Of a stretch of DNA of 54,303 bases, positions 1 to 54,303 are shown piece by piece. The first letter of the stretch is position 1. The number at the start of each line of letters is the position of its first letter. The stretch is from a virus. Taxonomy: Duplodnaviria; Caudoviricetes. Made by a program: the position numbers and the translations under genes. Where the stretch lies: positions 1 through 54,303 of the IMG/VR virus record IMGVR_UViG_3300032313_000663. The stretch is one strand, 5' to 3'. The notes beneath the pieces are model-generated. The model was not told the DNA's origin, made no database searches, and saw only the letters and a list, made by a program, of their open reading frames with translations.

Positions 1-4
1 GGGG

Positions 5-349
5 GTGTTTCGCACGCTCTCAAGACTTGAGCCGCCGCGCAAGTACAAGTACATCGAGCATGCGGAGCGAAACGCGATCTACGCTGCTGCTGCTGCTGGC
101 ATCTGCACGCACGAGGCGACTCTTTACGCACCGTGGTTCTCGTGTGCAGACTGTGCTAGAGGCATCATTTGTGCCGGGATCAAGGAGGTCGTTGGTCTTG
201 CATCGCTTCGAGCGGCAACGCCTGAGCGATGGGAACGCGACATCGCGATGGCAGAGCAGATGATGCAAGAGGCCGGTGTCGCCACTCGTTGGCTCGCTGG
301 CACTGTTGGTGAGTCGATTCGATTCGATGACAAAGACATCTCCGTATAA
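5..349 (+). CDS. dCMP deaminase family protein (probably 5'-truncated by window edge)
   Basis: HAERNAI and SCADCARGI zinc-deaminase motifs, followed by GIKEVV. Confidence 0.9.
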   Translation: MFRTLSRLEPPRKYKYIEHAERNAIYAAAAAGICTHEATLYAPWFSCADCARGIICAGIKEVVGLASLRAATPERWERDIAMAEQMMQEAGVATRWLAGTVGESIRFDDKDISV

Positions 350-351
350 GT

Positions 352-409
352 CCTGCCGAGGGAGGGCGGCGTGACGCCCAGCCTACCCCGTCACGCCGCC
401 CCCGGCAGG
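352..409. terminator. GC-rich hairpin between convergent genes
   Basis: GGGCGGCGTGACG...CGTCACGCCGCCC stem flanked by CCTGCCG/CGGCAGG; no U tract. Confidence 0.55.
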
Positions 410-414
410 CAACC

Positions 415-1290
415 TCATTCACTGATCCTTGGCAGCACGTCGCAAGGCTTCGGTCCCGTTTCAATGAAACGAGGATCGACATAATACGCTTTGGCGATTC
501 TGGGCGATGAATGATCAAGCATCGCCGTTGCATCACCGCCACGAGCAGCGTAGTGAGTCGCTGCGCTGCGTCTAATCATGTGAAATTTCGTCTTGCGTCC
601 GCCGTCGAGGCCAGCACGCTTGACGATCCTTCCAAACGAATGCCAGAGCATGTTCTTGAACTTGTCCCAACTGAAGATTGCCTGACCCTGCTTCTTGCCA
701 CGGCACAACTGATCGACGAGGTGCTGAGTCTCAAGGGAGAGGGAATAGAGTTTGTCTCTCTTCCGTCCCTTTCGATACTCGCTCCTGACGAGCAGTTGAC
801 CTTGTTGATAGTCGAGGACTTGCGTCCCCATGATCGCGCCGACACGCTCAGCAGTCTCCCAAAGAACACTCACGAGTGCCCGAAAATAGAGACTCGTCGG
901 AACTCCATCGACAGTGCCGACCTCCTTGTCGGTCGCACGGATCAACGATCGAATCTGATCGATCGTCCACGCCGTCGGTATCCGTTCGGGCAGCGTTGCT
1001 GGTGGGACGCACGGTCGAGTCTTTAAGAGGCCACGGTCACAGGCGAAGCGAGCGAGACTCAGTAGCTGAGTCCTCTCCTTTTCGGCAGTGAACGCAGACC
1101 GTTCGCTGGCACGCTTCGCGAGGAAGCGTGCCAGCGTCAGGTCTTCCAAGTCATCGAGCGTCGGCTGACGTTCGAGCCACTTCGCAAAAGAGCGAAGGGT
1201 GCAGTGATAAAGCCTCGTGGTGTTTTCGGATTTCCCACGAAGCTTCAGCGGGGCATAGATCGTCTCAAAAAACTCAAGTAGCGAAATCAT
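415..1290 (-). CDS. int: Tyrosine recombinase/integrase
   Basis: R (ETAER), HxxR (HMIRR), H (LDHSS) and Y (AYYVDP); start placed at the ATG after an AAGGAGG RBS. Confidence 0.92.
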   Translation of the reverse strand: MISLLEFFETIYAPLKLRGKSENTTRLYHCTLRSFAKWLERQPTLDDLEDLTLARFLAKRASERSAFTAEKERTQLLSLARFACDRGLLKTRPCVPPATLPERIPTAWTIDQIRSLIRATDKEVGTVDGVPTSLYFRALVSVLWETAERVGAIMGTQVLDYQQGQLLVRSEYRKGRKRDKLYSLSLETQHLVDQLCRGKKQGQAIFSWDKFKNMLWHSFGRIVKRAGLDGGRKTKFHMIRRSAATHYAARGGDATAMLDHSSPRIAKAYYVDPRFIETGPKPCDVLPRISE

Positions 1291-1434
1291 GGTGGTGTGT
1301 CCTCCTTCTGGTGCCACCGCATTGAAGTACTCCTAACGAGCGTCCTCAATATGGGTGGCAGAGTACACATCCGTGCAAAAAAGTTGACCCCCATGCGTAC
1401 CTTATTTGGGGGGGCAAGACTCACTTCTTGTAAG

Positions 1435-1665
1435 TCACAGATCGGATATTCGGCAAGCTTTTCCAAACACGTCTGCCAGACCGTCCGCGAGAATCTCCGC
1501 CGCTTCTCGGCGAGTCTTCACACGTCCCGCAAAAATGTCGTCGATGAGCCAGACGACAATCTGGTCGACGATCACGTCGGCCTTCTTGTCGACCCCTCGA
1601 AGAAAACTCTTGCGGATCGTTTTTCGGATCGACTGCACAGACTTGGGGGCTTCCTTCGTTGCCAT
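1435..1665 (-). CDS. Small hypothetical protein (76 aa) upstream of int
   Basis: ATG at 1665 preceded by GGAGGAG; MATKEAPKSV... Confidence 0.6.
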   Translation of the reverse strand: MATKEAPKSVQSIRKTIRKSFLRGVDKKADVIVDQIVVWLIDDIFAGRVKTRREAAEILADGLADVFGKACRISDL

Positions 1666-1727
1666 GTCTCTCTCCTCCGTGGTGCCTCTTATCAGCCTTC
1701 CGGAACACCCTTCAGGCCCACGGTCAG

Positions 1728-1745
1728 AATCCTGTCCCCGCCACT
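1728..1745 (+). other. Candidate attP core resembling the 3' end of initiator tRNA-Met
   Basis: AATCCTGTCCCCGCCACT looks like T-loop, T-stem and acceptor stem of tRNA-fMet; intergenic near int and followed by a terminator. Confidence 0.65.
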
Positions 1746-1758
1746 TTTTGTCAACCGT

Positions 1759-1792
1759 ACAGCGGGTTTCTCGTCGAAACCCGCTGTTTTTT
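1759..1792 (+). terminator. Intrinsic terminator
   Basis: Perfect 12-bp stem ACAGCGGGTTTC/GAAACCCGCTGT, 5-nt loop, T run. Confidence 0.85.
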
Positions 1793-1822
1793 AGGGCAAT
1801 GTACGGATACATGGAGGGACAG

Positions 1823-2302
1823 ATGGCTAATTTCCACAGGCCGATTTCGATTCAGGAAGCAGCGGAAGCAATGGGGCTGACCAAGAGCGGGGTCGTGAAG
1901 GCAATCTCCTCTGAGAGACTTGTCGCGATCCCCCTCAGCGGCAGGGGCATGATGCTATCCTACGAGCAATGCCACGGGAAGAAATTCTCAGAGCCTGAGT
2001 TCCGCAAGCTCTGCCAGCGGTACATCGCCGTCCCAGACGCCTGCGACATCGTCCACAAGACGGACGCGATGGTGATGCGAGACCTCCGGTCTGGACGGAT
2101 CAAGGGCTTCAAGCTGAACGGCAGGGCGTGGGCTGTCGACCGGCGGTCTGCCGAGGAGGAGTGGAAGGACTACCTCGCCAACCCCGGACGTCGCGGCCAG
2201 CCTCGCCAGACAGGCATCAGTCGATCGCCGCGAGTGATCAGAAAGAAAAGCCCCTTGCGTGCCAAGAAGTCGACGCTAAGATCACGCCCCGGCAGCAAGT
2301 GA
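1823..2302 (+). CDS. Tandem excisionase-like HTH DNA-binding protein with basic tail
   Basis: Two repeats, ISIQEAAEAMGLT...ERLVA and IAVPDACDIVHKT...GRIKG...WAV; GGAGG RBS. Confidence 0.75.
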   Translation: MANFHRPISIQEAAEAMGLTKSGVVKAISSERLVAIPLSGRGMMLSYEQCHGKKFSEPEFRKLCQRYIAVPDACDIVHKTDAMVMRDLRSGRIKGFKLNGRAWAVDRRSAEEEWKDYLANPGRRGQPRQTGISRSPRVIRKKSPLRAKKSTLRSRPGSK

Positions 2303-2341
2303 GTGCTGCCTCTCCCTGCTCGCAATAGTACGGATGCGAAT

Positions 2342-2578
2342 ATGAGCAACGTCGACCACCCGGACCACTACCAGTCGTCCGAGTACGAGTGCATCGACGT
2401 GATCGAGTCGCTGGGGCTTTGCCCCGGCTTCTCGATCGGGAACGCGCTCAAGTACCTGTGGCGCGCGGGGAGGAAGGGGAACGACATCGAAGACCTTGAG
2501 AAGGCTCGATGGTATCTCGATCGAGAAATCGAACGGAGGAAGAGATGCGTGACACCGCAGTCGCCACCGCCATCGTGA
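2342..2578 (+). CDS. DUF3310 family phage protein
   Basis: VDHPDHY...ECID...GNALKYLWRAGRK...EDLEKARWYL. Confidence 0.9.
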   Translation: MSNVDHPDHYQSSEYECIDVIESLGLCPGFSIGNALKYLWRAGRKGNDIEDLEKARWYLDREIERRKRCVTPQSPPPS

Positions 2579-2754
2579 TCGCGTGCTTCGCGTTGGAGAC
2601 GTTCCTCTTCTCTATCGGCTGGAACCTCGCGTTGCCGTCGATCTTCGGCATGAAGCAGATCACGCTCGCCGAGTCTCTTGGGATGGTCGTCTTCCTGAAG
2701 ATCGCCGGTCTCCAATTTTTCCCTGTCGGTGCCCTGAAGAGAGCAATCAAATGA
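2545..2754 (+). CDS. Small membrane protein
   Basis: GGAGG RBS; two hydrophobic segments. Confidence 0.7.
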   Translation: MRDTAVATAIVIACFALETFLFSIGWNLALPSIFGMKQITLAESLGMVVFLKIAGLQFFPVGALKRAIK

Positions 2755-2951
2755 AACCACGTGCATTCAAGTCTGACGTGTTCGTTGTGCGTGCCGAGTG
2801 CGTCGTTTCGGAGGACGGCGAGCGAACCGTCGACACGTCAATCGACCTGTTCGACGACGCGACGACGGCTGACGACTTGAAGCGTTACGGTCAGTGGCTT
2901 ATCAAGGCGAGCAAGTGGCTCAAGGAGAAGAGCAATGCCAAGTCTGTCTGA
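2751..2951 (+). CDS. Hypothetical protein
   Basis: ATGA overlap with the previous gene. Confidence 0.65.
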   Translation: MKPRAFKSDVFVVRAECVVSEDGERTVDTSIDLFDDATTADDLKRYGQWLIKASKWLKEKSNAKSV

Positions 2952-3384
2952 AGAACTGCGTGTGATCGCGTGCTACAAGTCTGGCGGAGACCTGCACGAC
3001 AGGCTGAAAGCCGCCGACGAGGTGCAGAAGACTCAGGCGGCTGCACTCGTGCGTGCCGCCGACGAGATCGAGCGGCTTGGCAGCATCAAAGACTTGATTG
3101 GCAAGGTCGAGCAGTGGGGTCGCGATCGCTGCATCATCCCGAACAGCACGCCGCAGGCTCAGCTACTGAAGTCGATGAGCGAGATGGGCGAGCTTGCCGA
3201 CGCCACCCTGAAGAGTGACGTGCCCGAGATCGTCGACGGCGTTGGCGACGTCCTTGTGACGTTGATCCTCTACGCCGCCTTACAGAACCTCGACATCGAG
3301 GACTGTCTGGAGTCGGCCTACAACACGATCAAAGACCGTCGCGGCACGCTGACGACGGAAGGGGTATTCGTCAAAGATGCTTGA
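2935..3384 (+). CDS. MazG-like nucleotide pyrophosphohydrolase
   Basis: QLLKSMSEMGELAD...DGVGDVLVTLI...AYNTIKDRRG...GVFVK. Confidence 0.88.
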   Translation: MPSLSEELRVIACYKSGGDLHDRLKAADEVQKTQAAALVRAADEIERLGSIKDLIGKVEQWGRDRCIIPNSTPQAQLLKSMSEMGELADATLKSDVPEIVDGVGDVLVTLILYAALQNLDIEDCLESAYNTIKDRRGTLTTEGVFVKDA

Positions 3385-3580
3385 CTGGCTCTTCAATCGC
3401 CGCGAGCTTCGCGAGCTTCGCGCCGAGGTGCAGCGTCGTCGTGCCTCGTATGTCGAACGCGAGACACGCATTCATATGCTTACGAAAGAGAACCAGCAGC
3501 AACGAGTGCTGATTGAGGCGTTGCGTGACGTGAACAAGTCTCTCGATGAGCGGCTGATTGCGATGGAGAAAGACAAGTGA
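3377..3580 (+). CDS. Hypothetical coiled-coil protein
   Basis: Coupled ORF, heptad-like. Confidence 0.65.
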   Translation: MLDWLFNRRELRELRAEVQRRRASYVERETRIHMLTKENQQQRVLIEALRDVNKSLDERLIAMEKDK

Positions 3581-3936
3581 GCCCAGAACTCGAAGAGAAG
3601 CTGTACGGCGACTTTCCTCTGCTATTCGCGAATCGCGAATATCGGCAAAGCCCAATGGTCTTCGGCTGCGAACACGGCGACGGCTGGCACGCGATCCTGC
3701 GAGAGGCTTGCGAGAAGATCGCCGCCCACACGTGCGAGCAACCGTTTCTCTTCGTTCAAGTCAAAGAGAAGTGGGGCACTCTCAGGCTCTACTACTCTGG
3801 CGGTGACGAGTACACGTCACGTGTGATCGGAGAGGCAGAGACCAAGAGTGCCAAGACGTGCGAGGGTTGCGGCCAGCCGGGCACGGCGAACAAGAGCGGC
3901 TGGATTTCAACCCTGTGCGATGGGTGCCGAAAATGA
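3577..3936 (+). CDS. Conserved phage protein with C-terminal zinc ribbon
   Basis: GDGW...QVKEKWGTLRLYY...CEGCG...TLCDGC. Confidence 0.8.
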   Translation: MSPELEEKLYGDFPLLFANREYRQSPMVFGCEHGDGWHAILREACEKIAAHTCEQPFLFVQVKEKWGTLRLYYSGGDEYTSRVIGEAETKSAKTCEGCGQPGTANKSGWISTLCDGCRK

Positions 3937-4163
3937 CCCTCCCATACGAACGCACTCGTGCCGTCATCAACGCGAGAGAGTTTCTCTTCCGTCTGTCGAC
4001 GCCGTACATCGAGAACGGCATCAAGCGAATCCCGACGGCGGTTCGCGACGAGGCGAGGCGACTCTTGCGGCACTATCCCAGCGTCGTCGATCTAAAGTAC
4101 GCGAAGGATTCGTTCTCTGCCGAAGAGGCGGACAAGGTCATGGAGGAACGCGATGGATCGTAG
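3933..4163 (+). CDS. BPSL0761-like protein
   Basis: MTLPYERTRAV...FL...ARRLLRHYP. Confidence 0.75.
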   Translation: MTLPYERTRAVINAREFLFRLSTPYIENGIKRIPTAVRDEARRLLRHYPSVVDLKYAKDSFSAEEADKVMEERDGS

Positions 4164-4506
4164 AGGCTTTCTTGGTTCGCTGATGGCGGTGACGACGGCG
4201 ATCTCCAGCGGCTTGAAGCTGCCGACGGGTGCGGAGGTCGCGACTGGCAAGGCACTGCCGAAGCCGCTCGCCGTGCAGAACGATCTGCTCGCGATGCTCA
4301 AGGAGTGTCACGTTACTTCGATCTCATGTCACCAGACCTACGACGGATCGATGCACTACGAGGTCGAGTACGTTCACGCCCCCGGCGGCAAGAAGGGGGA
4401 AGACACTCTGATGGTCGAGACATACACAAAGAAGCTGCGTCCAGTTAACGTGAGCTACGCGATGACTGCGGGCGAACTTATGATGGTCACGGTGACGTGG
4501 GCATGA
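4153..4506 (+). CDS. Hypothetical protein with twin-arginine-like N-terminus
   Basis: MDRRGFLGSLMAV; GGAGG RBS. Confidence 0.7.
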   Translation: MDRRGFLGSLMAVTTAISSGLKLPTGAEVATGKALPKPLAVQNDLLAMLKECHVTSISCHQTYDGSMHYEVEYVHAPGGKKGEDTLMVETYTKKLRPVNVSYAMTAGELMMVTVTWA

Positions 4507-4757
4507 AACGTCTCGCCACCGTCGTCGGATTTTCCTTGATCTCCCTTGGCTTCTGCTTGGTGGCGTGGCCTGCCCCGCTCTTCACGCTCAACCAGCCGTA
4601 CCTAAATTGGTACATCATCAACGTCCTTGCGTGTCCGATCGATAAAGACTTGAGTGCCGGTGCTGCGTTGCCGTTTGTCTGGCTGTTCATGTCGATGCCT
4701 ATTGGCCTGTCGTGCATGGCAATCGGAGTCCTGATGTTTCACTGGGGCAAGTCATGA
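4503..4757 (+). CDS. Membrane protein
   Basis: Two hydrophobic helices; ATGA coupling. Confidence 0.65.
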   Translation: MKRLATVVGFSLISLGFCLVAWPAPLFTLNQPYLNWYIINVLACPIDKDLSAGAALPFVWLFMSMPIGLSCMAIGVLMFHWGKS

Positions 4758-5065
4758 GCGACTTCGAGCAATTAAAGAAGTTCGCCGACGATCAGGCCAA
4801 GAGTCGCAAGGCGTGCGAGAACTGCGGCTGGTTTGCGGTTCGCAAGGAAGAGAAGACAGGCGAGTGCCACCGCTACCCCCCGTCTCACGCCACGATGGCT
4901 GACGACGAGTGGAAGCACCCCATCACGTCGCGAGACAACATCTGCGGCGAGTTCGTCCACAGGAGAACCGGCGACAGCTTTCAGCCTGATCCGTACAGGG
5001 CTGTTGCGGTCAGGCTTGCACGAGCGGAAGAGGAACTCGACAGACTGAGGAGGGGTGGCGAGTGA
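4754..5065 (+). CDS. Cys-rich phage protein
   Basis: CENCGWF...GECHRYPP...CGEF. Confidence 0.7.
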   Translation: MSDFEQLKKFADDQAKSRKACENCGWFAVRKEEKTGECHRYPPSHATMADDEWKHPITSRDNICGEFVHRRTGDSFQPDPYRAVAVRLARAEEELDRLRRGGE

Positions 5066-5394
5066 GTGACCGTCCATTCGGCTTTGTGTCAAACGTGAAA
5101 TGCACCCGAGACGAAAACGGTCGCGTGACTATTCACTGGCCTGAAGGGGCAAGATCGACCGACATTTCGCGAGAAATGCTTGACGATATGGTCGATCGCC
5201 TGAACGAGCGATTGTGGATTTCTGTAAGCGAGCGATTGCCTGACGAGGACTGCCGAGTTCTTGGCTGGGACGGAGCCAGAGTGAGCGAAGTTCATTTTCA
5301 TTCGCGAGCGAAAGAATCCGAGCAGTGGAGTTCTCTTGCGGGGCATGAGTCGCCCTCTTTTTGGATGCCTCTACCTGAACCACCGGGATGGTGA
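5062..5394 (+). CDS. DUF551-like domain protein
   Basis: WISVSERLP...WMPLPEPP. Confidence 0.8.
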   Translation: MSDRPFGFVSNVKCTRDENGRVTIHWPEGARSTDISREMLDDMVDRLNERLWISVSERLPDEDCRVLGWDGARVSEVHFHSRAKESEQWSSLAGHESPSFWMPLPEPPGW

Positions 5395-5395
5395 C

Positions 5396-5797
5396 ATGAG
5401 CTACATCGACGACGAAAGCACGGTCTCGCTCTTGATCGGCAAGACGCTGGAATGCGTCGAGATGAATTACGACGAAGACGAGATTTACTTCTCTTGCACC
5501 GACGGCGAAGCGTTTCGATCGTATCACATGCAGGACTGCTGCGAGAGCGTGAGCGTTCACGACATTTCAGGGAGTTTGCAAGACCTGATCGGATCGCCAA
5601 TCGTTGAGGCTGAGGAAGTCATCGACAGCGAGAACTGGCTTTCCGACGATTCGAGACCGAGCGAATCGTTCACATGGACAACGCACAAGCTCAAAACTGC
5701 ATCTGGCGTCGAGGTTGTCGTGCGATGGCTGGGCGAGTCGAACGGGTACTACAGCGAGTCTGTTTACTTTCAGAGGACACACAAGCGAGGACAATAA
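5396..5797 (+). CDS. Conserved acidic phage protein
   Basis: YHMQDCCESV...DLIGSPI...RWLGESNGYYSESV. Confidence 0.8.
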   Translation: MSYIDDESTVSLLIGKTLECVEMNYDEDEIYFSCTDGEAFRSYHMQDCCESVSVHDISGSLQDLIGSPIVEAEEVIDSENWLSDDSRPSESFTWTTHKLKTASGVEVVVRWLGESNGYYSESVYFQRTHKRGQ

Positions 5798-6096
5798 TGG
5801 ACATCGAACAACTGAAACTGGTTCTTGAAGCGATCAACGCCGCTGGCGGCGAGGCCAAGGAATTTGGCTTCTGGTGGCTAGCATGCCGGTCGCTTTCTCC
5901 TGTTCTGTGCTTCGTTTTCTTCATGACCGCACTCGTGATGATCGTGCGGACTATCAGCAGATTCATAAAGGTCGATCATGCGGCATACGAGATCGCTGGC
6001 GAGGTCGATTACGCTGTTCATTGCTATTGGGATCGACACGACACGGCCGCAGTGATCCAACGAATCCGAGACCTGAAGAAGAAGGCGGCTAAGTGA
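5797..6096 (+). CDS. Membrane protein
   Basis: Central hydrophobic helix; TAATG coupling. Confidence 0.65.
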   Translation: MDIEQLKLVLEAINAAGGEAKEFGFWWLACRSLSPVLCFVFFMTALVMIVRTISRFIKVDHAAYEIAGEVDYAVHCYWDRHDTAAVIQRIRDLKKKAAK

Positions 6097-6413
6097 TGAA
6101 CCGTCGCGGTTTTTTCGGCTGGCTCTCGTCGATCGCGGTTGCGTCGCGGCCTGCCCCCAAGCCCGAGCCGTGCCTGACGCCAGCGTATGCGGGATTCGAC
6201 GGTTCGTTTCGTCTTTACGGAGGAACCTACGGAAGCGGCTACTTGATCAAGCTTGCGAGGACATCCGCATCAAGTCCGGGGCGATGGAAAATCGACAAGG
6301 GCAGGATGGGCTACTGGCGAAACGACGACGGATCGGTATCGAAGTTGATCTGGAGAAACGCCGATGGCAAATTGTTCGATCTTCAGTTCGTGCCGATGGA
6401 GGAGCCGACATGA
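6093..6413 (+). CDS. Hypothetical protein with twin-arginine-like N-terminus
   Basis: MNRRGFFGWLSSIAVA. Confidence 0.65.
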   Translation: MMNRRGFFGWLSSIAVASRPAPKPEPCLTPAYAGFDGSFRLYGGTYGSGYLIKLARTSASSPGRWKIDKGRMGYWRNDDGSVSKLIWRNADGKLFDLQFVPMEEPT

Positions 6414-7420
6414 AAAAGGACATTCTCCAAGTCATTCAAGACCTACTGAAGCACCGCACGGAAGACGCTGGCTGCTACGAGTTCGTACTTGAGGCGTGGA
6501 TTGAGGAAGCTGCCGCCGAGATCGAACGGCTGCGAAGCGGTGCGACATGCCCGCACGTGCGCGGCACCGTGACGCAGCATTGCTCGCTGAACTTCACGCT
6601 CACCGACGGGGAGCGGGAGGCGGTGGAGGCAGCCGTCCGAATCATTGACGCCCATGACGACGAGATGGACGGGTTCCCGTCAGGTGCTGCTGCCACGCTC
6701 CGCAAGCTGCTGGGGAGAACGAATCATGACGCTGTGCCGGAAGCGAGAGCCGCAGAGCCTGAGTCCTCAGTGCCACTGGGGAGCGGTGCGGCACCGGCAA
6801 ATACACAGACTGCTCCACCATGCGTGGAGACAGATGACCCACCGTCGAAAGGCGAGGGGCTTCATATTTCAGATTCCAGAACGCGACTCTCCGAAGCCGA
6901 GGTTGACGCTCTGGAATACGTCGTTGAGGAAGGCCGCATCGCCTGCATGGATGATTACGGCATCCTGCGGTCGCTGCTCGTCAGGTTGCGACCGAAATGG
7001 GAGAGCGAATCGTATGAGAAAGGCGACGAAATACGCACCAACGCTACTACGATTCGGGACACTACACCGGCTGTGGGTAGTGTGCAGCGTGATCTTATCG
7101 AACGCCTGCGAAGGTGGGTGGTCGCCACTGATGCCGTTCCTGCCTCCGACCTGATGGACGAAGCTGCGGACGAGATTGAGCGTCTCCGCGAGGCCATCCG
7201 CAGCCTAGCCGACCAAGATGCCACGCGGTCTGTTCGGGGCGGCAACGTGACTGGCGAGATGGAGTGTCAAGTTTTATTGCAACAAAACTTGACCGACGAG
7301 GAGCGGGAGGCGATTGAGTGGTTTGCGGAAGTGCGAAAGCCGCTGACCAGATTGACTCAGAGCCACAGCCGCGAAAAATACAAAGACACGCTTTGCGGGT
7401 TGCTGGAGCGGCTGAAATGA
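6410..7420 (+). CDS. Mosaic protein of repeated modules (336 aa)
   Basis: EAAxEIERLR twice, LTDxEREA twice, TNHDAVPEA and EIDALEYVVEEGRI-type modules; ends LLERLK. Confidence 0.7.
   Translation: MKKDILQVIQDLLKHRTEDAGCYEFVLEAWIEEAAAEIERLRSGATCPHVRGTVTQHCSLNFTLTDGEREAVEAAVRIIDAHDDEMDGFPSGAAATLRKLLGRTNHDAVPEARAAEPESSVPLGSGAAPANTQTAPPCVETDDPPSKGEGLHISDSRTRLSEAEVDALEYVVEEGRIACMDDYGILRSLLVRLRPKWESESYEKGDEIRTNATTIRDTTPAVGSVQRDLIERLRRWVVATDAVPASDLMDEAADEIERLREAIRSLADQDATRSVRGGNVTGEMECQVLLQQNLTDEEREAIEWFAEVRKPLTRLTQSHSREKYKDTLCGLLERLK
6719..6799 (+). repeat. Hairpin element H1, copy A
   Basis: ACGAATCATGACGCTGTGCCGGAAGCGA shared with 7540-7567; stems 6735-6740/6794-6799, 6749-6754/6787-6792 and 6764-6771/6775-6782. 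Confidence 0.75.
6888..7004 (+). repeat. About 117-bp module, second copy near 7668-7784
   Basis: GACGCTCTGGAATACGTCGT...GGCCGCATCGCC...ATGGGAGA present in both. Confidence 0.85.
7006..7087 (+). repeat. Hairpin modules H2+H3, second copy at 8048-8132
   Basis: CGAATCGTA/TACGATTCG stem followed by ACACTAC/GTAGTGT stem. Confidence 0.75.
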
Positions 7421-7791
7421 CTGACCGTGACTACTTCGCCGCCGCTGCCCTAACTCGCGGGATGGGAGTTCTTGGCCGTGAGCAGATTGCAAAATCGTGC
7501 TACGAAATGGCCGACGCCATGCTCAGAGAGCGGGAGCAAACGAATCATGACGCTGTGCCGGAAGCGATAGCCGATGGGCAGGGACGGGATAGCCCGGACA
7601 CTCCTGACCACGTTGGCACCGGCGACATTCCAGTTTCCAGAACGCGAGGACGGGTAGGCACAATACTATCCGAGGCCGAAATCGACGCTCTGGAATACGT
7701 CGTCGAAGAGGGCCGCATCGCCAGCATGGACGACTACGGCATACTGCGGTCGTGGTTGATCAGGCTGCGGCCGGAATGGGAGAACACATGA
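7417..7791 (+). CDS. Mosaic protein (RDYFAAAAL head plus repeat modules)
   Basis: MTDRDYFAAAAL...YEMADAMLRER followed by modules shared with 6410-7420. Confidence 0.75.
   Translation: MTDRDYFAAAALTRGMGVLGREQIAKSCYEMADAMLREREQTNHDAVPEAIADGQGRDSPDTPDHVGTGDIPVSRTRGRVGTILSEAEIDALEYVVEEGRIASMDDYGILRSWLIRLRPEWENT
7540..7624 (+). repeat. Hairpin element H1, copy B
   Basis: Stems 7556-7561/7619-7624 and 7570-7576/7611-7617; same AAGCGANA loop and single bulged A. Confidence 0.75.
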
Positions 7792-8399
7792 CACGAGAAA
7801 TCGGCCCGGAACTCGCCGCCCGCATCCGGCACGTTGCAGATAGCCTAGAGGCTATTGTGCGTGGCGAAGTCGATAGCCCGAATCCGTTCGCCGCCGCCTA
7901 CGCCGTCTATGTCAACGGAGAGTACGACTCGTCATACGGCCCCGACGCTATTGATGAGGCTCTGGAGATTGCCGCCGACTGCAACGGCGAGGTTGTGCCG
8001 CTGTACCGTACACCGCAGGCAAACGCTACACCGGGCGAGTGTAGCGTTCCCGGATCGTATGAGGAAAGCGACGAAAAACGCACGAACACTAATACGAATC
8101 GGGACACTCCACCAATAGGGGGTAGTGTGCAGGAAGAGGGTACGGTCGGCATGGCTGACATCGCTTATGAGGCTGCTGAGAATCTGCAAGGCGTCTGCAA
8201 GACGTTCGATCAGTGGTCGCGGGAGACGGCTGGCGTGATGCACCGGCTGGCGCGGCATATCGAAATGCTGGAGTCGCGAGTTCCTTCCGACGCAGAGCGA
8301 GAGGCGATTTCAATGGCGTACAGTCGCCTCACGGCGGATGCCAAGTACGGCGAAGTCGCGGCAACACTGAAGGCATTGTTGGAGCGCGTGCGTAAATGA
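7788..8399 (+). CDS. Mosaic protein
   Basis: VVPLY, SYEESDE and AEREAI...AATLKALLERVRK modules. Confidence 0.7.
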   Translation: MTREIGPELAARIRHVADSLEAIVRGEVDSPNPFAAAYAVYVNGEYDSSYGPDAIDEALEIAADCNGEVVPLYRTPQANATPGECSVPGSYEESDEKRTNTNTNRDTPPIGGSVQEEGTVGMADIAYEAAENLQGVCKTFDQWSRETAGVMHRLARHIEMLESRVPSDAEREAISMAYSRLTADAKYGEVAATLKALLERVRK

Positions 8400-8638
8400 C
8401 ATCCAAACGGAAACCCATTGCGTGGTGCGTTGTAGACGAAAAGCGTTCGCCCATTCACCTATCGCACGTCTACAGAACAAAAGCAGAAGCCATGTGGTGG
8501 GGCGATTTCATTGCTGGCTATAGCGGCGAGCCGGTGCGGGTTATGCCGTTGTGCGCAGGGTTATCGATAGTGTTTCCGCCGAGAGGAAAGAAACAAAAAG
8601 GGCCGACAAAACTGTGGATTCCAAAACGTGTTTTGTAA
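8396..8638 (+). CDS. Hypothetical protein
   Basis: ATGA coupled; PIAW...VMPL pattern like its neighbours. Confidence 0.6.
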   Translation: MTSKRKPIAWCVVDEKRSPIHLSHVYRTKAEAMWWGDFIAGYSGEPVRVMPLCAGLSIVFPPRGKKQKGPTKLWIPKRVL

Positions 8639-8648
8639 GGTGTGCGAA

Positions 8649-9035
8649 ATGAGCAAAGAACCCGCCGCATGGCTCGCCGTTGCCACTGATGGCAGCGAAA
8701 GCTCTGCCGTATACATTCTGAAAGAGCAGGCAGACGCCGCCGCCAGAGAGTGGGGCTGGACGGTCGTCCCGCTCTATGCGTTGCCATCACGGCGGGCTGA
8801 AGACGAAATCGCCATTGAAGCAGCGTGGGAACGCACCGGGCTAAAGCCCACATGGCCCGACGACGAGCCGGGGTGCGGCGTGAAGTATGCCCACGCGATG
8901 GCGGATGAGATTCTGCGGCTCCGTCTTACCGCAGAGGAGCGGGAGGCGGTTGAGGCGGCTATCTTCTCGTCTGAAGTGGAGGGCGAAAGGTTTTACGCCG
9001 CCACGCTTCGCTCGCTGCTGGAGCGGCTGAAATGA
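8649..9035 (+). CDS. Mosaic protein
   Basis: EPAAW...VVPLY...LTAEEREAVEAA...AATLRSLLERLK. Confidence 0.7.
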   Translation: MSKEPAAWLAVATDGSESSAVYILKEQADAAAREWGWTVVPLYALPSRRAEDEIAIEAAWERTGLKPTWPDDEPGCGVKYAHAMADEILRLRLTAEEREAVEAAIFSSEVEGERFYAATLRSLLERLK

Positions 9036-9130
9036 ACCGAGGCGTGTGCCATAGGTGTGCAGGCCGATGGATGCGGTGCTGGAAGTGCCAAGTTGGCACG
9101 CTCCGCTCCCTGCTGGAGCGACTTAAATGA
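9032..9130 (+). CDS. 32-aa CxxC-CxxC mini-protein with LLERLK tail (not in ORF track)
   Basis: MNRGVCHRCAGRWMRCWKCQVGTLRSLLERLK; ATGA overlaps at both ends. Confidence 0.7.
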   Translation: MNRGVCHRCAGRWMRCWKCQVGTLRSLLERLK

Positions 9131-9609
9131 ACACCATCGACCGACGGGCTTACGAGGGAGACATCGTCTCTCGGCTTCGCCACTGGCGCGGGCTGCACCT
9201 CGCTCACAGCGGTGAGCTTTTCGAGGAGGCGGCTAATGAGATCGCTCGCCTTCGCGGTGACGCGCAGGTTGCGAGACTGCGTCTAGAAGCGGCGCAGGGA
9301 GAGAACGCCACGCTCACCGTTCCGTGGAGCGTCGCGGCTTCGACGAGCCACGCCAGCTACTACTCTGCCCCGGTGCTTCCAAAGGGATTCGAGCCGATCA
9401 GGCTCGACGGATGGATGCCGACGAGCCAGCGTCTCCCTCCAGACGGCGAGACCGTCCTCTGGTATGCCCCTGAAGACAAGTTCTGCAAGTGGCTGTTGGG
9501 CAAAAAAGAAGGCGGAGGCCTTGACTGGGGCGGCGATCTGAACAGCCCGCTCACCGTATACACGCACTGGCGACATCTTCCGGGTCCGCCGCCGCCGTCC
9601 GTAAAATGA
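9127..9609 (+). CDS. Hypothetical protein with DUF551-like C-terminus
   Basis: DIVSRLR...EAANEIARLR...WMPTSQRLP...THWRHLPGPP. Confidence 0.75.
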   Translation: MNTIDRRAYEGDIVSRLRHWRGLHLAHSGELFEEAANEIARLRGDAQVARLRLEAAQGENATLTVPWSVAASTSHASYYSAPVLPKGFEPIRLDGWMPTSQRLPPDGETVLWYAPEDKFCKWLLGKKEGGGLDWGGDLNSPLTVYTHWRHLPGPPPPSVK

Positions 9610-9615
9610 ACGTAG

Positions 9616-10305
9616 ATGCCCAAGCCACAACGAGTGAAAAAGTCTCGACCGAAGCAGCCGATAGACATCGAGCCGCTTCGCGAAGTCGAGGTCACGCCGC
9701 TCAACCGACAGCAAGACGCTGCCCTCAAGGCTATGTCTCGCTCGTCGATCTCGTTTCTTCTCGGCCCGGCCGGGACGGGCAAGACTCATCTCGCGTGCGG
9801 CTATGCTGCACGGTGCGTGGCTGACGGGCGTTTCGAGAGGATCATTCTCACACGTCCGATCGTCGAGGCTGGCGAGTCTCTCGGCTATCTGCCCGGCACG
9901 TTCGAGGAAAAAGCGGCTCCGTATCTGTTGCCGATCCACGACGCGCTCGATGCCGTGGCCGGTCGCACGGGTCGGCGTCGCGAGCAGATGCGTGCCGTTC
10001 TGCAAGTCGCGCCGCTCGCCTACATGCGAGGCCGCACGTTCAACCGCTCGATCATCGTCGTCGATGAGTCTCAGAACTGCACGCTCTCGCAGTTGAAACT
10101 CGTGATCTCAAGACTGGGCCGAGACTCGCAGATGATCCTGACTGGCGACCTCTCGCAGAGCGACCTTCGCAACCACGAACAGGCTCTCGGAACGGTAGTC
10201 AATAAACTTGAAGGCCTGCCGGGAGTCACCGTTTTCCGTTTCGACTCGACCGGGATTGTCCGCCACCCGATTCTTCAGGGTGTGCTGGATCGCCTCGAAA
10301 AATAG
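9616..10305 (+). CDS. phoH: PhoH family ATPase
   Basis: GPAGTGKT, LGYLPG, PLAYMRGRTF, DESQN, GDLSQSD, IVRHP. Confidence 0.95.
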   Translation: MPKPQRVKKSRPKQPIDIEPLREVEVTPLNRQQDAALKAMSRSSISFLLGPAGTGKTHLACGYAARCVADGRFERIILTRPIVEAGESLGYLPGTFEEKAAPYLLPIHDALDAVAGRTGRRREQMRAVLQVAPLAYMRGRTFNRSIIVVDESQNCTLSQLKLVISRLGRDSQMILTGDLSQSDLRNHEQALGTVVNKLEGLPGVTVFRFDSTGIVRHPILQGVLDRLEK

Positions 10306-10343
10306 GCGTTTTTCGCTTTTGTGTCATAGCGAGAGACTTACAC

Positions 10344-10372
10344 TTGACAATAGACTGACCTCAGTCTACCAT
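10344..10372 (+). promoter_or_regulatory. Sigma70-type promoter with palindrome in spacer
   Basis: TTGACA-17-TACCAT; TAGACTGA-CC-TCAGTCTA at 10351-10368. Confidence 0.85.
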
Positions 10373-10414
10373 AGGGGCACAGTCGAAATCACCCCTCAGC
10401 AAAGGAGTCCACCA

Positions 10415-11500
10415 GTGAACACAACTCTCGCCGCTCCCGCATGGAAGTCTTACTGCGTCGGCACCATCGTCCGCCTCGACGACGGCCGCAACTTCCAGAT
10501 CAACGAGATCAGCATTGTCCATACGGACCGTGGCTACAACTCCCGCCGGTTCACGCTCTCCGGCCCCGGCGGCAAGACGGTGGTCAAGAGCAGCCGTGGA
10601 ATCACCCTCTGGGTGGCAGGCTTGGAGAACGATCGGGGCGAGCCGACGCCCGCCCCGAAGCCGATCGCCAAGCCTCCGGTCTCGCCGGTCGTCACGACGG
10701 CGGGCAAGATTCAGCACGCCTACTTCGAGGCCTTGCTGCGGATCGTCAAGGCACGTCGCAACTCGTGGCTCTGCGGCCCGGCGGGCAGCGGTAAGACGAC
10801 GTCGGCCAGCGAGGTGGCGAAGCTTCTCGGCCTGCGTTTCTTTGCCAAGTCTGTCGGCCCGCAGGTGACCGAGTCGAGCCTGCTCGGCTATCAGGACGCC
10901 AACGGTAAGACTGTCCGGACGCAGCTTCGCGAGGCTTTCGAGCATGGGGGCGTCTTCCTGCTCGACGAGGTCGATGCCGCCTCGCCTGCCGTGCTGGTCG
11001 TGATCAACGCCCTGCTCGCCAACGGCGAGGCTTCCTTCCCCGACGCGGTCGTCGAGAAGCATCCGGACTTCGTGTTGATCGCCGGGGCGAACACGATCGG
11101 CCTCGGTGCGGATCGCCAGTACGTGGGACGTCAGCAGATCGACGCTGCCACGCTCGATCGGTTCGTCCTGCTCGACTGGCCCTACGATCCCCGGATCGAG
11201 GCGGCTGCGGCTGGCGTGGCCGTGTCGGCTGTGTCGGCATCCGTCTGCCCCTCCCCTTTCCGCTTCGAGGGCGAGGACGGTGCGGAGGCTCGCTGCTACA
11301 AGTACGTAGAGCGGGTCGTCGCGATCCGCAACGCCGTGGCGGGCTTCGGCAAGGCGGTCCGCGTGATCGTCAGCCCCCGCGCCTCGATCAACGGCACTGC
11401 CCTGATCCGGCAGGGCTTCTCGATCGACGATGCCCTGAACCTCTGCGTCTGGAAAGGTCTGGATACGGACACCCGGAAGAAGATCGAGGGGGCTTGCTAA
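10415..11500 (+). CDS. MoxR/CbbQ/CobS-like AAA+ ATPase with extra N-terminal domain
   Basis: GPAGSGKT, FLLDEVD, GANT, DAATLDRF, SPRA; AAGGAG RBS before GTG. Confidence 0.9.
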   Translation: MNTTLAAPAWKSYCVGTIVRLDDGRNFQINEISIVHTDRGYNSRRFTLSGPGGKTVVKSSRGITLWVAGLENDRGEPTPAPKPIAKPPVSPVVTTAGKIQHAYFEALLRIVKARRNSWLCGPAGSGKTTSASEVAKLLGLRFFAKSVGPQVTESSLLGYQDANGKTVRTQLREAFEHGGVFLLDEVDAASPAVLVVINALLANGEASFPDAVVEKHPDFVLIAGANTIGLGADRQYVGRQQIDAATLDRFVLLDWPYDPRIEAAAAGVAVSAVSASVCPSPFRFEGEDGAEARCYKYVERVVAIRNAVAGFGKAVRVIVSPRASINGTALIRQGFSIDDALNLCVWKGLDTDTRKKIEGAC

Positions 11501-11522
11501 ACTACGGACCTCCGTGTATACT
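11494..11522 (+). promoter_or_regulatory. Sigma70-type promoter with operator
   Basis: TTGCTA-17-TATACT; ACGGACCTCCGT at 11504-11515. Confidence 0.75.
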
Positions 11523-11555
11523 CAACCACCACCCCGCCAATCAGGAGACTTACCA

Positions 11556-12368
11556 GTGAAGATCGTTCAGAAGAATTTCGAGTCGTTCGACGAGTTCGTC
11601 GCCCAGTCGCTCGTGGTCCCGGCCAACTGCCGGTCGAGCCGCCGCACCAACTCGCCAAGCTTTCACGGCACGGCGAACTTTGAGGAGGCCGTCGCGATCG
11701 CTCGCACCGGCTGGCCGGAGGGGGCCAAGAGGGCGGTCGAGATCGGTGCCAGCGTGTCGTCTGCGGTTCGCGACGTGATCAATGCAAACGCCTCCGGCTA
11801 CGCTTGGGACGTCGCTGGGCAGTTCATCGACATCGGCCGATATCTAACCGGAGAGCCCGAGTGCTTCGGCACGACGATCGAGGAAACGGACGCGATCAAG
11901 AGCCCGGTCATTAAGCTCGTGGTCAACTTGTCGGCGAGTGCGTCTGTCGGTGCCGACACGCTGGTGGCTCGTGGAGTGGCCGTCGTCGCAGCCGTCGATA
12001 TCCTCGAAGCGGCGGGTCGTCGCGTTGAGGTCGTGGCAGCGACGGCTCACTGCTCGTACAGCACCCAGCTTGAGATTCGCATTCCGGTCAAGTCTGCCGG
12101 TCAGCCGCTCGACATCGACCGTCTGGCGTTCTGCTTGGCTCACCCGTCGTGCTACCGTCGCCTGATCTGGAGCATCTCGGAGCAGCACGGCGTGCTGCCC
12201 TCCGCCTGCACACCAGAGAGCGTGACCCCGGAGGGCGACGAGATCGCCACCCGGCACTTCTACGGTGCCGTCGACAAGTCTCGCCTGCTCGATGAGATCA
12301 AGTGGATTTGCGACCAGTGCGGAGTCGAGATTCCGCAGAAACAGATCGACGCTCTGGCCGCAGCCTGA
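11556..12368 (+). CDS. vWA-like partner of the AAA ATPase
   Basis: DIGRYLTGEPEC, MIDAS-like NLSAS, LAFCLAHPSCYRR; adjacent to the AAA gene. Confidence 0.7.
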   Translation: MKIVQKNFESFDEFVAQSLVVPANCRSSRRTNSPSFHGTANFEEAVAIARTGWPEGAKRAVEIGASVSSAVRDVINANASGYAWDVAGQFIDIGRYLTGEPECFGTTIEETDAIKSPVIKLVVNLSASASVGADTLVARGVAVVAAVDILEAAGRRVEVVAATAHCSYSTQLEIRIPVKSAGQPLDIDRLAFCLAHPSCYRRLIWSISEQHGVLPSACTPESVTPEGDEIATRHFYGAVDKSRLLDEIKWICDQCGVEIPQKQIDALAAA

Positions 12369-12408
12369 TTGTCTGGATACCGTCACCGCCAGCCGAGGAG
12401 ACTAAGCA

Positions 12409-12657
12409 ATGCACCAGATCAAACCGACGACATCGTTCGCAGGGACGCCGCGAGACCGGATGGCAGACGCACTGGCGTCAGTCGCCAACGCTCTCGAAGC
12501 GGCTCAGAGGCTCATGGGCGAGGCGACTCCCCACGGGCGTGACTACCGTGATCAATCGCAGTGGGCGATCGATCGCAGCGAGTCGGATCGTCGCATCCGT
12601 CTCGTCGAGGAGTTGGTGCGGCAATACTGGGCCGAGGCAGTCTCGGCCCAAGAGTGA
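12409..12657 (+). CDS. Hypothetical protein
   Basis: GAGGAG RBS; PHGRDY motif. Confidence 0.7.
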   Translation: MHQIKPTTSFAGTPRDRMADALASVANALEAAQRLMGEATPHGRDYRDQSQWAIDRSESDRRIRLVEELVRQYWAEAVSAQE

Positions 12658-12683
12658 TCAAACATCAACGAAAGGGACAAGAC

Positions 12684-12911
12684 ATGGGTGCCATACTTCG
12701 ATGGGGGACGGTGCAGATCAACAGGCAACAGGTCGATGCGGCCTGTGAGTTTTTTGCGGACGATCCGTATGCGGCGCACCGTGTTCGCAAAGACGCGGAG
12801 GACTACGCCGGGTACTGGTTCAATGTTGAGCTACCAGCGGACGATGCTCGCAAGCTTGCGGCGTTCTTCGGGAAGGCGTGCTACGAGCGGGATGGCAGCG
12901 TTGGCAACTGA
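12684..12911 (+). CDS. Hypothetical protein
   Basis: AAGGGA RBS. Confidence 0.6.
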   Translation: MGAILRWGTVQINRQQVDAACEFFADDPYAAHRVRKDAEDYAGYWFNVELPADDARKLAAFFGKACYERDGSVGN

Positions 12912-12923
12912 GGAGACTTACTT

Positions 12924-13115
12924 GTGAAGACATACAGACTTCGAGACGTCCGCTACTGGTGCGACCGCGAGACTCGCGTCTGGTGGGCGGCGCGGTATGA
13001 CGCCGACGGCAACCAGATCGGGGACGCGATTCATGCGGCCACGTTCGACGGCATCCGCCGGGAGATCGACGCCTGCCTTGTCGAGAATTCCGAAAAAACC
13101 CCAAAATCACCGTGA
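12924..13115 (+). CDS. Hypothetical protein
   Basis: GAGGAG RBS; YDADGNQIGDA. Confidence 0.7.
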   Translation: MKTYRLRDVRYWCDRETRVWWAARYDADGNQIGDAIHAATFDGIRREIDACLVENSEKTPKSP

Positions 13116-13125
13116 TTTAGACCAC

Positions 13126-13154
13126 TTGCAATGTACGGAGGTCCGTGCTATAAT
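13126..13154 (+). promoter_or_regulatory. Sigma70-type promoter with operator
   Basis: TTGCAA-17-TATAAT with TGn extension; ACGGAGGTCCGT at 13135-13146. Confidence 0.85.
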
Positions 13155-13197
13155 GCAGGGGTCGAGACGAGACACCAGCCACAAAGGAGACTTACCA

Positions 13198-13545
13198 GTG
13201 AACAACGAAACTTACGGCGTGACAGCCAAGCGGATCGCGAAGGGCAGCAAGAAGGTCGTGGTCGTGACGTTCGCCGACGGGAGCCAGAAGACCCTCGGCG
13301 GGGCAAGGGCTGAGCGGGCCACTGCCGTGGTTATCTGCCAGAGTGCAAGGCCCGATTGGGGCGGCACAGAAGGCCACTGGGCGTACAATCTGCACGTCGT
13401 CGGTCTGCGGTCGGACGCCTCGAAAGCGGCGGCTGAGGCTCGCGGGCTGCTTCACCCGGCACCGCCCCGCCCCAGCCGCGTGGACCGCAACCCCTCTCCC
13501 CGCCCCCCGGCCCTCAAGGCCGCAGCCATCACGGTCGAAGACTGA
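13198..13545 (+). CDS. Hypothetical protein
   Basis: AAAGGAGACTTACCAGTG leader. Confidence 0.7.
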   Translation: MNNETYGVTAKRIAKGSKKVVVVTFADGSQKTLGGARAERATAVVICQSARPDWGGTEGHWAYNLHVVGLRSDASKAAAEARGLLHPAPPRPSRVDRNPSPRPPALKAAAITVED

Positions 13546-13549
13546 CCAC

Positions 13550-13578
13550 TTGACACTGTTCGGACCTCAGCATATACT
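13550..13578 (+). promoter_or_regulatory. Sigma70-type promoter with operator
   Basis: TTGACA-17-TATACT; TCGGACCTCAGC at 13560-13571. Confidence 0.8.
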
Positions 13579-13584
13579 TCCGTC

Positions 13585-13779
13585 ATGAGCAACATCACCA
13601 AGCAACTCGAAAAACTCGCAGCCGCCCCGGCGGGCACGCTGCGTCGGATCGCCAAGACGTGGGTCTTGTTCGTTCCGAAAAGCTACGGAGCCGCTCGATT
13701 CAGCATCGACGGCCAAGAGTTCGACATCGACGGTGCGGTCGCGAGACTCACCCAGACCAACGAAGGAGACGCCAAGTGA
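13585..13779 (+). CDS. Hypothetical protein, probably leaderless
   Basis: ATG 7 nt after the -10 box; no RBS. Confidence 0.65.
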   Translation: MSNITKQLEKLAAAPAGTLRRIAKTWVLFVPKSYGAARFSIDGQEFDIDGAVARLTQTNEGDAK

Positions 13780-14027
13780 ACACTCAATTCCAAGTCGGCC
13801 AGACCTACCGCTGCCGGTCGATCTGCGACCACAACTGCATCTGGGACTACACCGTCGTCGCCCGGACGGCCAAGACGGTAGTCCTGCTCGAAGCGGAGCA
13901 TCCGGCTCGTCGCCGGTCGTCCTTCCGTTGCAAGATCAAGGTCCACGAAGGCGTCGAGACCGTCAGCCCGCAAGGCCGGTTCTCGTTCGCTCCCGTCCTG
14001 ACCGCTGAGAAGCTTGTCACCGCCTGA
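13776..14027 (+). CDS. Conserved small phage protein
   Basis: FQVGQTY...RSICDHNC...VARTAKTV...FAPVL. Confidence 0.75.
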   Translation: MNTQFQVGQTYRCRSICDHNCIWDYTVVARTAKTVVLLEAEHPARRRSSFRCKIKVHEGVETVSPQGRFSFAPVLTAEKLVTA

Positions 14028-14073
14028 ATTGTCCGGATACACTCGCCACCCTCAAGACTCAAGGAGACTCCCA

Positions 14074-14892
14074 GTGAACACCATCTACATCAACCTGAAG
14101 TCGAAGTCGAACTACGCCGCCGAGACTCTGATCCTGTCGGAGAACGGCAGCGGCATCCTGATCGGTGACGCCCCTGCCTTCGCCGCCCAGTGGGGCAAGA
14201 CGAACGCCAGCCACGGCGTCAGCTACACCGTGACCAACGAGGCAGGCGACGTCCTTGCCAGCGAGACAGTCAGCATCGCGATCAAGCCGCTTGCAGACAC
14301 GCTGCGGCTCGACTCGCGGCACCAGTTCTTCGGCGTGCTGGAGGCTCTCCAGCAGTACGTGGACAACTGCGAAGACGCTGAGTACCTCATCGAGGACTCG
14401 AAGCACGAGGAGTTTCGGGCCAAGCTGGACGCCGTCGCCGCCCTGCGGGATCAACTCGACGACGTGCTGGCGTCTCTGGCGGACGCACCTAAGTTCAAGA
14501 TCGAGCCGAAGCCGGAGGTTGGCATCCCGCAGCCGAAGCAAGTCGAGTTGCACCTCGGCCCATCGGCGTCGTTCACGAAATACTCCAAGCGGGTCAAGGC
14601 GTTGGGCGGCAAGTACACCGACTGCCGTGGCAACACCTACAAGCGTTTCGTGACCCTGCCGTGGACCCCCGAAGGCCGCGAGTTGGCCGACAAGCTCGTC
14701 GCAGAGTTTGGCTGGAGCAAGGACACAACCCTGATCGTGCGTGGCGTCGACAGGTTCCGAAACAAGCACGTTCACGCTTGTGTGGTCGTTCATCACGTCG
14801 CCGCAAGCGAGGGCAACGCCTGCGAGCGGCTGCTCGCGAAGTACGAGGCCGCTTTCGAGCGAGCCTTCCCCGATTGTCTCGCAAGTGTTTAG
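14074..14892 (+). CDS. Hypothetical, probably multi-segment protein
   Basis: AAGGAGACTCCCAGTG leader; 272 aa. Confidence 0.75.
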   Translation: MNTIYINLKSKSNYAAETLILSENGSGILIGDAPAFAAQWGKTNASHGVSYTVTNEAGDVLASETVSIAIKPLADTLRLDSRHQFFGVLEALQQYVDNCEDAEYLIEDSKHEEFRAKLDAVAALRDQLDDVLASLADAPKFKIEPKPEVGIPQPKQVELHLGPSASFTKYSKRVKALGGKYTDCRGNTYKRFVTLPWTPEGRELADKLVAEFGWSKDTTLIVRGVDRFRNKHVHACVVVHHVAASEGNACERLLAKYEAAFERAFPDCLASV

Positions 14893-14932
14893 TACGGACG
14901 CCATCACCTCAAGACCGAAAGGAACCAAACCC

Positions 14933-15226
14933 GTGAACATCATCAAGCCCGGCCAGACCGTCTACATCATCCGTCGCTTCCCCTCGTGGGGTATCGAGGA
15001 CAACGTGGTCAAGCAAGTCTTGACCTACGACGGTCGCGAGTACAACGAGTCGCACGGCGACGACTGCTATATCGGCTTCAAGCACGCACGAGAGTGGCAC
15101 AAGCACGACGAGGTCTATGTGATTGAGAACGACGCCAAGCTGGCTCTCGCCGCCAAGCTTCGCGACGAGGCGAAGTCGCGCGTGGCGTGGGCAAAGAAAC
15201 TTGAAAAGGAGGTCGCCAATGCGTGA
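14933..15226 (+). CDS. Hypothetical protein
   Basis: AAAGGA RBS then CCCGTG. Confidence 0.7.
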   Translation: MNIIKPGQTVYIIRRFPSWGIEDNVVKQVLTYDGREYNESHGDDCYIGFKHAREWHKHDEVYVIENDAKLALAAKLRDEAKSRVAWAKKLEKEVANA

Positions 15227-15392
15227 ATGCCCCTGCGGCTCAGGCTGCAAAAGTTGGTGGGAGAACGACGCCCGTGGAATCCCACTGGCTCGCGTCTGCC
15301 CGAAGTGTCGAGCCCAGAAGCTCGCGAAGTTTCGACCCGAAGTGTTGACCAACCCTCAGTACGAGACCGACGAACCCATAGAAGGAGACTGA
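15219..15392 (+). CDS. Small zinc-binding protein
   Basis: CPCGSG...DARGIPLARVCPKC; AAGGAGG RBS. Confidence 0.75.
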   Translation: MRECPCGSGCKSWWENDARGIPLARVCPKCRAQKLAKFRPEVLTNPQYETDEPIEGD

Positions 15393-15395
15393 CCC

Positions 15396-15584
15396 GTGGA
15401 ACTCATCATCAAAATCAACCTCGACAACGACGCCTTCGTCGAGAGCAAGTTCGAGGTCGCACGCTGCCTCTCGAAGGTGGCTGGCGAAATCCTCGACACG
15501 CCGGGGCAAGGCTGCGTGAATAGCAGCGGCATCATCCGCGACTCGAACGGCAACGGCGTCGGACAGTGGGACATCATCGACTGA
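15396..15584 (+). CDS. Conserved small phage protein
   Basis: INLDNDAF...IRDSNGNGVG. Confidence 0.75.
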   Translation: MELIIKINLDNDAFVESKFEVARCLSKVAGEILDTPGQGCVNSSGIIRDSNGNGVGQWDIID

Positions 15585-15626
15585 TAGTACGGACTCCATC
15601 ACCCATCACCTGAAAGGAACCCAGCA

Positions 15627-15842
15627 ATGTTTGTTTGGCCCAGCATCACCGGAAGAATCCAGTGTCAGAACAAGCCATTCTCGCCGATCGTCCCCGAGAC
15701 TCTCGGCGAGGCTGCGAGTCTCGAAAAGACCACGATCGAGTACCTGTGTTTGGCGGCGGTGTATCAGTTGCTCGAAGAGGGCAAGCTGACTCCCGCCGAC
15801 ATCCAGCAAGCATTTAAGCGAGGTGAATCTTCATCGTTGTGA
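15627..15842 (+). CDS. Hypothetical protein
   Basis: AAAGGA RBS. Confidence 0.65.
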   Translation: MFVWPSITGRIQCQNKPFSPIVPETLGEAASLEKTTIEYLCLAAVYQLLEEGKLTPADIQQAFKRGESSSL

Positions 15843-15921
15843 ACCCGGAACTCGTGAGACTCGCCACCGTGGCGCAAGTCCAACTTCGACAGGTCACTCT
15901 CAAGACTAAGGCGGTGCTGAA

Positions 15922-16200
15922 GTGAAACCATTCCGACTCTCAGCCAACTGGGTGGCCTACGCACACGGCCCGGCGGCGGACGATCGCCAGCCGTCGGCAG
16001 TCGAACTCTGCGACCTGATCACGGAGCGAGACTACGTGCTGGTGCCGGGCGACCGGCTCGACCTCATCAGGGAGATCATCGACGTGGCAGGCCTGTACTC
16101 GTCGGCCTACGGCGGCGACCGGGAGGAGAAGCTTCAGGCGGCACGGGCGAGGCAGTTGATTCAACGAGCGTGCAAGCACATCGAGGAGACAAGCAAGTGA
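15922..16200 (+). CDS. Hypothetical protein
   Basis: Open frame coupled to the next gene. Confidence 0.6.
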   Translation: MKPFRLSANWVAYAHGPAADDRQPSAVELCDLITERDYVLVPGDRLDLIREIIDVAGLYSSAYGGDREEKLQAARARQLIQRACKHIEETSK

Positions 16201-16469
16201 CTCAAATCGAAATAGGTCAGGTTGTGGCTACCCGTGGCGTGGCGGATTGGATGCAAGGCACGCACGAGGTCGCAGTCGCACGGGCGGTCTGGCGGCATCG
16301 GAATAGAGACTGGGGCAAGGTCTGCCCAGAAGACAAGGCGACGAACGACGAGGCCGTGCGTGACGGCAACCGGCTGCTCTCGTGCTACGAGGTAGGCGGG
16401 CGAGACTTGTGGGTGATCACGGAGTGGGACCGAAGTGTTACCACCATCCTTTTTCCGGAGGAATACTGA
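16197..16469 (+). CDS. Conserved plasmid/phage small protein
   Basis: GQVVATRGV...DWG...RLLSCY...WVITEWDRSVTTILFPEEY. Confidence 0.85.
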   Translation: MTQIEIGQVVATRGVADWMQGTHEVAVARAVWRHRNRDWGKVCPEDKATNDEAVRDGNRLLSCYEVGGRDLWVITEWDRSVTTILFPEEY

Positions 16470-16900
16470 TGCAAGTAATGAAGCACGCCGTGTCCGTCGT
16501 GACTCGCGACGGCCACGAGGTCGAGTGGTTCGCAAACGAGAAGGACGCGTCTGCCTACGTGCAGCACGTCTACGGCCTGTCTCCGTATGACCTGATCGGC
16601 CACGAGAGCGTGTCGATCGGCGGCATCAGGGAGCCCCGCGCCGGTGATCTGGTCAAGACTCCAGAGGGGCTCGCGATGCTGGGCGGAGACGGGTCTGCGA
16701 CGCTCAACGCACGGACGTTCCGGGCCGGGCCACGAGTCTCGTGTTCTGGAGGCCCGGAAGTGCCCGTAGACGTCGACCGGCTGCGGCTCGTGGGTCTGGA
16801 GAGGGCTCAAGTCTGGCGGTGGGCAGACGGCTATCCTGCGGCCCATAACGACGGCTACTACGGCGTCACCGTGCCGGTCTGGGAGGAGGGAAAAGCATGA
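16469..16900 (+). CDS. Hypothetical protein
   Basis: TGATG coupling; SCSGGP...WRWADG. Confidence 0.7.
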   Translation: MQVMKHAVSVVTRDGHEVEWFANEKDASAYVQHVYGLSPYDLIGHESVSIGGIREPRAGDLVKTPEGLAMLGGDGSATLNARTFRAGPRVSCSGGPEVPVDVDRLRLVGLERAQVWRWADGYPAAHNDGYYGVTVPVWEEGKA

Positions 16901-17019
16901 ACAGGATCATCGAGTCCCTGCTCCTGATCCGACTGGGGCAGGAACTGGGGACGGACAGTCCACTTGCCCGAGCCGTTGCGGAATTGCTGGAACTGGCCGT
17001 AAAACAGGGATTTTTGTGA
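16897..17019 (+). CDS. 40-aa hypothetical protein (not in ORF track)
   Basis: GGAGG RBS, ATGA overlap; MNRIIESLLLIRLGQELGTDS... Confidence 0.6.
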   Translation: MNRIIESLLLIRLGQELGTDSPLARAVAELLELAVKQGFL

Positions 17020-17046
17020 ATTGTGTCATAGCAACTTGCCAAGGGC

Positions 17047-17075
17047 TTGACATACTACTGACCTCCGTCTATACT
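17047..17075 (+). promoter_or_regulatory. Sigma70-type promoter with operator
   Basis: TTGACA-17-TATACT; ACTGACCTCCGT at 17057-17068. Confidence 0.85.
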
Positions 17076-17117
17076 TCGTGGGACGAGTGAACGACACCTC
17101 AGCCAAAGGAGCTACCA

Positions 17118-17858
17118 GTGAACGCCACCATCACCAGCTACACCGTCGATCAGGCCTTCTCCGCTCTTGACGCACTCAAGGCTATCAAGCCGAAGCACGA
17201 CACCATCTCGTCCTTCAGGGACGGTTTTGTGTTCTGCCCGGACGCTCAAGTGTCTGCCGCTTATCAAGCCGCTGCCAAGCGGCTCTTCGAGGTCGCCAAC
17301 TACTTCTACGCCACGTCGACCGGCTTCAAGTCTTTGAACGACTGCCTCGACGCTCAGGGGCACGGCTACCGCCCGACCTTCAACGAGGAGGGCGGCAGGG
17401 ACCGCGAGACGGTGTTTCTCGCCGAGGTGTACGATCTCGTCGCTGAGGCTCGTGGCCTGCCCCTCCGGGCCTACCGGCCGCAGCAGGCCAAGCCGGAGCC
17501 CAAGCCCGCCCTGACGCTCCAGTCGCTCAAGGCGAATCTCAAGCACCTCCGTGACGAGGCTCGCCGCGACGCCAAGTCGATCGATGCACGGTTCTTCCGT
17601 TCGAGCGGCACCGAGGTTCGCTTCGGCGGCGACGCCGACGTCGACTACTGCTTCGTTGGAGAGTGGAACGGCACTCTCAAGCAACTCAAGAGTCTGGCCG
17701 AGGACTGCCAGAGCCGGGGCGGCAAGATCGTGAGCCTCAGCGGGCACTGGAAGTGCGGCGACAACCTCGAAGACATCTTCGACCCGACCGACTGCGAGTG
17801 GGAAGTCAACCTGACCCCTGACGAGATTCTGGCGATCGGCAAGCGGTCCGCGTCATAG
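17118..17858 (+). CDS. Hypothetical protein
   Basis: AAAGGAGCTACCAGTG leader; 246 aa. Confidence 0.75.
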   Translation: MNATITSYTVDQAFSALDALKAIKPKHDTISSFRDGFVFCPDAQVSAAYQAAAKRLFEVANYFYATSTGFKSLNDCLDAQGHGYRPTFNEEGGRDRETVFLAEVYDLVAEARGLPLRAYRPQQAKPEPKPALTLQSLKANLKHLRDEARRDAKSIDARFFRSSGTEVRFGGDADVDYCFVGEWNGTLKQLKSLAEDCQSRGGKIVSLSGHWKCGDNLEDIFDPTDCEWEVNLTPDEILAIGKRSAS

Positions 17859-17861
17859 CAC

Positions 17862-17890
17862 TTGACAGTCTGCTGACGTCAGCATATACT
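17862..17890 (+). promoter_or_regulatory. Sigma70-type promoter with operator
   Basis: TTGACA-17-TATACT; perfect palindrome TGCTGACGTCAGCA at 17871-17884. Confidence 0.85.
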
Positions 17891-17932
17891 CCGTGGACAA
17901 GTGAACGACACCTTCGAGCAAAGGAGCTACCC

Positions 17933-18262
17933 GTGAACAACATCAATCAACTCGCCGCGACCCTTGGCCTAACCATCGAGGAGTTCTACCGCGTCGAGGG
18001 CGACTGCCACCCGACGCTTCTCAGTGCGGTGAAGGCCGACGGCGTCGTCGCCCTGTACGCGAGAGACGCCGAAGGGCTGCTCGAAGGGTTGCTCAGCCTT
18101 AGCGACGACGAGCCGACCGGCTGCATCGACTGCGGCGACGTGGGCAACCACGTCCGCGACGACTGGGAGTTGCTCGACGGCAAGCGGCTGTGCTGCCACT
18201 GTGCCAGCGACCGGCTCAGCGACGGCGGCGTTCCACAAGACTGGCAGTTCGACGGCGAGTGA
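17933..18262 (+). CDS. Hypothetical protein with CxxC pair
   Basis: CIDC...CCHC; conserved leader. Confidence 0.7.
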   Translation: MNNINQLAATLGLTIEEFYRVEGDCHPTLLSAVKADGVVALYARDAEGLLEGLLSLSDDEPTGCIDCGDVGNHVRDDWELLDGKRLCCHCASDRLSDGGVPQDWQFDGE

Positions 18263-18306
18263 TCGAGACTTGAATCCCAACACACCACCAACCAGAGGAG
18301 ACTCCC

Positions 18307-18807
18307 GTGAACATCAGCATCTCAATCTGCCCGGCAAGTCTTGAGTTCGACAACGGCGACACCTATCACGAGGGACGGCTGCTCGCTGCCATTCGAGAGT
18401 TCATCGAGAAGAAGTACCCCGGCGCGACGATCTCGTGCCTCCAGATCGGCGACCGTCAGGGCGAATCGTTTGCGATCGTTGACGGCAGTCACGACGCTGG
18501 CGACGACTTGCTGGTGGAGTTCTACGAGAAGCACGGCAACGACGAAGACTTGTTTGTGGAGGACGAGGACGCCGAGCTTCGCCAGACCGGCATCGGCCTG
18601 TCGGCGGAGACTCTGTGCAACCTGAGCGGGCTCTCGCTCGAAGACTGGGGACTCGACGAGGACACCACGGTGATCGTGTTCCCCGGCAAGATCAACGCCA
18701 CGACGGCGTCTGGCTTGGGCATCCCCAACATCGCGGCAGGGGACGAGGCCTTGGAGAAGAAGGTCTGGGCGGCGGCGGTCAAGTGGCTGAAGGGAGGTGA
18801 CCAGTGA
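18307..18807 (+). CDS. Acidic hypothetical protein
   Basis: GAGGAGACTCCCGTG leader. Confidence 0.7.
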   Translation: MNISISICPASLEFDNGDTYHEGRLLAAIREFIEKKYPGATISCLQIGDRQGESFAIVDGSHDAGDDLLVEFYEKHGNDEDLFVEDEDAELRQTGIGLSAETLCNLSGLSLEDWGLDEDTTVIVFPGKINATTASGLGIPNIAAGDEALEKKVWAAAVKWLKGGDQ

Positions 18808-19010
18808 GCGACAACGAAACCAACGACGACATCGCGTGGCGGCTCCTGCGGGAGGCTCGCTACGCCAAGCCGAGCCGGAAGGTCGAGGCGTGCCACCGGG
18901 CGGCGGCGTGGCTCGACGAGGGTCCGTGCGACGACGACGGGCTCCTCGACGAGATGCACGCGGAACTGGCGGAGATCGAGTTAGCAATCCCAGAGTGGCA
19001 AAGGAGGTGA
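18804..19010 (+). CDS. Hypothetical protein
   Basis: Flanked by the direct repeat GGAGGTGACCAGTGA. Confidence 0.65.
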   Translation: MSDNETNDDIAWRLLREARYAKPSRKVEACHRAAAWLDEGPCDDDGLLDEMHAELAEIELAIPEWQRR

Positions 19011-19013
19011 CCA

Positions 19014-19319
19014 GTGACCGCAACACGTAAGTTTCTGGACGGCCTCGTCGAGGCCCGGCTGGTGGACGAAGAAATCTGGGCAGTGACGTGCAAGGGCATC
19101 GAGTTGGGCACGATCGAGCATCACCGGGGAGACCGGGACTGGATCGCGACCAATCGGTGGGAGATTCACGGCAGCAGGGTGAAGTACGGCTTCGCCGGTA
19201 CTCACCTGATGCACCGCTACTCTCACGGGTTCAACACTCTTGAGAGTGCCGTTACGGAACTGTGCCGGTGGAAGTCTGGAATGCTCATCACCCTCTTACC
19301 TGAAGGAGACGACAAGTGA
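19014..19319 (+). CDS. Hypothetical protein
   Basis: AAGGAGGT RBS. Confidence 0.65.
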   Translation: MTATRKFLDGLVEARLVDEEIWAVTCKGIELGTIEHHRGDRDWIATNRWEIHGSRVKYGFAGTHLMHRYSHGFNTLESAVTELCRWKSGMLITLLPEGDDK

Positions 19320-19585
19320 ACACCGTCTACACCCCTGAAGCCCTTGAGCGAAGCGTTGCCAAGGGCAAGTACAAGACTTGCCTCTTGCGAGACCTCAGTA
19401 AGACCGACACCGACGACGCGTTCGTCTTCGTGTTTCCGTCGCCTGACTTGATCAACGCCGAGAACGGCGACGGCAACTTCCTCGAAGTCTGGGACTACGA
19501 CCGCGACCTGTCGAGCGTCACCACGAGCCGTGGCGACATCGCGACCACGCCCGAGACCGTCATCTACTACACGTGGGAGGACTGA
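19316..19585 (+). CDS. Hypothetical protein
   Basis: AAGGAG RBS; GTGA overlap. Confidence 0.65.
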   Translation: MNTVYTPEALERSVAKGKYKTCLLRDLSKTDTDDAFVFVFPSPDLINAENGDGNFLEVWDYDRDLSSVTTSRGDIATTPETVIYYTWED

Positions 19586-19587
19586 GC

Positions 19588-19791
19588 ATGAAGAAGTGGA
19601 GAGTCCGTAGCTGGAAGACTCACAACGCCAGAACCCTTCGAGGGGCGGTGATCAAGCTCATGGTTCACAACGAGGTGATCGCGGCACAGATCAAGACCGA
19701 TGCGTTGCGTTTTTTCTACGAGAAGCACCCGGAGGATCGCGACGGGCTGACCGTCACGGCGTCTCCGCTGAAAGTGAGGACAGGGACATGA
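19588..19791 (+). CDS. Hypothetical protein
   Basis: GGAGG RBS. Confidence 0.6.
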   Translation: MKKWRVRSWKTHNARTLRGAVIKLMVHNEVIAAQIKTDALRFFYEKHPEDRDGLTVTASPLKVRTGT

Positions 19792-20060
19792 GCAACGAAT
19801 TCATCACGACTGACCACGCCTACGACACGCTCGACTTGCTGCGGCGCAGCGTCGAAGACTTAACGTCGCTCCGGCGGATTCTCCGCCGCGCACGGCGTCA
19901 GGGCAAAAGCGTTCACCCCGGCAAGTCTCGTGAGACGCTCTCGTCGTGCATTGCCGACCTGATTGAGTCTTGCGCCCACCTGTCGCAGGGCGACGACGCC
20001 GACCGGATCGATTTGAGCAAGGAACTGGCGGCACGCATCATCAAGGAGGACTTGCAGTGA
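19788..20060 (+). CDS. Hypothetical protein
   Basis: ATGA overlap. Confidence 0.6.
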   Translation: MSNEFITTDHAYDTLDLLRRSVEDLTSLRRILRRARRQGKSVHPGKSRETLSSCIADLIESCAHLSQGDDADRIDLSKELAARIIKEDLQ

Positions 20061-20284
20061 GCAACGACGACCGCCTGACGGGAGACGATCAGCAACTTCT
20101 GGACGATTGCGTTAACCACTTGCGGGGCACCATCCGACTGCGGGTGCCGGTCAGCATCTGCGGCTCAGTCCGTACTTGGATGCACAGGTACCTCGTCGGC
20201 GTGGGCTTGCTGTGGGGACAAGCTGCCGAGACAAACGAATACGAGAGACTTGTTTCTCTGGTCAAGCAAAGGGTCGAAGCATGA
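20057..20284 (+). CDS. Hypothetical protein
   Basis: AAGGAGG RBS; GTGA overlap. Confidence 0.6.
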   Translation: MSNDDRLTGDDQQLLDDCVNHLRGTIRLRVPVSICGSVRTWMHRYLVGVGLLWGQAAETNEYERLVSLVKQRVEA

Positions 20285-20583
20285 GTCTCCCCCTCTATCC
20301 CGGTGCATCTCCGTGCGTCGGATCAGGCTACTGCTGCAAGGTGCGTCCGTGCCCGTTTGGCGAGGGGACGCCGTGCGTGCATCTCGTGCCGGTCGACGGG
20401 CTGCGGTACACGTGCGGCATCGCGGAGGAGATCATGACGAAGCCGGGATGGGAACTCTCGCCAGCGTTCGGCGCGGGCTGCTCGTCGACGCTTTTCAACT
20501 CTGACCGAGACCGGATAATTCGCTTGGCTCGCCAGCACAGTACGGATACCATCACCACAACCATAGAAAGGACAATCGAGTGA
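20281..20583 (+). CDS. Cys-rich putative metal-binding protein
   Basis: CVGSGYCCKVRPC...CVHL...YTCG...GAGCSS. Confidence 0.7.
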   Translation: MSLPLYPGASPCVGSGYCCKVRPCPFGEGTPCVHLVPVDGLRYTCGIAEEIMTKPGWELSPAFGAGCSSTLFNSDRDRIIRLARQHSTDTITTTIERTIE

Positions 20584-20966
20584 GAAAGAAACGCACAGTC
20601 GCCAAACAGGTCAACGACCCCCTGAAGTACGTGCGGGAGTTCGCACCGTCGCTCACGGTGGCACGGGCAAGTCTCCTGCCGTTTGAAGACCTGATCATGG
20701 CCGAGTCTGCCGGGCCTCAGAACGGCGACCCGGAGGAGCCCTACTTCGAGATCACGATCGACACGATCCAGTACGGCCCCGACGCACGTGTTCTGGCTCA
20801 CGTGACGGCGGAGGCCGTGACAATGACCATCGTCGAACTGCTGTTCGACGAGGACGGAGAAGTCGAAGACGATTTCGAGATGGACTCTTGGAAGTGCAGC
20901 CTCGAAGGGCTGTGGGAGTATCTGCGGCAACTGCCACGCCCTGCCCGATCGTTTTGCCGCCGTTGA
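20580..20966 (+). CDS. Acidic hypothetical protein
   Basis: AAAGGA RBS. Confidence 0.65.
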   Translation: MRKKRTVAKQVNDPLKYVREFAPSLTVARASLLPFEDLIMAESAGPQNGDPEEPYFEITIDTIQYGPDARVLAHVTAEAVTMTIVELLFDEDGEVEDDFEMDSWKCSLEGLWEYLRQLPRPARSFCRR

Positions 20967-21013
20967 TTTAATCGGCCGACATCGTAACAATAACGTCAGA
21001 GGAGACCCATATC

Positions 21014-21307
21014 GTGACCGCACCACTTGTCACTCCGCCGATCGCCAAACTCGTGTTGACTCGCGAGGCTGCAAAGATTCTCGAATGCTCCATGCGTCAG
21101 GTTCGCGCTCTTGCCGTTGCTGGCAAGATCAAGTCGTGGCCGCTTGGCCCGAAGTCTTTCGCGTATGACCTCGAAGAGCTACAGGCTCGCAAGTCCACGC
21201 TCGCCGCTGGCCGGAAAGCCGGGACGATCCGGGGGGCACTGCCGCAGGGATTTAAGGCCGACATCGCCCCGCAAGACCGGGTCAAGAAGAAGGCCAAGAA
21301 AAAATAA
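21014..21307 (+). CDS. Excisionase-like HTH DNA-binding protein with basic tail
   Basis: LTREAAKILECSMRQVRALAVAGKI. Confidence 0.8.
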   Translation: MTAPLVTPPIAKLVLTREAAKILECSMRQVRALAVAGKIKSWPLGPKSFAYDLEELQARKSTLAAGRKAGTIRGALPQGFKADIAPQDRVKKKAKKK

Positions 21308-21309
21308 TC

Positions 21310-21340
21310 GCAAAACCCCTGTTTTCACGGGGGTTTCTGC
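21310..21340. terminator. Hairpin just before the duplicated promoter
   Basis: GCAAAACCCCTG...CGGGGGTTTCTGC. Confidence 0.5.
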
Positions 21341-21343
21341 CTA

Positions 21344-21372
21344 TTGACAATAGACTGAGGTCCGTATACCAT
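21344..21372 (+). promoter_or_regulatory. Sigma70-type promoter with operator (near duplicate of 10344)
   Basis: TTGACA-17-TACCAT; ACTGAGGTCCGT; followed by the same AGGGGCACAGTC. Confidence 0.85.
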
Positions 21373-21414
21373 AGGGGCACAGTCAAACGACACCTCGAAC
21401 CAAAGGAGCCTCCC

Positions 21415-22185
21415 GTGAACGCCAACTTCTTCCGCAACTCGACGCTTGAGAAGCCAGCCAAGAACCGCCGCTGCCCGTGCAGCCGCTGTGGCGGCAGTGG
21501 CATCTTCTACATTCACGGCACGTGCTTCCGCTGCGGCGGAAGCAGAGTCGATCCCACCTATCTGACATGGGCCTACCCCGCCGCGTGGACCGACGAGCAG
21601 TGTCAGGCTCACGTTGACTCGCTTAACGCCAAGAACGCCGCCGCCCGCGACCGGGCTGCTGCCAAGAAGAAGGCCAAGACCGACGCGATCTACTCCGCCA
21701 ACGTCGCCCGCTGCCCGGCTCTGGCCCGGCTCACAGACGACGACTTCCGGGGCCAGTTCGACGGCTTCGTGATCGACATCCGGGCCAAGTCTTTCTCGTT
21801 CGCCCTGTCCGATCGTCAGGCTGACGCCCTGACGCGGGCCGTCGAGGCTAAGGACGCGTTCCTTGCCCGGCGGGCGGCTCAGAAGGCCGAGGCGATCGCC
21901 AACGCCAAGCCGATCCCGGCAGGGCGTGTCGAGATCGAGGGCACGGTCCTGTCGATCAAGGAGTACAGCCTGACCGTCGGCTACAACACGAACGTCACGA
22001 GCCTCAAGGCTCTGATCCAGTGCGACGGCTACAAGCTGTTTGGCACCTTGCCCGCCAGCATCGTCGAGGAAGCCAAGGTGGGCGACCGGGTCAGCCTGAC
22101 CGCGACCGTGAAGGAGAAGGAAGCTGGCTTCGGCACCTACAGCCGTCCGACCGGCGGCGAGATTCTGGTGCCCGTCACCGCTTGA
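21415..22185 (+). CDS. Zinc-finger plus putative OB-fold protein
   Basis: CSRCGGSG...CFRCGGS; C-terminal GRVEIEGTVLSIK...GDRVSLTATV. Confidence 0.75.
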   Translation: MNANFFRNSTLEKPAKNRRCPCSRCGGSGIFYIHGTCFRCGGSRVDPTYLTWAYPAAWTDEQCQAHVDSLNAKNAAARDRAAAKKKAKTDAIYSANVARCPALARLTDDDFRGQFDGFVIDIRAKSFSFALSDRQADALTRAVEAKDAFLARRAAQKAEAIANAKPIPAGRVEIEGTVLSIKEYSLTVGYNTNVTSLKALIQCDGYKLFGTLPASIVEEAKVGDRVSLTATVKEKEAGFGTYSRPTGGEILVPVTA

Positions 22186-22239
22186 CCGAATTGTCTGGAC
22201 TCGTTTACCATCCCACCCCCAACGAAGGAGAGATCACCG

Positions 22240-22653
22240 ATGAGCTTCACAGCATTCCACTGCACGTGCCAGAAGTGCGGCAAGCGGTTCTGGGCTTACC
22301 CCAACCGCAAGGGGTCGAGCGGCACCTATCCAAAGTTCTGCTCGCGTGCCTGCTACACGGCAGACGTGAAGCAGACGGCGGAGTGCAACCGTCTCAGGCG
22401 TGAGCGGAAAGAGCAGTCGACCGTTCGCGTCCCGGCCAAGTTCTACAGAGATCACGACGAGCGCGGCTGCGAGCCGGTCAAGAGGTCGAGCCGGTTCGTC
22501 TGGCTTCTGCCATCCGATCCCGGCCTCGATGAACTGCTCGACGACGCACGGCACTATGCAGACCCGGACTCATTCGGCAGCGAGTACGCAGACCTGAGAC
22601 GGTCCGCAGCGGCGACGGTCAAGGCGATCGAGGCGGCGAAGGTCAGCAAGTAA
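22240..22653 (+). CDS. Zinc-finger hypothetical protein
   Basis: CQKCGKRF...KFCSRAC. Confidence 0.7.
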   Translation: MSFTAFHCTCQKCGKRFWAYPNRKGSSGTYPKFCSRACYTADVKQTAECNRLRRERKEQSTVRVPAKFYRDHDERGCEPVKRSSRFVWLLPSDPGLDELLDDARHYADPDSFGSEYADLRRSAAATVKAIEAAKVSK

Positions 22654-22679
22654 CACCACCAACAGCAAAGGGGCTACCA

Positions 22680-22934
22680 GTGAACAGCTACGCAATCATC
22701 AACGACACGGCGGTCCTCGATCAGGCCCTGAGCCTCTGCCGAGGCAGCTACCAGCGTGACATCCTCTTGGGTCGCGAGTCTCTGTCTGGCTCGACGCTCA
22801 AGGGAAAGGCCAAGGGCTACGGCGGCAGATATAAGGCGTCCGCCGCCTCGATCTTGCGGAAGTGCCAACTCGCCGGTCTCGCGGTTCGCGAGGAGGCCGG
22901 TCTGCGGGGCAAGCGACTCGTCGTCGTCGGTTAG
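22680..22934 (+). CDS. Hypothetical protein
   Basis: AAAGGGGCTACCAGTG leader. Confidence 0.7.
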   Translation: MNSYAIINDTAVLDQALSLCRGSYQRDILLGRESLSGSTLKGKAKGYGGRYKASAASILRKCQLAGLAVREEAGLRGKRLVVVG

Positions 22935-22972
22935 TACGGACTCATTCACCCTCAACGGCAAAGGAGACACCA

Positions 22973-23272
22973 GTGAACATCGTTTTAGACGCCGACACGA
23001 GCGACTGCCCCGGTGCGATCTGCAAGGTGCTGAACTCGACCGAGTCACGCTCGATCCTCGTGCAGCAAGACACCGACGCGCCGGGCGTGGCGTCTGCATT
23101 CGGTTGGTCGCCCCGGTACGTGACGTCGATCGCGGGGTGCAGGCACCTCACGACCGACGGCACGGTCGACTGCCAAGAGTGCGGCGTGAAGGCGATCCAG
23201 TTCATCGAGTCTGCGATCGAGTTCTTGAACGACAACGACGGGGCCGTCGCGGACGACCCCGGCTACTTCTAA
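22973..23272 (+). CDS. Hypothetical protein
   Basis: AAAGGAGACACCAGTG leader; TDGTVDCQECG...DPGYF. Confidence 0.7.
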   Translation: MNIVLDADTSDCPGAICKVLNSTESRSILVQQDTDAPGVASAFGWSPRYVTSIAGCRHLTTDGTVDCQECGVKAIQFIESAIEFLNDNDGAVADDPGYF

Positions 23273-23282
23273 GGAGACGCCA

Positions 23283-23642
23283 GTGAAGCTTCCAGATCAT
23301 CTGTCAGTGTTCGAGGGCGACCTGTGGGACAACCGCAGCAAGCCGAGCAGGGTCGTGCGGTCGAGCTACAGCAAGCACGTGCGAGACATCAAGACTGCGG
23401 AAGACGTGAAGGCGTGCCTCCGGGCCGGGCCTTACGCGTGGCCGGGTGGGTATGCGTGCTTCTTCATCACGAGCGACGGTGCGGTGCTGTCGTTCGAGGC
23501 GGCAAAGAAGGGCTTCTTGCAGATCATCTGCTCGCTGAAGGAAGGCGATCACGGCACTGGCTGGCACATCTGCGGTCTGGGCTGCACGGCGGACGAGGAC
23601 GAGACGCCAGTATGCGAACACACGGGCAAGGCAATCGACTAA
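23283..23642 (+). CDS. Conserved phage protein
   Basis: YAWPGGY...FITSDG motif. Confidence 0.75.
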   Translation: MKLPDHLSVFEGDLWDNRSKPSRVVRSSYSKHVRDIKTAEDVKACLRAGPYAWPGGYACFFITSDGAVLSFEAAKKGFLQIICSLKEGDHGTGWHICGLGCTADEDETPVCEHTGKAID

Positions 23643-23654
23643 AGGAGGTGGGCT

Positions 23655-24002
23655 GTGGAGAAGATCGACATCGGTAACGCGACGATCCTGCTCGATGCAG
23701 TGGACACGGACCGCGACGGGCGGACCGTCTACGGCTACTCGATCAGGATCGGTGGAGTCGAGCCGACGCATCAGGCTCGCGACCTGAAAAGCGGCTGTCA
23801 GGGCGGCACGGAGCGGGAGGGACTTGCGAGTCTCCTGTCGTTCCTGTCGGCAGCAGCCGAGTCTCGGCAGTACCGGGAACGGACTGGACGAGAGGGCGAC
23901 AACGAGGACTTGTTCCCGCCGGAGATCGTTGACTGGGCGTGCCAGTACAGCGACGAGATTGCGGTGGCATCGATCGAACTTGAAGGAGGTGACCAGTGTT
24001 GA
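23655..24002 (+). CDS. Hypothetical protein
   Basis: AAGGAGG RBS; SLLSFLSAAAES. Confidence 0.7.
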   Translation: MEKIDIGNATILLDAVDTDRDGRTVYGYSIRIGGVEPTHQARDLKSGCQGGTEREGLASLLSFLSAAAESRQYRERTGREGDNEDLFPPEIVDWACQYSDEIAVASIELEGGDQC

Positions 24003-24256
24003 ATGTTCGCGTCGAACATACGGATACGTTCGCTGGCGAAGCAAACTACGGCTGGGTTCACCGGCACGAGTTTGAGGCGGTCGACAACGCAAGCCGCAGG
24101 ACACTCGTGCGGCGAGCGAAGGCGGAGTGCGGGCTTACGAACGAGCCGTGCGACGTCATTGAATGGGGAGACGAGATCACGATCAAGCCTCGTGGGCTTC
24201 ATCAGATCGTCTTCGTTACTTGTGAGACGAAAGAGGACACCAATGAGCAAGAGTAA
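23996..24256 (+). CDS. Conserved small phage protein
   Basis: TDTFAGEANYGWV...LVRRAK. Confidence 0.75.
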   Translation: MLNVRVEHTDTFAGEANYGWVHRHEFEAVDNASRRTLVRRAKAECGLTNEPCDVIEWGDEITIKPRGLHQIVFVTCETKEDTNEQE

Positions 24257-24614
24257 GAACCTGATCCACGTGATTCACCCGTACTGGGACCAAGGCAGTC
24301 TCGTGTTCGACGACCCGAGCGTGGGGCTCGAAGGCGAGCCGTTCGTTGCCGGTGCCGACATTGCCTTGGGCGTGCTGGCCTCGGCGGTGAAGGGATGCAA
24401 GAAGGAGTTCACTCTCGTGTTCAGCCATCTCGCGTTCCCGGGTCACCAACTGAAGGCGACTCGCGGCAAGGCTGAGGCTGGCGGCTACTGGTATCACTGG
24501 GACGCGATCGGCATCGACGGATGGCTGTGCCCGGCACTGTTCAAGTATTTCGACAAGGCACCCAAGAGCATCTACGTGCAGATCACACCTCGACAAAAGA
24601 AAGAGGTGAAGTAG
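24243..24614 (+). CDS. DUF6717-like protein
   Basis: VFDDPSVGL-EPFVAGAD...GWLCPALFKYF...IY. Confidence 0.75.
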   Translation: MSKSKNLIHVIHPYWDQGSLVFDDPSVGLEGEPFVAGADIALGVLASAVKGCKKEFTLVFSHLAFPGHQLKATRGKAEAGGYWYHWDAIGIDGWLCPALFKYFDKAPKSIYVQITPRQKKEVK

Positions 24615-24916
24615 TGAAACTCGTCAGGGAAGACACGTATCGCGTCAGCGAGCGAGTCCTAATTACTCGCGGCGATCGGTTCACGGCCACGGGAGGGCCA
24701 TATTGGAAGTCGAAGGACGGCACGAAGGTGCCGCTCAAAAGTTACGGACCCTATACGTTCCACGCCCACGTGAAGCGTGGTGCTGTTGAGTGGATCGAGT
24801 GTCTCGACAAAGACGGCTGCTTCGCTGTTCTGCACGTCGCAGGGCGAAGGAAGCGGATCGACGGATCGCTTGTGGCAAGACCCTATACCGTGAAAGGAAA
24901 AAAACGTAGGGCTTGA
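24614..24916 (+). CDS. Basic hypothetical protein
   Basis: TAGTG coupling; GAGG RBS. Confidence 0.65.
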   Translation: MKLVREDTYRVSERVLITRGDRFTATGGPYWKSKDGTKVPLKSYGPYTFHAHVKRGAVEWIECLDKDGCFAVLHVAGRRKRIDGSLVARPYTVKGKKRRA

Positions 24917-24941
24917 CCCAAACTCCTGACCTCCGTACAAT
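24913..24941 (+). promoter_or_regulatory. Sigma70-type promoter with operator
   Basis: TTGACC-17-TACAAT; CCTGACCTCCGT at 24925-24936. Confidence 0.75.
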
Positions 24942-24983
24942 CTTGCAACTGGTTTCAATCACTTTCAATTTAGGAGCAGACAC

Positions 24984-25712
24984 ATGACCTTGATTCTTCA
25001 CTGCGGTGCAAAGGCCGCGACTCGCGAAGAGGTGGACGCCGTTGCCACCCCGGATAGTACGGAAACGTGGACCCCGATCGCGCACGGCGAGATTGCCGAT
25101 GCGGTCGAGCGGTCGCTCATCGGCACGGGGCTCGCCCCGAAGTCGGTGGATTACGGACTGACGAAGGACGGACTGCGTCTGTTCGGGCTGTACACCCTCG
25201 CGGGTGACCATCCTGACTACGCCCTGACGGTGGGTTTCAGGAACAGCCACGATAAGTCGTTTGCGGCAAGTGTGTGCTGTGGCAGTCGAGTGTTCGTGTG
25301 CGACAATCTCGCCTTCGCTGGCGAGGTCACGATCAGCAGCAAGCACACGAAGCATCTGCGGAGCAGGCTGACTCGGATCGTGTCCGAGGCGGTCGAGAAG
25401 CTGACCGTCAAGCGTCAGCTTGTCGAGCGTCGGATTGCTCTCTACAAGGAGACGGAAGTGGCCTCTCAGGCTCACCTCCACGACCTCGTGCTGCGTTCGT
25501 TCCGCGCCGACGCGATCCCGGCTCAGGCGATCAGCAAGGTGATCGCTGAGTTCGAGGCTCCGCGTCACCCGGAGTTCCGCGACTGGAATCTCTGGAACTT
25601 GCAGAACGCGTTCACCGAGACTCTCAAGAGTTACGGCGAAATCGAGCGTCGGACGATCCGGCTCAACGGCGTCCTCGACACCGAGATCGGAGACAAGCTC
25701 CTCGCGGTGTAG
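24984..25712 (+). CDS. DUF932 family protein
   Basis: TWTPIAH, GFRNSHDKS, RVFVCDNL, WNLQNAFTE. Confidence 0.85.
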   Translation: MTLILHCGAKAATREEVDAVATPDSTETWTPIAHGEIADAVERSLIGTGLAPKSVDYGLTKDGLRLFGLYTLAGDHPDYALTVGFRNSHDKSFAASVCCGSRVFVCDNLAFAGEVTISSKHTKHLRSRLTRIVSEAVEKLTVKRQLVERRIALYKETEVASQAHLHDLVLRSFRADAIPAQAISKVIAEFEAPRHPEFRDWNLWNLQNAFTETLKSYGEIERRTIRLNGVLDTEIGDKLLAV

Positions 25713-25778
25713 TCTGGAAGTGTTCACCCGGCGGGCGGCAACTTCGCCCCCGCCGGGCACCATCACGGAGGGAAAATC

Positions 25779-26108
25779 ATGGCACGACGAGACCCAAAAC
25801 TGACATACCAAAACTTCGGCAAATTCCGCCACACGTGGATTCACGAGGCGGACCGGATCGTCATGGATTGCGAGGAGTTTGTCGCTCAGCCGCCGTCGGT
25901 CAGTCCACAGTCTGCCCGCCACTGGAGGCGAGCCGCCAAGCTTTACGAGCGTGCTGCGGACTTCTACCGGCGTGCCGGGCTGGGAATCATGTCGATCAAC
26001 TCGTGGAAGAACGCTGAGGCGTGCTACGCGTCCCTCCACATGGCAGACGATCAAGAGCGTTGTCGGTTGAAGAGTGTTTCTATCCCTGTGTATTACGAGG
26101 AGGACTGA
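25779..26108 (+). CDS. Hypothetical helical protein
   Basis: GGAGG RBS. Confidence 0.65.
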   Translation: MARRDPKLTYQNFGKFRHTWIHEADRIVMDCEEFVAQPPSVSPQSARHWRRAAKLYERAADFYRRAGLGIMSINSWKNAEACYASLHMADDQERCRLKSVSIPVYYEED

Positions 26109-26111
26109 CGC

Positions 26112-26411
26112 ATGGAAGTGGGACAAAAGGTCTGGACGTCGACGGTTTTCAGCCACGGGCATGACTCGCCCTACGTGTACATCACCGAGAGGACCGTGGT
26201 CGCGGTGACTGACGCCGGGGTTGTTGTCGATGCGAAGAACCACCCGACGATCGTCGAGCAGGAGTCGAAGCTCTACACGAGCAAGGCAGACGCGGCTGCG
26301 GCTGCGATCGACAAGCTCCTCCTCGACCGTCAAGTGGTGGCGGTCAAGTACGAAGCAGAGATCGAGAAGCTGAAAAAAATTCGCTTGCAGGACGCGAGTG
26401 TCTCGGTATAG
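26112..26411 (+). CDS. Hypothetical protein
   Basis: GAGGA RBS. Confidence 0.65.
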   Translation: MEVGQKVWTSTVFSHGHDSPYVYITERTVVAVTDAGVVVDAKNHPTIVEQESKLYTSKADAAAAAIDKLLLDRQVVAVKYEAEIEKLKKIRLQDASVSV

Positions 26412-26447
26412 TTTCGGATCACATAACACAAAGTACGGATACGCAGA

Positions 26448-27815
26448 ATGGCTTCAAGGAAGAAGCCGTGGCCGCATCAGGCGGCTGCGGTGGCGTGGCT
26501 TCTCGCACGCCTATACGGGTTTCTGAATCACGAAATGGGCTGCGGCAAGACGCTTGTAGCCATTTTGGCGACGGCAGGATGCCGAAACACGCTCGTAGTC
26601 TGCCCGATTGCAGTCGGACCAGCATGGATTGCACAGGTCGCATCATCGGGCGACTCTCGCCGGGTCTGCCTAGCCGTCGAAGGATCGGCGGCTAGGCGGG
26701 CCGAGCGTATCAAAGAGGCTCTTTCGAGCGACGAGCCGACGATCGTAGTCATCAACTACGATTCCGTCTGGAGGCCTGAGATCGCGAAAGTGATCGCAGG
26801 GACTCAGTGGGACGCGATCATTCTCGACGAGTCTCACCGGATTAAGTCTCACACGGGCAAGGCCTCGAAGTTCTTGTGCAAGCTGGCGGAACGTCAGCCG
26901 CAGGCCAAGAGGCTCTGTCTTTCCGGTACTCCGACTCCGAAAGACCCGCTCGACTGGTACGCACAAATCAAGTTTCTTGACCCCGGGATTCTTGGCTGCT
27001 CGTACCCGGCTTTCCGCAATCGGATCGCCAACACTCACCCGAAATATCCGGGCTGGATCACCGGCTTCAAGCAGGATGGTCTCGACGCTCTCCGCGAGCG
27101 GATAGACCAGCACGTGCATCGAGTCAAGAGCGACGACGTCCTCGACCTACCCGAGGCGATCCACACGGTGATCGAGGTGGAAATCACCGGAAAAACCAGA
27201 CAGTTCTACGACTCGCTCGAAAACGACATGATCGCGTTTCTCGACGGCGAGCCGGTGACGGCTGCGAATCAGCTTGTCGTGGTCAGCAGACTTCGCACGG
27301 CGGCGGGCGGCTACAGTCGCATCGACGGCGGCAGTGAGTTCCAGTTGATCGACGGGACGCCTGCCAAGTCTTTGACGTTCGCGGACTGGCTCGAAGACTT
27401 CCCGCAACGCACGCCTCTCGTGGTTTTCTGCTCGTTCGTCCGCGACATCGAAGAGGTCGTCTCCCAGTGTCGCAAGGCAGGCAGGAGCGTGTCTCAGCTA
27501 CGCGGGGGCACGAACCAACTTTCCGAATGGCAGGCCGGTGAGACGGACGTGATCGTGATCCAGCAGCAGTCTGGCGGTGCGGGGATCGACTGCACGAGGG
27601 CCAGCCACTGCGTGTACTACAGCGTCGGCCACAGCTTGGGCGACTTCGACCAAAGCCTCGCGAGGCTCCGCAGGCCGGGCCAGAAACACACGTGCCGCTA
27701 CTACCACTTTGTTGTGAAGAACACGGTGGAGGAGACGATCTACGCCGCACTGCAAAACAAGAGAGACGTGGTTGAGGAAGTTCTATCGAGGCTGACAAGG
27801 AGGGTCGCGAAATGA
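26448..27815 (+). CDS. SNF2-family (SF2) helicase
   Basis: EMGCGKT, ILDESHRIK, LSGTP, SGGAGID, QSLARLRRPGQ. Confidence 0.92.
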   Translation: MASRKKPWPHQAAAVAWLLARLYGFLNHEMGCGKTLVAILATAGCRNTLVVCPIAVGPAWIAQVASSGDSRRVCLAVEGSAARRAERIKEALSSDEPTIVVINYDSVWRPEIAKVIAGTQWDAIILDESHRIKSHTGKASKFLCKLAERQPQAKRLCLSGTPTPKDPLDWYAQIKFLDPGILGCSYPAFRNRIANTHPKYPGWITGFKQDGLDALRERIDQHVHRVKSDDVLDLPEAIHTVIEVEITGKTRQFYDSLENDMIAFLDGEPVTAANQLVVVSRLRTAAGGYSRIDGGSEFQLIDGTPAKSLTFADWLEDFPQRTPLVVFCSFVRDIEEVVSQCRKAGRSVSQLRGGTNQLSEWQAGETDVIVIQQQSGGAGIDCTRASHCVYYSVGHSLGDFDQSLARLRRPGQKHTCRYYHFVVKNTVEETIYAALQNKRDVVEEVLSRLTRRVAK

Positions 27816-28633
27816 GTGATAGTCTGGAAGTGTTTACCGACATGAGCAATGAGACCTATCACGGGCGAAAGTCGCACGTGAGCCGGTCGCAGGCGAGTCG
27901 GTATCGAGGTGTTCGCGGAGGGCGAGCGCAGCGTTACGAGGAGGTGAAGGGTGGCAAGCTATTCGAGGGCAATGCCGGGACGTCTTTCGGGACGCTCGTG
28001 GACGTCGCCTTCGAGGCTGAGGCTCGTGGTCTCGACTGGCGGAGCCGGTGTGCTGTCGCGCCGCCGGAGGTGCTGACATCGAACGGCCAGCGGCGTGGCA
28101 ACGCGTTCGCGGCGTGGAAAGAGAGCCTTCCGCCCGGTGCGTTGGAGTGCAGCGTGGCCGACTTCGTGAAGGTCGCCGACATCATCGAGTCTCTCAAGGA
28201 ACACAAGATCGCTCGTCAGTTGCTGGAGTCGATCAAGCACACGCAGTACAGCGTGTTCTGGAAGGACGAGGACGGGCACGACCGCAAGGCACGACCTGAC
28301 GGCTTGAACGACGACGAGTGGTTTGACTTGAAGACGACGAGCAGCGAGTTCAGCAAGCTCAAGTATTCGTTCCGCGAGTTTGCCTATGACTGGCAGGCAG
28401 CTTGGTATCTGGACAGTGCGATCGCCGCAGGATGGAAGCCTTTCAGATTCCGCTTCATCGTTGTCCAGACTTTCGCTCCGTATGACGTCGCTGTCTTTAG
28501 TCTCGAAGACGAGGCGATCGAGAACGCTCGTCACGAGATCAGGAAGACTCTGGCAGACATGAAGCACCGTCGCGAGACGGGAGTCTACGTGCCTGATCAA
28601 TATCACGCGGAGCAAGTGTTGGAGTTGGGTTGA
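27812..28633 (+). CDS. RecE-like PD-(D/E)XK exonuclease
   Basis: MSNETYH...SRS...FGTLV...KARPD...DLKTT...YDWQAAWY. Confidence 0.85.
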   Translation: MSDSLEVFTDMSNETYHGRKSHVSRSQASRYRGVRGGRAQRYEEVKGGKLFEGNAGTSFGTLVDVAFEAEARGLDWRSRCAVAPPEVLTSNGQRRGNAFAAWKESLPPGALECSVADFVKVADIIESLKEHKIARQLLESIKHTQYSVFWKDEDGHDRKARPDGLNDDEWFDLKTTSSEFSKLKYSFREFAYDWQAAWYLDSAIAAGWKPFRFRFIVVQTFAPYDVAVFSLEDEAIENARHEIRKTLADMKHRRETGVYVPDQYHAEQVLELG

Positions 28634-28689
28634 TTGTCGAGTCGGACTGTCTGACTCGATTTGTTCGGTAGGCAAGGAGGATCATCATC

Positions 28690-29433
28690 ATGGCGAATGC
28701 CATCGCGACGGTAGGTAGTTTCGGTCTGTCGGTCAGCGGAGACGATTTCCGCAGGAACGAGCAGACGATCGTGAAGATTCCCGGCGGCGGGATCACGAAG
28801 TGGTCGTGGTCGACCATACTCGGCGATCAGGTGGAGAGCGAGATCACTGGCGTGATCGTGGCTCTCACCGAGGTGCAGCACGACCTGTGGCCTCACACGG
28901 GTCAGGCTTCTGAGAAGTCGAGCCCGTACATGCGGAGCCTCGACGGCAAGACGGCGAAGATCGTGGGGGCTGACTCCGGCGACCTCGACGTCAAGCACAT
29001 CGAAGCGGCGAGGATCGAGGGCACCGAATTTTTCGACTGCTCGAAGATCAAGTATTTCCTGTGGGAGAAGCAGGGCGATCGAAACATCCCGCCGCGTGCC
29101 AACGCGACGAGTACGATCGGCATCCTCCGCGCGGGAGACTCGGCTCCTCTTTTCATCCGGCTGTCGAAGACCTCGTCGCCGAAGGTGCAGGAGTTCGCTC
29201 GTCGGCTGCGTGGTCAGGGCGTGCAGCCCTATCAGGCGATCGTGAGTCTCGGTCTGGAGGCTGTGAAGGGTGCGAAGGCGACCTACAGCCGCGTGGTGCC
29301 GAAGTTCGTCAGCCCGGCCCCGGCGGAGATGGTCGACGCGTTTCGTAGCTACTTCGAGCAAGTCTCGCCGAAACTGCGTGGCTCGATGGAACTCTACGTG
29401 GGCAAGGAATCGCTCGACGCGGTTCCCTTCTGA
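28690..29433 (+). CDS. Putative ssDNA-binding/recombination protein
   Basis: Lies between exonuclease and primase; C-terminus DAVPF resembles an SSB tail. Confidence 0.5.
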   Translation: MANAIATVGSFGLSVSGDDFRRNEQTIVKIPGGGITKWSWSTILGDQVESEITGVIVALTEVQHDLWPHTGQASEKSSPYMRSLDGKTAKIVGADSGDLDVKHIEAARIEGTEFFDCSKIKYFLWEKQGDRNIPPRANATSTIGILRAGDSAPLFIRLSKTSSPKVQEFARRLRGQGVQPYQAIVSLGLEAVKGAKATYSRVVPKFVSPAPAEMVDAFRSYFEQVSPKLRGSMELYVGKESLDAVPF

Positions 29434-29459
29434 TCGATAGTACGGACTCGTGTTCTTTT

Positions 29460-29497
29460 TGCCCGGCCGGTGTGGGGCTGTCCCCACCGGCCGGGCA
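29460..29497. terminator. Long GC hairpin
   Basis: TGCCCGGCCGGTG...CACCGGCCGGGCA flanked by T runs. Confidence 0.6.
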
Positions 29498-29532
29498 TTT
29501 CTCACCATTTTTCATCAATCCAAGGAGGTTTT

Positions 29533-31131
29533 GTGGAGTACCGCGCACAGGAAGTGTTTCAGGCGGCGGCGGCAGTCGCAGGCAAGGGCTGGAAGGTCGT
29601 CAAGCTTTACGGCGTCAAGGACGACGCCACGTGTACGTGCCACCGTGGGGCTCAGTGCCCAACTCCGGGCAAGCACCCGGCCGGTGGTGCAGACTGGCAG
29701 AATCGTGCCACCGACGACGAGGACAAAATCTCTGAGTGGTTCGACTACTCTGACACGAGCCAGAGCGACCGAGTCAACGTCGGCGTGAGACTTGGCGAGT
29801 CCAGCGGCATCATCGACGTCGAGGTCGACGGCCCGGAGGCCGAGGAGACCCTGCGAAAGTATGGTCTCGACAAGATCGCGACCCCAACCTACCGGGCGTC
29901 TCGTGGATGCCACCGGATTTTCAAGTACGAGGACGATCTTCCTGACGTCGGAGTCGTGAAGGTCGACCAGCTTGAGGTGAGACTTGGCGGCGGCGGTAAG
30001 GCCGCTCAGTCCGTCATGCCATCGTCTTGGCATCGGACGGGCATCCAATACTTGTGGCTCCCCGGCCTGTCTCTGGAAGAGGTTGAACCGGCACCACTGC
30101 CACCAGAGTTCCGGGCGGCTGTGAAGGCCAACAGCAAGCAAGGCGGCAGCGGGGCCGTCGCTCAGGCCGTGCAGGCGATCATCGGAGAGGTTCAGGTGCC
30201 GATCGGGAATCGGCACGGATACTTGGTCGGCGTCGCCTCGTGGCTGTGCGGCAACCTGAAGAGGCACTTGCCCGAGGATCGCACCATCGTCACGAACCTC
30301 CTGCTCGCCCAGAACAGGTCTCTGCCCTCGCCAAAGGCTCCTGAAGAGGTCATGCGGATCGCCGCAGACCAGTTCGAGTATTACCGGATGCGTGCCGAGG
30401 AGCGTCGCAATAACCGCGAACGTCCGTTCGAGGCCTACGGTCTGGAGTGGAACTTAGAGAGCCGCGAGTGGGATGCCGGGACGTGGTCGCTCACGATCAT
30501 CCGCTCCGATCCTGTCGAGTACCGTCTCACGTTCCCTCACGAGGGGCGTGTTGTCAGCGTCTCGATGAACGAGACTCAAATCTACAACCCTGTCGTCGTG
30601 TCATCGCTCATCCTGTCTGCCAGCACGAACATCGACATGATGGTGCCGTACTCGGACGCGTGGAAGCTTCTTTGGATGGGAGGGCGGGTTCGCGACGGAG
30701 ACGGCTGGAGGAACGTGGTCTCGCTCCGGGCGAGGCTGATCCAAGACGCCGAGGTCGAGACGCCTTCGCTCGACTCCTGCATCTGGAGCCAGCACGCAGC
30801 CATCCTGAGAGGCTATCTGAGGCCGTTCAGCCGGTCAGACGACGACGAGAACGACCCTCCGTGTGCCGACGGCACGCCAAAGTGGATCAAGAAGGGCGGA
30901 AGCTGGCTCCTGTACTTCAAGTGGCAGGAAATGCTCAGGGCTGCGTGGCGGACCGTCTCCGTGCCGATCACGGTCGAGCAGGAGCGGACCCTGAAGAGGA
31001 AAATCCTCGAAGTCACAGGCGAGAAGGACTTCAAGGAGGCGGGCTTCCACCACAACGGCGAGAGTCTGGGCAAGTTCAAGGTCTGGACCGACGCCCATAT
31101 CAACGCGCTCGACCAACTCACCGGGGCTTGA
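29533..31131 (+). CDS. Bifunctional primase/polymerase (Prim-Pol) domain replication protein
   Basis: CTC...C...PGKHP, ATDD, NVGVRLG...IIDVEVD, GCHRIF, PSSWH...Y-W; no Walker A seen. Confidence 0.85.
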   Translation: MEYRAQEVFQAAAAVAGKGWKVVKLYGVKDDATCTCHRGAQCPTPGKHPAGGADWQNRATDDEDKISEWFDYSDTSQSDRVNVGVRLGESSGIIDVEVDGPEAEETLRKYGLDKIATPTYRASRGCHRIFKYEDDLPDVGVVKVDQLEVRLGGGGKAAQSVMPSSWHRTGIQYLWLPGLSLEEVEPAPLPPEFRAAVKANSKQGGSGAVAQAVQAIIGEVQVPIGNRHGYLVGVASWLCGNLKRHLPEDRTIVTNLLLAQNRSLPSPKAPEEVMRIAADQFEYYRMRAEERRNNRERPFEAYGLEWNLESREWDAGTWSLTIIRSDPVEYRLTFPHEGRVVSVSMNETQIYNPVVVSSLILSASTNIDMMVPYSDAWKLLWMGGRVRDGDGWRNVVSLRARLIQDAEVETPSLDSCIWSQHAAILRGYLRPFSRSDDDENDPPCADGTPKWIKKGGSWLLYFKWQEMLRAAWRTVSVPITVEQERTLKRKILEVTGEKDFKEAGFHHNGESLGKFKVWTDAHINALDQLTGA

Positions 31132-31139
31132 TCGCGATC

Positions 31140-31265
31140 TCTCTATATAGGGAGGTTTCATTTTTTAAATCGAAAATATGAGGTATGGGGTATTACACGT
31201 CAAAGTGCGGAATGTAACCCCAAACCAGATAAGGATTTGTGTCTTATATAGTGCAATACCCCGAG
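31140..31265. other. AT-rich putative replication origin
   Basis: CTATATAGGG, GGGGTATTAC (31187-31196), GTAACCCC and TGCAATACCCC (31252-31262), directly after the primase gene. Confidence 0.6.
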
Positions 31266-31306
31266 CGAATCATGTCGGGGTTGCGGAGGTATGACTTACC
31301 AAGGAG

Positions 31307-32983
31307 ATGGAGAAGATGGGCAAGGTAGAGAGGCATATTGGCGGTCCGGGCACCGGAAAGACCCGGCTGATCCTCGATCGGCTCAGCGAGACGAAGCGAG
31401 AGTTTAGTTTGTCGATCGACGAGATAGCTCTTTGCACATTCACCCGTGCGGGCAGGCAGGAGCTATCGGAGCGGGCTGCGGCGGAGTGGGGCTGCGACCC
31501 GGAGTCGCTGACCAAGCATGGGTGGTTCCGGACCGCCCACTCGATCTCTCACCGTCAGTGCCACGTCGAGGAGGGGCAGCTTCTCCAAGGATCGGAAGGG
31601 GCCGAGTGGATTGGCGAAGTCGTCGGAGGGAAGGTCGCCACTCGGTACGACGCTCGAAGCCGTGAGGTCAGCTTCGTGTCTGGCGAGAGCGACAACACTC
31701 TGACCCGCGCCCTCGCCGCGTGGGACTTGGCACGAGCCAACATGACCAGCCTGAAGGCAGTCCTGCGACGCTGGGCTGCGGCAGGAGAACACGTGCCAGA
31801 CTCGCACGCAGTCGCGAGGTACATCGAGAAGTACGAAACAGCCAAGCGGAGGCAGGGTCGGCTCGACTACACCGACATCATTGCGAAGTTTGCAGGGATC
31901 AGGTTCACCATCGACGGCCCGGAGGAAACCCTGCCCGAGGGCGAAGTCCCGGCTGGCATAAAGGCTCTGGCGATCGACGAGGCTCAGGACTCGTCGGTGC
32001 TGGTCGATCGCGTCTGCCGCCGTCTTGCTGAGAGTCCGTCGATCGAGCGAGTCTTCCTGAGCGGTGACGCGTACCAGAGCATCTACTCATTCAACGGCTC
32101 TGACTATCGGCTCTTCCTGAACTGGGAGGCGGAGGAGTTTATCATGCCACGCTCTTACCGATGCCCGCCTGTCGTGATGGAGCTTGGCGAGCGTTGTATC
32201 CGCCGTATGCGTCACGGCTACCGCGATAGGCGGATTCAGCCTGCGGAACACACTGGGCGTGTCAGGCGAGTCTCTCAGGCACGGCAGGCGATCGATGCCA
32301 TAAAGCCAGACGAGTCTGTGCTGATCCTTGGCCGATGCGGATTCGCACTGAGCGAGTACGAAGACATCCTCAAGAGCAAGCACGTTCCGTACACGTGGAT
32401 CGACAGAGTCGGCAGTGCCTCGGAAATGTCTGGATACAGTTGCTTGTGGTCTCTCCAGCATGGCAAGCCCGTCCACCACGACGACTGGGCCAACGCGATC
32501 GCGATGATCCCTGCGGAAGACGTCAGGCTCGGCCAGTTGCTTGTTCGTGGCGAAAAGGCAGCGTGGAAGAAGGGGCTCCGTTCCAACGTGGACGTGATCC
32601 TTCCGACCGACGAGCACCTGACTCTCGCCGGAGCGACGGAGGCGTTCGCTGGCCTGATCCGCAACGGTAGCTGGCACGAGTACCTCGACAAGTCTCACTC
32701 GAAGAAGGCAAGCCGCTGGGTCGAGGCTGCGAAGAGGTTTGGCCCGGACACTGCCTGCAATCCGAAGGTCCGCCTGTCAACGATCCACAGTGCCAAAGGG
32801 TGCGAGGGGGACACGGTGATTCTCTCGACGATCTCAAGCCCTGCCGTGGAGCGAGGTCGTCAGGAGGTCGACGACATCCACGACGAGGAGTGCCGCGTGA
32901 ACTACGTGGCCGTGACTCGTGCCCGGAAAGACTTGTGGATCGTCAACGACGGCGGCAAGTTTGCGATGGAGATTCCCGCATGA
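31307..32983 (+). CDS. UvrD-like SF1 helicase
   Basis: GGPGTGKT, TFTR, IDEAQD, GDAYQSIY, SYRCP, STIHSAKG-E, YVAVTRAR. Confidence 0.92.
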   Translation: MEKMGKVERHIGGPGTGKTRLILDRLSETKREFSLSIDEIALCTFTRAGRQELSERAAAEWGCDPESLTKHGWFRTAHSISHRQCHVEEGQLLQGSEGAEWIGEVVGGKVATRYDARSREVSFVSGESDNTLTRALAAWDLARANMTSLKAVLRRWAAAGEHVPDSHAVARYIEKYETAKRRQGRLDYTDIIAKFAGIRFTIDGPEETLPEGEVPAGIKALAIDEAQDSSVLVDRVCRRLAESPSIERVFLSGDAYQSIYSFNGSDYRLFLNWEAEEFIMPRSYRCPPVVMELGERCIRRMRHGYRDRRIQPAEHTGRVRRVSQARQAIDAIKPDESVLILGRCGFALSEYEDILKSKHVPYTWIDRVGSASEMSGYSCLWSLQHGKPVHHDDWANAIAMIPAEDVRLGQLLVRGEKAAWKKGLRSNVDVILPTDEHLTLAGATEAFAGLIRNGSWHEYLDKSHSKKASRWVEAAKRFGPDTACNPKVRLSTIHSAKGCEGDTVILSTISSPAVERGRQEVDDIHDEECRVNYVAVTRARKDLWIVNDGGKFAMEIPA

Positions 32984-33447
32984 ACCAGCTTTTCGACACG
33001 TCTCCGATCGAGGACGAGGACGGCAAAAAGAAGAAGAAGGGCAAGAAGAAGCAGCCCGAGCCGCAGCACGTCACGACCTACCGGCGAGAGCCTGACGTTG
33101 AGTTGGCCCAGCCCGGCTACCTCGCCAGCATCGAGGGTCACTACTCGTGCGACCGCTGCGGGCTGACGACTCTCGACCTGATTGACGTCCGTGGCACGAA
33201 GTGGCTCGTAATGTGCGGCTGGTGGTGTCTGCACTCGTGGCTCGTGGACCCGATCCCCGGCCTGCTCGACAAAGAGGATCGCAAGCAAGCCCCGGACGCG
33301 TTTGTCATGCGAGACGGTCTCTTTAGCGGCAAGACTTTCGACGAGATCGCTGCTGCCGGTGGCCGGGCCTACATCGAGTCTCTGCCTGTCGTGTCGAAGA
33401 GACAGGCTGTCAAAGACGCCGCGAAAAAATGGCTTGACAGTCATTGA
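32980..33447 (+). CDS. Hypothetical zinc-binding protein
   Basis: CDRC...CGWWC; C-terminal GLFSGKTFDEI. Confidence 0.7.
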   Translation: MNQLFDTSPIEDEDGKKKKKGKKKQPEPQHVTTYRREPDVELAQPGYLASIEGHYSCDRCGLTTLDLIDVRGTKWLVMCGWWCLHSWLVDPIPGLLDKEDRKQAPDAFVMRDGLFSGKTFDEIAAAGGRAYIESLPVVSKRQAVKDAAKKWLDSH

Positions 33448-33461
33448 ATAGTACGGATACT
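33434..33461 (+). promoter_or_regulatory. Possible promoter with TAGTACGGA half-site
   Basis: TTGACA, TAGTACGGA at 33449-33457, weak -10. Confidence 0.5.
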
Positions 33462-33493
33462 CACCCCCACACCGCATCTCAAAAGGAGTTGAT

Positions 33494-33961
33494 ATGCCCA
33501 AGCCTCTGCCCGGCGTCGTTGACGCTCTTCAGGCCTCTCTCAGGAATCACTGGACGCAAATCGCGGCCTACGAGACTCAGGCGTCTCACTTCGCACGATG
33601 GGGATATTCCCAGCTTGGCGTGGCGTTTCAGGACTACGCGGTTGAGGAGCGTGACCACGCGAAGAAGCTGATCGACCGTCTGGAGTTCTTCGACTCCCAG
33701 CCCACCTACGAGTTCGAGCAGCCGCTGTGGCCCCGTCATGACTTCGAGGGAATCCTCGAAGTGAACTACGTGTTCGAGACCACGACGGCCAACACAGAAC
33801 GGTCTGGATACCTTCTCTGCGTTGAACTGGGTGACGCCGAGACTGCGGCGATCTTCGCCGACCTCCTGAAGGGCAGCGAAGACGGCATGGCAGAGATCGA
33901 GGCCACGCGTCTCGTGATCGACCAGATTGGCCTCGACAACTATCTGGCGGATCGCACGTGA
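33494..33961 (+). CDS. bfr: Bacterioferritin-like protein (divergent)
   Basis: WGY...EERDHA..LIDR...GD...IGLDNYL pattern, 155 aa. Confidence 0.85.
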   Translation: MPKPLPGVVDALQASLRNHWTQIAAYETQASHFARWGYSQLGVAFQDYAVEERDHAKKLIDRLEFFDSQPTYEFEQPLWPRHDFEGILEVNYVFETTTANTERSGYLLCVELGDAETAAIFADLLKGSEDGMAEIEATRLVIDQIGLDNYLADRT

Positions 33962-34110
33962 AGCGACTTTGCAACCGCTGCAACGCGGAGAAGACGTCCA
34001 ACGCACCGTGCGAGAAGTGCGGGTGCCAAGAGTTCCGAATCATCGGACCACCATGTCCGTCAGGTGCTGCATATCACGGCACCGTTGGTAGCCAAGCCGG
34101 TGTTGGCTGA
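33958..34110 (+). CDS. 50-aa zinc-ribbon protein (not in ORF track)
   Basis: GTGA overlap; CNRC...CEKCGCQEFR. Confidence 0.6.
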   Translation: MKRLCNRCNAEKTSNAPCEKCGCQEFRIIGPPCPSGAAYHGTVGSQAGVG

Positions 34111-34192
34111 TAACCCCGGCTGTCGAGGCGAGTGTTTAGCTCTTTTCCGCTTGTGACTCGATCGTCTGCCTCACGTTACGAGGCCCATACAC

Positions 34193-34441
34193 ATGATGGA
34201 CGACCTAGCAGAAATCAACCCTGAAGCCCTGCTCGCCGACGGCCTCGAAAAGGCTTTCGTTGGCTACACCGTCAATCACCACCACGCTCACGTCGCTGTG
34301 TATGACGTGCAGAGGTGCGTCGACATTCTCGTCGAGCGTGATGGCATGACTCACGAGGGTGCTGAAGAGTACCTGTCGTTTAACACCCTTGGTTGTTACG
34401 TGGGGCCGAATGGGCCGATTTACGTGAGGATGACCGCATGA
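34193..34441 (+). CDS. Conserved phage protein
   Basis: DGLEKAFVG...AVYD...DGMT...EEYLSFNTLG-YVG. Confidence 0.8.
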   Translation: MMDDLAEINPEALLADGLEKAFVGYTVNHHHAHVAVYDVQRCVDILVERDGMTHEGAEEYLSFNTLGCYVGPNGPIYVRMTA

Positions 34442-35232
34442 AGTCAGACAAGCGAAAAAGAGCGGGCATTTCGTCGAAGACTCGTTGGGATGTTTTTCGC
34501 AGGGATGGTTTTAAGTGCATCTACTGCGGCTCCTGCGAGGAGCTTGTTATAGACCACGTAGACCCATTTGCCCGTGGAGGCATTGACTCACAAGACAATT
34601 TTGCGACGGCCTGTAGGAGGTGCAACTCAGGGAAGCGAGACAAAGTTCTTGTGCCTCCGCTTGCTGTAAATCAGGAATTTTTTGACGAGCAAAGGGTCGT
34701 GAGTTCTGGTGTTTCGTATAGAAACCACCTGCACAAAGACTGGGGCCAAGCCCTTCAGCACGCAGATTGTTTTTCTGCGGTCGAATACATCGCAGACAAA
34801 AAACTTTGCCAAGGGGCAGATTTCAGTATGTGTTCGATGCTCACAGGACAAAGGCGGTACATGCGGGTTGTTATCGCCAGCATGTGCGACGAGCGTTCGC
34901 CTGAGCAGCAGAACAAAATACGCGAAGCGGTTTCTAGGGCGTTGAACAGAGATAAAACAATCCTTCTGATTGGGTCTCCGTTTTACTTCTACGCGATGGT
35001 AATCGATTTGTATTACCCGGAGTCGCCATGCGTTGGTCAACTAACAGACAGTCTGACGCTGTCAGATCGGACTATAGATCGTTCTGATCTCGAAGAGTGG
35101 CTCTCTCTCACCGAGGAAGATTTTGTGGAGCCTGCTGACGCTTTTTACCTCAAAGCCAGAAGTTTCCCTTGGAGGAAACGCATGGACGAGATTTACGAGG
35201 GTTCTTGTGCAATACGAAATAAAAGCAATTGA
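34438..35232 (+). CDS. HNH endonuclease domain protein
   Basis: RDGFKCIYCG...DHVDP..GG...N...ACRRCNSGK. Confidence 0.85.
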   Translation: MKSDKRKRAGISSKTRWDVFRRDGFKCIYCGSCEELVIDHVDPFARGGIDSQDNFATACRRCNSGKRDKVLVPPLAVNQEFFDEQRVVSSGVSYRNHLHKDWGQALQHADCFSAVEYIADKKLCQGADFSMCSMLTGQRRYMRVVIASMCDERSPEQQNKIREAVSRALNRDKTILLIGSPFYFYAMVIDLYYPESPCVGQLTDSLTLSDRTIDRSDLEEWLSLTEEDFVEPADAFYLKARSFPWRKRMDEIYEGSCAIRNKSN

Positions 35233-35767
35233 GACAAAGTACAAGGGCATCTTGTTTCGTTCGCGCCTTGAAGCCAAGTGGGCGTGCTTCTTCGACCTTC
35301 TGGGGTGGAAGTGGAGGTATGAGCCAGCAGACTTCAACGGATGGATTCCTGACTTCGCCATTTATGGAGCAGATTGCGTCTATGTCGAGGTGAAGCCTGT
35401 AATCGATTTCCCTACTGACGTTGCTGAGAAGATAGACGCCAGCGGTTGCAGGAATGAAGTTTTGATTCTTGGTGAGCTTGGACCGGAACTCGGTAGTGAA
35501 GACTATTGGTTTCGTTTGGGCTGGCTGAGAGAAGTTAATCATTACGATGAGGCTTCGGCTCCTGATTTTTTATGGGATGAAGCTGTGCTGGGGAGGTGGG
35601 AGGCAGGAAAGGGTTCTATTGGATTTTGTCATTCCGGCATTGCATTTTCGGACAGAATTTCTGGCGGGTACGACGGGGGATGCTTCGGCGAATTGCCGCT
35701 GCATTGGGATGAGATAGATGAGTTGTGGGCTGCTGCCTGTAACTCGACTCGCTGGAAGCCTCGCTAA
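35207..35767 (+). CDS. PD-(D/E)XK nuclease-like protein
   Basis: FRSRLEAKWA-FFD...YEP...IPDF...YVEVK. Confidence 0.8.
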   Translation: MQYEIKAIETKYKGILFRSRLEAKWACFFDLLGWKWRYEPADFNGWIPDFAIYGADCVYVEVKPVIDFPTDVAEKIDASGCRNEVLILGELGPELGSEDYWFRLGWLREVNHYDEASAPDFLWDEAVLGRWEAGKGSIGFCHSGIAFSDRISGGYDGGCFGELPLHWDEIDELWAAACNSTRWKPR

Positions 35768-35782
35768 AGGCAAGGAAGCCTC

Positions 35783-36523
35783 ATGTCCGTAAAATCCCTC
35801 GCCAAAAAACACATCGCATACACCGACCTCCTCAACGAGTTCGAGTCCCCGTTTTCGTCGAACAAGGTCACCGGCCACTCCCTGAATTTCCCGATCATCA
35901 ACAGTTGCACGCCGACGATCGTCTGTGCCGAGACGTGCTACTTCGCGAAGGGGCCATCCACTTGGACGGCTTCTCTCAAGAAGCAGCACCGCCTCATGAA
36001 CTCGATCAAAGCCTCGCCGACGCACATGGCTGTGATTATCGCCGACTGGACTCGTCGACTGAAGCTCGACTTCGTTCGCTGGAACGGCGGCGGAGACTTG
36101 TTCGCCGAGAGCGTCGACTGCATCAACCGGGCCGCGCCGCTCATGCCGACGATCCCGCAGTGGATCGTGAGTAGGAAGCCCAAGCTGGCGGCGGCGATCG
36201 AGCCTGCCTCGAACGTCTACGTGCATTTCTCGGTCGACAAGACGTCATGGGATCGTCTCGAAGAGATGCAGAGCCTTGCCCCGGCCGGGCTGCAATGGTT
36301 TTGGTCTTACCAGTGCGATAAGGGCGAGACTCCGCCAGACCCGATGGTCGCGCCGGTGATCTTCCGCGACGGCTACGATCCAAAAGGCGGGGAATTGTAC
36401 GGAAACGACTGCCCGCTCAATGCAAACGAAGATATCGCAGGCGTCTGCGGCAAATGCCAGCGTTGCTTTAACGGCTGGGCAATTGAGGGGGCAAAGGAAT
36501 GCCTGTCTCAGACACGGCGTTAG
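35783..36523 (+). CDS. GP88-like protein (Cys cluster, radical-SAM-like)
   Basis: CTPTIVCAETCYFAKG, VRWNGGGD, C-terminal CP...CGKCQRC. Confidence 0.7.
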   Translation: MSVKSLAKKHIAYTDLLNEFESPFSSNKVTGHSLNFPIINSCTPTIVCAETCYFAKGPSTWTASLKKQHRLMNSIKASPTHMAVIIADWTRRLKLDFVRWNGGGDLFAESVDCINRAAPLMPTIPQWIVSRKPKLAAAIEPASNVYVHFSVDKTSWDRLEEMQSLAPAGLQWFWSYQCDKGETPPDPMVAPVIFRDGYDPKGGELYGNDCPLNANEDIAGVCGKCQRCFNGWAIEGAKECLSQTRR

Positions 36524-36885
36524 GAGAGGTCGGTCGGCTGCTCGCGTCGGCGGAGATGCTTTTGCACGGCATATCTGCAACTCGACCAGAGTGCGACGTC
36601 GGCGTCGACATCGTGGCTGTGTTTGGTCAGAAAGCGTGTCGCGTTCAGGTGAAGTCAGTGCGAGATCACAAGCCATCACCGCGAACTAAAGCACACAAGT
36701 TCAAGATTCGGCGGTCGAGGACTGGTGGCGTCTATGCAAACCATGAGATCGACGCGTTTGTGTTTGTCAGCATCGCAAGTAAGTCGTTTTGGGTGGTCCC
36801 AGTGAGCGACCTGAATCTTTCGGCACACGCCGTTTTTCATCACCCCGGATCGCGATGGCACAACGCGTGGCACTTACTGAAATGA
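36499..36885 (+). CDS. PD-(D/E)XK endonuclease
   Basis: GEVG...VDIV...RVQVKS...IDAFVFV...FWVVP. Confidence 0.75.
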   Translation: MPVSDTALGEVGRLLASAEMLLHGISATRPECDVGVDIVAVFGQKACRVQVKSVRDHKPSPRTKAHKFKIRRSRTGGVYANHEIDAFVFVSIASKSFWVVPVSDLNLSAHAVFHHPGSRWHNAWHLLK

Positions 36886-37169
36886 CACTCGAAACCACCA
36901 TCACGAGGTCGATTGTGACGCTCGCGAAAGCGAAGGGGTGGTGGACGTTCAAGATTGCTGGCGGGCCGATGCAGATGGCTGGAGTTCCAGACTTGTTGAC
37001 AGTGAAGCATGGACGAGCGGTGTTCCTCGAAGTGAAGCAGCCGGGCAAGAAGTCTCGCCCGCTTCAAGTGCAGAGGATGAAAGAGATACGCGAGATCGGC
37101 GGAGCCGTCGCGGAAGTGGTCACGAGCAGGGCTGAGGCAGAAAGGATTCTCGATGCGAACGATGTATGA
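36882..37169 (+). CDS. VRR-NUC domain nuclease
   Basis: AGVPDL...FLEVKQPG...LQ. Confidence 0.88.
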   Translation: MTLETTITRSIVTLAKAKGWWTFKIAGGPMQMAGVPDLLTVKHGRAVFLEVKQPGKKSRPLQVQRMKEIREIGGAVAEVVTSRAEAERILDANDV

Positions 37170-37596
37170 GACAGAGGCCGATCTAAGCAACGAGGCTGCG
37201 GTCCGCAGCTACGTGGCTCAGACCTTCTCTGCCGAAGTCAACAAGGTGCCGCTCAGCTACGGCGTCGACTCGATGGTCTCCGTGGACGGCAAGCTCGTGG
37301 CGTGGCTGGAGATCAAGTGCAGGCCCGGCATGACGTGGGGGCAGTATCCGGACGTCATGATTTCCGTCCTGAAGCTGCGGGCAGCGGCTGGGCTGAAGGC
37401 CTCGACCGGCATCGACACGCACTTCGTCGTGGCCGACTCTTGCGGCGTCATCAAGAGTGCGAACCTCTGCAAGACTTCGCCTGATTGGATCAAGTACGGC
37501 GGCAGGACCGCCCAGACACGAGACCCGGCCGACATCGAGCCCGTCTGTCACATACCTCTCGAACAGTTCACGGAGGGCACGCCGTGGGGTCAATAA
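37153..37596 (+). CDS. PD-(D/E)XK-like phage protein
   Basis: YET..DL.NE...YGVD...WLEIKCR...RDPADIEP. Confidence 0.7.
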   Translation: MRTMYETEADLSNEAAVRSYVAQTFSAEVNKVPLSYGVDSMVSVDGKLVAWLEIKCRPGMTWGQYPDVMISVLKLRAAAGLKASTGIDTHFVVADSCGVIKSANLCKTSPDWIKYGGRTAQTRDPADIEPVCHIPLEQFTEGTPWGQ

Positions 37597-37709
37597 CAAC
37601 ACGTGAGACTTGGCCTCCAGAGCCGCCGAATAAGCCACCCAAACACTGGGAATGGCAGATCGTCGACGGCGTCAAAAAACTCGTCCCGATCAAGAAAAAA
37701 ACCCCTTGA
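37584..37709 (+). CDS. 41-aa hypothetical protein
   Basis: GGAGG RBS before GTG. Confidence 0.5.
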   Translation: MGSITTRETWPPEPPNKPPKHWEWQIVDGVKKLVPIKKKTP

Positions 37710-37733
37710 CGATAGTACGGAAGCGGTTACCTT
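37706..37733 (+). promoter_or_regulatory. Possible promoter with TAGTACGGA half-site
   Basis: TTGACG, TAGTACGGA at 37713-37721, TACCTT directly before ATG. Confidence 0.45.
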
Positions 37734-38138
37734 ATGCGAGCATTCACGACGACCGTCGGACAACTGAGCCTCATCGATGCCGAGTGCATCATCACGAGGC
37801 TCACATGGCCGAAGTCGGAGTTTCAGGTCGAGGTCAAGGAAAAGACTTCGACCACTCCGGTGGCGATCGTGAGGACGGATCAGGAGCGAGTAGCGGCATG
37901 GACGGCGACGCACTACTGGCGAGGTATGCAGACGCTGGAGGGATTCACCAATCCCGCCTGTCGTCGTCGCGGCCTTGCTCGCGCGGCAGCGAGTCTGCTT
38001 ATCGCCGACTGCTCCATCGATCCACGCGAAACACTGGCAGTCTTCTCACCGCAGTGCGTTTCAATAGCGACTGCGTTGGGTTGTAGGGACGTTCGTCTGT
38101 ACGAGCGTCGTGGTAAGGAGTGGGTCCAGAATTCTTAA
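37734..38138 (+). CDS. GNAT-like acetyltransferase
   Basis: GFTNPACRRRGLA matches acetyl-CoA binding motif A. Confidence 0.65.
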   Translation: MRAFTTTVGQLSLIDAECIITRLTWPKSEFQVEVKEKTSTTPVAIVRTDQERVAAWTATHYWRGMQTLEGFTNPACRRRGLARAAASLLIADCSIDPRETLAVFSPQCVSIATALGCRDVRLYERRGKEWVQNS

Positions 38139-38154
38139 AGCCAAGGAGGGCTAT

Positions 38155-38535
38155 ATGTTTCTCTTGCTGTTGATTGCGTTGATGGGCGGTGGCGATTGCA
38201 CAAATCTGACTGAGGCTGAGTCGCAGGTCGTCGCCGAGACGAACTCTGCTCGTGCTGAGGCCGGTCTTCCGCCTCTTGTCGTCGACTGCCGACTGATGGG
38301 CCGGGCTCGTCGTCACGCGGCTCGCATGGCGAACGAGGGTTTCTTCGCACATTCAAACGGTGCGACGGAAAACATCGCTACAGGCCAGCCTCACGCTGTG
38401 GCTGTGGTTCGCACGTGGCTGAACAGTCCCGGCCACCGGGCGAACATCATGAGCCGCAGCAGCACTCGAATCGGAGTCGCTGGCTTCGTTGGCCGCGACG
38501 GAAAAATCTACTGGGTGCAGCAGTTCTCGCACTAA
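38155..38535 (+). CDS. Secreted CAP (SCP) domain protein
   Basis: Signal peptide; N..R...GL.PL, HAARM, ENIA.G, WLNSPGHRANI. Confidence 0.92.
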   Translation: MFLLLLIALMGGGDCTNLTEAESQVVAETNSARAEAGLPPLVVDCRLMGRARRHAARMANEGFFAHSNGATENIATGQPHAVAVVRTWLNSPGHRANIMSRSSTRIGVAGFVGRDGKIYWVQQFSH

Positions 38536-38653
38536 ACACCGTCCCCTCCGGTGGTCCCGCCGTCGCTTCATCGGGTAGGTGGAGCGGCGGTGGGCCACTC
38601 TGGAACATCTTGCGGAGCATTCATGATTTTCGACTTTTTCAGGAGGTTTTTCG

Positions 38654-39025
38654 GTGGAAAAGAAAGTCAAGTACATCAAGAGTCGACTCGACCTGACGCA
38701 GAGGCGCGCGGAGGCGACGTTTCAGTACCTCCAGTCCCACTGGACGGTGTCGCGGGTGGCGGACATTGCGAAGCATCTAAAACTGTCGGAGACGACGGTC
38801 CGCAGCATCGCTCGAAAAATCGATCTCGGCCCAAGACCCGAAAAGGCATCGCATCTCGACCCCACGCCAGAACAGATAGAAAGACGAGCAGCCGCGATTC
38901 GCAGGACGTGGAGCCCAGAGGAGCGAGCAAGAAGAGACCTTCGCGGGCGAAGCGAGGCGGGCCGGGGACGTCTGGTAGTTAGTCTCTTCACCGAAGCACC
39001 GTCATTCTCAAGGAACTCACTGTGA
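38654..39025 (+). CDS. HTH-containing putative regulator
   Basis: VADIAKHLKLSETTVRSIA; DPTPEQIERRAAAIRRTWSPEERARR. Confidence 0.7.
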   Translation: MEKKVKYIKSRLDLTQRRAEATFQYLQSHWTVSRVADIAKHLKLSETTVRSIARKIDLGPRPEKASHLDPTPEQIERRAAAIRRTWSPEERARRDLRGRSEAGRGRLVVSLFTEAPSFSRNSL

Positions 39026-39612
39026 ACATCGAATTTTGGCTCACTGATCCCGTGCTGAATGCGATCAACGGACTAGCCTCCAAGTCTCTGGCGGTTGACG
39101 TTGGTGCGAACGTAGGCACGTGGGCTGTCCCGCTTTGCGAGATGTTTGACGAGGTGCTGGCCTTCGAGCCAGACGAGCGAAACTACTCTCAGATTCCGAC
39201 GATCGAGAACCTCACTGTCGTCAGGGCTGCTGTGTCGGATCAGACTGGCGAGACGCCGTTCTTCGTTCGGTCCTCGTCCGGGCATAACTCGATCCTCGAA
39301 GTGCATCCGATCGGCGGCGAGGGCATGGCTCCAGTACCTGTCGTCGAGGAGAAGACCGTCTCGTGCTTCTCTCTTGACGACGCGTGCGGCAACGGTGCCG
39401 ACTTCGTGAAGATCGACATCGAGGGCGGCGAGGTGCTTGCGTTGCAGGGCTGCGTGGACGTGCTGAAGTGGCAGCGGTCCGTCTTCCTCGTCGAGTGCCA
39501 CGACACGTTTAGCGACGTCGAGCGTGAGCTTGCCCGCCTTGGCAAGCGTGTCACTCGAATCCCACACCCGCTCGTCGCCCATCCCGGTCACTGCTGGGCA
39601 ATCGGCGAATGA
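39022..39612 (+). CDS. FkbM family methyltransferase
   Basis: VDVGANVG, AFEP, SLDD, DFVKIDIEGGE. Confidence 0.92.
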   Translation: MNIEFWLTDPVLNAINGLASKSLAVDVGANVGTWAVPLCEMFDEVLAFEPDERNYSQIPTIENLTVVRAAVSDQTGETPFFVRSSSGHNSILEVHPIGGEGMAPVPVVEEKTVSCFSLDDACGNGADFVKIDIEGGEVLALQGCVDVLKWQRSVFLVECHDTFSDVERELARLGKRVTRIPHPLVAHPGHCWAIGE

Positions 39613-40274
39613 TCCTCGTCTCGCAGTCTTACAATCCACAGTCTGAGCATCGGAAACAAGAGCTTCAGAAGGTAAGGCTGCACAACGAGACTTCAGGACT
39701 GTTCGATCGAGTCGAGTATCTTGACGCTGGCGATCGGACAATCTCCTTCAGCGAGCTACACGAACACTGCCTTTCCAAGTATCGCGGCAAGTGGTGTGCG
39801 ATCGCGAACAGCGACATCACGTTCAACGCCACGGCCTATATGCTGAAAGGCCTGAAGAGGGCTGGCAGGCTCGTGGCGTTGACCCGATGGGATACCCACT
39901 ACGGCCCACGATTCATAGGTCACCAGTCTGAAGACAAATTCTTCAGCGGATCGCAGGACTCGTGGGCGTTTATGGCAGGCTCGCTGCCCCCTCTGACGAT
40001 CGACATACCGCTCGCTGTCATGGGGTGTGATCAAGTCATCGCTGGCTGGGCGTGCATGGGCGGTGTTGAGGTGATCGACCCCGCACTGTCTATCAAGACG
40101 ACTCACGTTCACGAGCTAGACGACCGACCTACCGACCGCCCGGCGGCGTCTGGATTCTTTGGTTATCCGCACCTCACGACGATGCACACGAGCGGAGAAG
40201 TTCTCTGCCACGAGTGGCCTCGTGCTGATGGGGAATGGGAGTACGAATGGCGACTATATCGCTACGGGAAATAG
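39609..40274 (+). CDS. Glycosyltransferase-like protein
   Basis: IANSDI, ALTRWD, SQDSW, GCD, H.H pattern. Confidence 0.55.
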   Translation: MILVSQSYNPQSEHRKQELQKVRLHNETSGLFDRVEYLDAGDRTISFSELHEHCLSKYRGKWCAIANSDITFNATAYMLKGLKRAGRLVALTRWDTHYGPRFIGHQSEDKFFSGSQDSWAFMAGSLPPLTIDIPLAVMGCDQVIAGWACMGGVEVIDPALSIKTTHVHELDDRPTDRPAASGFFGYPHLTTMHTSGEVLCHEWPRADGEWEYEWRLYRYGK

Positions 40275-41224
40275 AGCAGCATCACCCGGACCTGTTGCTG
40301 CCACCTGACGAGGAGTTCGCCAACTACTACGGCGAGTTTGCCGACGTCGGCCTAGAGAAGGCCAAGTCTCTCAGGGTCGCGTTTGTGGCGATCTGCCGCA
40401 ACGCGATGCCGTTCCTGCCGTTCACGATGCAGTACGTGCAGGCGGCGGGCGAGTGCTTCGACGACTACCGGGTGTTCGTCTACGAGAACGACTCGACCGA
40501 CGGCACGAAAGATTTTCTGTACCAGTGGTCGGACGGCGAGCGCACGTTCTGCTCGCTTCGGGACAACGGCAGGCCTCACCTGAACTCGACGAAGCACGCC
40601 TCGCGGACGATGGCTCTGGCAGAGTACCGCAACGCGTGTCGCAAGTGGGTCGACGGCAACTCAATGGACTTCGACTACGTGATCGTGTTCGACACGGACC
40701 CGTGGGGAGGCTTCAGCGTCGGCGGAATCTTGAACACGATCGGACGGATGGAGACTCGCGATCATCTCTGGACGTCAGGCATGGCGAGCTACTCTTGGTG
40801 CGAATGGGGTCCGCCGGTCTGGTCGAGGCCGACTCTGTGCCACTACGACGCTTGGGCGTGCCGCTGGACGGGATGGAAAGAGCGTCAGGACATGCTCTGG
40901 TTCCACCTCTGGCACCCGCCTGTCGGGTCACCGCCCGTGAAGGTGAACTCCGCCTTCGGCCAGCTTGCTGTCTATCGCGAGAAGAGCTTCCTGATGGGCG
41001 TTTACTCTGGCGACGACTGCGAGCATGTGCCGTTTCACCGATCTATGGGGGGCGAGTTCTTCCTGAACCCGTCAATGCGATGCGTTTCTTTCTGGATTCC
41101 GGAGGGGGCAAGGATGCCCAATGGCTCGATCGACGACGACAATTTGCACGGCGACGTTTGCGGCGATGTGGACCGCAGGGACGCCGACCCGGATCATCAG
41201 CCAGACGCTGAAGATATCCGCTGA
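40247..41224 (+). CDS. GT-A fold glycosyltransferase (CAP59-like)
   Basis: YENDSTDGT, LAEYRN, VIVFDTD, YDAWA, VNSAFG, CEHV. Confidence 0.75.
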   Translation: MATISLREIEQHHPDLLLPPDEEFANYYGEFADVGLEKAKSLRVAFVAICRNAMPFLPFTMQYVQAAGECFDDYRVFVYENDSTDGTKDFLYQWSDGERTFCSLRDNGRPHLNSTKHASRTMALAEYRNACRKWVDGNSMDFDYVIVFDTDPWGGFSVGGILNTIGRMETRDHLWTSGMASYSWCEWGPPVWSRPTLCHYDAWACRWTGWKERQDMLWFHLWHPPVGSPPVKVNSAFGQLAVYREKSFLMGVYSGDDCEHVPFHRSMGGEFFLNPSMRCVSFWIPEGARMPNGSIDDDNLHGDVCGDVDRRDADPDHQPDAEDIR

Positions 41225-41519
41225 CCGCTGCGACACGACCCGCAAACAGCTTGGCCTCGCGAGACGCGAGAGTTGGCACGGGTCGAAGACCGGCCACAGG
41301 AAGGCCTACTTGCCGAGCGAGGACGAGATCAGGCAGAAGTGCCTCGAATTTCAGGCGGGTTGGACGGACGAAGAACGCGAGCGTCGTCGAGTCGGGGGCG
41401 TCGTGAAGCACGTCCCATACGAGGCTCCTGTCGTTCCCGAGAGCCTGTTCCGCTTTTCGGACGACGACGAGTCCGGTCCGCAAACCTTTCTCGAAGGCCT
41501 GATCGATACTTCAGGGTGA
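41121..41519 (+). CDS. Putative regulator, paralogous to 38654-39025
   Basis: MWTAGTP..IISQTL...; PSEDEIRQKCLEFQAGWTDEERERRR. Confidence 0.65.
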   Translation: MARSTTTICTATFAAMWTAGTPTRIISQTLKISADRCDTTRKQLGLARRESWHGSKTGHRKAYLPSEDEIRQKCLEFQAGWTDEERERRRVGGVVKHVPYEAPVVPESLFRFSDDDESGPQTFLEGLIDTSG

Positions 41520-41547
41520 TCGCTGTCGGTTGCTAGGCTGAAAACGT

Positions 41548-41769
41548 ATGGGCCAACTCCACGTTTACGCGAGGCTTTTTCTCGCTGCTGGCGACGACCG
41601 GGCACGGGCTCAAGTGTTCGCCGAGGCGGTGGAGTGGCTTGAACACACGGCCGAGACCACGATCGAAACGGGCCTAAAAACCCGTATTTTTGCGATTCTC
41701 TGCACCCAAGAGGGTGCTGACTTTCTCCGCTGGGCGACCGCGAATGACGCTGAAAACGGCCACTCTTGA
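41548..41769 (+). CDS. Hypothetical protein
   Basis: Open frame filling the gap. Confidence 0.5.
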   Translation: MGQLHVYARLFLAAGDDRARAQVFAEAVEWLEHTAETTIETGLKTRIFAILCTQEGADFLRWATANDAENGHS

Positions 41770-42106
41770 GCGAGTTTTGTCGGGGATGCTGATCTCCGAC
41801 AGGCTCTGGCTCAAGTCTATCTACGAATCAACGCGGGACGTCGTGAAGGCCGACGGTCTCGTCGATGATCCCACGATCGTTACGCTCGCAGACTGGGTAA
41901 AAATCCATCGATCGATCCAGAGATTCATCTGGTCTGGCCTCTCGACCGTCTGCCCCGGCATCTATCCGGACCTGATTGCGGCAATCGACAGGGAGGTTGC
42001 CCTGTCTCTGGAGCCTTGCGGCGGGAAAGTCACCCCTGACGTGCGTCGGCGGCTTGTCTCTTCCCTCGACCGCATCGCGTGGGCTGGTCTCGGAGGTGAC
42101 GAGTAA
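41744..42106 (+). CDS. Hypothetical protein
   Basis: Open frame coupled to the next gene; resembles the C-terminal half of 42746-43213. Confidence 0.6.
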   Translation: MTLKTATLERVLSGMLISDRLWLKSIYESTRDVVKADGLVDDPTIVTLADWVKIHRSIQRFIWSGLSTVCPGIYPDLIAAIDREVALSLEPCGGKVTPDVRRRLVSSLDRIAWAGLGGDE

Positions 42107-42477
42107 TGGTCGCCGACTCCGCCATCACCGCTGCGAACGAGGCTCCGGGGCTTTCCGAGAAGGTGAAGGCCTACGTGCAGCGAGCCAAAGAGCTTGCCTC
42201 GGACGGCTTGAGCGTGGCGGACTTCGCTGAACTGGCGACGTCGCTCCTGAGACTTGTCGTGTCGGCACTCGACTCGATCCCGGCCGACGGCGAGCAGAAG
42301 AAAATCTGGGCTGTAGCGGCTGTCGCGACCTTGTTTGACGCCGTCTCCGACAAGTGTGTGCCGATCTATTTCACGCCTTTCTGGATTGTTTCCCGTCCGA
42401 CGTTTCGAGCGATCGTTCTGCTCGCGGCAGGCGGCGTTGTCGAGTCTCTTATCCCGATCGTGAGGGCTTCCAAGTGA
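42106..42477 (+). CDS. Putative membrane protein
   Basis: GGAGG RBS; hydrophobic C-terminal half. Confidence 0.7.
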   Translation: MVADSAITAANEAPGLSEKVKAYVQRAKELASDGLSVADFAELATSLLRLVVSALDSIPADGEQKKIWAVAAVATLFDAVSDKCVPIYFTPFWIVSRPTFRAIVLLAAGGVVESLIPIVRASK

Positions 42478-42749
42478 TTTTCCTGCTCATCATCGCCGCA
42501 GCCGTGGCTCTCCTTCTGTGGCCCGAGTCGAAGGCTTCTGTGCCTGCCACCGCGAAGCCTGTCCCGCTGCCGTCGATCGACGTGCCTGCGATCCCGCAGC
42601 CGCCGAAGGCACCGAGCTACCGCAGTGCGATCGAGAGTCTTGCCGCAGTCCGGAGCCGCCTGATCGCGACCGACACGCTCGACGACAAGGCGAAGGCGGC
42701 GATCAATGAACTCACGTTATGTCTCGTGGCTGGGAGCGACAAGGAATGA
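42474..42749 (+). CDS. Membrane-anchored Pro-rich protein
   Basis: N-terminal FLLIIAAAVALLLWP. Confidence 0.7.
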   Translation: MIFLLIIAAAVALLLWPESKASVPATAKPVPLPSIDVPAIPQPPKAPSYRSAIESLAAVRSRLIATDTLDDKAKAAINELTLCLVAGSDKE

Positions 42750-43213
42750 CGACTCTTCAACGGCAGATCGCAGCGGGGTGCCTCGTAGCACTCGCGTTGA
42801 TCGTGTGGGTGGCTTCACTCGGACGCGACGATTCAGGTCCGAATCCGGGGCCAGTGCCTCCGACAGGCCTAGTCCTTCGCGGCCTCTTCGTCGGCCCCAA
42901 CTCTTCGAGCGACGCCTCCATGCTTTCCGCCCTCACCGCAGAGATCGGCGACTGCATCGAGTACGACGGGACGCTGCCTGATCCTCGCCTGAAGACAGGC
43001 GTCGCGTTCGACGATCTCAGGATCGCTGCTCGTGAGGCCCGGATGCGTGGCGAGAGCCTCGGTGCCCGTCAGCCGAAGGTCAAGGAAGCGATTCACTCTT
43101 ACCTCGACGAGACCGTCGGGACGTCTGGCGGACCTGTAACGCCTGCGGAGCGAGCCAAGTGGGTCGCCGCCATGAAGGACATCTCAAGGGCTTGTTCTGA
43201 TGCCGCGAAGTAG
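42746..43213 (+). CDS. Membrane-anchored protein
   Basis: N-terminal helix then PNPGPVPP linker. Confidence 0.7.
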   Translation: MTTLQRQIAAGCLVALALIVWVASLGRDDSGPNPGPVPPTGLVLRGLFVGPNSSSDASMLSALTAEIGDCIEYDGTLPDPRLKTGVAFDDLRIAAREARMRGESLGARQPKVKEAIHSYLDETVGTSGGPVTPAERAKWVAAMKDISRACSDAAK

Positions 43214-44306
43214 GATCACAGTTTCGGCTCTCGTCACAGTGATCGTCGTGTCGTTCATCGGCGCGCTCGTTCAACTGGCGACGTTCCGTCTGGCGAATCA
43301 CATTGAGAACAACTTCGGTTACCAGCCTAATCCGGCTGGCCTGAAAGAGTTCCTCGGTGAACTCAAGGAGCCGACTTTTGCTCAGGCTGGTGCCGACGCC
43401 GTGAAGAAGGCGAAGGGCAAGGATGTGTACCTTTATCGGTACGCGGATCAGGCTCATCGCAAGGTCTACGGAACGCCGTTTGAGGCTTGGAATCAGGGCT
43501 CTGCTGGCACGTGCGTGAGCTTTGGGTGGGGACTCGGAGCGTACATCGGCCAGAGCGTTGATTACGCGACGGGCTCGCTGCCGAATGCACCACTTGAATG
43601 CGACACGTCCGGAATTTACGGCGGAAGTCGAACAGCCGGAAGAATGCCTCCCGTGAATGGAAACGCGGGATTCTCAGACGGCAGCTACGGCGCGGCTGCG
43701 GCGAGGTGGGTCGCTGGCAAGTGCAAGCAGACGGGCATAGGCGGGATTCTGTACAAGCAAAAGTACGGAAGCACTGACCTGACCAACTACTCGATTCCGC
43801 GATCGCGCGAGTGGGGAAACTCTGGAGTGCCGCTCGATCTCGCGAAGGAGGCGAACAAGCACACTGCAAAAGCAGTCGCCCAAGTCTCCACGTGGGAGGA
43901 ACTTAGCGCGGCACTTGAGTCAGGTTATTGCGTCCCGATCTGCTCGAACGTCGGCTTCGCTGCGACGAACGTCAGGGATGAGGACGGCCTGCTTCCAAGG
44001 GGGTCGCAGTGGTCGCACTGCATGCTCATAGCAGGAATTCGTCACGCCGCCAATGCCCCCGAGAACGGCATGAAGCGTCCCCGCGACTGTGCGCTCATTA
44101 TCAATTCTTGGGGCACCCGGTGGGTCGTCGGCGGAAAGCTTCCCGCCGATCAGCCAGACGGAAGCTTCTGGGCTGAACGCAAAGACGTCGAGGCGATCCT
44201 CGCCCAAGGCGATTCATTCGCGATCGGCGGGGTGAGTGGATTCGCGTATCGAGACTTGGATCACGGCGGATGGCTGCAACCGGGAGCGAACGATGAAAGT
44301 AAGTGA
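43200..44306 (+). CDS. Papain-like (C1) cysteine peptidase with N-terminal membrane anchor
   Basis: NQGSAGTCVSFG (Q, C), WSHCML (H), INSWG (N). Confidence 0.85.
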   Translation: MPRSRITVSALVTVIVVSFIGALVQLATFRLANHIENNFGYQPNPAGLKEFLGELKEPTFAQAGADAVKKAKGKDVYLYRYADQAHRKVYGTPFEAWNQGSAGTCVSFGWGLGAYIGQSVDYATGSLPNAPLECDTSGIYGGSRTAGRMPPVNGNAGFSDGSYGAAAARWVAGKCKQTGIGGILYKQKYGSTDLTNYSIPRSREWGNSGVPLDLAKEANKHTAKAVAQVSTWEELSAALESGYCVPICSNVGFAATNVRDEDGLLPRGSQWSHCMLIAGIRHAANAPENGMKRPRDCALIINSWGTRWVVGGKLPADQPDGSFWAERKDVEAILAQGDSFAIGGVSGFAYRDLDHGGWLQPGANDESK

Positions 44307-44553
44307 CCGCAACGTGTTGATCGCTGGTCTCGTCTGTCTCGCCATCGGCTGGTGGCTCGCGTCGTCGCCAGCGTCTCCGATCAGGCCTGAGACAGAGCCA
44401 CGCCGCCCCGTTCTACGCTTCGTCGCACGAGTCGCGAAGACGTTTCTCTGGGTGATGATGGTCGCCGAGCGACCGCCGCAAGAGGCAAACATCGTTCACG
44501 CCCGCATCGACTCCGAGGGACATCAAGTCTTGAACCACGGTCAGGGGTGGTGA
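44293..44553 (+). CDS. Small membrane protein
   Basis: VLIAGLVCLAIGWWLA. Confidence 0.7.
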   Translation: MKVSDRNVLIAGLVCLAIGWWLASSPASPIRPETEPRRPVLRFVARVAKTFLWVMMVAERPPQEANIVHARIDSEGHQVLNHGQGW

Positions 44554-44554
44554 C

Positions 44555-44713
44555 GTGAAAGAGAACATCTACAGCATCAGAAACCAAGAGTTTCGCTTCC
44601 CGGTTCCGTGGTGGACTTACGTGGTCGCGCTTGTCATCGCTCCGTTTTCTCTGTTCGTAGCTGCGGCGTGGTGTCTGGACGTTCAACGGCAGCACGTGGA
44701 GGTATCGAAATGA
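44555..44713 (+). CDS. 52-aa membrane protein (not in ORF track)
   Basis: PWWTYVVALVIAPFSLFVAAAWCL; ATGA coupled to the next gene. Confidence 0.55.
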   Translation: MKENIYSIRNQEFRFPVPWWTYVVALVIAPFSLFVAAAWCLDVQRQHVEVSK

Positions 44714-44844
44714 CCTCGCTATGGTCTTGGATCGCCGCAATCTTGACGTCTCTGTCTGCGGACCCTCACGCGATGAACGTCGAGGCTCCGAAGGCTGCTG
44801 CCGCAGTGACTGTCGCCTACGCCTCATTCGCGACGGAGAAGTGA
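44710..44844 (+). CDS. 44-aa hydrophobic protein
   Basis: GGAGG RBS; MTSLWSWIAAILTSLS. Confidence 0.55.
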   Translation: MTSLWSWIAAILTSLSADPHAMNVEAPKAAAAVTVAYASFATEK

Positions 44845-44845
44845 A

Positions 44846-45196
44846 TTGGCTGACTACGCATTACTGCCGCAGAACTTAAATCTTTCCTTCATAAGAGGGG
44901 ACGAATTCTGGTTCACCGTGGACGCGGATATCAACCTGACTGGCTACACGTTCTCGTCGTCGATCTACAAAGTCACGAGCGTCGTTAACGGCGTGATCAC
45001 AGGGACTCAAGAGGTCGCTCAGTTCACGATCACTCCGATCGATCTCACTACCGGGAGACTCAACCTGTCTCTCCAAGAGAATCAGACCGCCGCTCTCAGC
45101 ACCACCGACACGCTTCGTTGGTACTTTCGATGGGTCGGTCCGGGCGTTGTGACTCGTACCGTTCTGTCTGGCAAGCTGACGCCGGGGGACGCGTGA
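44846..45196 (+). CDS. Putative virion adaptor (beta-rich), paralog of 49289-49615
   Basis: LPQNLNLSFIRGDEF...LTGYT...QTAAL...RTVLSG. Confidence 0.65.
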   Translation: MADYALLPQNLNLSFIRGDEFWFTVDADINLTGYTFSSSIYKVTSVVNGVITGTQEVAQFTITPIDLTTGRLNLSLQENQTAALSTTDTLRWYFRWVGPGVVTRTVLSGKLTPGDA

Positions 45197-45197
45197 C

Positions 45198-47324
45198 ATG
45201 AGCGACGTCATCGTCAACATCACGCCTCCTGCTCCGATCGAGCTTCTGTACTCGCAGGGCGGTGCTGTGGGTCCGCAGGGTCAGACGGGAAGCGTGGGAC
45301 CAGTCGGCCCTACGAACAGACTCGTCGTGGGCACGGTCACTTCTGGTACGGCAGCTTCCGCGACCATCAGTGCCCAGACTGTGGCGAACGGAACAGCGAC
45401 TCAGACTCTGAATCTCGTCCTCCCCCAAGGCGAGACCGGAAGTCAGGGCATTCAGGGAGTCGTGGGACCAGCCGGTCCTGTCAATGTCCTGTCTGTGGGC
45501 AGTGTTGAGACGACTTCGGCGACTACCGCGTCGATCTCGATAACCGGGACGGCACCGTCGCAAGTCATCTCTTTTGTAGTGCCTCGCGGGCCGCAGGGAA
45601 TTCAGGGCGAAGTCGGTCCGTTCATGAGCGTCCAAGTGGGCGGAGTGACGACTGGCGCATCCGGCACAAACGCGAAGGTCGAGACGGTCACAGCCGGTGG
45701 CACGGTGACCTTGAACTTCACCATTCCTCGCGGTGCGGACGCCACTGCAAACCTCGCCGACGAGACTCCTCAGCCACTTGGAATAGCGAGCGTTGGTTCG
45801 GCCCTAAAAGCCGCACGTGCTGACCACGTGCATTCAGTCCCAGCCATTTCATTCGGTTCGTTGACTGGGGTGCCACTCACGTTCAGCCCATCCGCCCACA
45901 CTCACGCCGTAAGCGACGTCGCGAACTTGCAGGCGGCACTGGACTCGAAGCAGCCTGCCGGGAGCTACGCCACGCTCGTAAACGGAGCCGTACCGTCGTC
46001 AATGTTACCGGGCTTTGTCGACGACATTATCGAGTACGCGACTCTCAGTGCCTTCCCGGCAACGAATGATGTTGGCAAGATTTACACGGCGATCGATACG
46101 CGGAAAATCTACCGATGGTCAGGGACTGGCTACGTTGAGATTTCTCCATCCCCCGGCACGACGACTGACGTGCCTGAAGGGACGAATCTCTACCACACGA
46201 CTGCACGTGCCGCAGCAGCAGCACCAGTTCAGAGCGTTTCGGGCCGCACGGGCTCGATCTCGATCACGAAAAGCGACGTGGGTCTCGACAACGTCCCAAA
46301 CACAGACGCAACGGCGAGGGCAAATCACACTGGCACCCAGACGGCATCGACGATCAGCGACTTCGCCGCCGAGGCTGCGAAGTACGGCCCCGTCACCAGC
46401 GTGTCGGGCCGCACGGGTGTCATCACGCTCGCCCAGCTTGGCAGTTCCGGCACCGCGTCAGCATCGACGTTCCTGCGAGGGGATGGGCAGTGGACTGCGG
46501 CGGGTGGCACTAACATCGTCGAGTCGGCCACGGCGGCGGGCTTCCCGGCGACGGGGGCCAGCAGCACTCTGTATATCGCCACTGATGCCAACCGCGTTTT
46601 CAGATTTGATGCGTCTGGCGTATATGTCGAGGTCGGCCCCGGTGCAGTTGCTGCGGTCGGCGGTGGTGGCGCGGGCGGCACGACAGACCCGCTCTGGTCG
46701 AGCGTTCGTCTGCTCTTGCCGCTGGACGCCAACACCTACGACTACCGCTCGGGCCAAGGCAGCACTGTTACGGCTTTCGGCAGTGCAGCGATTGCCAGCA
46801 GTTCGCCAAAGTTCGGCGCAGGTTGTTTGTTTCTCGACGGCAACTCCGACTATTTGCAAGTCGTGGACGGGTTCAACTACATCGTCCCGGGCACAGGCGA
46901 CTTCACTATTGAGGCGTGGGCGCGGCCAGCATTTTTGTCGGCAGAAGCGAACTATGTGTTCGAGGCGCGAGAAACTCAAGTCGCAGGGTACGGCGTCTAC
47001 CTCAATAGCAGCAGCACCGTAGTGGTTGCGTCGTCGTCTGCAACTTCGCTGATAACGGGGGCAGCCCTGTCTACAGGCCAATGGCACCACGTTGCCCTAT
47101 GCCGCGCGAGCGGGACGCTGCGGCTGTTTATCAACGGCACCGTGGCGGGCACGCCCGTTGCGAATACAACAAACTTCGCATCGAACAGACTGCTGATCGG
47201 TCGCTCGCTGTCTGACAGTACGCCGTTCTGGTTCGACGGCAACATTGACGACGTGCGCTACACGTCGGCAGCACGGTATACGAGCAACTTCTCAGTGGCG
47301 ACTGCGGCATTTCCGACAAGCTGA
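45198..47324 (+). CDS. Fibre protein with collagen-like repeats and C-terminal LamG/ConA-like domain
   Basis: GPQG repeats, HTH(A) fibre motifs, VxSVSGRTG twice, GDFTIEAW...WHHVA...IDDVR. Confidence 0.85.
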   Translation: MSDVIVNITPPAPIELLYSQGGAVGPQGQTGSVGPVGPTNRLVVGTVTSGTAASATISAQTVANGTATQTLNLVLPQGETGSQGIQGVVGPAGPVNVLSVGSVETTSATTASISITGTAPSQVISFVVPRGPQGIQGEVGPFMSVQVGGVTTGASGTNAKVETVTAGGTVTLNFTIPRGADATANLADETPQPLGIASVGSALKAARADHVHSVPAISFGSLTGVPLTFSPSAHTHAVSDVANLQAALDSKQPAGSYATLVNGAVPSSMLPGFVDDIIEYATLSAFPATNDVGKIYTAIDTRKIYRWSGTGYVEISPSPGTTTDVPEGTNLYHTTARAAAAAPVQSVSGRTGSISITKSDVGLDNVPNTDATARANHTGTQTASTISDFAAEAAKYGPVTSVSGRTGVITLAQLGSSGTASASTFLRGDGQWTAAGGTNIVESATAAGFPATGASSTLYIATDANRVFRFDASGVYVEVGPGAVAAVGGGGAGGTTDPLWSSVRLLLPLDANTYDYRSGQGSTVTAFGSAAIASSSPKFGAGCLFLDGNSDYLQVVDGFNYIVPGTGDFTIEAWARPAFLSAEANYVFEARETQVAGYGVYLNSSSTVVVASSSATSLITGAALSTGQWHHVALCRASGTLRLFINGTVAGTPVANTTNFASNRLLIGRSLSDSTPFWFDGNIDDVRYTSAARYTSNFSVATAAFPTS

Positions 47325-47342
47325 CACTCAGGGCACTCCACC

Positions 47343-48293
47343 ATGCCATTTTCTTTCCCAGCATCACCAGCACTCAACGCGACCTCAACCCAAAACGGGC
47401 GAGAGTACCGCTACGCCGGTAACAACACATGGGAACTCGTCGCCGCGAGCGGTGGCGGCGGCGGCTCGGGCAGCATCGTCACCGCAGCGACAGTCGCAGG
47501 ATTCCCCGCGACGGGTGCATCGGGCACGCTGTACCTCGCTACGGACACGGCTCGCGCCTACATCTGGGCGGGTGCCTACGTCGAGGCTGGTGTGAGTGGC
47601 GGCGGCACCGACACTGAGTTGCGTGCGTTGTTCACGCCCGGCGCGCCGACGAGCGTGACTCCCACGGCGGGCAACGCACAGGTGTCGCTCGCGTGGACTG
47701 CGCCAACCGTTCTTTCTGTCACTCCAATAACGGACTACACCGTTCAGTTCAGCAGCAACAGCGGCTCAACGTGGACGACGTTCACTCGGTCGGCGTCCAC
47801 TGCGACGAGCGCAACCGTCACGGGGCTGACCAACGGCACGGCGTATGTGTTCCGCGTGTCGGCGGTGAATGGCGTTGGAACAGGAAGCTACTCGGCGGCG
47901 AGCAGTGCCGTTACGCCTGCGGCTGCATCGGCCTCGCTGGCTGTCGCTACGGCTGGAAGCGGCTCTGGAAGTTGGTCGGGGGCTGGAACTCAATCCTCGC
48001 CGTTTGTTCGATCAGCCGTTGGCTGGTCTGGATCAGGCAACTGGGTTGCCGACCCAGTATTTACTGCCAGCGGTAGCGGCTCTGTGCGTATTTCGTGGGC
48101 GAGTCGCGCGCAGGCTGGAGACGCAGACCCGGCACTGTATGTGCAGAAAAACAACACCACAGTCCAGACTCTGGCGTGGTCTAGCAGCGGTGCCTCAATC
48201 ACTCCGGTGAGCGTGGTGGCTGGCGATACAGTGCGACTCGTGACTGAGAACGTAGGCCAACAACTGACAACAGTATCCGCGTGGATTCAGTAA
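47343..48293 (+). CDS. Virion appendage protein with fibronectin type III domain
   Basis: VSLAWTAP...DYTVQFS...VTGLTNGTAYVFRVSAVNGVG. Confidence 0.85.
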   Translation: MPFSFPASPALNATSTQNGREYRYAGNNTWELVAASGGGGGSGSIVTAATVAGFPATGASGTLYLATDTARAYIWAGAYVEAGVSGGGTDTELRALFTPGAPTSVTPTAGNAQVSLAWTAPTVLSVTPITDYTVQFSSNSGSTWTTFTRSASTATSATVTGLTNGTAYVFRVSAVNGVGTGSYSAASSAVTPAAASASLAVATAGSGSGSWSGAGTQSSPFVRSAVGWSGSGNWVADPVFTASGSGSVRISWASRAQAGDADPALYVQKNNTTVQTLAWSSSGASITPVSVVAGDTVRLVTENVGQQLTTVSAWIQ

Positions 48294-48307
48294 GTAGGAG
48301 ATAGCAC

Positions 48308-49237
48308 ATGCCCTTAAGCTTTCCCAGTAGCCCTAGCGTGGGCCAACAATCGACACAGAACGGCCGCACCTACTCGTGGACGGGCTATGCGTGGGAACTC
48401 GTCGCCGCGAGCGGTGGCGGCTCTGGCCTGTCATGGTCAGCCGTGCCAGCCTCCGCGACGGCAAGCGGCACGGCGGGGCAGATAGCGTATGACGGCGACA
48501 ACGGGTTTTTCTACGTTGCGACGGCTACGAATACTTGGAAGCGTGCGGCGATATCAACGTGGACGCTTGATCCGCATTGGCAAAACGTCTCGCTACTACT
48601 GAACGGCGACGGCAACCTCACAGATCTCTCCACCAATAACACATCAATTACAGCGTATGGCAACGTCGCAGCGACAGGGTCGGCGAAGTATGGCAGCGGC
48701 TCAATGACGTTTGACGGCAGCGGCGATTACCTTGCAATGACAGGGCCGCAGTTTGCGTTTGGCACGGCGGACTTCACTATGGAGGCGTGGTTGTTTGTAG
48801 ACAGCCACAACAACGGGTGGCGGACTATTATGGGGGCTTCGACCGATCCGCCCTCAAACGTTGTCGCACCACGGCTTATTCTCTCTGCTGCGTCCGGTGG
48901 CGAGGTAACCAACGGTCTTAAGCTAGACGTGTGGGACGGGTCAACAGGCACGGCGATCAGGGACTCTGTAGCGTTCCCAACGGGGGAGTGGGTCCACATT
49001 GCTCTTGTCCGACAGTCTGGCACGGCAAGGCTTTACAGAGGCGGCGTGCAGGTCGGCAGCACATCAATGACGAGGCAGCTTGCCCGTGAGCAGTTTTTCA
49101 TAGGCAGAGGCTACGACAACGTAGATGGAGAGTACTTCGCGGGGAGAATCGACGACCTGCGAATCACCAAGGGCATTTGCCGCTATCCCGATGGCACCAC
49201 ATTCACGCCAAGCACAACGGCATTTCCTAATGCGTGA
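48308..49237 (+). CDS. Virion appendage protein with LamG/ConA-like domain
   Basis: VSLLL...FDGSGDYL...DFTMEAW...WVHIA...IDDLRITKG. Confidence 0.85.
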   Translation: MPLSFPSSPSVGQQSTQNGRTYSWTGYAWELVAASGGGSGLSWSAVPASATASGTAGQIAYDGDNGFFYVATATNTWKRAAISTWTLDPHWQNVSLLLNGDGNLTDLSTNNTSITAYGNVAATGSAKYGSGSMTFDGSGDYLAMTGPQFAFGTADFTMEAWLFVDSHNNGWRTIMGASTDPPSNVVAPRLILSAASGGEVTNGLKLDVWDGSTGTAIRDSVAFPTGEWVHIALVRQSGTARLYRGGVQVGSTSMTRQLAREQFFIGRGYDNVDGEYFAGRIDDLRITKGICRYPDGTTFTPSTTAFPNA

Positions 49238-49288
49238 CGCGAAGAACCTCGCGTGTGAGATCGGGTACGCGATTGAAGGAGTGACGCG

Positions 49289-49615
49289 ATGAGCAGCACA
49301 TACAACCAGTTACCGGGCACGATGAATTTGGCGTTCCGTCGCTCAAATGACTTCGCCACACTCATCGACTTCGACGGCACGACACTTGTCGGTTACACCG
49401 TCACGGCGAGCGTAAAAAGCCTCGTCACCGGAGCGACCGTGGTGCCGTTCACGACGAGCATCACCGACGCCTCGGCGGGACAGGTCAACATTGCTCTGAC
49501 CGACACGCAGACCGCCGCTCTCGCGGCTGGCACCTACGGCTGGCAGCTTGACTGGGTCGCTCCCGGCAGCGTGCAGCGGACGGCTCTCAGTGGCACCGTG
49601 GAGGTCTACGCATGA
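49289..49615 (+). CDS. Putative virion adaptor (beta-rich)
   Basis: LPGTMNLAFRRSNDF...QTAAL...RTALSG. Confidence 0.65.
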   Translation: MSSTYNQLPGTMNLAFRRSNDFATLIDFDGTTLVGYTVTASVKSLVTGATVVPFTTSITDASAGQVNIALTDTQTAALAAGTYGWQLDWVAPGSVQRTALSGTVEVYA

Positions 49616-49899
49616 CACAGATCACAGCGAGCGTCTCGGCCCAGCCGATTACGGCCAGCGTCAACGCCTCGGGGAGCATCTCCGCGAGCGTGGGCTCGTC
49701 AGTCGTCGAGGCATCGGCAGGCGGCGGCATCGGGCCGCAGGGTCCGCAGGGCGTGATCGGCCCTCCCGGCAACGCACTTTCTGCGGCGAGCGACGTGCAG
49801 TTGAGCGGGGTCGCCGAAGGCGACGTGCTGCGGTACTCGAACAGCAAGTGGCGAAACTACCCCGAAGGCGACATCGTAATCGACGGGCAGAATTTTTAA
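49612..49899 (+). CDS. Short collagen-like fibre protein
   Basis: GPQGPQGVIGPPG; SDVQL...GDVLRY. Confidence 0.7.
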   Translation: MTQITASVSAQPITASVNASGSISASVGSSVVEASAGGGIGPQGPQGVIGPPGNALSAASDVQLSGVAEGDVLRYSNSKWRNYPEGDIVIDGQNF

Positions 49900-49908
49900 G
49901 GAGCAATC

Positions 49909-50616
49909 ATGGCGAATCGTCTTAGGCTGAAGCGTAGAGTCTCAGGCAATGCGGGGTCGCCCGCGACACTCTTGAACGGCGAGGTTGCCTACAACGAGGT
50001 CTCGGATCAGCTTTGGTACGGCAAGGGCTTGGGGCAGGATGGCAACGCCACCAGCGTGATCTGCATCGGCGGCGAAGGCACATACGCCACGAAGAGCCAT
50101 GTCGCCTCGGCGGTCGCTGCGGTTGACGTTTCCTCGCAGCTTGCCAACTACCTGACCACGGCGAATGCGGCGACGACCTACCTGACGATCTCGTCGGCGA
50201 GCAGCACCTACCTCTCGCAGTCGAGTGCGAGCAGCACATATGCGCCTCTGGCGTCTCCAGCACTGACCGGCTCGCCAACCGCCCCGAATCAGACCGCTGG
50301 CGACTCTTCGACGAAGATCGCGAACACCTCGTTCGTCATGACGGCTGTGGCGAATCTGGTGGCGAGTGCCCCAGAGGCACTCAACACACTGGCAGAACTC
50401 GCGACCGCTTTGGGTTCAGACGCCTCGTTCTCCACGACGATCAGCAACAGCATCGGCGGCAAGCTCGCCAAGGCCAGCAACCTTTCTGATCTCACTGACG
50501 CGACCACGGCCCGCACGAACCTCGGCCTCGGCACGATGGCGACTCAGGCGTCGAGCAACGTGAACATCACTGGTGGCAGCATCGACAATATCACGATCGA
50601 CTCAGGAACCTTTTGA
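49909..50616 (+). CDS. Fibre protein with Mtd_N-like N-terminus
   Basis: LRLKRR...L-NGEVAYN; SPALTGSPTAP; APEALNTLAELA; NLSDL...ARTNLGLG. Confidence 0.75.
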   Translation: MANRLRLKRRVSGNAGSPATLLNGEVAYNEVSDQLWYGKGLGQDGNATSVICIGGEGTYATKSHVASAVAAVDVSSQLANYLTTANAATTYLTISSASSTYLSQSSASSTYAPLASPALTGSPTAPNQTAGDSSTKIANTSFVMTAVANLVASAPEALNTLAELATALGSDASFSTTISNSIGGKLAKASNLSDLTDATTARTNLGLGTMATQASSNVNITGGSIDNITIDSGTF

Positions 50617-50618
50617 TC

Positions 50619-50954
50619 GTGGCAAACGTCGTCCGCAACCCGTACAGCAACACGGCTGGCAATGTGCCCAGTTCGCTGGGGAACGGCGTCCTCGCCGTGA
50701 ATCAAGCTGACGGCAGGCTGTTCTACCGCAATGGTGCCGGGTCTGTGACGACGTTCTCGTCGATCGCGTCGTTCGCGACCACAGGGTCGTTCCCGGCAGT
50801 CGGTTTGGCGAATTTGCTGTACCTCGCGTCCGATAGCTCTCGCGCCTATCAGTTCGTGGGCGGGGTATACATAGAGGTCGGCGTGTCTGGTGGCGGCAGT
50901 AGCGGCGGCACAGAAACAGACTCACTTCATCCTTTCCTTCTGATGGGAGGCTAA
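50619..50954 (+). CDS. Short fibre/adaptor protein
   Basis: Mtd_N-like start plus FPAVG module; ends HPFLLMGG. Confidence 0.7.
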   Translation: MANVVRNPYSNTAGNVPSSLGNGVLAVNQADGRLFYRNGAGSVTTFSSIASFATTGSFPAVGLANLLYLASDSSRAYQFVGGVYIEVGVSGGGSSGGTETDSLHPFLLMGG

Positions 50955-50955
50955 T

Positions 50956-51285
50956 GTGCCACAGGCTCACAAAGTTCTTGGGCAAAGCAACCCAACTGCG
51001 ACGACGCTGACAACGCTCTACACAGTGGCGTCTTCCACTAACGTCATTGTGTCAACGATCTCGATTTGCAACCAAGCGGCGGCGTCAGCGACTTACAGGA
51101 TTGCAATTCGACCGGCTGGCGCAACGGCGACGGCAGTTCATTACCTCGTCTTTGATTCTGTGATCCCGGCTAACGACACAATCACACTGACGCTTGGCTT
51201 GACGCTAGCGGCAACCGATGTAATTAGCGTCTACGCAAGTTCTGCCACGGTATCGTTCCATGCCTACGGCGTAGAGATCACATGA
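50956..51285 (+). CDS. Conserved virion-associated small protein
   Basis: KVLGQSNP...LYTV...ICNQ...FHAYGVEI. Confidence 0.75.
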   Translation: MPQAHKVLGQSNPTATTLTTLYTVASSTNVIVSTISICNQAAASATYRIAIRPAGATATAVHYLVFDSVIPANDTITLTLGLTLAATDVISVYASSATVSFHAYGVEIT

Positions 51286-52124
51286 GCCGCAGACTAACAA
51301 GCTCTACATCACTGCGAGGTGCTGCCCTCTCGCCGTTGACGTGGCCTGCGAGGGTTCTTGTTCAGTATTTGATCGCTGGCGGTGGCGGCAGCGGCGGAGC
51401 GGGGCCGCGTGCTGCCGCTGGAGGTGCTGGGGGTGTGTTGACAGGGATATTTCCGGCTACTCCCGGCGTCAGCTACTCTTTCGTTATTGGCGGTGGCGGA
51501 TCACTGGCGTTTGCGCATGGTTCCGGCAATGCAACGCCGGGAACTGCTGGCACGGCGTCTACGGCATTTGGCTTAACTGCATTAGGGGGAGGTCTGGGTG
51601 CTGGCGGCGACGGCTCCATCTCCGGTGGCTTTGGCGCGAGCGGTGGCGGCGCGTGGGCGAGCGGTGCCGCAGGCATAGGATCAGTCGCGCAGGGATTTCG
51701 GGGCGGGTTCGGGGCCAATAGTGGCGTGTACGGCACAGGCGGCGGCGGCGGAGCAGGCGGAGCGGGCGGAAGTGGCACATCATCCGCGAGCGGCAATGGC
51801 GGTGCCGGAATCAATAGCACCATCACAGGCAGTTCAGTCGGCTACGGCGGAGGCGGCAGCGGCGCAAACTTCTCGTCGGCAACCGCTGGGTCTGCATCGG
51901 CGGGCGGCGGCTCAGGACGCAACACTTCGCCCAGCAATCAATCTGCTGCGCAAGGCACTGCGAACCGAGGCGGCGGTGGCGGCAGTGGAGGCAGTGGAGG
52001 ATCGGGCGTGGTCATCCTGCGCAGCACATCGCCAGCGATTGAGACTACCGGATCGCCAACAGTCAGCAACGCTGGCACAGACTATGTCTACACGTTCACG
52101 GGCAGCGGGAGCATCACGTTTTAA
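51282..52124 (+). CDS. Glycine-rich fibre/receptor-binding protein
   Basis: YLIAGGGG...GGSGVVILR...YTFTGSGSITF. Confidence 0.8.
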   Translation: MSRRLTSSTSLRGAALSPLTWPARVLVQYLIAGGGGSGGAGPRAAAGGAGGVLTGIFPATPGVSYSFVIGGGGSLAFAHGSGNATPGTAGTASTAFGLTALGGGLGAGGDGSISGGFGASGGGAWASGAAGIGSVAQGFRGGFGANSGVYGTGGGGGAGGAGGSGTSSASGNGGAGINSTITGSSVGYGGGGSGANFSSATAGSASAGGGSGRNTSPSNQSAAQGTANRGGGGGSGGSGGSGVVILRSTSPAIETTGSPTVSNAGTDYVYTFTGSGSITF

Positions 52125-52417
52125 TGGCACACTTCGCTGAACTTGACGAAAACAACGTCGTCGCGTCTGTAGCCGTGGTATCCAACACGGTGCTTCTCGT
52201 TGACGGCGTTGAGGTTGAGTCGAAAGGCGTTGACCTCATGGAGTCGATCACCGGGCACAGGCGTTGGAAGCAAACGTCATACAGCGGAAGGTTAAGGTGC
52301 AACTACGCAGGCATCGGCATGACCTACCGCGAAGACATTGACGCCTTCGTGCCGCCATGCCCCGGCGAGGGCTGGACGCTGGACGAGTCGACAGGCGAGT
52401 GGGTGCAGCCGCAGTAA
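52124..52417 (+). CDS. Conserved fibre-associated protein
   Basis: MAHFAELDENN...WKQTSY...R.NYAGIG...DAF. Confidence 0.8.
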   Translation: MAHFAELDENNVVASVAVVSNTVLLVDGVEVESKGVDLMESITGHRRWKQTSYSGRLRCNYAGIGMTYREDIDAFVPPCPGEGWTLDESTGEWVQPQ

Positions 52418-52468
52418 TGCTATTTGCGTCAGACGCGGTGCGTGGCAGAACACTCTAGGAGCAAATAC

Positions 52469-52612
52469 ATGCCATTCTTCAGCATCCCAGCCACGCTCTC
52501 CGGTGCTCCGTATGTCGAGCGGACGCACCCGATGTTGATTCCGCTCGCGGCGGCTCTCGGTCTGTCTGAGGCTCAGGTCGATCAGGCGTTTGTCGAGGCG
52601 GCGAGCATTTGA
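52469..52612 (+). pseudogene. Probable fusion remnant of two fibre-region genes
   Basis: AGGAG RBS; MPFFSIPA head joined to APYVERTHPML...VDQAF tail. Confidence 0.45.
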
Positions 52613-52722
52613 GCAAAATCCTAGCCGCCATAGCGATTGCCATAGCCATAGTCGCTCAAGCTCTCATGTTCGCTGCTGAGGCTATCGGAGACATGAGCGA
52701 TGAGTGGAACTCCGATCTCTAA
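52609..52722 (+). CDS. 37-aa hydrophobic peptide (not in ORF track)
   Basis: TTGA overlap; ILAAIAIAIAIVAQALMFAA. Confidence 0.45.
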   Translation: MSKILAAIAIAIAIVAQALMFAAEAIGDMSDEWNSDL

Positions 52723-52822
52723 GGAGCAACTCGCAACTCGTGGAGTGTGCTGTGGCATGAGATGCTTGAACTGCCCATACATACCTAAGCACCAAGGAGG
52801 CTCTCGTGTTCTCAATTCTTAG
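52700..52822 (+). CDS. 40-aa DUF5522-like Cys-rich protein (not in ORF track)
   Basis: RGVCCGMRCLNCPY; GGAG RBS. Confidence 0.7.
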   Translation: MSGTPISKEQLATRGVCCGMRCLNCPYIPKHQGGSRVLNS

Positions 52823-53051
52823 CTGGCTGATCTATGGAGTGATTGTGGGTGGCATTGCGAGGGCCATCTACAAGGGTGACACTCCTCCGGGCTGGATTCC
52901 CACCATTGCCACAGGGGTGGCAGGCTCTGTTTTGGGTGGCATGATCCACTCCATGATCTCAGGGGGCAGACAAGACTCTGCCGGGATCGTTTTTGGAGTG
53001 ATTGGAGGCATTCTGGCCTGCTATCTCTACTCGAAGTGGCAGAATGCCTGA
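52806..53051 (+). CDS. GlsB/YeaQ/YmgE (transglycosylase-associated) membrane protein
   Basis: WLIYGVIVGGIARAI...GVAGSVLGG...GVIGG; AAGGAGG RBS. Confidence 0.85.
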   Translation: MFSILSWLIYGVIVGGIARAIYKGDTPPGWIPTIATGVAGSVLGGMIHSMISGGRQDSAGIVFGVIGGILACYLYSKWQNA

Positions 53052-53325
53052 GCGATTTGGCTTCTTCAAGCCCAAGAAGCCCCCTATCAGGAAGAAAGGC
53101 CCAAGCTTCTCTCAGAGGTATGGGCCAGAATGGGAAGCTATCAGACTTCAAGTCTTAGTGAGAGACAATTGGCAATGCAGGCATTGTGGGAGAGTTTGTG
53201 GAGATAGGTGGGAAGCACAAGTTGACCACATTGTGCCACTTAGGCAATCTGAGAATCACTCAGAAGAGAATCTCCAGACTCTGTGCATCAGATGCCATCT
53301 CAAGAAGACTCAGCAAGGCCTCTAG
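53044..53325 (+). CDS. HNH endonuclease (terminase-associated type)
   Basis: RDNWQCRHC...VDHIVP...NLQTLCIRCH..KT; upstream of terS. Confidence 0.9.
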   Translation: MPERFGFFKPKKPPIRKKGPSFSQRYGPEWEAIRLQVLVRDNWQCRHCGRVCGDRWEAQVDHIVPLRQSENHSEENLQTLCIRCHLKKTQQGL

Positions 53326-53399
53326 CTCTCGATTTAAGACAGTTCTGAATAGTCTGGGTATGGGGACACCCTTTTCGAGAAGTGGGCTTTGTAGCTCAT

Positions 53400-53590
53400 T
53401 TAATGCAATACCCCAATACCCCATTTTTCTTCTATATAGGGCCAATTTGAAAAAATCTCCAGAAATGGGGTTTTTGGGGTATTGGGGTTTTTACCTTTGT
53501 TTTTCTCGAAGAAAACACAGAAAAAAGTAATACCCCAATTCGCGGAATCGGGGTATGAGGGGTTTTGGTTTTGGTCCCTATATAGAAAAG
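53400..53590. repeat. AT-rich inverted/iteron repeat region upstream of terS
   Basis: Several AATACCCC/GGGGTATT copies; TTCTATATAGGGCCAA (53430-53445) inverted as TTGGTCCCTATATAGAA (53571-53587). Confidence 0.75.
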
Positions 53591-53775
53591 TCGCTTGCAA
53601 AGCTGGATTCGACTTTACGGCTTTTGCCAAGAGGTTCATACTCGCATGCAGACGCGAAAGTAGGCCCACTCCGGGGGAGTATCGTTTTCCCCAGCGTTTT
53701 ACGCTTACCGGCCCACACCGGGCCGAACCGTGAGCGGCTGCAAAAAAATCAGGAGGGGCTTTTTGCCCCTAAAAC

Positions 53776-54240
53776 ATGGGTCGCCCGCCGATCCCCACAG
53801 CCATCAAGATCGTTCGCGGCAACCCCGGCCAGAGACCGATCAACACTGATGAGCCTCAGCCGCCACCGGCCGACTGCACGCCGCCTGAGACTCTCAGCGA
53901 CGTCGGCGTGGAAAAATGGCTTGAGCTTACAGACTTGCTCAGTAGGATGGGCGTGTTTACCCTCGCAGATCGCAGCGCGATCGAGAGGTACTGCTTGCTC
54001 CACGAGCAATGGATGATCGTGGTAAAGCACGTTCGAGAGAACGGAATGACGCAAGTCACGCAGACTGGATACAGCCAACTGACCGCAGAGGGGTCACTGT
54101 TCAAGAGTTTGCCGGGCGATCTGCTCAAGTTAGAGCAGCAGTTCGGCATGACTCCGGCAGCGAGGTCTAGTCTCAAGGTAACGGATGCCGCTGCCCCCGC
54201 CGATCCGCTTGACGCGTTTGTCAAAAGCAGACGCGCTTAG
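53776..54240 (+). CDS. terS: Terminase small subunit, P27 family
   Basis: GRPPIPTAIK..RGNPG.RP.N..EP...D...IERYC...FGMTPAAR. Confidence 0.92.
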   Translation: MGRPPIPTAIKIVRGNPGQRPINTDEPQPPPADCTPPETLSDVGVEKWLELTDLLSRMGVFTLADRSAIERYCLLHEQWMIVVKHVRENGMTQVTQTGYSQLTAEGSLFKSLPGDLLKLEQQFGMTPAARSSLKVTDAAAPADPLDAFVKSRRA

Positions 54241-54303
54241 TCAGGGTCTCGACTACTACTTCGACCAGCGAAAAGCCGACCACGCCGTCAGCTTCTTCGA
54301 GAA
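54185..54303 (+). CDS. terL: Terminase large subunit N-terminus (truncated; start 54185 ATG or 54218 TTG)
   Basis: YYFDQRKADHAVSFFE in an open frame overlapping the end of terS. Confidence 0.7.
   Translation, partial: MPLPPPIRLTRLSKADALSQGLDYYFDQRKADHAVSFFE

What the first reader, a model, noticed from the sequence alone, without database searches (positions are those of the whole stretch)
6410..9130. Combinatorial ORF array assembled from shuffled short modules
Seen: six consecutive ORFs reuse a small kit of modules (EAAxEIERLR, LTxEEREA, TNHDAVPEA, EIDALEYVVEEGRI, SYExxDE, TPxxGSVQ, VVPLY, TLRxLLERLK) in different orders. The order in 6410-7420 is split across 7417-7791 and 7788-8399. Several modules coincide with hairpins. 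Inference: this is a diversifying locus in which microhomology or folded ssDNA/RNA sites drive shuffling, loosely like integron attC cassettes but at sub-gene scale. I do not recognise it as a described system.
Basis: partly seen in the sequence, partly recalled or inferred. Interest (0 to 1): 0.85.

Follow-up and report, generated by a model that had tools for sequence, protein, structure and literature searches.

The report
Modular small-gene family in a phage
A run of small, tightly packed early genes in an uncultured temperate phage is built from a few reusable protein pieces that related phages combine differently, mostly by ordinary recombination at one short conserved coding motif and not by hairpins or a dedicated shuffling machine.

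Summary
The repeats are real. Five of the six ORFs, plus an unlisted 32-aa mini-ORF, share modules. Gene A (6410-7420) repeats the content of genes B and C. The modules are small helical units joined by disordered linkers. The core is an undescribed four-helix domain, X = M1 (DIVxRLRxW..EAADEIERLR) + M2 (LTDEEREAI..ATLRxLLERLK-stop). It has no Pfam family and no fold match.

Relatives do vary: 40 architectures in 147 distinct frames. But relative module order is almost fixed (231 of 241 ordered pairs). M2 is nearly always the C-terminal tail, usually ending in an NTGA stop/start overlap.

Gene A is an L002/L003-type X gene carrying a 690-nt in-frame insertion bounded by two copies of the 24-nt M2-start motif. 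B|C is a gene that relatives keep whole, split here by a 271-nt cassette.

Homology breakpoints are enriched at the M2 edge motifs (61 observed, 28 expected) but not at hairpins (20 observed, 18.3 expected). The two sides of the motif have unlinked histories, and the motif is conserved even at synonymous sites.

No reverse transcriptase, invertase or integron features were found, and no rearranged variants of this phage.

Verdict: a mosaic paralog family evolving by recombination at conserved coding motifs, as in T-even adhesins and lambda Ea22. It is not a programmed diversifier. Protein function is unknown.

The parts
6410..7420 (+). Gene A, 336 aa. Architecture: M9-M1-I1-M2 then M3-M4-M5-M1-I2-M2. 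It is a fused, two-unit member of the family.
   Evidence: ORF. Module HMM map. AF2 model shows helical modules with disordered stretches at residues 45-61, 105-134 and 202-223.
6599..6622 (+). M2-start motif, copy 1 (LTDGEREA). Left boundary of the 690-nt in-frame insertion in gene A.
   Evidence: (D4/D5). L002 and L003 match the window upstream of this copy and downstream of copy 2.
7289..7312 (+). M2-start motif, copy 2 (LTDEEREA). Right boundary of the insertion. Homology to L002, L003 and L005 resumes at 7290-7292.
   Evidence: Contig joints 6628->7290 and 6531/6534->7290/7292 in relatives.
7266..7293 (+). AT-rich palindrome (10-bp stem) that abuts M2-start copy 2. It is specific to this copy.
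   Evidence: (I11). RNA fold z -1.9.
7007..7093 (+). M5 linker, copy in gene A (SYEKGDE..TPAVGSVQ), with hairpin at 7059-7083.
   Evidence: D3, D8; pLDDT below 50.
7417..7791 (+). Gene B, 124 aa: M8 head, M3 linker, M4. M4 is a divergent M2-type helical hairpin.
   Evidence: phrog_2201, 3.2e-9 on residues 1-47; M2~M4 probability 97.2%.
7787..8057 (+). M10-M6c cassette (271 nt). It splits a gene that relatives keep whole (M8-M3-M4-M5-M2), supplies B's stop and C's start, and ends in the hairpin 8022-8048.
   Evidence: Relatives' contigs join 7786->8058 in X8 (table 5) and 7785->8058 in X2 (table 5c).
7788..8399 (+). Gene C, 203 aa: M10, M6c (VVPLY-type), M5 linker, degenerate M1 helix, M2.
   Evidence: M6~M6c probability 95.4%.
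8396..8638 (+). Gene D, 80 aa. Syntenic in relatives. Only weakly like the VVPLY domain.
   Evidence: (17 hits in 17 loci).
8649..9035 (+). Gene E, 128 aa: M6 (VVPLY) head, partial M1 helix, M2 tail.
9032..9130 (+). Mini-ORF Z, 32 aa: CxxC-x6-CxxC followed by TLRSLLERLK. ATGA-coupled to E and to F.
   Evidence: D2 copy at 9097-9132; conserved in L004 and L038.
9127..9609 (+). Gene F, 160 aa: M1, short coiled stretch, DUF551-like C-terminal domain.
   Evidence: PF04448, E 0.0092, below cut-off; phrog_924, 1.1e-7.
4990..5391 (+). Second DUF551-like ORF, upstream of the array.
   Evidence: module HMM E 2.1e-22.
415..1317 (-). Generic tyrosine integrase at the left end of the record. Context only, not part of the array.
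   Evidence: PF00589, 47.1 bits; far below the Xer and integron-type cut-offs.

Best explanation
The array is a tandem family of small, co-oriented, translationally coupled genes. It lies between the integrase end and the replication genes of an uncultured temperate phage.

Each protein is made of 30-45-residue units joined by disordered linkers. The common unit is M2, a C-terminal helical hairpin (LTDEEREAI...ATLRxLLERLK-stop). Together with the M1 hairpin it forms an undescribed four-helix domain, X. M2 is otherwise attached to different N-terminal 'heads': a VVPLY domain, M8, M10, a zinc knuckle. DUF551 heads joined to M2 appear only in relatives. In the window DUF551 follows M1 (gene F) or stands in the separate upstream ORF 4990-5391, without an M2 tail.

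The variety arises over evolutionary time from three ordinary processes: tandem duplication, homologous or homeologous recombination, and illegitimate joins. Recombination happens at two short nucleotide-conserved coding islands, the 24-27-nt M2 start and the M2 end with its stop/start overlap. Illegitimate joins happen at 4-6-nt microhomologies. Only in-frame products are kept.

In this window these events produced two things:
1. Gene A, an X gene with a 690-nt in-frame insertion bounded by two M2-start motifs.
2. The B|C pair, one gene split by a 271-nt cassette that brings its own stop/start.

Shown: the module homologies, the joints, the unlinked flanks, the codon-level conservation. Inferred: the recombination pathway, perhaps helped by the phage's PD-(D/E)XK exonuclease at 27812-28633. 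Also inferred is the protein role. I guess these are early accessory or adaptor proteins that associate through the M2 tail, by analogy with lambda Ea22. That guess is weak.
For: Module homology.

Family size and lack of annotation:
- 301 proteins at E <= 0.001 among 453 candidates of 41-132 aa. None of the 120 listed has a Pfam domain.
- 2,295 representatives at E <= 0.001 and 503 at E <= 1e-10 among 1.84 billion.
- Of 62 longer relatives, only 2 carry a Pfam domain, both PF04448.

Fold: X gives four helices at pLDDT 85.4. In gene A the linkers M3 and M5 fall below pLDDT 50.

Grammar:
- 67 of 75 distinct M2 copies end within 4 aa of the stop. 52 of those 67 have an NTGA overlap.
- 231 of 241 ordered module pairs are consistent.
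- The backbone [M1-I1-M2] | [M8-M3-M4-M5-M2] | [D] | [M6-M2] recurs in L047, L060 and L038, and in part in L059 (first two genes only).

Joints:
- The alignment shows L002 and L003 matching A copy 1 upstream of the motif and A copy 2 downstream of it.
- W 7292-7462 is 98.8% identical to L003, and 6790-6862 is 95.9% identical. Apart from one further 85% stretch (W 6528-6628), nothing else aligns.
- L002 aligns over 1,982 nt inside the array and 0 nt outside it.

Breakpoints: 61 of 241 fall in the M2 edge motifs +/-5 nt, against 28 expected.

Unlinked flanks, from 221 distinct motif contexts:
- The correlation between upstream and downstream similarity is r = 0.03 over 24,310 pairs.
- 78 of 98 pairs that are >= 85% alike downstream are at background upstream.
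- 128 of 147 pairs alike upstream are at background downstream.
- At >= 95% the figures are 18 of 28 and 18 of 27.

Protein-level selection on a folded module: M4 in A against B has 22 identical, 12 synonymous and 7 nonsynonymous codons.

Context: integrase, HTH_17, PhoH, CobS-like ATPase, helicases, DUF3799 exonuclease, primase, tail genes.
Against: - The breakpoints are blastn HSP ends and similarity switches. They mix true crossovers with places where conservation simply stops.
- The loci are related to one another, so the counts are not independent events.
- The M2-start motif is conserved at synonymous sites beyond what protein selection explains. That hints at something more than passive recombination.
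- The hairpin-bearing M5 linker folds better than shuffles on both strands (z -2.3 to -4.6). This is unexplained.
- No single-strand annealing protein was identified beside the exonuclease. ORF 28690-29433 has no family match.
- Nothing bears on protein function. No fold match reached E <= 0.001, and the ESM Atlas gave only 0.87 'Prophage protein' leads.
- The record is about 55% complete, so genes outside it are unseen.
Confidence: 0.7

Rival explanations
1. The conserved islands are selected as recombination linkers. Under this reading the M2-start motif and the M2-end stop/start junction are kept identical at the nucleotide level because they let heads and tails be exchanged in frame between unrelated phages. 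They would be a coding counterpart of the T4-type PeSL cassettes.
For: - Third-codon positions in the motif carry 0.7-1.6 bits, against mostly under 0.4 in the flanks.
- Non-preferred codons dominate. CTC is used in 48 of 68 copies and ACC in 51 of 67, while the background favours CTG and ACG.
- Summed synonymous entropy over the first 8 columns is 6.95, against 12.6 for the background. The last columns of the same copies are at background.
- In 68 distinct contexts it lies between many different upstream modules and variable downstream bodies.
- The flanks are unlinked.
- The M2 end carries GGAG, a spacer and ATGA, so it brings the ribosome-binding site and start for the next gene (reading the GGAG as a binding site is my inference).
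Against: - Frequent crossover or gene conversion within a motif that protein selection already keeps conserved would homogenise synonymous sites with no selection for recombinability.
- Conserved Glu codons in M1 are also GAG-biased.
- There is no experiment.
- Second-order selection is hard to demonstrate.
Confidence: 0.2
2. This is a programmed, active diversification locus. Hairpins or folded single strands would drive cassette shuffling within a phage population, in the manner of an integron, a shufflon or a diversity-generating retroelement (DGR).
For: - There are more hairpins than in codon shuffles: 6 against 2.2, P 0.02. Two have 10-bp stems against 0.145 expected, P 0.01.
- The hairpin 8022-8048 closes the inserted M10-M6c cassette, and a related hairpin closes M5.
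- The palindrome 7266-7293 abuts a joint (8 breakpoints against 2.8 expected).
Against: - Overall, breakpoints are not enriched at hairpins: 20 against 18.3. Excluding the two that abut the motif gives 10 against 12.9.
- All long repeats are direct.
- There is no reverse transcriptase or resolvase/invertase in the window.
- The integrase is generic and distant.
- Among relatives the hairpin pair states A-T, G.T, G-C and A-C all occur, so covariation gives no support.
- Paralogous copies are old: 80-89% nucleotide identity with many synonymous changes.
- The source run shows one arrangement (contigs only).
Confidence: 0.04
3. The M5 linker with its hairpins is a nucleic-acid element carried in frame, for example an RNA processing or stability structure, or a relic of a former intergenic region.
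For: - RNA fold z is -2.3 and -3.7 on the + strand and -3.0 and -4.6 on the - strand. For three of these four folds, 0 of 200 shuffles did as well.
- The peptide is predicted disordered.
- The two window copies differ by 2 synonymous and 12 nonsynonymous codons at 79% nucleotide identity. That is not the pattern of a protein under purifying selection.
- The stretch is A-rich in a genome of about 60% GC.
Against: - No Rfam match. The only hit has E 0.99 and lies elsewhere.
- There is no covariation, and several copies have mismatched stems.
- Stability on both strands points to a DNA palindrome and not to a strand-specific RNA.
- Only 8 distinct copies were found.
Confidence: 0.15
4. The arrangement is an assembly artefact: repeats caused a chimeric contig.
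For: Repeated motifs and co-occurring relatives in the same sample could mislead an assembler. Contig record 2 of X1 is a relative that shares only the motif.
Against: - A separately made contig from the source run covers 5600-10400 with 0 differences (record 1). It comes from the same reads but a different assembly.
- The shared repeats are only 24-36 nt.
- All frames stay open and are ATGA-coupled.
- L002 independently shows the B|C split, and L001 has a long fused form.
Confidence: 0.02

Closest known systems
T-even tail-fibre adhesins gp37/gp38, where recombination between conserved motifs swaps segments (Trojet et al. 2011, PMC3157838, passages read; it cites Tetart et al. 1996 and 1998, which I did not read)
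   Same: Short, highly conserved coding motifs flank variable segments. [quoted passage not shown]
   Different: There the protein is a virion adhesin of known function, and the conserved motifs are glycine-rich core elements. Here the proteins are small early proteins of unknown function. The joint is the start of a C-terminal helical hairpin, and whole ORFs fuse and split.
PeSL cassettes (promoter-early stem-loop) in T4-type hyperplastic regions (Arbiol et al. 2010, PMC2839356, abstract and outline read; follow-up PMC4122927, search listing only)
   Same: Repeated short conserved sequences between small non-essential ORFs mediate insertion, deletion and replacement of ORF-sized modules.
   Different: PeSLs are intergenic promoter-plus-terminator units and form mini-circles. 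Here there is no intergenic space (six of seven junctions are ATGA overlaps). The repeated islands are coding, and promoter- and terminator-like hits do not sit at the junctions.
Lambda exo-xis region and mosaic Ea22 proteins (PMC10834534, passages read)
   Same: Small early genes near int/xis of a temperate phage. Ea22 variants share one part and carry different 'portable' domains, one of which is DUF551. The genes are called mosaic.
   Different: In Ea22 the shared part is the N-terminal/coiled-coil region (Ead_Ea22 signature) and the C-terminal domain varies. Here the shared part is the C-terminal M2 tail and the heads vary. No window protein matched any Ead/Ea22 model at E <= 1.
Homeologous or relaxed homologous recombination by phage recombinases as the source of mosaicism (Martinsohn et al. 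2008, PMC2327257, abstract read; De Paepe et al. 2014, PMC3945230, search listing and start of abstract only)
   Same: Crossovers at short stretches of identity inside diverged sequence. The phage encodes its own recombination exonuclease.
   Different: The pathway is not shown here. Only a DUF3799 PD-(D/E)XK exonuclease was recognised, with no annealing protein.
Integron gene cassettes (recalled from general knowledge; no paper read)
   Same: Co-oriented, promoterless, tightly packed ORFs whose content varies between relatives.
   Different: No IntI, no attI, no attC at the ORF ends. The units are parts of genes joined in frame.

Membership tests
Integron | An IntI-type tyrosine recombinase adjacent to the array | tested here: not met
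   The only PF00589 match is 415-1317 (-), about 5 kb away at the end of the record. Its best NCBIfam hits are Xer-type models at 43-60 bits against cut-offs of 220-335.
Integron | An attC imperfect inverted repeat at the 3' end of each cassette | tested here: not met
   Stems of 7 bp or more occur at 6 places and not at ORF ends. Six of seven junctions are ATGA overlaps with no spacer.
Diversity-generating retroelement (DGR) | A reverse transcriptase near a template/variable repeat pair | tested here: not met
   No PF00078 match in the window. The record is about 55% complete, so the test covers only this window.
Diversity-generating retroelement (DGR) | Repeat copies that differ mainly at adenines | tested here: not met
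   Substitutions between copies are of all types. M4 A/B, for example, shows 9 substitution classes, and copies also differ by indels (alignment).
Shufflon / invertase system | Inverted crossover sites flanking the segments, plus an Rci or Hin-type recombinase | tested here: not met
   All module repeats are direct. The inverted pairs are 14-25 nt, 74-93% complementary, and do not flank modules. No PF00239 match.
PeSL cassettes | An intergenic sigma-70-like promoter plus terminator stem-loop between ORFs | tested here: not met
   There is no intergenic space. Promoter-like hits (5 against 1.3 expected) and terminator-like hits (11 against 5.4) are not at the junctions.
Ead/Ea22 family | A match to the Ead_Ea22 Pfam/InterPro signature | tested here: not met
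   No such family appears among the Pfam hits at E <= 1 for A-F. That the signature is represented by a Pfam model is recalled. The paper names it IPR025153.
DUF551 (PF04448) | A score above the Pfam gathering threshold | tested here: inconclusive
   F residues 95-155 score E 0.0092, 17.3 bits, against a cut-off of 22. phrog_924 gives 1.1e-7 and phrog_7704 gives 3.2e-7. Two longer X-domain relatives carry a precomputed PF04448.
Motif-mediated modular shuffling (gp38-like) | Conserved coding motifs at which histories switch between variable segments | tested here: met
   This is a resemblance in mechanism, not sequence-family membership.

The most novel reading that the evidence does not exclude
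The 24-27-nt M2-start island is conserved to the codon in at least 119 viral contigs, and the M2-end stop/start junction sits at the other end of the tail. Together they would form an evolved, in-frame 'plug-and-play' linker system. It would let otherwise unrelated phages exchange protein heads and tails, and fuse or split early genes, without losing frame or translational coupling. It would be a coding-sequence counterpart of PeSLs, maintained by selection for exchangeability.
Probability: 0.2. Interest if true: 0.7.

Novelty: new member of a known kind. Interest (0 to 1): 0.42.

Why it matters
It gives a clean, countable example of sub-gene mosaicism in phage early genes. One short coding motif separates sequence blocks with unlinked histories across hundreds of environmental phage contigs. 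The result is a head-plus-tail grammar, not free permutation.

It also defines a sizeable, unannotated protein family. That family has about 2,300 representative clusters, no Pfam model and no fold match, and its four-helix domain and C-terminal tail are worth characterising. The neighbourhood resembles the lambda exo-xis region, whose proteins influence the lysis-lysogeny decision.

It corrects the idea of a hairpin-driven, integron-like diversifier.

Tried and rejected
- GenBank phage DNA search with 6410-9609 (blastn 'distant'): no match.
- tRNA scan: none found.
- Rfam on 5000-10500: one hit at E 0.99, not credible.
- Pfam, PHROGs and NCBIfam on A-F gave nothing above threshold. The exceptions were partial PHROG matches and sub-threshold DUF551 and GmtX hits.
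- Foldseek of the X model against PDB and BFVD: no match at E <= 0.001. The best were 1.5 and 0.27.
- ESM Atlas with gene E: best score 0.87, 'Prophage protein', a lead only.
- Complex prediction of the M1 part of F (residues 1-60) with the M2 tail of E, each with its own alignment. The verdict was 'no answer' (score 0.02, mark 0.32, controls not run). I do not use it for or against binding.
- Genome-contig scan with the X alignment: 1 of 123 candidate stretches was confirmed, in a Phycisphaerales MAG. This is too thin to name a host.
- The look-up of sequencing runs: only the probable source run holds the whole stretch.
- Read laying used contigs at 90% likeness. The joints therefore come from relatives and from paralogous mapping, and they cannot show rare variants of this phage. 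Parts without cover in X2, X6 and X8 are not interpreted.
- Slippery-site, frameshift and internal-start readings of M5 and of the GGAG-rich motif were considered from the sequence. I dropped them because the candidate sites are not conserved between copies.
- Covariation in the M5 hairpin: pair states fit independence.
- The paper search for the peptide strings LTDEEREA, LTDAEREA, EAADEIERLR and TLRGLLER found 0 papers. I saw no description of the family in that library. Supplements are closed and were not seen.

Full report
**What the window is.** The window is one IMG/VR virus record of 54,303 bases. It is linear and about 55% complete by CheckV. It carries:
- a tyrosine integrase at 415-1317 on the minus strand (PF00589, 47.1 bits; generic by NCBIfam);
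- an HTH_17 protein at 1406-2302;
- a PhoH-like protein at 9616-10305 and a CobS-like ATPase at 10208-11500;
- helicases, a DUF3799 PD-(D/E)XK exonuclease at 27812-28633, a primase, an HNH endonuclease and tail genes.

This is a temperate-type phage. The array lies in the integrase-proximal early region. GenBank phages have no DNA match to the array.

**The observation.** The plus strand carries seven ORFs:

| ORF | Coordinates | Length |
|---|---|---|
| A | 6410-7420 | 336 aa |
| B | 7417-7791 | 124 aa |
| C | 7788-8399 | 203 aa |
| D | 8396-8638 | 80 aa |
| E | 8649-9035 | 128 aa |
| F | 9127-9609 | 160 aa |

Six of the seven junctions are ATGA stop/start overlaps. Every listed peptide module is present. 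Pairwise blastp gives A103-199 ~ B41-123 (E 3.8e-24), A201-336 ~ C90-202 (E 1.4e-8), and weaker C~E, A~E and A~F matches. DNA repeats of 23-136 nt at 80-89% identity underlie them. The two M2 edge motifs each occur three times, against none in 100 shuffles. D has none of the listed modules.

**What the modules are.** I built iterated profile HMMs for 15 modules and ran them over the window and 97 related loci. Profile-profile comparison reduces the kit:
- M4 (EIDALEYVVEEGRI...) is a divergent M2 (probability 97.2%, E 3e-11).
- The VVPLY part of C is a paralog of the VVPLY head of E (95.4%).
- D is weakly like the VVPLY domain (80%).
- Three control pairs score 0.5% or less.

The core is X = M1 + M2. 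It is usually a free-standing protein of 70-135 aa. AlphaFold2 with a 60-sequence alignment gives four helices, with M1 as helices 1-2 and M2 as helices 3-4, at pLDDT 85.4 and pTM 0.60. No PDB or BFVD fold reaches E <= 0.001.

The family is large and unannotated:
- 301 of 453 near-length candidates reach E <= 0.001, and none of the 120 listed has a Pfam domain.
- 2,295 representatives at E <= 0.001 and 503 at E <= 1e-10.
- Of 62 longer relatives, only 2 have a Pfam domain, which is DUF551.

The model of gene A (pLDDT 64.6) shows confident helical modules separated by low-confidence stretches at residues 45-61 (I1), 105-134 (M3 and linker) and 202-223 (M5). The 'modules' are therefore small helical units, two optional inserts between M1 and M2, and disordered linkers.

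**Do relatives vary?** Yes, but within a grammar. The window and the 97 loci give 147 distinct module-bearing frames in 40 architectures. An independent set of 119 loci, picked only by the 24-nt DNA motif, gives 248 frames in 33 architectures. In 110 of those frames M2 sits behind heads that my kit does not know, and 55 of 117 loci hold two or more M2-type ORFs.

Order, however, is nearly fixed. 231 of 241 ordered module pairs in 65 multi-module frames agree with one order. M2 lies within 4 aa of the stop in 67 of 75 distinct copies, and 52 of those 67 end in an NTGA overlap. A common backbone, [M1-I1-M2] | [M8-M3-M4-M5-M2] | [D] | [M6-M2], recurs in L047, L060 and L038, and in part in L059.

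**How the window's arrangement arose.**
- *Gene A.* Upstream of the motif CTCACCGACG.GGAGCGGGAGGCG, the X genes of L002 and L003 match A copy 1. Downstream of it they match A copy 2. So A is such an X gene with a 690-nt in-frame insertion bounded by two copies of the motif (6599-6622 and 7289-7312). The insertion is itself a mosaic of a B-like M3-M4, a C-like M5 and an L004-like M1-I2.
- *The B|C pair.* B|C corresponds to the single gene M8-M3-M4-M5-M2 of relatives. A 271-nt M10-M6c cassette (7787-8057) splits it and supplies B's stop and C's start. Relatives' contigs join 7786 (X8) or 7785 (X2) directly to 8058. M10-M6c also occurs as an ORF of its own in L040 and L069.
- *Z.* Z and its TLRSLLERLK end match L004, L006 and L038.
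- *Microhomology.* Two other joints show 4-6-nt microhomology. One is L059, where M5 meets an E-like sequence. The other is the left end of the cassette.

**Are breakpoints at hairpins?** No. I took 241 ends of 121 distinct blastn HSPs between the array and the loci:

| Location (+/-5 nt) | Observed | Expected |
|---|---|---|
| Seven hairpins | 20 | 18.3 |
| The five hairpins that do not abut the M2 motif | 10 | 12.9 |
| M2 edge motifs | 61 | 28 |
| B\|C junction (7780-7789) | 16 | not calculated |

Hairpins are somewhat more frequent than in codon shuffles (6 against 2.2, P 0.02). Their density is not far from the window average of 1.22 per kb.

The one recurrent hairpin is ACRCTAC..GTAGYGT in TPxxGSVQ. 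It folds better than shuffles. But its stem shows A-T, G.T, G-C and A-C states among relatives, without covariation.

**The motif as a joint.** I collected 221 distinct contexts of the motif (up to 4 mismatches). Similarity of the 75 nt upstream does not correlate with similarity of the 75 nt downstream (r = 0.03 over 24,310 pairs). Of 98 pairs that are >= 85% alike downstream, 78 are at background upstream. Of 147 pairs alike upstream, 128 are at background downstream. At >= 95% the figures are 18 of 28 and 18 of 27. The pairs are not independent, but the pattern holds in both directions.

L003 shares 98.8% identity over 7292-7462 and 95.9% over 6790-6862. Apart from one further 85% stretch (W 6528-6628) it shares nothing else. 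L002 aligns only inside the array. These modules therefore move between phages that are otherwise unalignable.

**Nucleotide-level conservation.** In 78 distinct M2 copies the first eight conserved codons have a summed synonymous entropy of 6.95, against 12.6 for the background. Non-preferred codons dominate (CTC, ACC). The last conserved codons of the same copies are at background. A logo shows a sharp island of about 27 nt whose third positions carry 0.7-1.6 bits. The exact 24-mer occurs in at least 119 viral contigs. It is always in the LTDxEREA frame, with 67 of 68 contexts open for 30 aa or more upstream and a stop 32-61 aa downstream in 65 of 68.

By contrast, M4 in A against B has 12 synonymous and 7 nonsynonymous codon differences, which is the mark of protein-level purifying selection on old paralogs. 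M5 has 2 synonymous and 12 nonsynonymous.

**Programmed systems.** There is no reverse transcriptase or resolvase/invertase. All long repeats are direct. The integrase is generic and distant. No attC-like element ends the ORFs.

The source run gives one contig over 5600-10400 with no difference, and no alternative joint of this phage. Contigs cannot show rare variants.

**Comparison with what is known.**
- The closest mechanism is motif-mediated in-frame shuffling in T-even adhesins (PMC3157838, passages).
- The closest ORF-scale analogue is PeSL-mediated shuffling (PMC2839356, abstract and outline).
- The closest context is the lambda exo-xis region, with mosaic Ea22 and portable DUF551 (PMC10834534, passages).
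- Phage recombinases that recombine diverged DNA offer a pathway (PMC2327257, abstract; PMC3945230, listing only).
- The peptide motifs are in none of the papers searched.

**Verdict.** The repeated modules are real and the locus is truly mosaic. It is best read as a paralogous head-plus-tail family, diversified by ordinary phage recombination at conserved coding motifs and microhomologies. It is not a hairpin-driven or integron-like diversifier.

Two points remain open. The codon-level conservation of the joint motif may mean it is selected as a linker (my estimate 0.2). The structured M5 linker may have a nucleic-acid role. Protein function is unknown, and the adaptor idea is an analogy.

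Noticed in passing
window 9032-9130: A 32-aa ORF with CxxC-x6-CxxC followed by the M2 end motif. It is ATGA-coupled to both neighbours. The zinc-knuckle part is conserved in L004 and L038, with or without the LLERxK tail.
   Followed up: partly
window 364-401, 1104-1136, 1759-1787: Three long perfect-stem palindromes (12-14 bp) flank the integrase and the HTH_17 gene. They could be attachment or operator sites.
   Followed up: no
window 29460-29497: A 13-bp-stem palindrome lies at the start of the primase-like ORF (29470-31131), just after the unassigned ORF 28690-29433 that follows the DUF3799 exonuclease.
   Followed up: no
window 34001-36000: A low-GC stretch (0.519 against about 0.60) holds an HNH endonuclease ORF (34393-35232). 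It could be a mobile insertion.
   Followed up: no
window 45198-47324 and 48308-49237: Two tail-fibre-like ORFs share a C-terminal domain (phrog_24074 and phrog_3545, E 1e-32 to 1e-36). This is a second paralogous, possibly modular, pair.
   Followed up: no
window 4990-5797: A second DUF551-like ORF (4990-5391) and a DUF7448 protein (5396-5797, E 7e-25) lie just upstream of the array.
   Followed up: partly
L102 (genome contigs): The only bacterial-genome hit of the X domain is in a Phycisphaerales MAG contig. It is a thin host lead.
   Followed up: no
A2 alignment; loci L104-L168: Two alternative inserts recur at the same point between M1 and M2 across the family: 'CPYVxGxxTxxCxLTP' and 'AIRRLADQDATLSVxxGNVTV'. 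Some inserts end in a second 'RLR'.
   Followed up: partly

Follow-up and report, generated by a model that had tools for sequence, protein, structure and literature searches.

The two related stretches found in a 54,303-nt contig of an uncultivated phage (the window, meaning the whole stretch of DNA analysed here) belong to what we tentatively favour as a new family of sense-strand RNA elements, carried in a polycistronic early mRNA, that must also stay translatable. Exactly two copies occur in the window, both on the + strand: copy A at 6719-6806, comprising a 5' box, an interior and a 3' box, and copy B, likewise whole, at 7540-7630. Covariance model R1 recovers them with 62.2 bits (E 1.7e-16) and 68 bits (E 3.8e-18), respectively, and the best non-member in the window scan reaches only 7.5 bits. 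The pairing, the covariation, the compatibility with coding and the distribution of the element are matters of observation; from them we infer a cis-acting fold, which would most likely give the flanking modules a signal for recognition, for stability or for the pacing of translation. Under this reading, the family would consist of structured elements of about 60-140 nt in which the 3' arm pairs with the 5' arm (helix S2), an inner helix (P3) stacks on S2, and a further helix (S1) joins the bases on either side of the 5' arm. Lying inside genes, the element would have been spared stop codons and length changes that shift the frame, and its translation product would be a linker between protein modules, poorly conserved and probably disordered.

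Copy A sits in a gene for a multi-module small-protein fusion (6410..7420, + strand, within the ORF 6170-7420), the start of which we place provisionally at 6410 because of an ATGA overlap with the ORF 6093-6413, and the product of which matched no Pfam or PHROG family. The gene holding copy B (7417..7791, + strand, from the ORF list) begins in an overlap with the preceding stop and encodes an N-domain, the element and a C-domain. The parts first described for this fold are present in both copies, with a span of 65 nt in copy A and of 69 nt in copy B (7556-7624). In copy A they are the 5' arm (6735-6740), an 8-nt stretch (6741-6748), an inner arm (6749-6754) and its partner (6787-6792), which form P3 around an interior hairpin at 6757-6784, and finally a single A (6793) and the 3' arm (6794-6799); in copy B, P3 and the interior occupy 7570-7617, followed by the single A at 7618 and the 3' arm at 7619-7624. 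This fold is also the minimum free energy (MFE) structure of both copies according to ViennaRNA, at -31.3 kcal/mol for copy A (z -1.84, with 8 of 200 shuffles equally good) and -31.7 kcal/mol for copy B (z -3.01, 2 of 200), and the reverse strands fold more weakly (z -0.26 and -0.76, respectively). When copy B is folded in the wider context of 7546-7660, the outer stem is absent from the MFE structure (z -0.46). A 25-mer taken from the 5' box is found at two places in the window where 0 would be expected, while GGCACCGGC occurs three times against 0.86 expected, a count reached by 7 of 100 shuffles and weak if taken alone. Because a larger duplicated coding module (6709-7021 vs 7530-7800) encloses both copies, these two cannot by themselves separate folding from shared descent, and relatives were therefore needed.

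At least 63 distinct copies were gathered from related viral and metagenome contigs through protein search, DNA patterns and the covariance model; column conservation was counted on 55 copies, and pairing and frame were later counted on the 63 copies listed. Most search patterns demanded parts of the 5' box, and the invariance of this box is hence partly by construction. A common plan of 5' box, variable interior of small hairpins and 3' box is seen across the 63 copies listed, with 36-114 nt between the arms, whose consensus is YGCCRR on the 5' side and YYGGCR on the 3' side. The copies lie consistently at junctions of small phage protein modules, in at least 29 upstream and at least 25 downstream protein contexts among those listed, and all 63 are in sense orientation, though 53 of them would be open in some frame if reversed. 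In one locus (L090) the element stands between genes and forms its own 49-codon ORF. Each of the five records searched whole, four of which are rated 100% complete, holds one or two copies. This setting reads as the early region of small genes in temperate phages of one uncultivated lineage, the hosts of which are probably freshwater Alphaproteobacteria. None of 50,697 GenBank phage records matched at blastn sensitivity, the SNF2-type helicase had only matches below 35% identity, and no true match was seen in host genomes, searched as one genome per species for 185,579 species; a lone match to the strict 5'-box pattern, in a Microbacterium MAG, came without a 3' box and was taken as chance. 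Rfam 15 gave no match at the gathering threshold in the whole window, two chance-level matches at E <= 10 in 6400-8000, both outside the copies, and none at E <= 1 in eight related loci (26,242 bases).

That the fold rather than the sequence is conserved, as the preliminary description proposed from two copies, is borne out by the covariation among the 63 distinct copies listed. In the three-helix model, pairs form in 94.9% of 864 cells and changes on both sides are seen in 9 of the 14 pairs (63 copies listed), and the covariation score, computed on related sequences, is 0.191 against 0.080 in shuffles, none of 500 of which reaches it; the earlier two-stem model alone gave 87.5% of cells paired, and its covariation was again reached by none of 500 shuffles. 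Because the copies are related, such shuffle controls overstate significance, and independent double substitutions are few, roughly one to three per pair. Moving the partners by 1-3 columns lowers the pairing to 24-54% of cells. Judged as a structured cis-acting RNA in general, the family therefore displays compensatory change beyond the controls, in sequences that are related and with S1 included post hoc. The outer stem S2 (columns 18-22 with 145-149) is paired in 99.7% of cells, with variants GC55/AU6 and GC57/AU3/other1, and the A bulged beside it is an A in 61 of the 63 copies listed. The inner arms, which were noted to differ and still pair, do so in 90.6% of cells of P3 (columns 31-34 with 140-143), and pair 34:140 occurs as CG27, GC8, AU5, UG5, GU2 and other 14. 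Locus L015 holds two copies with different arm variants, each self-consistent; in L012, an exception, two outer pairs are broken. Within the interior, a hairpin with a conserved 9-nt loop has nine distinct stems; of their 36 cells, 33 are paired, where shuffles average 25.1 and only 1 of 5000 reaches 33. Substitutions within close groups kept 33 pairs and broke 8, the structures having been predicted from those same few sequences and the count being therefore not independent. The thermodynamic signal is modest, with a mean z of -0.83 relative to synonymous recoding (4 of 51 below -2) and of -1.46 relative to codon permutation. An unbiased scan for mutual information across the boxes brought up no additional pairs at long range. 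A pairing between the 9-nt loop of this interior hairpin and the 5'-box lead was discarded, as it comprises only 4 bp and the loop variants are uncompensated.

In the case of the 8-nt stretch, initially taken for a loop, there is probably no loop, as four or five of its bases can pair with bases just upstream of the 5' arm to form S1 (columns 12-16 with 23-27; 6730-6734 with 6741-6745 around the arm 6735-6740 in copy A, and 7551-7555 with 7562-7566 around the arm 7556-7561 in copy B). S1 is paired in 93.7% of cells and four of its five pairs show changes on both sides, figures to be read as exploratory since the helix was defined after inspecting the data; in the type to which the window belongs, the 16:23 pair is a G-A mismatch. 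With this third helix inside the 5' box, the core reads, from its predicted pairings, either as an H-type pseudoknot or as a two-state fold that alternates between a hairpin formed locally and a closure over long range. At a loop length of 6 nt, full S1 and S2 (5-6 bp each) cannot form together, and a pseudoknot would require an open 16:23 pair, which is found in 18 of the 63 copies listed. Upstream of S1 lies the unpaired lead of the 5' box (6719-6729 in copy A, 7540-7550 in copy B), whose columns 6-14 are invariant in 55 of 55 copies, an invariance partly imposed by the search; lead variants were recovered by the covariance model (L019, L026, L027 and L084:549). The lead holds an ATGA that resembles the stop/start overlaps between genes in the window.

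The earlier argument that G-U pairs favour the + strand holds for both copies of the window and is only weakly mirrored by whole-element energies in the family, where the mean z over 55 copies is -1.67 for the sense strand and -1.26 for the other, the sense strand being steadier in 32 of 55. Within the three core helices there are 15 G-U cells and 3 A-C cells. We infer that the folded molecule is RNA rather than single-stranded DNA; of the sequencing runs listed as containing 6300-8100, none was an RNA run. Two promoter readings of the 5' box were also considered and set aside: a consensus scan for sigma-70 promoters found none there, either in 5800-9200 or in L090, and a likeness to an alphaproteobacterial promoter consensus suffers from too short a spacer and does not explain why that spacer covaries.

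Conservation of the fold is accompanied by conservation of the frame, and the preliminary statement that the element is kept "not by reading frame" was thus too strong: of the 63 copies listed, 59 have the 3' box in frame 0, none has a frame-0 stop (63/63), and 59 stay open downstream over 30 codons or more, or as far as the contig reaches. The proposal of a new, coding-compatible cis-acting RNA motif consequently stands as to covarying folding, to the lack of an Rfam family and to the preservation of coding, with the amendment that the frame is conserved as well. The 3' arm is indeed translated as A-P-A in copy A and as G-T-G in copy B; copy A forms a small clade with L016 and L144, in which the interior is 1 nt shorter and a single additional base directly behind the 3' arm makes up for the loss, so that the letters of the arm are kept and read in another frame. 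Compensation can be synonymous on both sides (CCG/ACC to CCA/ACT, six copies) or can alter amino acids, as with a G-to-A change matched by a C-to-T change that turns Glu/Ala into Met/Thr on one side and Thr into Ile on the other (three copies), and codons are coupled, with Ala GCT accompanying Glu GAA (15 copies) and GCC accompanying GAG or GCG. At the sequence level, the compensatory changes ignore the protein. A similar indifference is seen in the codon A-N-A (columns 28-30; 6746-6748 in copy A and 7567-7569 in copy B, + strand), where column 28 is A in 53 of 55 copies, column 29 is G17/T14/C11/A13 and column 30 is A in 52 of 55, and R, I, T or K is encoded about equally. Such A-ending codons are rare in the long genes of the window, with AGA, ATA, ACA and AAA making up 0.06, 0.07, 0.13 and 0.17 of their codon families. 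Among four orthologs of the gene holding copy B, synonymous variation affects 14 of 37 degenerate codons in the N-domain and 1 of 11 in the box. An ORF in the +1 frame from the ATG of the box is open in only 27 of the 63 copies listed and is not conserved.

The surroundings of the element are mosaic, and it is possible, even if rather unlikely, that it serves as a recombination linker at the DNA level, the boxes providing short homologies and the hairpin a site of fork stalling or breakage, so that co-infecting phages or prophages would swap modules in frame using the phage's own recombination genes, with frequent gene conversion keeping the boxes identical. Exchange of this kind would fit the occurrence of the same element in so many upstream and downstream contexts (at least 29 and 25), the identical interiors with different flanks (L063, L099, L105 and L165) as well as identical flanks with different interiors, the 5' box of L054 joined directly to another module, and the contigs from other samples (four DNA runs) that break or rejoin at 6722, 6801, 7565 and 7572, which are element edges. 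An exonuclease VIII-like protein is encoded in the window and, by energy, both strands fold about equally well. Many other joints, however, fall at element-free module borders (7290-7293, 7781-7785, 8054-8061), meaning that mosaicism needs no element; a break-prone hairpin would be expected to be lost rather than retained, and homology-driven exchange does not explain why the arms compensate each other, why A-N-A has a free middle base, why the hairpin loop is conserved or why G-U cells exceed A-C cells 15:3. A loose pattern search for a second linker family (7006-7087, 8051-8132) returned mostly noise.

A mobile palindrome, suggested at the outset, we consider unlikely. Rickettsia palindromic elements (RPEs), which stand beside other in-frame MITE-like repeats, are short hairpin DNAs that lie in frame in genes and are translated as an extra peptide (PMC10969869). 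The phage element resembles them in forming hairpins in frame within protein genes, and a selfish palindrome of this type, inserting into genes and persisting at sites where its translation yields a loop or linker, would also account for the many unrelated protein contexts. The gene holding copy B has 195 homologs (E <= 0.001), many with other linkers replacing the element, and the proteins P0080 and P0082 have the N-domain and pre-linker of P0084 but no element, a possible empty site at the protein level; the DNA of these element-free sites was not found among viral contigs, and no empty site was present among the collected loci. Against a selfish origin, RPEs occur in many copies scattered over unrelated genes of a single genome, whereas the phage element has only one or two copies in each of the five whole records, two in the window, and no true match in one genome each of 185,579 species. 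Orientation and frame are moreover fixed (63/63 and 59/63 of the copies listed), although 53 of the 63 would be open if reversed; the element, with its unpaired lead, A-N-A and bulged A around a core of pseudoknot type, is strongly asymmetric and placed at module junctions; no consistent target-site duplication was seen; and no transposase or Y1-type gene was present among the window proteins scanned.

Just as doubtful, in our view, is a portable, translatable nucleic-acid "adaptor", pseudoknotted or two-state, that joins small genes into one frame and whose fold is the recognition site of a dedicated factor. This factor would be a regulator that binds RNA, or else a structure-specific recombinase that works on the folded strand in the way integron integrases do on attC; if so, it would control, or even catalyse, the in-frame shuffling of protein modules, and the element would represent a new class of dual-coded element, a fold-defined site that also encodes a linker. 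The attC sites of integrons are defined by their fold, with conserved outer and inner stems, extrahelical bases and a central part of very variable length, and the phage element likewise has paired stems, unpaired bases and a variable centre. It differs in its arms (YGCCRR/YYGGCR), which bear no apparent likeness to the attC terminal boxes, in its location inside ORFs instead of at cassette ends, and in its G-U pairs, which point to the sense strand. The only recombinase of the window, an integrase at 415-1317, gave generic Xer-like tyrosine recombinase matches far below every curated cut-off, with no integron-integrase-specific NCBIfam model among them, so that neither terminal boxes of attC type nor a nearby integron integrase was found. 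Most improbable is a feature of the protein only, in which a disordered linker peptide (H-D-A-x-P-x-A ... G-T-G-D/N) is conserved and the fold is a by-product of Gly, Ala, Pro and Arg codons in a GC-rich genome, as this would fit the frame kept in 59 of 63 and the absence of stops in the copies listed, peptide ends recognisable in protein searches, and synonymous recodings that fold almost as stably (mean z just -0.83), but not the paired synonymous and paired amino-acid-altering changes, the fixed rare third base of an A-N-A giving R/I/T/K about equally, the arm letters kept in another frame in the copy A clade, or the interior changes within close groups, which fall at codon positions 1/2/3 as 17/27/30.

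If a sense-strand RNA element is accepted, close parallels in form would be the pseudoknots and long-range helices of phage or viral mRNAs (frameshift stimulators and translational operators), with the same topology of a hairpin loop paired to a strand further downstream as is proposed here for a translated phage region; in the phage element, the third loop of the knot would differ in being a structured insert of 30-110 nt. A -1 programmed frameshift signal was rejected, as no slippery heptamer (X XXY YYZ), expected 5-9 nt upstream of the structure, was found by reading the lead ACNAATCATGA or the varied upstream contexts, and the conserved downstream modules remain in frame 0. The cis-acting antitermination RNAs of lambdoid phages (nut, put) are likewise structured, lie on the sense strand and are present once or twice per genome in early operons; unlike the phage element, they are not known to be translated, and the likeness is one of description, no Rfam family having matched. 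Translational bypass elements, such as the gap in T4 gene 60 and the byps of yeast mitochondria, are short GC-rich hairpin inserts in coding sequence; they break the reading frame and depend on take-off and landing codons that match. Bypass was rejected here, with the interior open in 63 of 63 and the 3' box in frame in 59 of 63 copies listed, and the only matching codon pair found would land out of frame.

Dual coding as strong as that seen here, where compensatory substitutions, some of them at the cost of an amino acid, preserve a nucleic-acid fold within a translated gene of a bacterial virus, is seldom reported outside RNA viruses. The element marks junctions in the most mosaic part of these phage genomes and could be relevant to the way in which fused small proteins are assembled and regulated in phages, a question of long standing in modular phage evolution. 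With at least 63 natural variants and a clear helix model, it also offers a well-defined family for experimental work, and it calls for caution in annotation, where a "disordered linker" may be selected as RNA or DNA and not as protein. Copy A is followed, as was first described, by two further hairpins (6810-6833, and 6834-6865 with a GAAA loop; + strand), which appear in the MFE structure of 6725-6870 (z -2.57) and encode an optional linker module (6810..6865) that also follows copies in seven other loci (L014, L015, L082, L099, L100, L111 and L143).

The two structured copies in this virus belong to a family that is real, statistically supported and apparently undescribed; judged from comparative sequence analysis, its members would be translated linkers whose nucleic-acid fold is preserved by selection. 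Both lie on the plus strand (copy A at 6719-6806, copy B at 7540-7630) and, as the preliminary description had it, both carry the outer arms, the 8-nt stretch, the single A and the differing inner arms, with spans of 65 nt in copy A and 69 nt in copy B and a 3' arm that reads A-P-A in the former and G-T-G in the latter. In both copies the described fold is indeed the structure of minimum free energy, with z of -1.84 and -3.01 (reverse strands, -0.26 and -0.76); the outer stem of copy B is absent from it once wider context is folded. For a 25-mer of the 5' box the expected count is 0 and the observed count 2; taken alone, the 3'-arm 9-mer is unremarkable (3 occurrences, 0.86 expected). Because the two copies sit inside a duplicated coding block, in which 6709-6752, 6866-6886 and 6886-7021 match 7530-7573, 7627-7647 and 7665-7800, the pair alone is insufficient to show selection on folding.

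The linear IMG/VR record (54,303 bp, about 60% G+C, completeness rating of 55%) encodes a Xer-like tyrosine integrase (415-1317, minus strand), a PhoH-like protein, an AAA ATPase, a SNF2-type helicase, an exonuclease VIII-like protein, a primase, a second helicase, a methyltransferase, tail proteins and an HNH endonuclease, and a low-GC island at 34001-36000 (0.52 vs about 0.60) contains an HNH endonuclease gene (34393-35232). Between 4.7 and 9.6 kb lie numerous small plus-strand genes composed of repeated protein modules and chained via ATGA stop/start overlaps, among them those holding copy A (6410-7420) and copy B (7417-7791, gene B). Two of the modules recur three or four times across adjacent ATGA-chained genes: L-T-x-x-E-R-E-A (6587-6633, 7289-7323, 8287-8309 and 8925-8959) and the gene-end module T-L-R-x-L-L-E-R-L-K (6694-6729, 7387-7422, 9002-9037 and 9097-9132). 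A second type of linker repeat, with the peptide SYE...RTN...NRD...GSVQ, is found at 7006-7087 and 8051-8132 (83% identical) and also folds into two hairpins, with one arm pair of 9 bp and another of 7-9 bp, the latter showing compensated differences between the copies. Homologous proteins are almost exclusively metagenomic, the few named sources being a Caulobacteraceae MAG and a Sphingorhabdus, and DNA runs containing parts of this stretch carry freshwater or lake labels, which together make a freshwater alphaproteobacterium the likely host.

A protein search with gene B gave 47 related viral loci, and further viral and metagenome loci were gathered by DNA patterns, in most of which parts of the 5' box were fixed. 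Back-translation of N-H-D-A-V-P-E-A with full degeneracy found 12 loci, 11 of them with identical codons. A covariance model built on 55 copies scored the window's two copies at 68 and 62.2 bits, with nothing else there above 7.5, and picked up additional divergent copies over the related loci, for at least 63 distinct elements after identical sequences were dropped. Their common plan is a lead ACNAATCATGA, a 5' arm between two short complementary runs, an A-N-A codon, GCC, an interior, GGC-A and a 3' arm, with arm-to-arm spans of 36 to 114 nt and interiors made of small hairpins from a limited set that recur in varied combinations. No curated RNA family matched the element, the Rfam check proposed at the outset having given nothing in the window nor in eight related loci; there was no match among GenBank phages, and only a chance match among prokaryotes, of which 185,579 species were covered by one genome each. 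A look-alike of the 5' box with two mismatches and no 3' box, at G001:54171 and G003:23312 (the records of loci L010 and L012) and at L058:778, belongs to an unrelated gene encoding D-D-A-V-P-D-A; the likeness probably arises by chance or at the protein level.

The pairing scheme first proposed, an outer helix (S2) joining the two arms and an inner helix (P3), held up well across the 55 copies: S2 is paired in 96.1% of cells with changes on both sides at 3 of 6 pairs, the first four P3 pairs are well preserved, and five standard pair types occur at 34:140 (alignment columns). Overall, 87.5% of cells pair, vs 27-42% with slid partners, and the covariation score was reached by none of 500 shuffles. 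Through the divergent copies we recognized a third helix, S1, defined post hoc from already inspected data, in which two five-base runs, one on either side of the 5' arm, pair with each other. With all three helices on 63 copies, 94.9% of cells are paired (24-54% with slid partners), 9 of 14 pairs show double changes, of which few are independent, and the covariation score is 0.191 vs 0.080 in shuffles (0/500), a generous control because the copies are related. An unbiased mutual-information scan placed S1 pair 15:24 and P3 pair 34:140 at the top of the non-adjacent pairs, and pair 16:23 varies among G-C, A-U, U-A and G-U. The compensations are informative because of their effects on protein: in six copies CCG to CCA accompanies ACC to ACT, synonymous on both sides, and in three a G-to-A with a C-to-T alters the residue on both; Ala GCT invariably goes with Glu GAA, and GCC with GAG or GCG. 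The two copies at one locus (L015) differ in their arm variants and are each self-consistent, which argues against simple lineage effects; in another (L012) two outer pairs are broken. In the A-N-A codon that follows S1, each of the four bases takes the middle position about as often as the others (R, I, T or K), and 52 of 55 copies have A at the third. Within their families, A-ending codons of these types account for just 6-17% in the long genes of the window. One interior hairpin keeps its 9-nt loop through nine stem forms, the two flanking codons being mutual reverse complements. Stability alone is unimpressive (mean z -0.83 with synonymous recoding, -1.46 with codon permutation).

The statement that the element is conserved by folding and not by reading frame is overstated, as the frame is conserved too. 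Of the 63 copies, 59 have the 3' box in frame 0 and all are free of frame-0 stops; in 59, reading goes on for 30 or more further codons or up to the contig end, and the interior length is a multiple of three with four exceptions. In copy A and two related loci (L016, L144) the interior is 1 nt shorter and one extra base directly follows the 3' arm, whose letters are kept but read in another frame, the downstream frame being restored; this arrangement is what a dual constraint predicts, and it is the exception behind the earlier generalization. In L076 and L095 the frame closes 7 codons past the 3' box and the usual next module (E-R-L-R-N-G-A-V type) lies in another frame; either the gene is frameshifted or the assembly is wrong here.

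All 63 copies stand in sense orientation and frame 0; turned around, 53 of them would have at least one open frame. The three helices contain 15 G-U cells and 3 A-C cells, and the topology modelled for S1 and S2 corresponds to an RNA pseudoknot or a two-state RNA. Taken together, these features favour the sense-strand transcript as the folded molecule; whole-element energies do not discriminate between strands. On this evidence we tentatively place first, with some probability given to none of the four readings, an RNA domain that acts in cis and has to remain translatable as well, which might act as a recognition site for a factor, in early mRNA protection or processing, or in ribosome pacing between modules. 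Frameshifting or bypassing, and an internal promoter or overlapping ORF, were examined and found unsupported.

A DNA-level recombination linker, ranked second, seems unlikely. The element typically replaces the ATGA junction between modules that are separate genes elsewhere, amid 29 different upstream and 25 different downstream 12-residue contexts, and gene-B homologs have several unrelated linkers at the same site, two having no linker of this kind; contigs of other samples break at its edges and just as much at module borders that lack it. In its presumed working the element most resembles the in-frame palindromic elements of Rickettsia (PMC10969869) and sites defined by structure, of which attC is an example, but it does not have the terminal boxes or the integrase that define attC. 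A selfish palindrome of the Rickettsia type is somewhat less probable still: it would share the in-frame insertion, but five related records searched whole (four rated 100% complete) hold 1-2 copies each, and the element fails the copy number, dispersal and symmetry that define those palindromes. Least probable is a pure protein linker, which the open frame would suit, as the interior peptide is not conserved (changes at codon positions 1/2/3 within close groups are 17/27/30). As far as titles and abstract openings show, the literature describes no such phage element.

Around 6300-8100, contigs of other freshwater samples (DNA runs X2, X3 and X6) rejoin in many orders, with 263-1150-nt skips and back-joins, which means that several related phages with reshuffled modules co-occur. 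At locus L090 the element lies between genes as a 49-codon ORF. Just upstream of it there (about 2309-2433), and in L069, L095, L068 and L067, is another conserved hairpin with an A-rich arm, a 7-nt loop and a T-rich arm. Ahead of that hairpin runs a conserved stretch of noncoding appearance that contains two GC-rich hairpins. Elsewhere the A-rich/T-rich hairpin is translated (K-E-K/N-...-S-F-S).

Follow-up and report, generated by a model that had tools for sequence, protein, structure and literature searches.

In the satellite phage P4, octamer-type repeats are present at two separated sites, ori and crr, and are bound by the alpha primase-helicase. In phage SPP1, as the relevant passages of PMC6316719 describe, oriL and oriR have direct repeats in common together with an AT-rich unwinding element, gp38 binds to each of them, and oriR sits in the late region; the second origin has been proposed to trigger the switch to concatemers (PMC6316719, PMC3485210, in the parts that deal with it). 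The SaPI ori consists of short (5-6 nt) iterons, some of them inverted, which lie immediately downstream of the initiator gene and flank an AT-rich region, and specificity differs between SaPI/PICI elements, whose initiator has its winged-helix domain at the C terminus and in some cases is fused to a primase (PMC9371898, in the sections on these elements). With regard to packaging, the HNH (gp74) gene of HK97 lies next to cos, and the repeat clusters beside cos in lambda are the classic TerS sites (PMC13595911, in the passages concerned).

We analysed a 54,303-bp stretch of DNA from an uncultured freshwater phage (IMGVR_UViG_3300032313_000663), referred to as the window, in which site A, the spacer between the Prim-Pol gene and the UvrD-like helicase gene, and site B, in the spacer between the HNH gene and cos/terS (53326-53620), carry the same set of repeats. 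The initial annotation had reported three words shared by the two sites, and every one was found where it had been placed: CTATATAGGG at 31143 (+), 53432 (+), and 53576 (-), TGCAATACCCC at 31252 and 53404, and GGGGTATTAC at 31187 with its reverse complement at 53527. All of the window copies of these words fall in the two sites (3/3 exact, 2/2, and 2/2, respectively), the number of CTATATAGGG copies expected with at most one mismatch being 0.37. There are 10 copies of the GGGGTAT core in the 54,303 bp, where 1.17 would be expected (0/100 shuffles reach 10), and seven of the ten are inside the two spacers. The window has 29 matches to the degenerate form of the core, G[GA]GGT[AT]T, 13 of them within the 470 bp of A plus B, where composition-matched shuffles averaged 0.23 matches and never exceeded 3 (n = 5000). 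The motif set is therefore nearly confined to the two spacers. The sites had also been described as AT-rich islands 22 kb apart, which is borne out by the GC content, as nowhere else in the window does it fall so low (0.36 and 0.35 measured over 100 bp vs ~0.60 overall).

One element of ~150-190 bp is present twice, A and B being paralogous copies of it. The collinearity of the whole elements had gone unnoticed in the initial annotation, as had the GCGGAAT boxes that both sites share, the degenerate second palindrome of A, and a cos site between B and terS. The element is made up of two CTATATAGG palindromes, a GCGGAAT box, a TAAGGrTTTrG box, an AT-rich tract, and 5-8 G(G/A)GGT(A/T)T repeats (Table 1). 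Site A has 5 strict and 2 degenerate repeat copies, with the AT tract at one side. Site B has 8 copies; around its AT-rich centre, 3 direct copies lie to the left and 1 inverted and 2 direct copies to the right, and the components of its dyad region form an imperfect dyad of 12 pairs.

Table 1. Positions in the window of the two copies of the element and of the neighbouring genes
Feature	Position	Strand	Basis or remark
Prim-Pol gene, 553 aa, candidate initiator	29470..31131	+	Pfam PF09250, E 6e-22, residues 33-211; PHROG DNA primase
Site A, whole 175-bp spacer, one element copy	31132..31306	+	Sequence; site-A nhmmer profile
Site A, palindrome box 1, TCTATATAGGG	31142..31152	+	10 nt past Prim-Pol stop codon
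Site A, AT-rich tract	31153..31180	.	GC 0.21
Site A, tandem repeats R1R2 (GAGGTAT, GGGGTAT)	31180..31193	+	Motif scan
Site A, central GCGGAAT box	31207..31213	+	Aligns with CGGGAGT/GCGGAAT boxes of relatives
Site A, degenerate inverted repeat (GGGGTTAC on minus strand)	31214..31221	-	Read from sequence
Site A, GATAAGGATTTG box	31228..31239	+	Alignment with relatives
Site A, palindrome box 2, degenerate CTTATATAGTG	31243..31253	+	Motif scan, relatives
Site A, inverted repeat copy right after palindrome box 2	31256..31262	-	Motif scan
Site A, repeats R3R4 (GGGGTTG, GAGGTAT), just upstream of helicase ribosome-binding site	31275..31292	+	Motif scan
UvrD-like SF1 helicase gene	31307..32983	+	Pfam UvrD-helicase E 1e-22, UvrD_C
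HNH endonuclease gene, adjoins cos	53002..53325	+	Pfam HNH E 6e-12
Site B core, second element copy, oriented like A	53404..53590	+	Motifs, nhmmer profile, 8-mer sharing
Site B, two inverted GGGGTAT copies (AATACCCCAATACCCC)	53408..53422	-	Motif scan
Site B, palindrome box 1, TCTATATAGGG	53431..53441	+	Motif scan
Site B, three direct repeats (GGGGTTT, GGGGTAT, GGGGTTT)	53467..53490	+	Motif scan
Site B, AT-rich centre, 45 bp	53485..53529	.	GC 0.31
Site B, dyad region	53530..53565	.	Inverted copy 53530-53536 (-), GCGGAAT 53542-53548, direct copies 53550, 53559
Site B, palindrome box 2 (TCTATATAGGGA on minus strand)	53575..53586	-	Motif scan
Block conserved in all TerS relatives: ACTCCGGGGGAGT hairpin ... 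CGTGAGCGGCTGCAAAA ... hairpin	53664..53775	+	Alignment
Small terminase gene, P27/Terminase_4 family	53776..54240	+	Pfam PF05119 E 1e-16

The relatives retain the element at both places, with its orientation unchanged. An nhmmer profile of site A, built from 9 genomes and scanned against four contigs (G000, G003, G006, and G008; 320 kb in all), recovered exactly two loci per contig, A and B, and no third copy at E<10. In G003 (99% complete), exact CTATATAGG is present only beside the helicase homologue and upstream of terS, and one more palindrome, with one mismatch, lies at 68.6 kb. The short repeat varies with the lineage (GGGGTAT, AGATTCC, AAGTCC, AAGTTCA, and others), being GGGGTAT in the window, AGATTCC in G006, and AAGTC(T) in G003 and G008. 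In all four two-site contigs, the repeat is the same at A and B, whereas it differs between lineages; in the 8-mer sharing matrix of A vs B, the diagonal values are 21, 23, 20, and 9, and the off-diagonal values are 0-10. The two loci of the relatives share motifs as well, and this pattern of repeats gives good, though indirect, support to the initial proposal that one protein binds both sites.

At site A, repeats between Prim-Pol and helicase were seen in 20/20 of the upstream regions examined, which were drawn from 22 viral loci found via the helicase, and in 8/9 of the closest metagenome loci among 40 found via Prim-Pol, the ninth (L087) ending too early. The spacer is 152-184 nt long in 14 loci of the ~95-kb clade (19 measured). 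Palindrome box 1 is kept as C(C/T)ATA(TA)GG, and the run after it is rich in T or in A, depending on the lineage. The position of R1R2 is occupied in relatives by AGATTCC/ACATTCC, AAGTCTACAAGTC or AAGTTCAAAGTTCA, and the inverted copy after palindrome box 2 is also present in G006, G003, L047, and L079. The GATAAGGATTTG box is the most widely conserved piece (TAAGGrTTTAG), being retained even at 36% helicase identity. Distant relatives have a non-palindromic direct repeat in place of the palindrome, and in two of them (G009 and G010) a second copy was not detected by BLAST, which has little power for an element this short.

By sequence and by analogy, A and B may be twin iteron-type origin or initiator-binding sites, with a layout like that of the SaPI ori and a duplication like that of SPP1 oriL/oriR, a reading in which we place about as much belief as doubt. 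A and B would each dock the same phage-encoded, sequence-specific DNA-binding protein. Site A would be the origin proper, extending from 10 nt after the Prim-Pol stop to the ribosome-binding site of the helicase gene. The initiator, probably the C-terminal Rep-NTD-like and winged-helix-like part of Prim-Pol, would bind the 7-nt repeats flanking the AT-rich tract, the tract would melt, and Prim-Pol would then prime, with the neighbouring SF1 helicase unwinding and the host polymerase elongating. Site B is at the packaged chromosome's right end, with cosN 128 nt to its right, and would be a second site of the same kind: a further origin or, in the way that has been suggested for SPP1 oriR, a place where bound initiator aids the change to concatemer synthesis.

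We infer the origin function of A and B, as well as the identity of the binding protein. The two origins that had been proposed initially are nevertheless the best-supported reading, given the SaPI-like layout behind Prim-Pol and the SPP1 precedent. In addition, searches for DNA polymerases of family A or B, which gave matches in the controls, were negative in G000, G003, G006, G007, and G008, three of them at least 96% complete, so that an initiator recruiting the host replisome would be needed. In G000, G003, and G008, the cumulative GC skew keeps one direction across A and B and therefore gives no origin signal.

As in SPP1, the same repeats and an AT-rich element are found at two distant sites, of which one belongs to the replication module and one to a late/packaging intergenic region, so that A and B, 22 kb apart, show the paired-origin layout of that phage. 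However, the sequences are unrelated, the candidate initiator is Prim-Pol here and a G38P-type organiser in SPP1, and the element here has 7-mer repeats, two flanking palindromes, and a conserved TAAGGGTTTAG box. SPP1 is, moreover, a pac phage, whereas the second copy here abuts cos in a cos phage. As in P4, the same repeats are present at two sites and the P4 binder is a primase-type initiator, but alpha carries its own helicase and binding domains, and the P4 sites are a few kb apart, not 22 kb.

For the SaPI ori, the likeness lies in the position of site A, but not of site B, directly downstream of the candidate initiator gene, and the layout of the repeats in A and B resembles, without matching exactly, the SaPI-type arrangement of 6-12 iterons to either side of a central AT-rich region with some copies inverted. 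Unlike in SaPIs, the element is duplicated 22 kb away and its repeats are partly tandem with a period of 7-9 bp, which is short compared with the 17-22 bp of classical iterons and counts against the origin reading. Pfam and fold searches found no SF3 helicase or ATPase body in Prim-Pol, and a separate UvrD-like SF1 helicase follows the spacer. As the ATPase body is missing, the element at most works like the SaPI/PICI Rep-ori family, and membership in that family, with its self-loading SF3 initiator, was rejected.

The leading candidate for the binder is the fast-evolving C-terminal part of Prim-Pol, as judged from its divergence and from structural models. The protein is composed of an N-terminal primase-polymerase domain, a helix bundle, a domain like the N-terminal one of SaPI Rep, and a winged-helix-like tail; Pfam detects only Prim-Pol in it. 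The AF2 models (pLDDT 86.7 and 87.5) gave Foldseek matches to pRN1 ORF904, NrS-1, and RepB'. The tail aligns with the SaPIbov1 Rep N-terminal domain (8tch_B) at Z 6.4 and with winged-helix folds at Z 4-5 (VIA-align), middling scores that, by the tool's own warning, may reflect merely a common arrangement. In 6/6 close relatives, the tail is the most diverged segment of the neighbourhood (48-65% vs 74-94% identity for the flanking genes). Co-variation of the repeats with the primase, a check raised in the initial annotation, is not clean: L086 and L047 have AAGTTCA repeats in common with Prim-Pol tails only 33-47% identical, and four lineages, each with its own repeat, have exactly the same last helix, TVEQERxLKRKILE, with only the beta-hairpin after it (residues 522-540) differing among them. 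Other possible binders are the fast-diverging or weakly HTH-like 26112-26411, 21014-21307, and 1406-2302, and a Lys-rich/CxxC ORF at 32980-33447.

The main rival, which we regard as doubtful although it carries real weight, is that A and B are regulatory cassettes, serving as middle or late promoter/operator regions or as antitermination sites of the nut/put kind. A phage-specific regulator, or a phage RNA polymerase that has escaped recognition, would read them and so turn on two gene blocks, the one from helicase to HNH and the terminase/structural one, and the lineage-specific repeats would be operators, comparable to OL/OR of heteroimmune lambdoid phages. Consistent with this, both copies are co-oriented with the genes and lie ahead of gene blocks, R3R4 is flanked by palindrome 2 and the ribosome-binding site of the helicase gene, the RNA of each spacer folds better than shuffled sequence does (z -2.7 and -2.8), and a weak conserved TTTACG-N17-CATACT between B and cos (53614-53642) could be activated from B. 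The best-conserved piece, TAAGGGTTTAG with the TATAG(A/G)G palindrome, may resemble SP6/K11-type phage RNA-polymerase promoters. The reader might be sought in 1406-2302 and 21014-21307, which have weak, sub-cut-off HTH_17 matches, or in a 2472-aa ORF of no known family beside the portal gene of G008.

However, the scans for sigma-70 promoters on the coding strand, with -35 and -10 hexamers 16-18 nt apart, were empty for both site A (plus strand, 30900-31500) and site B (52900-53900, none at all), although canonical TTGACA-N17-TATACT promoters precede other operons of the window (~13550, 17060, 17862, 21345, 24930, and 33440), and A and B were rejected as sigma-70 promoters. PF00940 RNA polymerase was not found in G000, G003, G006, G007, and G008, a soft absence, as the control genomes also gave none. 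Furthermore, there are just two copies per ~95-kb genome, the alternation of T-rich and A-rich runs after palindrome 1 suits DNA structure better than an RNA signal, the direct repeat replacing the palindrome in distant relatives argues against an RNA hairpin, and the spacers have no match in Rfam.

Some other cis role is improbable, in which a dispersed repeat held similar by gene conversion would serve in partition, genome looping, or recombination, or as a decoy at the first-injected end. In G006, A and B are near-identical over ~30 nt beyond the repeats (GGGCAGTTT(T/A)TTTTTACAACTCCTGT), which points to sequence exchange between the copies, and B lies at the last-packaged chromosome end, presumably the first to be injected, judging from the position of cos and from the general behaviour of cos siphoviruses. 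Against such roles, the 73 ORFs of the window gave no Pfam match to ParA/ParB, a recombinase, or an integrase, and the position directly behind the primase gene is kept in all relatives.

The surroundings of B resemble the HK97 cos region, with the HNH gene directly upstream of cos, adjacent across it to a P27-family TerS gene, and with ends that fit a 10-nt cohesive end. This likeness concerns the neighbourhood of B and not the repeat element, whose distance to cos is variable and which does not track TerS. Six relatives have 143, 202, 223, 232, 238, and 563 nt between the last palindrome of B and the conserved cos block, and long tandem repeats are inserted there in G003. TerS is 70-97% identical across lineages, and it is 83-88% identical, with scattered conservative changes, between lineages with the unrelated repeats GGGGTAT, AAGTCC, AGATTCC, and AAGTTCC. 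Because of this conservation and the variable spacing, B does not appear to be a TerS or cos subsite.

It is accordingly very unlikely, the least likely of these readings, that the repeats are binding sites for TerS or HNH (cosB/cosQ-like), with A an internal second terminase site coupling replication to packaging: B is close to cosN, adjoins the HNH and TerS genes, and has the lambda repeat clusters as a precedent, but a separate, far better conserved block around cosN is the natural TerS site, and the stronger positional conservation belongs to the copy beside Prim-Pol. B as cosB or TerS-binding repeats was rejected on the spacing, the TerS identity, and the second copy 22 kb away; the initially suggested link to packaging initiation, if taken to run through TerS, is not supported, and cosN separates B from terS.

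The putative cosN, in the conserved block and outside the repeat element, was placed at 53713-53722 (CCACACCGGG) from the contig ends of six records, which fall at 53712 and 53723/4: the G006 contig ends at the position corresponding to 53712, L005, L006, and G007 begin at 53723, and G008 breaks at 53724. The 10-nt gap between these ends suggests a 10-nt overhang of 3' polarity.

Sites A and B, the two AT-rich spacers beside the primase-polymerase (Prim-Pol) gene and the small terminase gene (terS), respectively, carry collinear and similarly oriented copies of a single element. In both, palindrome box 1, C(T/C)ATATAGG, is followed by an A- or T-rich tract, tandem short repeats, a GCGGAAT-type box, a TAAGGrTTTrG box, palindrome box 2, and an inverted repeat copy immediately 3' of palindrome box 2. 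Only site A carries two further repeats, just upstream of the helicase ribosome-binding site. Site B is longer: its palindromes stand 145 bp apart, compared with ~100 bp in site A, and its eight repeat copies flank a 45-bp centre (GC 0.31). The two spacers are the lowest-GC spots in the window, and neither contained a tRNA or matched an Rfam family.

The three words that the initial annotation had reported at both sites were all confirmed, and are essentially private to them: all 3 copies of TCTATATAGGG in the window lie inside A or B, and TGCAATACCCC and GGGGTATTAC each have two copies, one in A and one in B. GGGGTAT was observed 10 times (1.17 expected), with 7 of the 10 inside A or B. Of the 29 matches to G[GA]GGT[AT]T in the window, 13 fall within the 470 bp of A and B; when these 470 bp were shuffled 5000 times, 0.23 matches arose on average and never more than 3. 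These counts confirm that the sharing of the repeats is far beyond chance. The 11-bp terminal inverted repeats raised the possibility of a MITE-like mobile element, which was rejected, since both copies are syntenic in relatives at 55% protein identity.

Features of the window and their coordinates
Feature	Position	Basis or remark
Candidate binder	1406-2302	weak HTH_17, below Pfam cut-off
Sigma-70 promoter family	~13550; ~17040-17117; ~17860-17932; ~21340-21414; ~24930-24983; ~33430-33493	near-consensus TTGACA-N17-TATACT
Candidate binder	21014-21307	weak HTH_17, below Pfam cut-off
Candidate binder, 99-aa ORF	26112-26411	
Prim-Pol gene	29470-31131	Pfam
Site A	31132-31306	between Prim-Pol and UvrD-like helicase genes
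UvrD-like helicase gene	31307-32983	Pfam
Candidate binder, Lys-rich/CxxC ORF	32980-33447	after helicase gene
Second HNH endonuclease gene	34393-35232	
Fibre-like gene block	45198-52124	
HNH endonuclease gene	53002-53325	Pfam
Site B	53326-53620	core 53404-53590
Conserved block, likely cos site	53664-53775	
10 nt absent between contig ends	53713-53722	
P27-family small terminase gene (terS)	53776-54240	Pfam

The window, a viral contig of 54,303 bp (55% complete by CheckV), has a G+C content of ~60%, and its cumulative GC skew climbs steadily over its length, consistent with the majority of its genes lying on the plus strand. The GC and AT skews both run monotonically, and neither shows an inflection at A or B. 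The replication module around site A also contains an SNF2 helicase and a PDDEXK nuclease (Pfam). Site B lies within a 450-bp gap, with an HNH gene on one side and terS on the other, and this HNH-cos-terS order is the same as in HK97, where an HNH gene stands beside terS and terL across cos in the account of PMC13595911. No close cultured relative was found: Prim-Pol gave one weak match among 50,697 phage records, and TerS, the small terminase, is <38% identical to any cultured-phage record.

Site A is retained between the Prim-Pol and helicase genes in relatives found by either protein, namely 22 helicase-found loci and 40 Prim-Pol-found metagenome loci. The helicase-found loci were obtained with a two-sequence alignment as the query, a single-protein search of viral contigs having given no match. 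The repeats were present in all 20 of the 22 helicase-found loci that were inspected and in 8 of the 9 closest metagenome loci, the ninth (L087) ending too early. Site-A repeat classes include AGATTCC, AAGTCT, AAGTTCA, AAGTCC, GGTTCCC, AAGTTAC, and GGTTCAC. In relatives at just 36% helicase identity, the palindrome is exchanged for a different direct repeat (e.g. GTGTCCGCATAAT) and TAAGGGTTTAG is retained. In the aligned TerS-found relatives, site B retains the palindromes and the central box while the short repeat is swapped, for AAGTCC (L008), GGAATC/AGATTCC (L007), AAGTTCC (L009), or AAGTC (G003 and L011). Related strains in Logan contigs end near 52.6-52.8 kb, short of site B, which is covered only by the run that may be the source of the window.

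A profile built from nine site-A copies was run on the window and on the related contigs G003 (97 kb, 99% complete), G006 (76 kb), and G008 (93 kb with a terminal overlap, 100% complete). In each of the four, it matched A and B only, with no other match at E<10. In G003, exact copies of CTATATAGG occur only at A and B, and one extra palindrome with one mismatch lies at 68.6 kb. For the distant relatives G009 and G010, a BLAST search for a second copy with site-A DNA, which is a weak test, returned only the query itself. The numbers of 8-mers shared between A and B were 21, 23, 20, and 9 within genomes versus 0-10 between genomes, indicating that A and B change together. The motifs are therefore shared between the two loci in relatives as well, and are not spread genome-wide. 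The 7-nt repeat has changed at both sites together in lineages with GGGGTAT, AGATTCC, AAGTCC, GGTTCCC, AAGTTAC, AAGTTCA, and AAGTCT, a series that offers material for studying the joint specificity change of an initiator and its sites. In G006, A and B also share a near-identical run of ~30 nt outside the repeats (50780-50815 and 75255-75290), which suggests that gene conversion may occasionally take place between them.

The initial annotation had inferred that one protein binds both sites, giving two origins or a link between replication and packaging initiation. This inference is partly supported: the joint change of the repeats points to one specificity system that reads both A and B, and a role of the sites in TerS action or packaging is unlikely, as set out below.

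Searches for family A/B DNA polymerases, in which the controls did match, found none in five contigs, of which three are at least 96% complete. Prim-Pol is thus the sole enzyme of polymerase type found, which makes recruitment of the host replisome necessary. The Prim-Pol model (553 aa) is confident (pLDDT 86.7), and its front part matches the pRN1 ORF904, NrS-1, and RepB' primases. The tail, modelled alone (pLDDT 87.5), matched the N-terminal domain of SaPIbov1 Rep (Z 6.4 over 94 residues) and SCCmec Cch (Z 5.2) in VIA-align, and its last 120 residues matched many winged-helix DNA-binding domains at Z 4-5. These scores are middling and amount to no more than a hint. The Hsp70 rows that were the sole output of a Foldseek search with the tail were rejected as spurious.

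In each of the six close relatives compared, no segment of the neighbourhood has diverged as much as the C-terminal 340 residues of Prim-Pol (48-65% identity); SNF2, PDDEXK, the helicase, ORF 28690, and the N-terminal domain of Prim-Pol stand at 74-94%. Such divergence would fit a specificity domain. The co-variation of the repeats with this tail is nevertheless imperfect: L086 and L047 both have AAGTTCA repeats, yet their tails are only 33-47% identical, and the last helix is identical across four lineages with different repeats. Only the beta-hairpin after this helix (522-540) differs, with FHH, YRR, YKR, and WKR signatures. The repeat classes coincide with clades, so this comparison is not an independent test. 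Other candidate binders are the 99-aa ORF (43% identical to G006), the two HTH_17 proteins, and the ORF after the helicase gene, which has a GKKKKKGKKK stretch and a CxxC...C...C pattern, matched no family, and is 64-75% identical in close relatives; its product may bind DNA.

The best reading of A and B is a paired origin-type function, which we regard as about evenly balanced between right and wrong. By analogy, the sites would belong to the iteron-origin class, duplicated as in SPP1. SaPI origins, as outlined in PMC9371898, comprise 6-12 short iterons that lie immediately downstream of rep, flank an AT-rich centre, and are read by a C-terminal winged helix, primase and Rep being fused in some cases. 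Site A has the same placement and roughly the same layout. For the duplication, SPP1 oriL and oriR provide a precedent: in the description of PMC6316719, the two contain an identical repeat type plus an AT-rich unwinding element, gp38 binds to each, and oriR, located between genes of the late region, is the proposed trigger of the switch to concatemers. The present pair would differ in its likely initiator, a helicase-less Prim-Pol, in the two conserved palindromes that frame its lineage-specific 7-mers, and in the position of its second copy, which abuts cos. If the origin reading holds, the window provides a second, independent case of the SPP1-style two-origin layout, from an unrelated uncultured clade of ~95-kb freshwater phages in which a primase-polymerase that lacks a helicase body serves as initiator.

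The main rival, that A and B are a regulatory cassette, is less probable, and we consider it unlikely. TAAGGGTTTAG with the TATAG(A/G)G piece is reminiscent of SP6/K11-type promoters; scans found no ordinary sigma-70 promoter on the coding strand within either site. PF00940 RNA polymerase gave no match in five related contigs, a soft result, as no control genome matched either. Pfam, PDB-sequence, PHROG, and Atlas searches recognised a tape measure and an Ig-repeat structural protein among the giant ORFs of G008, whereas a 2472-aa ORF fell into no family of known function. The last (80485-87903; L069 485-7903, minus strand) lies between the portal and prohead protease genes and matched only a PHROG of unknown function, with no Pfam, PDB-sequence, or Atlas match. 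An intrinsic terminator at palindrome 1 of site A was rejected as the general function, given that the T-run is replaced by an A-run in relatives. Near-consensus sigma-70 promoters do occur in other gaps of the window, at about 13550, 17060, 17862, 21345, 24930, and 33440; a common leader, GTGAACGACACCTC...CAAAGGAGCTACC, comes after several of them, a hairpin terminator precedes the promoter at 21308, and the family probably represents early promoters.

Several independent contigs end inside the block between B and terS that all TerS-found relatives conserve: the last base of G006 corresponds to 53712, L005, L006, and G007 begin at the counterpart of 53723, the circular G008 assembly breaks at 53724, and the distant L014 begins ~65 nt before its own terS. 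These ends are likely physical chromosome ends, making the block a likely cos site. The absent 10 nt, CCACACCGGG, lie between the arms of a partial dyad, CGGCCC...GGGCCG, 54 nt upstream of terS. The gap would fit a cohesive end lost during library end-repair, i.e. a 3' overhang, its polarity being inferred. HK97 has 10-nt 3' cohesive ends, which those deduced here from contig ends would resemble. With chromosome ends at this position, the packaged DNA has its right end 128-310 nt away from B.

A TerS or packaging role of the A/B repeats is very improbable, because TerS is 70-97% identical over all compared lineages with unclustered differences, the spacing between the last palindrome and CGTGAGC, a conserved word on the cos side, varies among six relatives (143, 202, 223, 232, 238, and 563 nt), and the separate block before terS is much better conserved. 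In G003, long tandem repeats are inserted between the last palindrome and CGTGAGC; such arrays between B and cos were seen in L010 (2380-2760, from G003) and L011, in which a 16-nt unit, CCAGGCCAAGCCCAT(T/G), and a hexanucleotide, CTCATG, are each present in many copies.

Returning to the origin-type function, a speculative extension, which we hold to be improbable, is that B is more than a spare origin, namely a purposely placed initiator-bound site 130-560 bp upstream of the inferred cut site cosN, at the last-packaged/first-injected end. Prim-Pol there, possibly paired with A by looping of 22 kb, would stall or restart forks, turning theta into concatemer synthesis where terminase begins, a built-in replication-to-packaging coupling in this uncultured clade of ~95-kb freshwater cos phages. 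For annotation of the group, the practical gain is a likely cos site, a likely origin, and the probable early promoters.

The UvrD-like helicase is ~850 aa in L047, L048, L051, and L053 (match 3001-5511) and in G008 (24972-27536), versus 558 aa in the window. The window protein matches the longer ones as two halves, which indicates a mid-protein insertion, an intein or an extra domain. The second HNH gene lies in a GC-poor island (34.9-35.3 kb), has, like its small neighbours, no counterpart in G006, G003, or G008, and looks like an inserted homing endonuclease. The fibre-like block, containing Laminin_G_3 (x2), fn3, and a glycine-rich domain, lies directly before HNH/cos, apart from the main structural module after terS, and is far more variable among relatives than the remaining contig.
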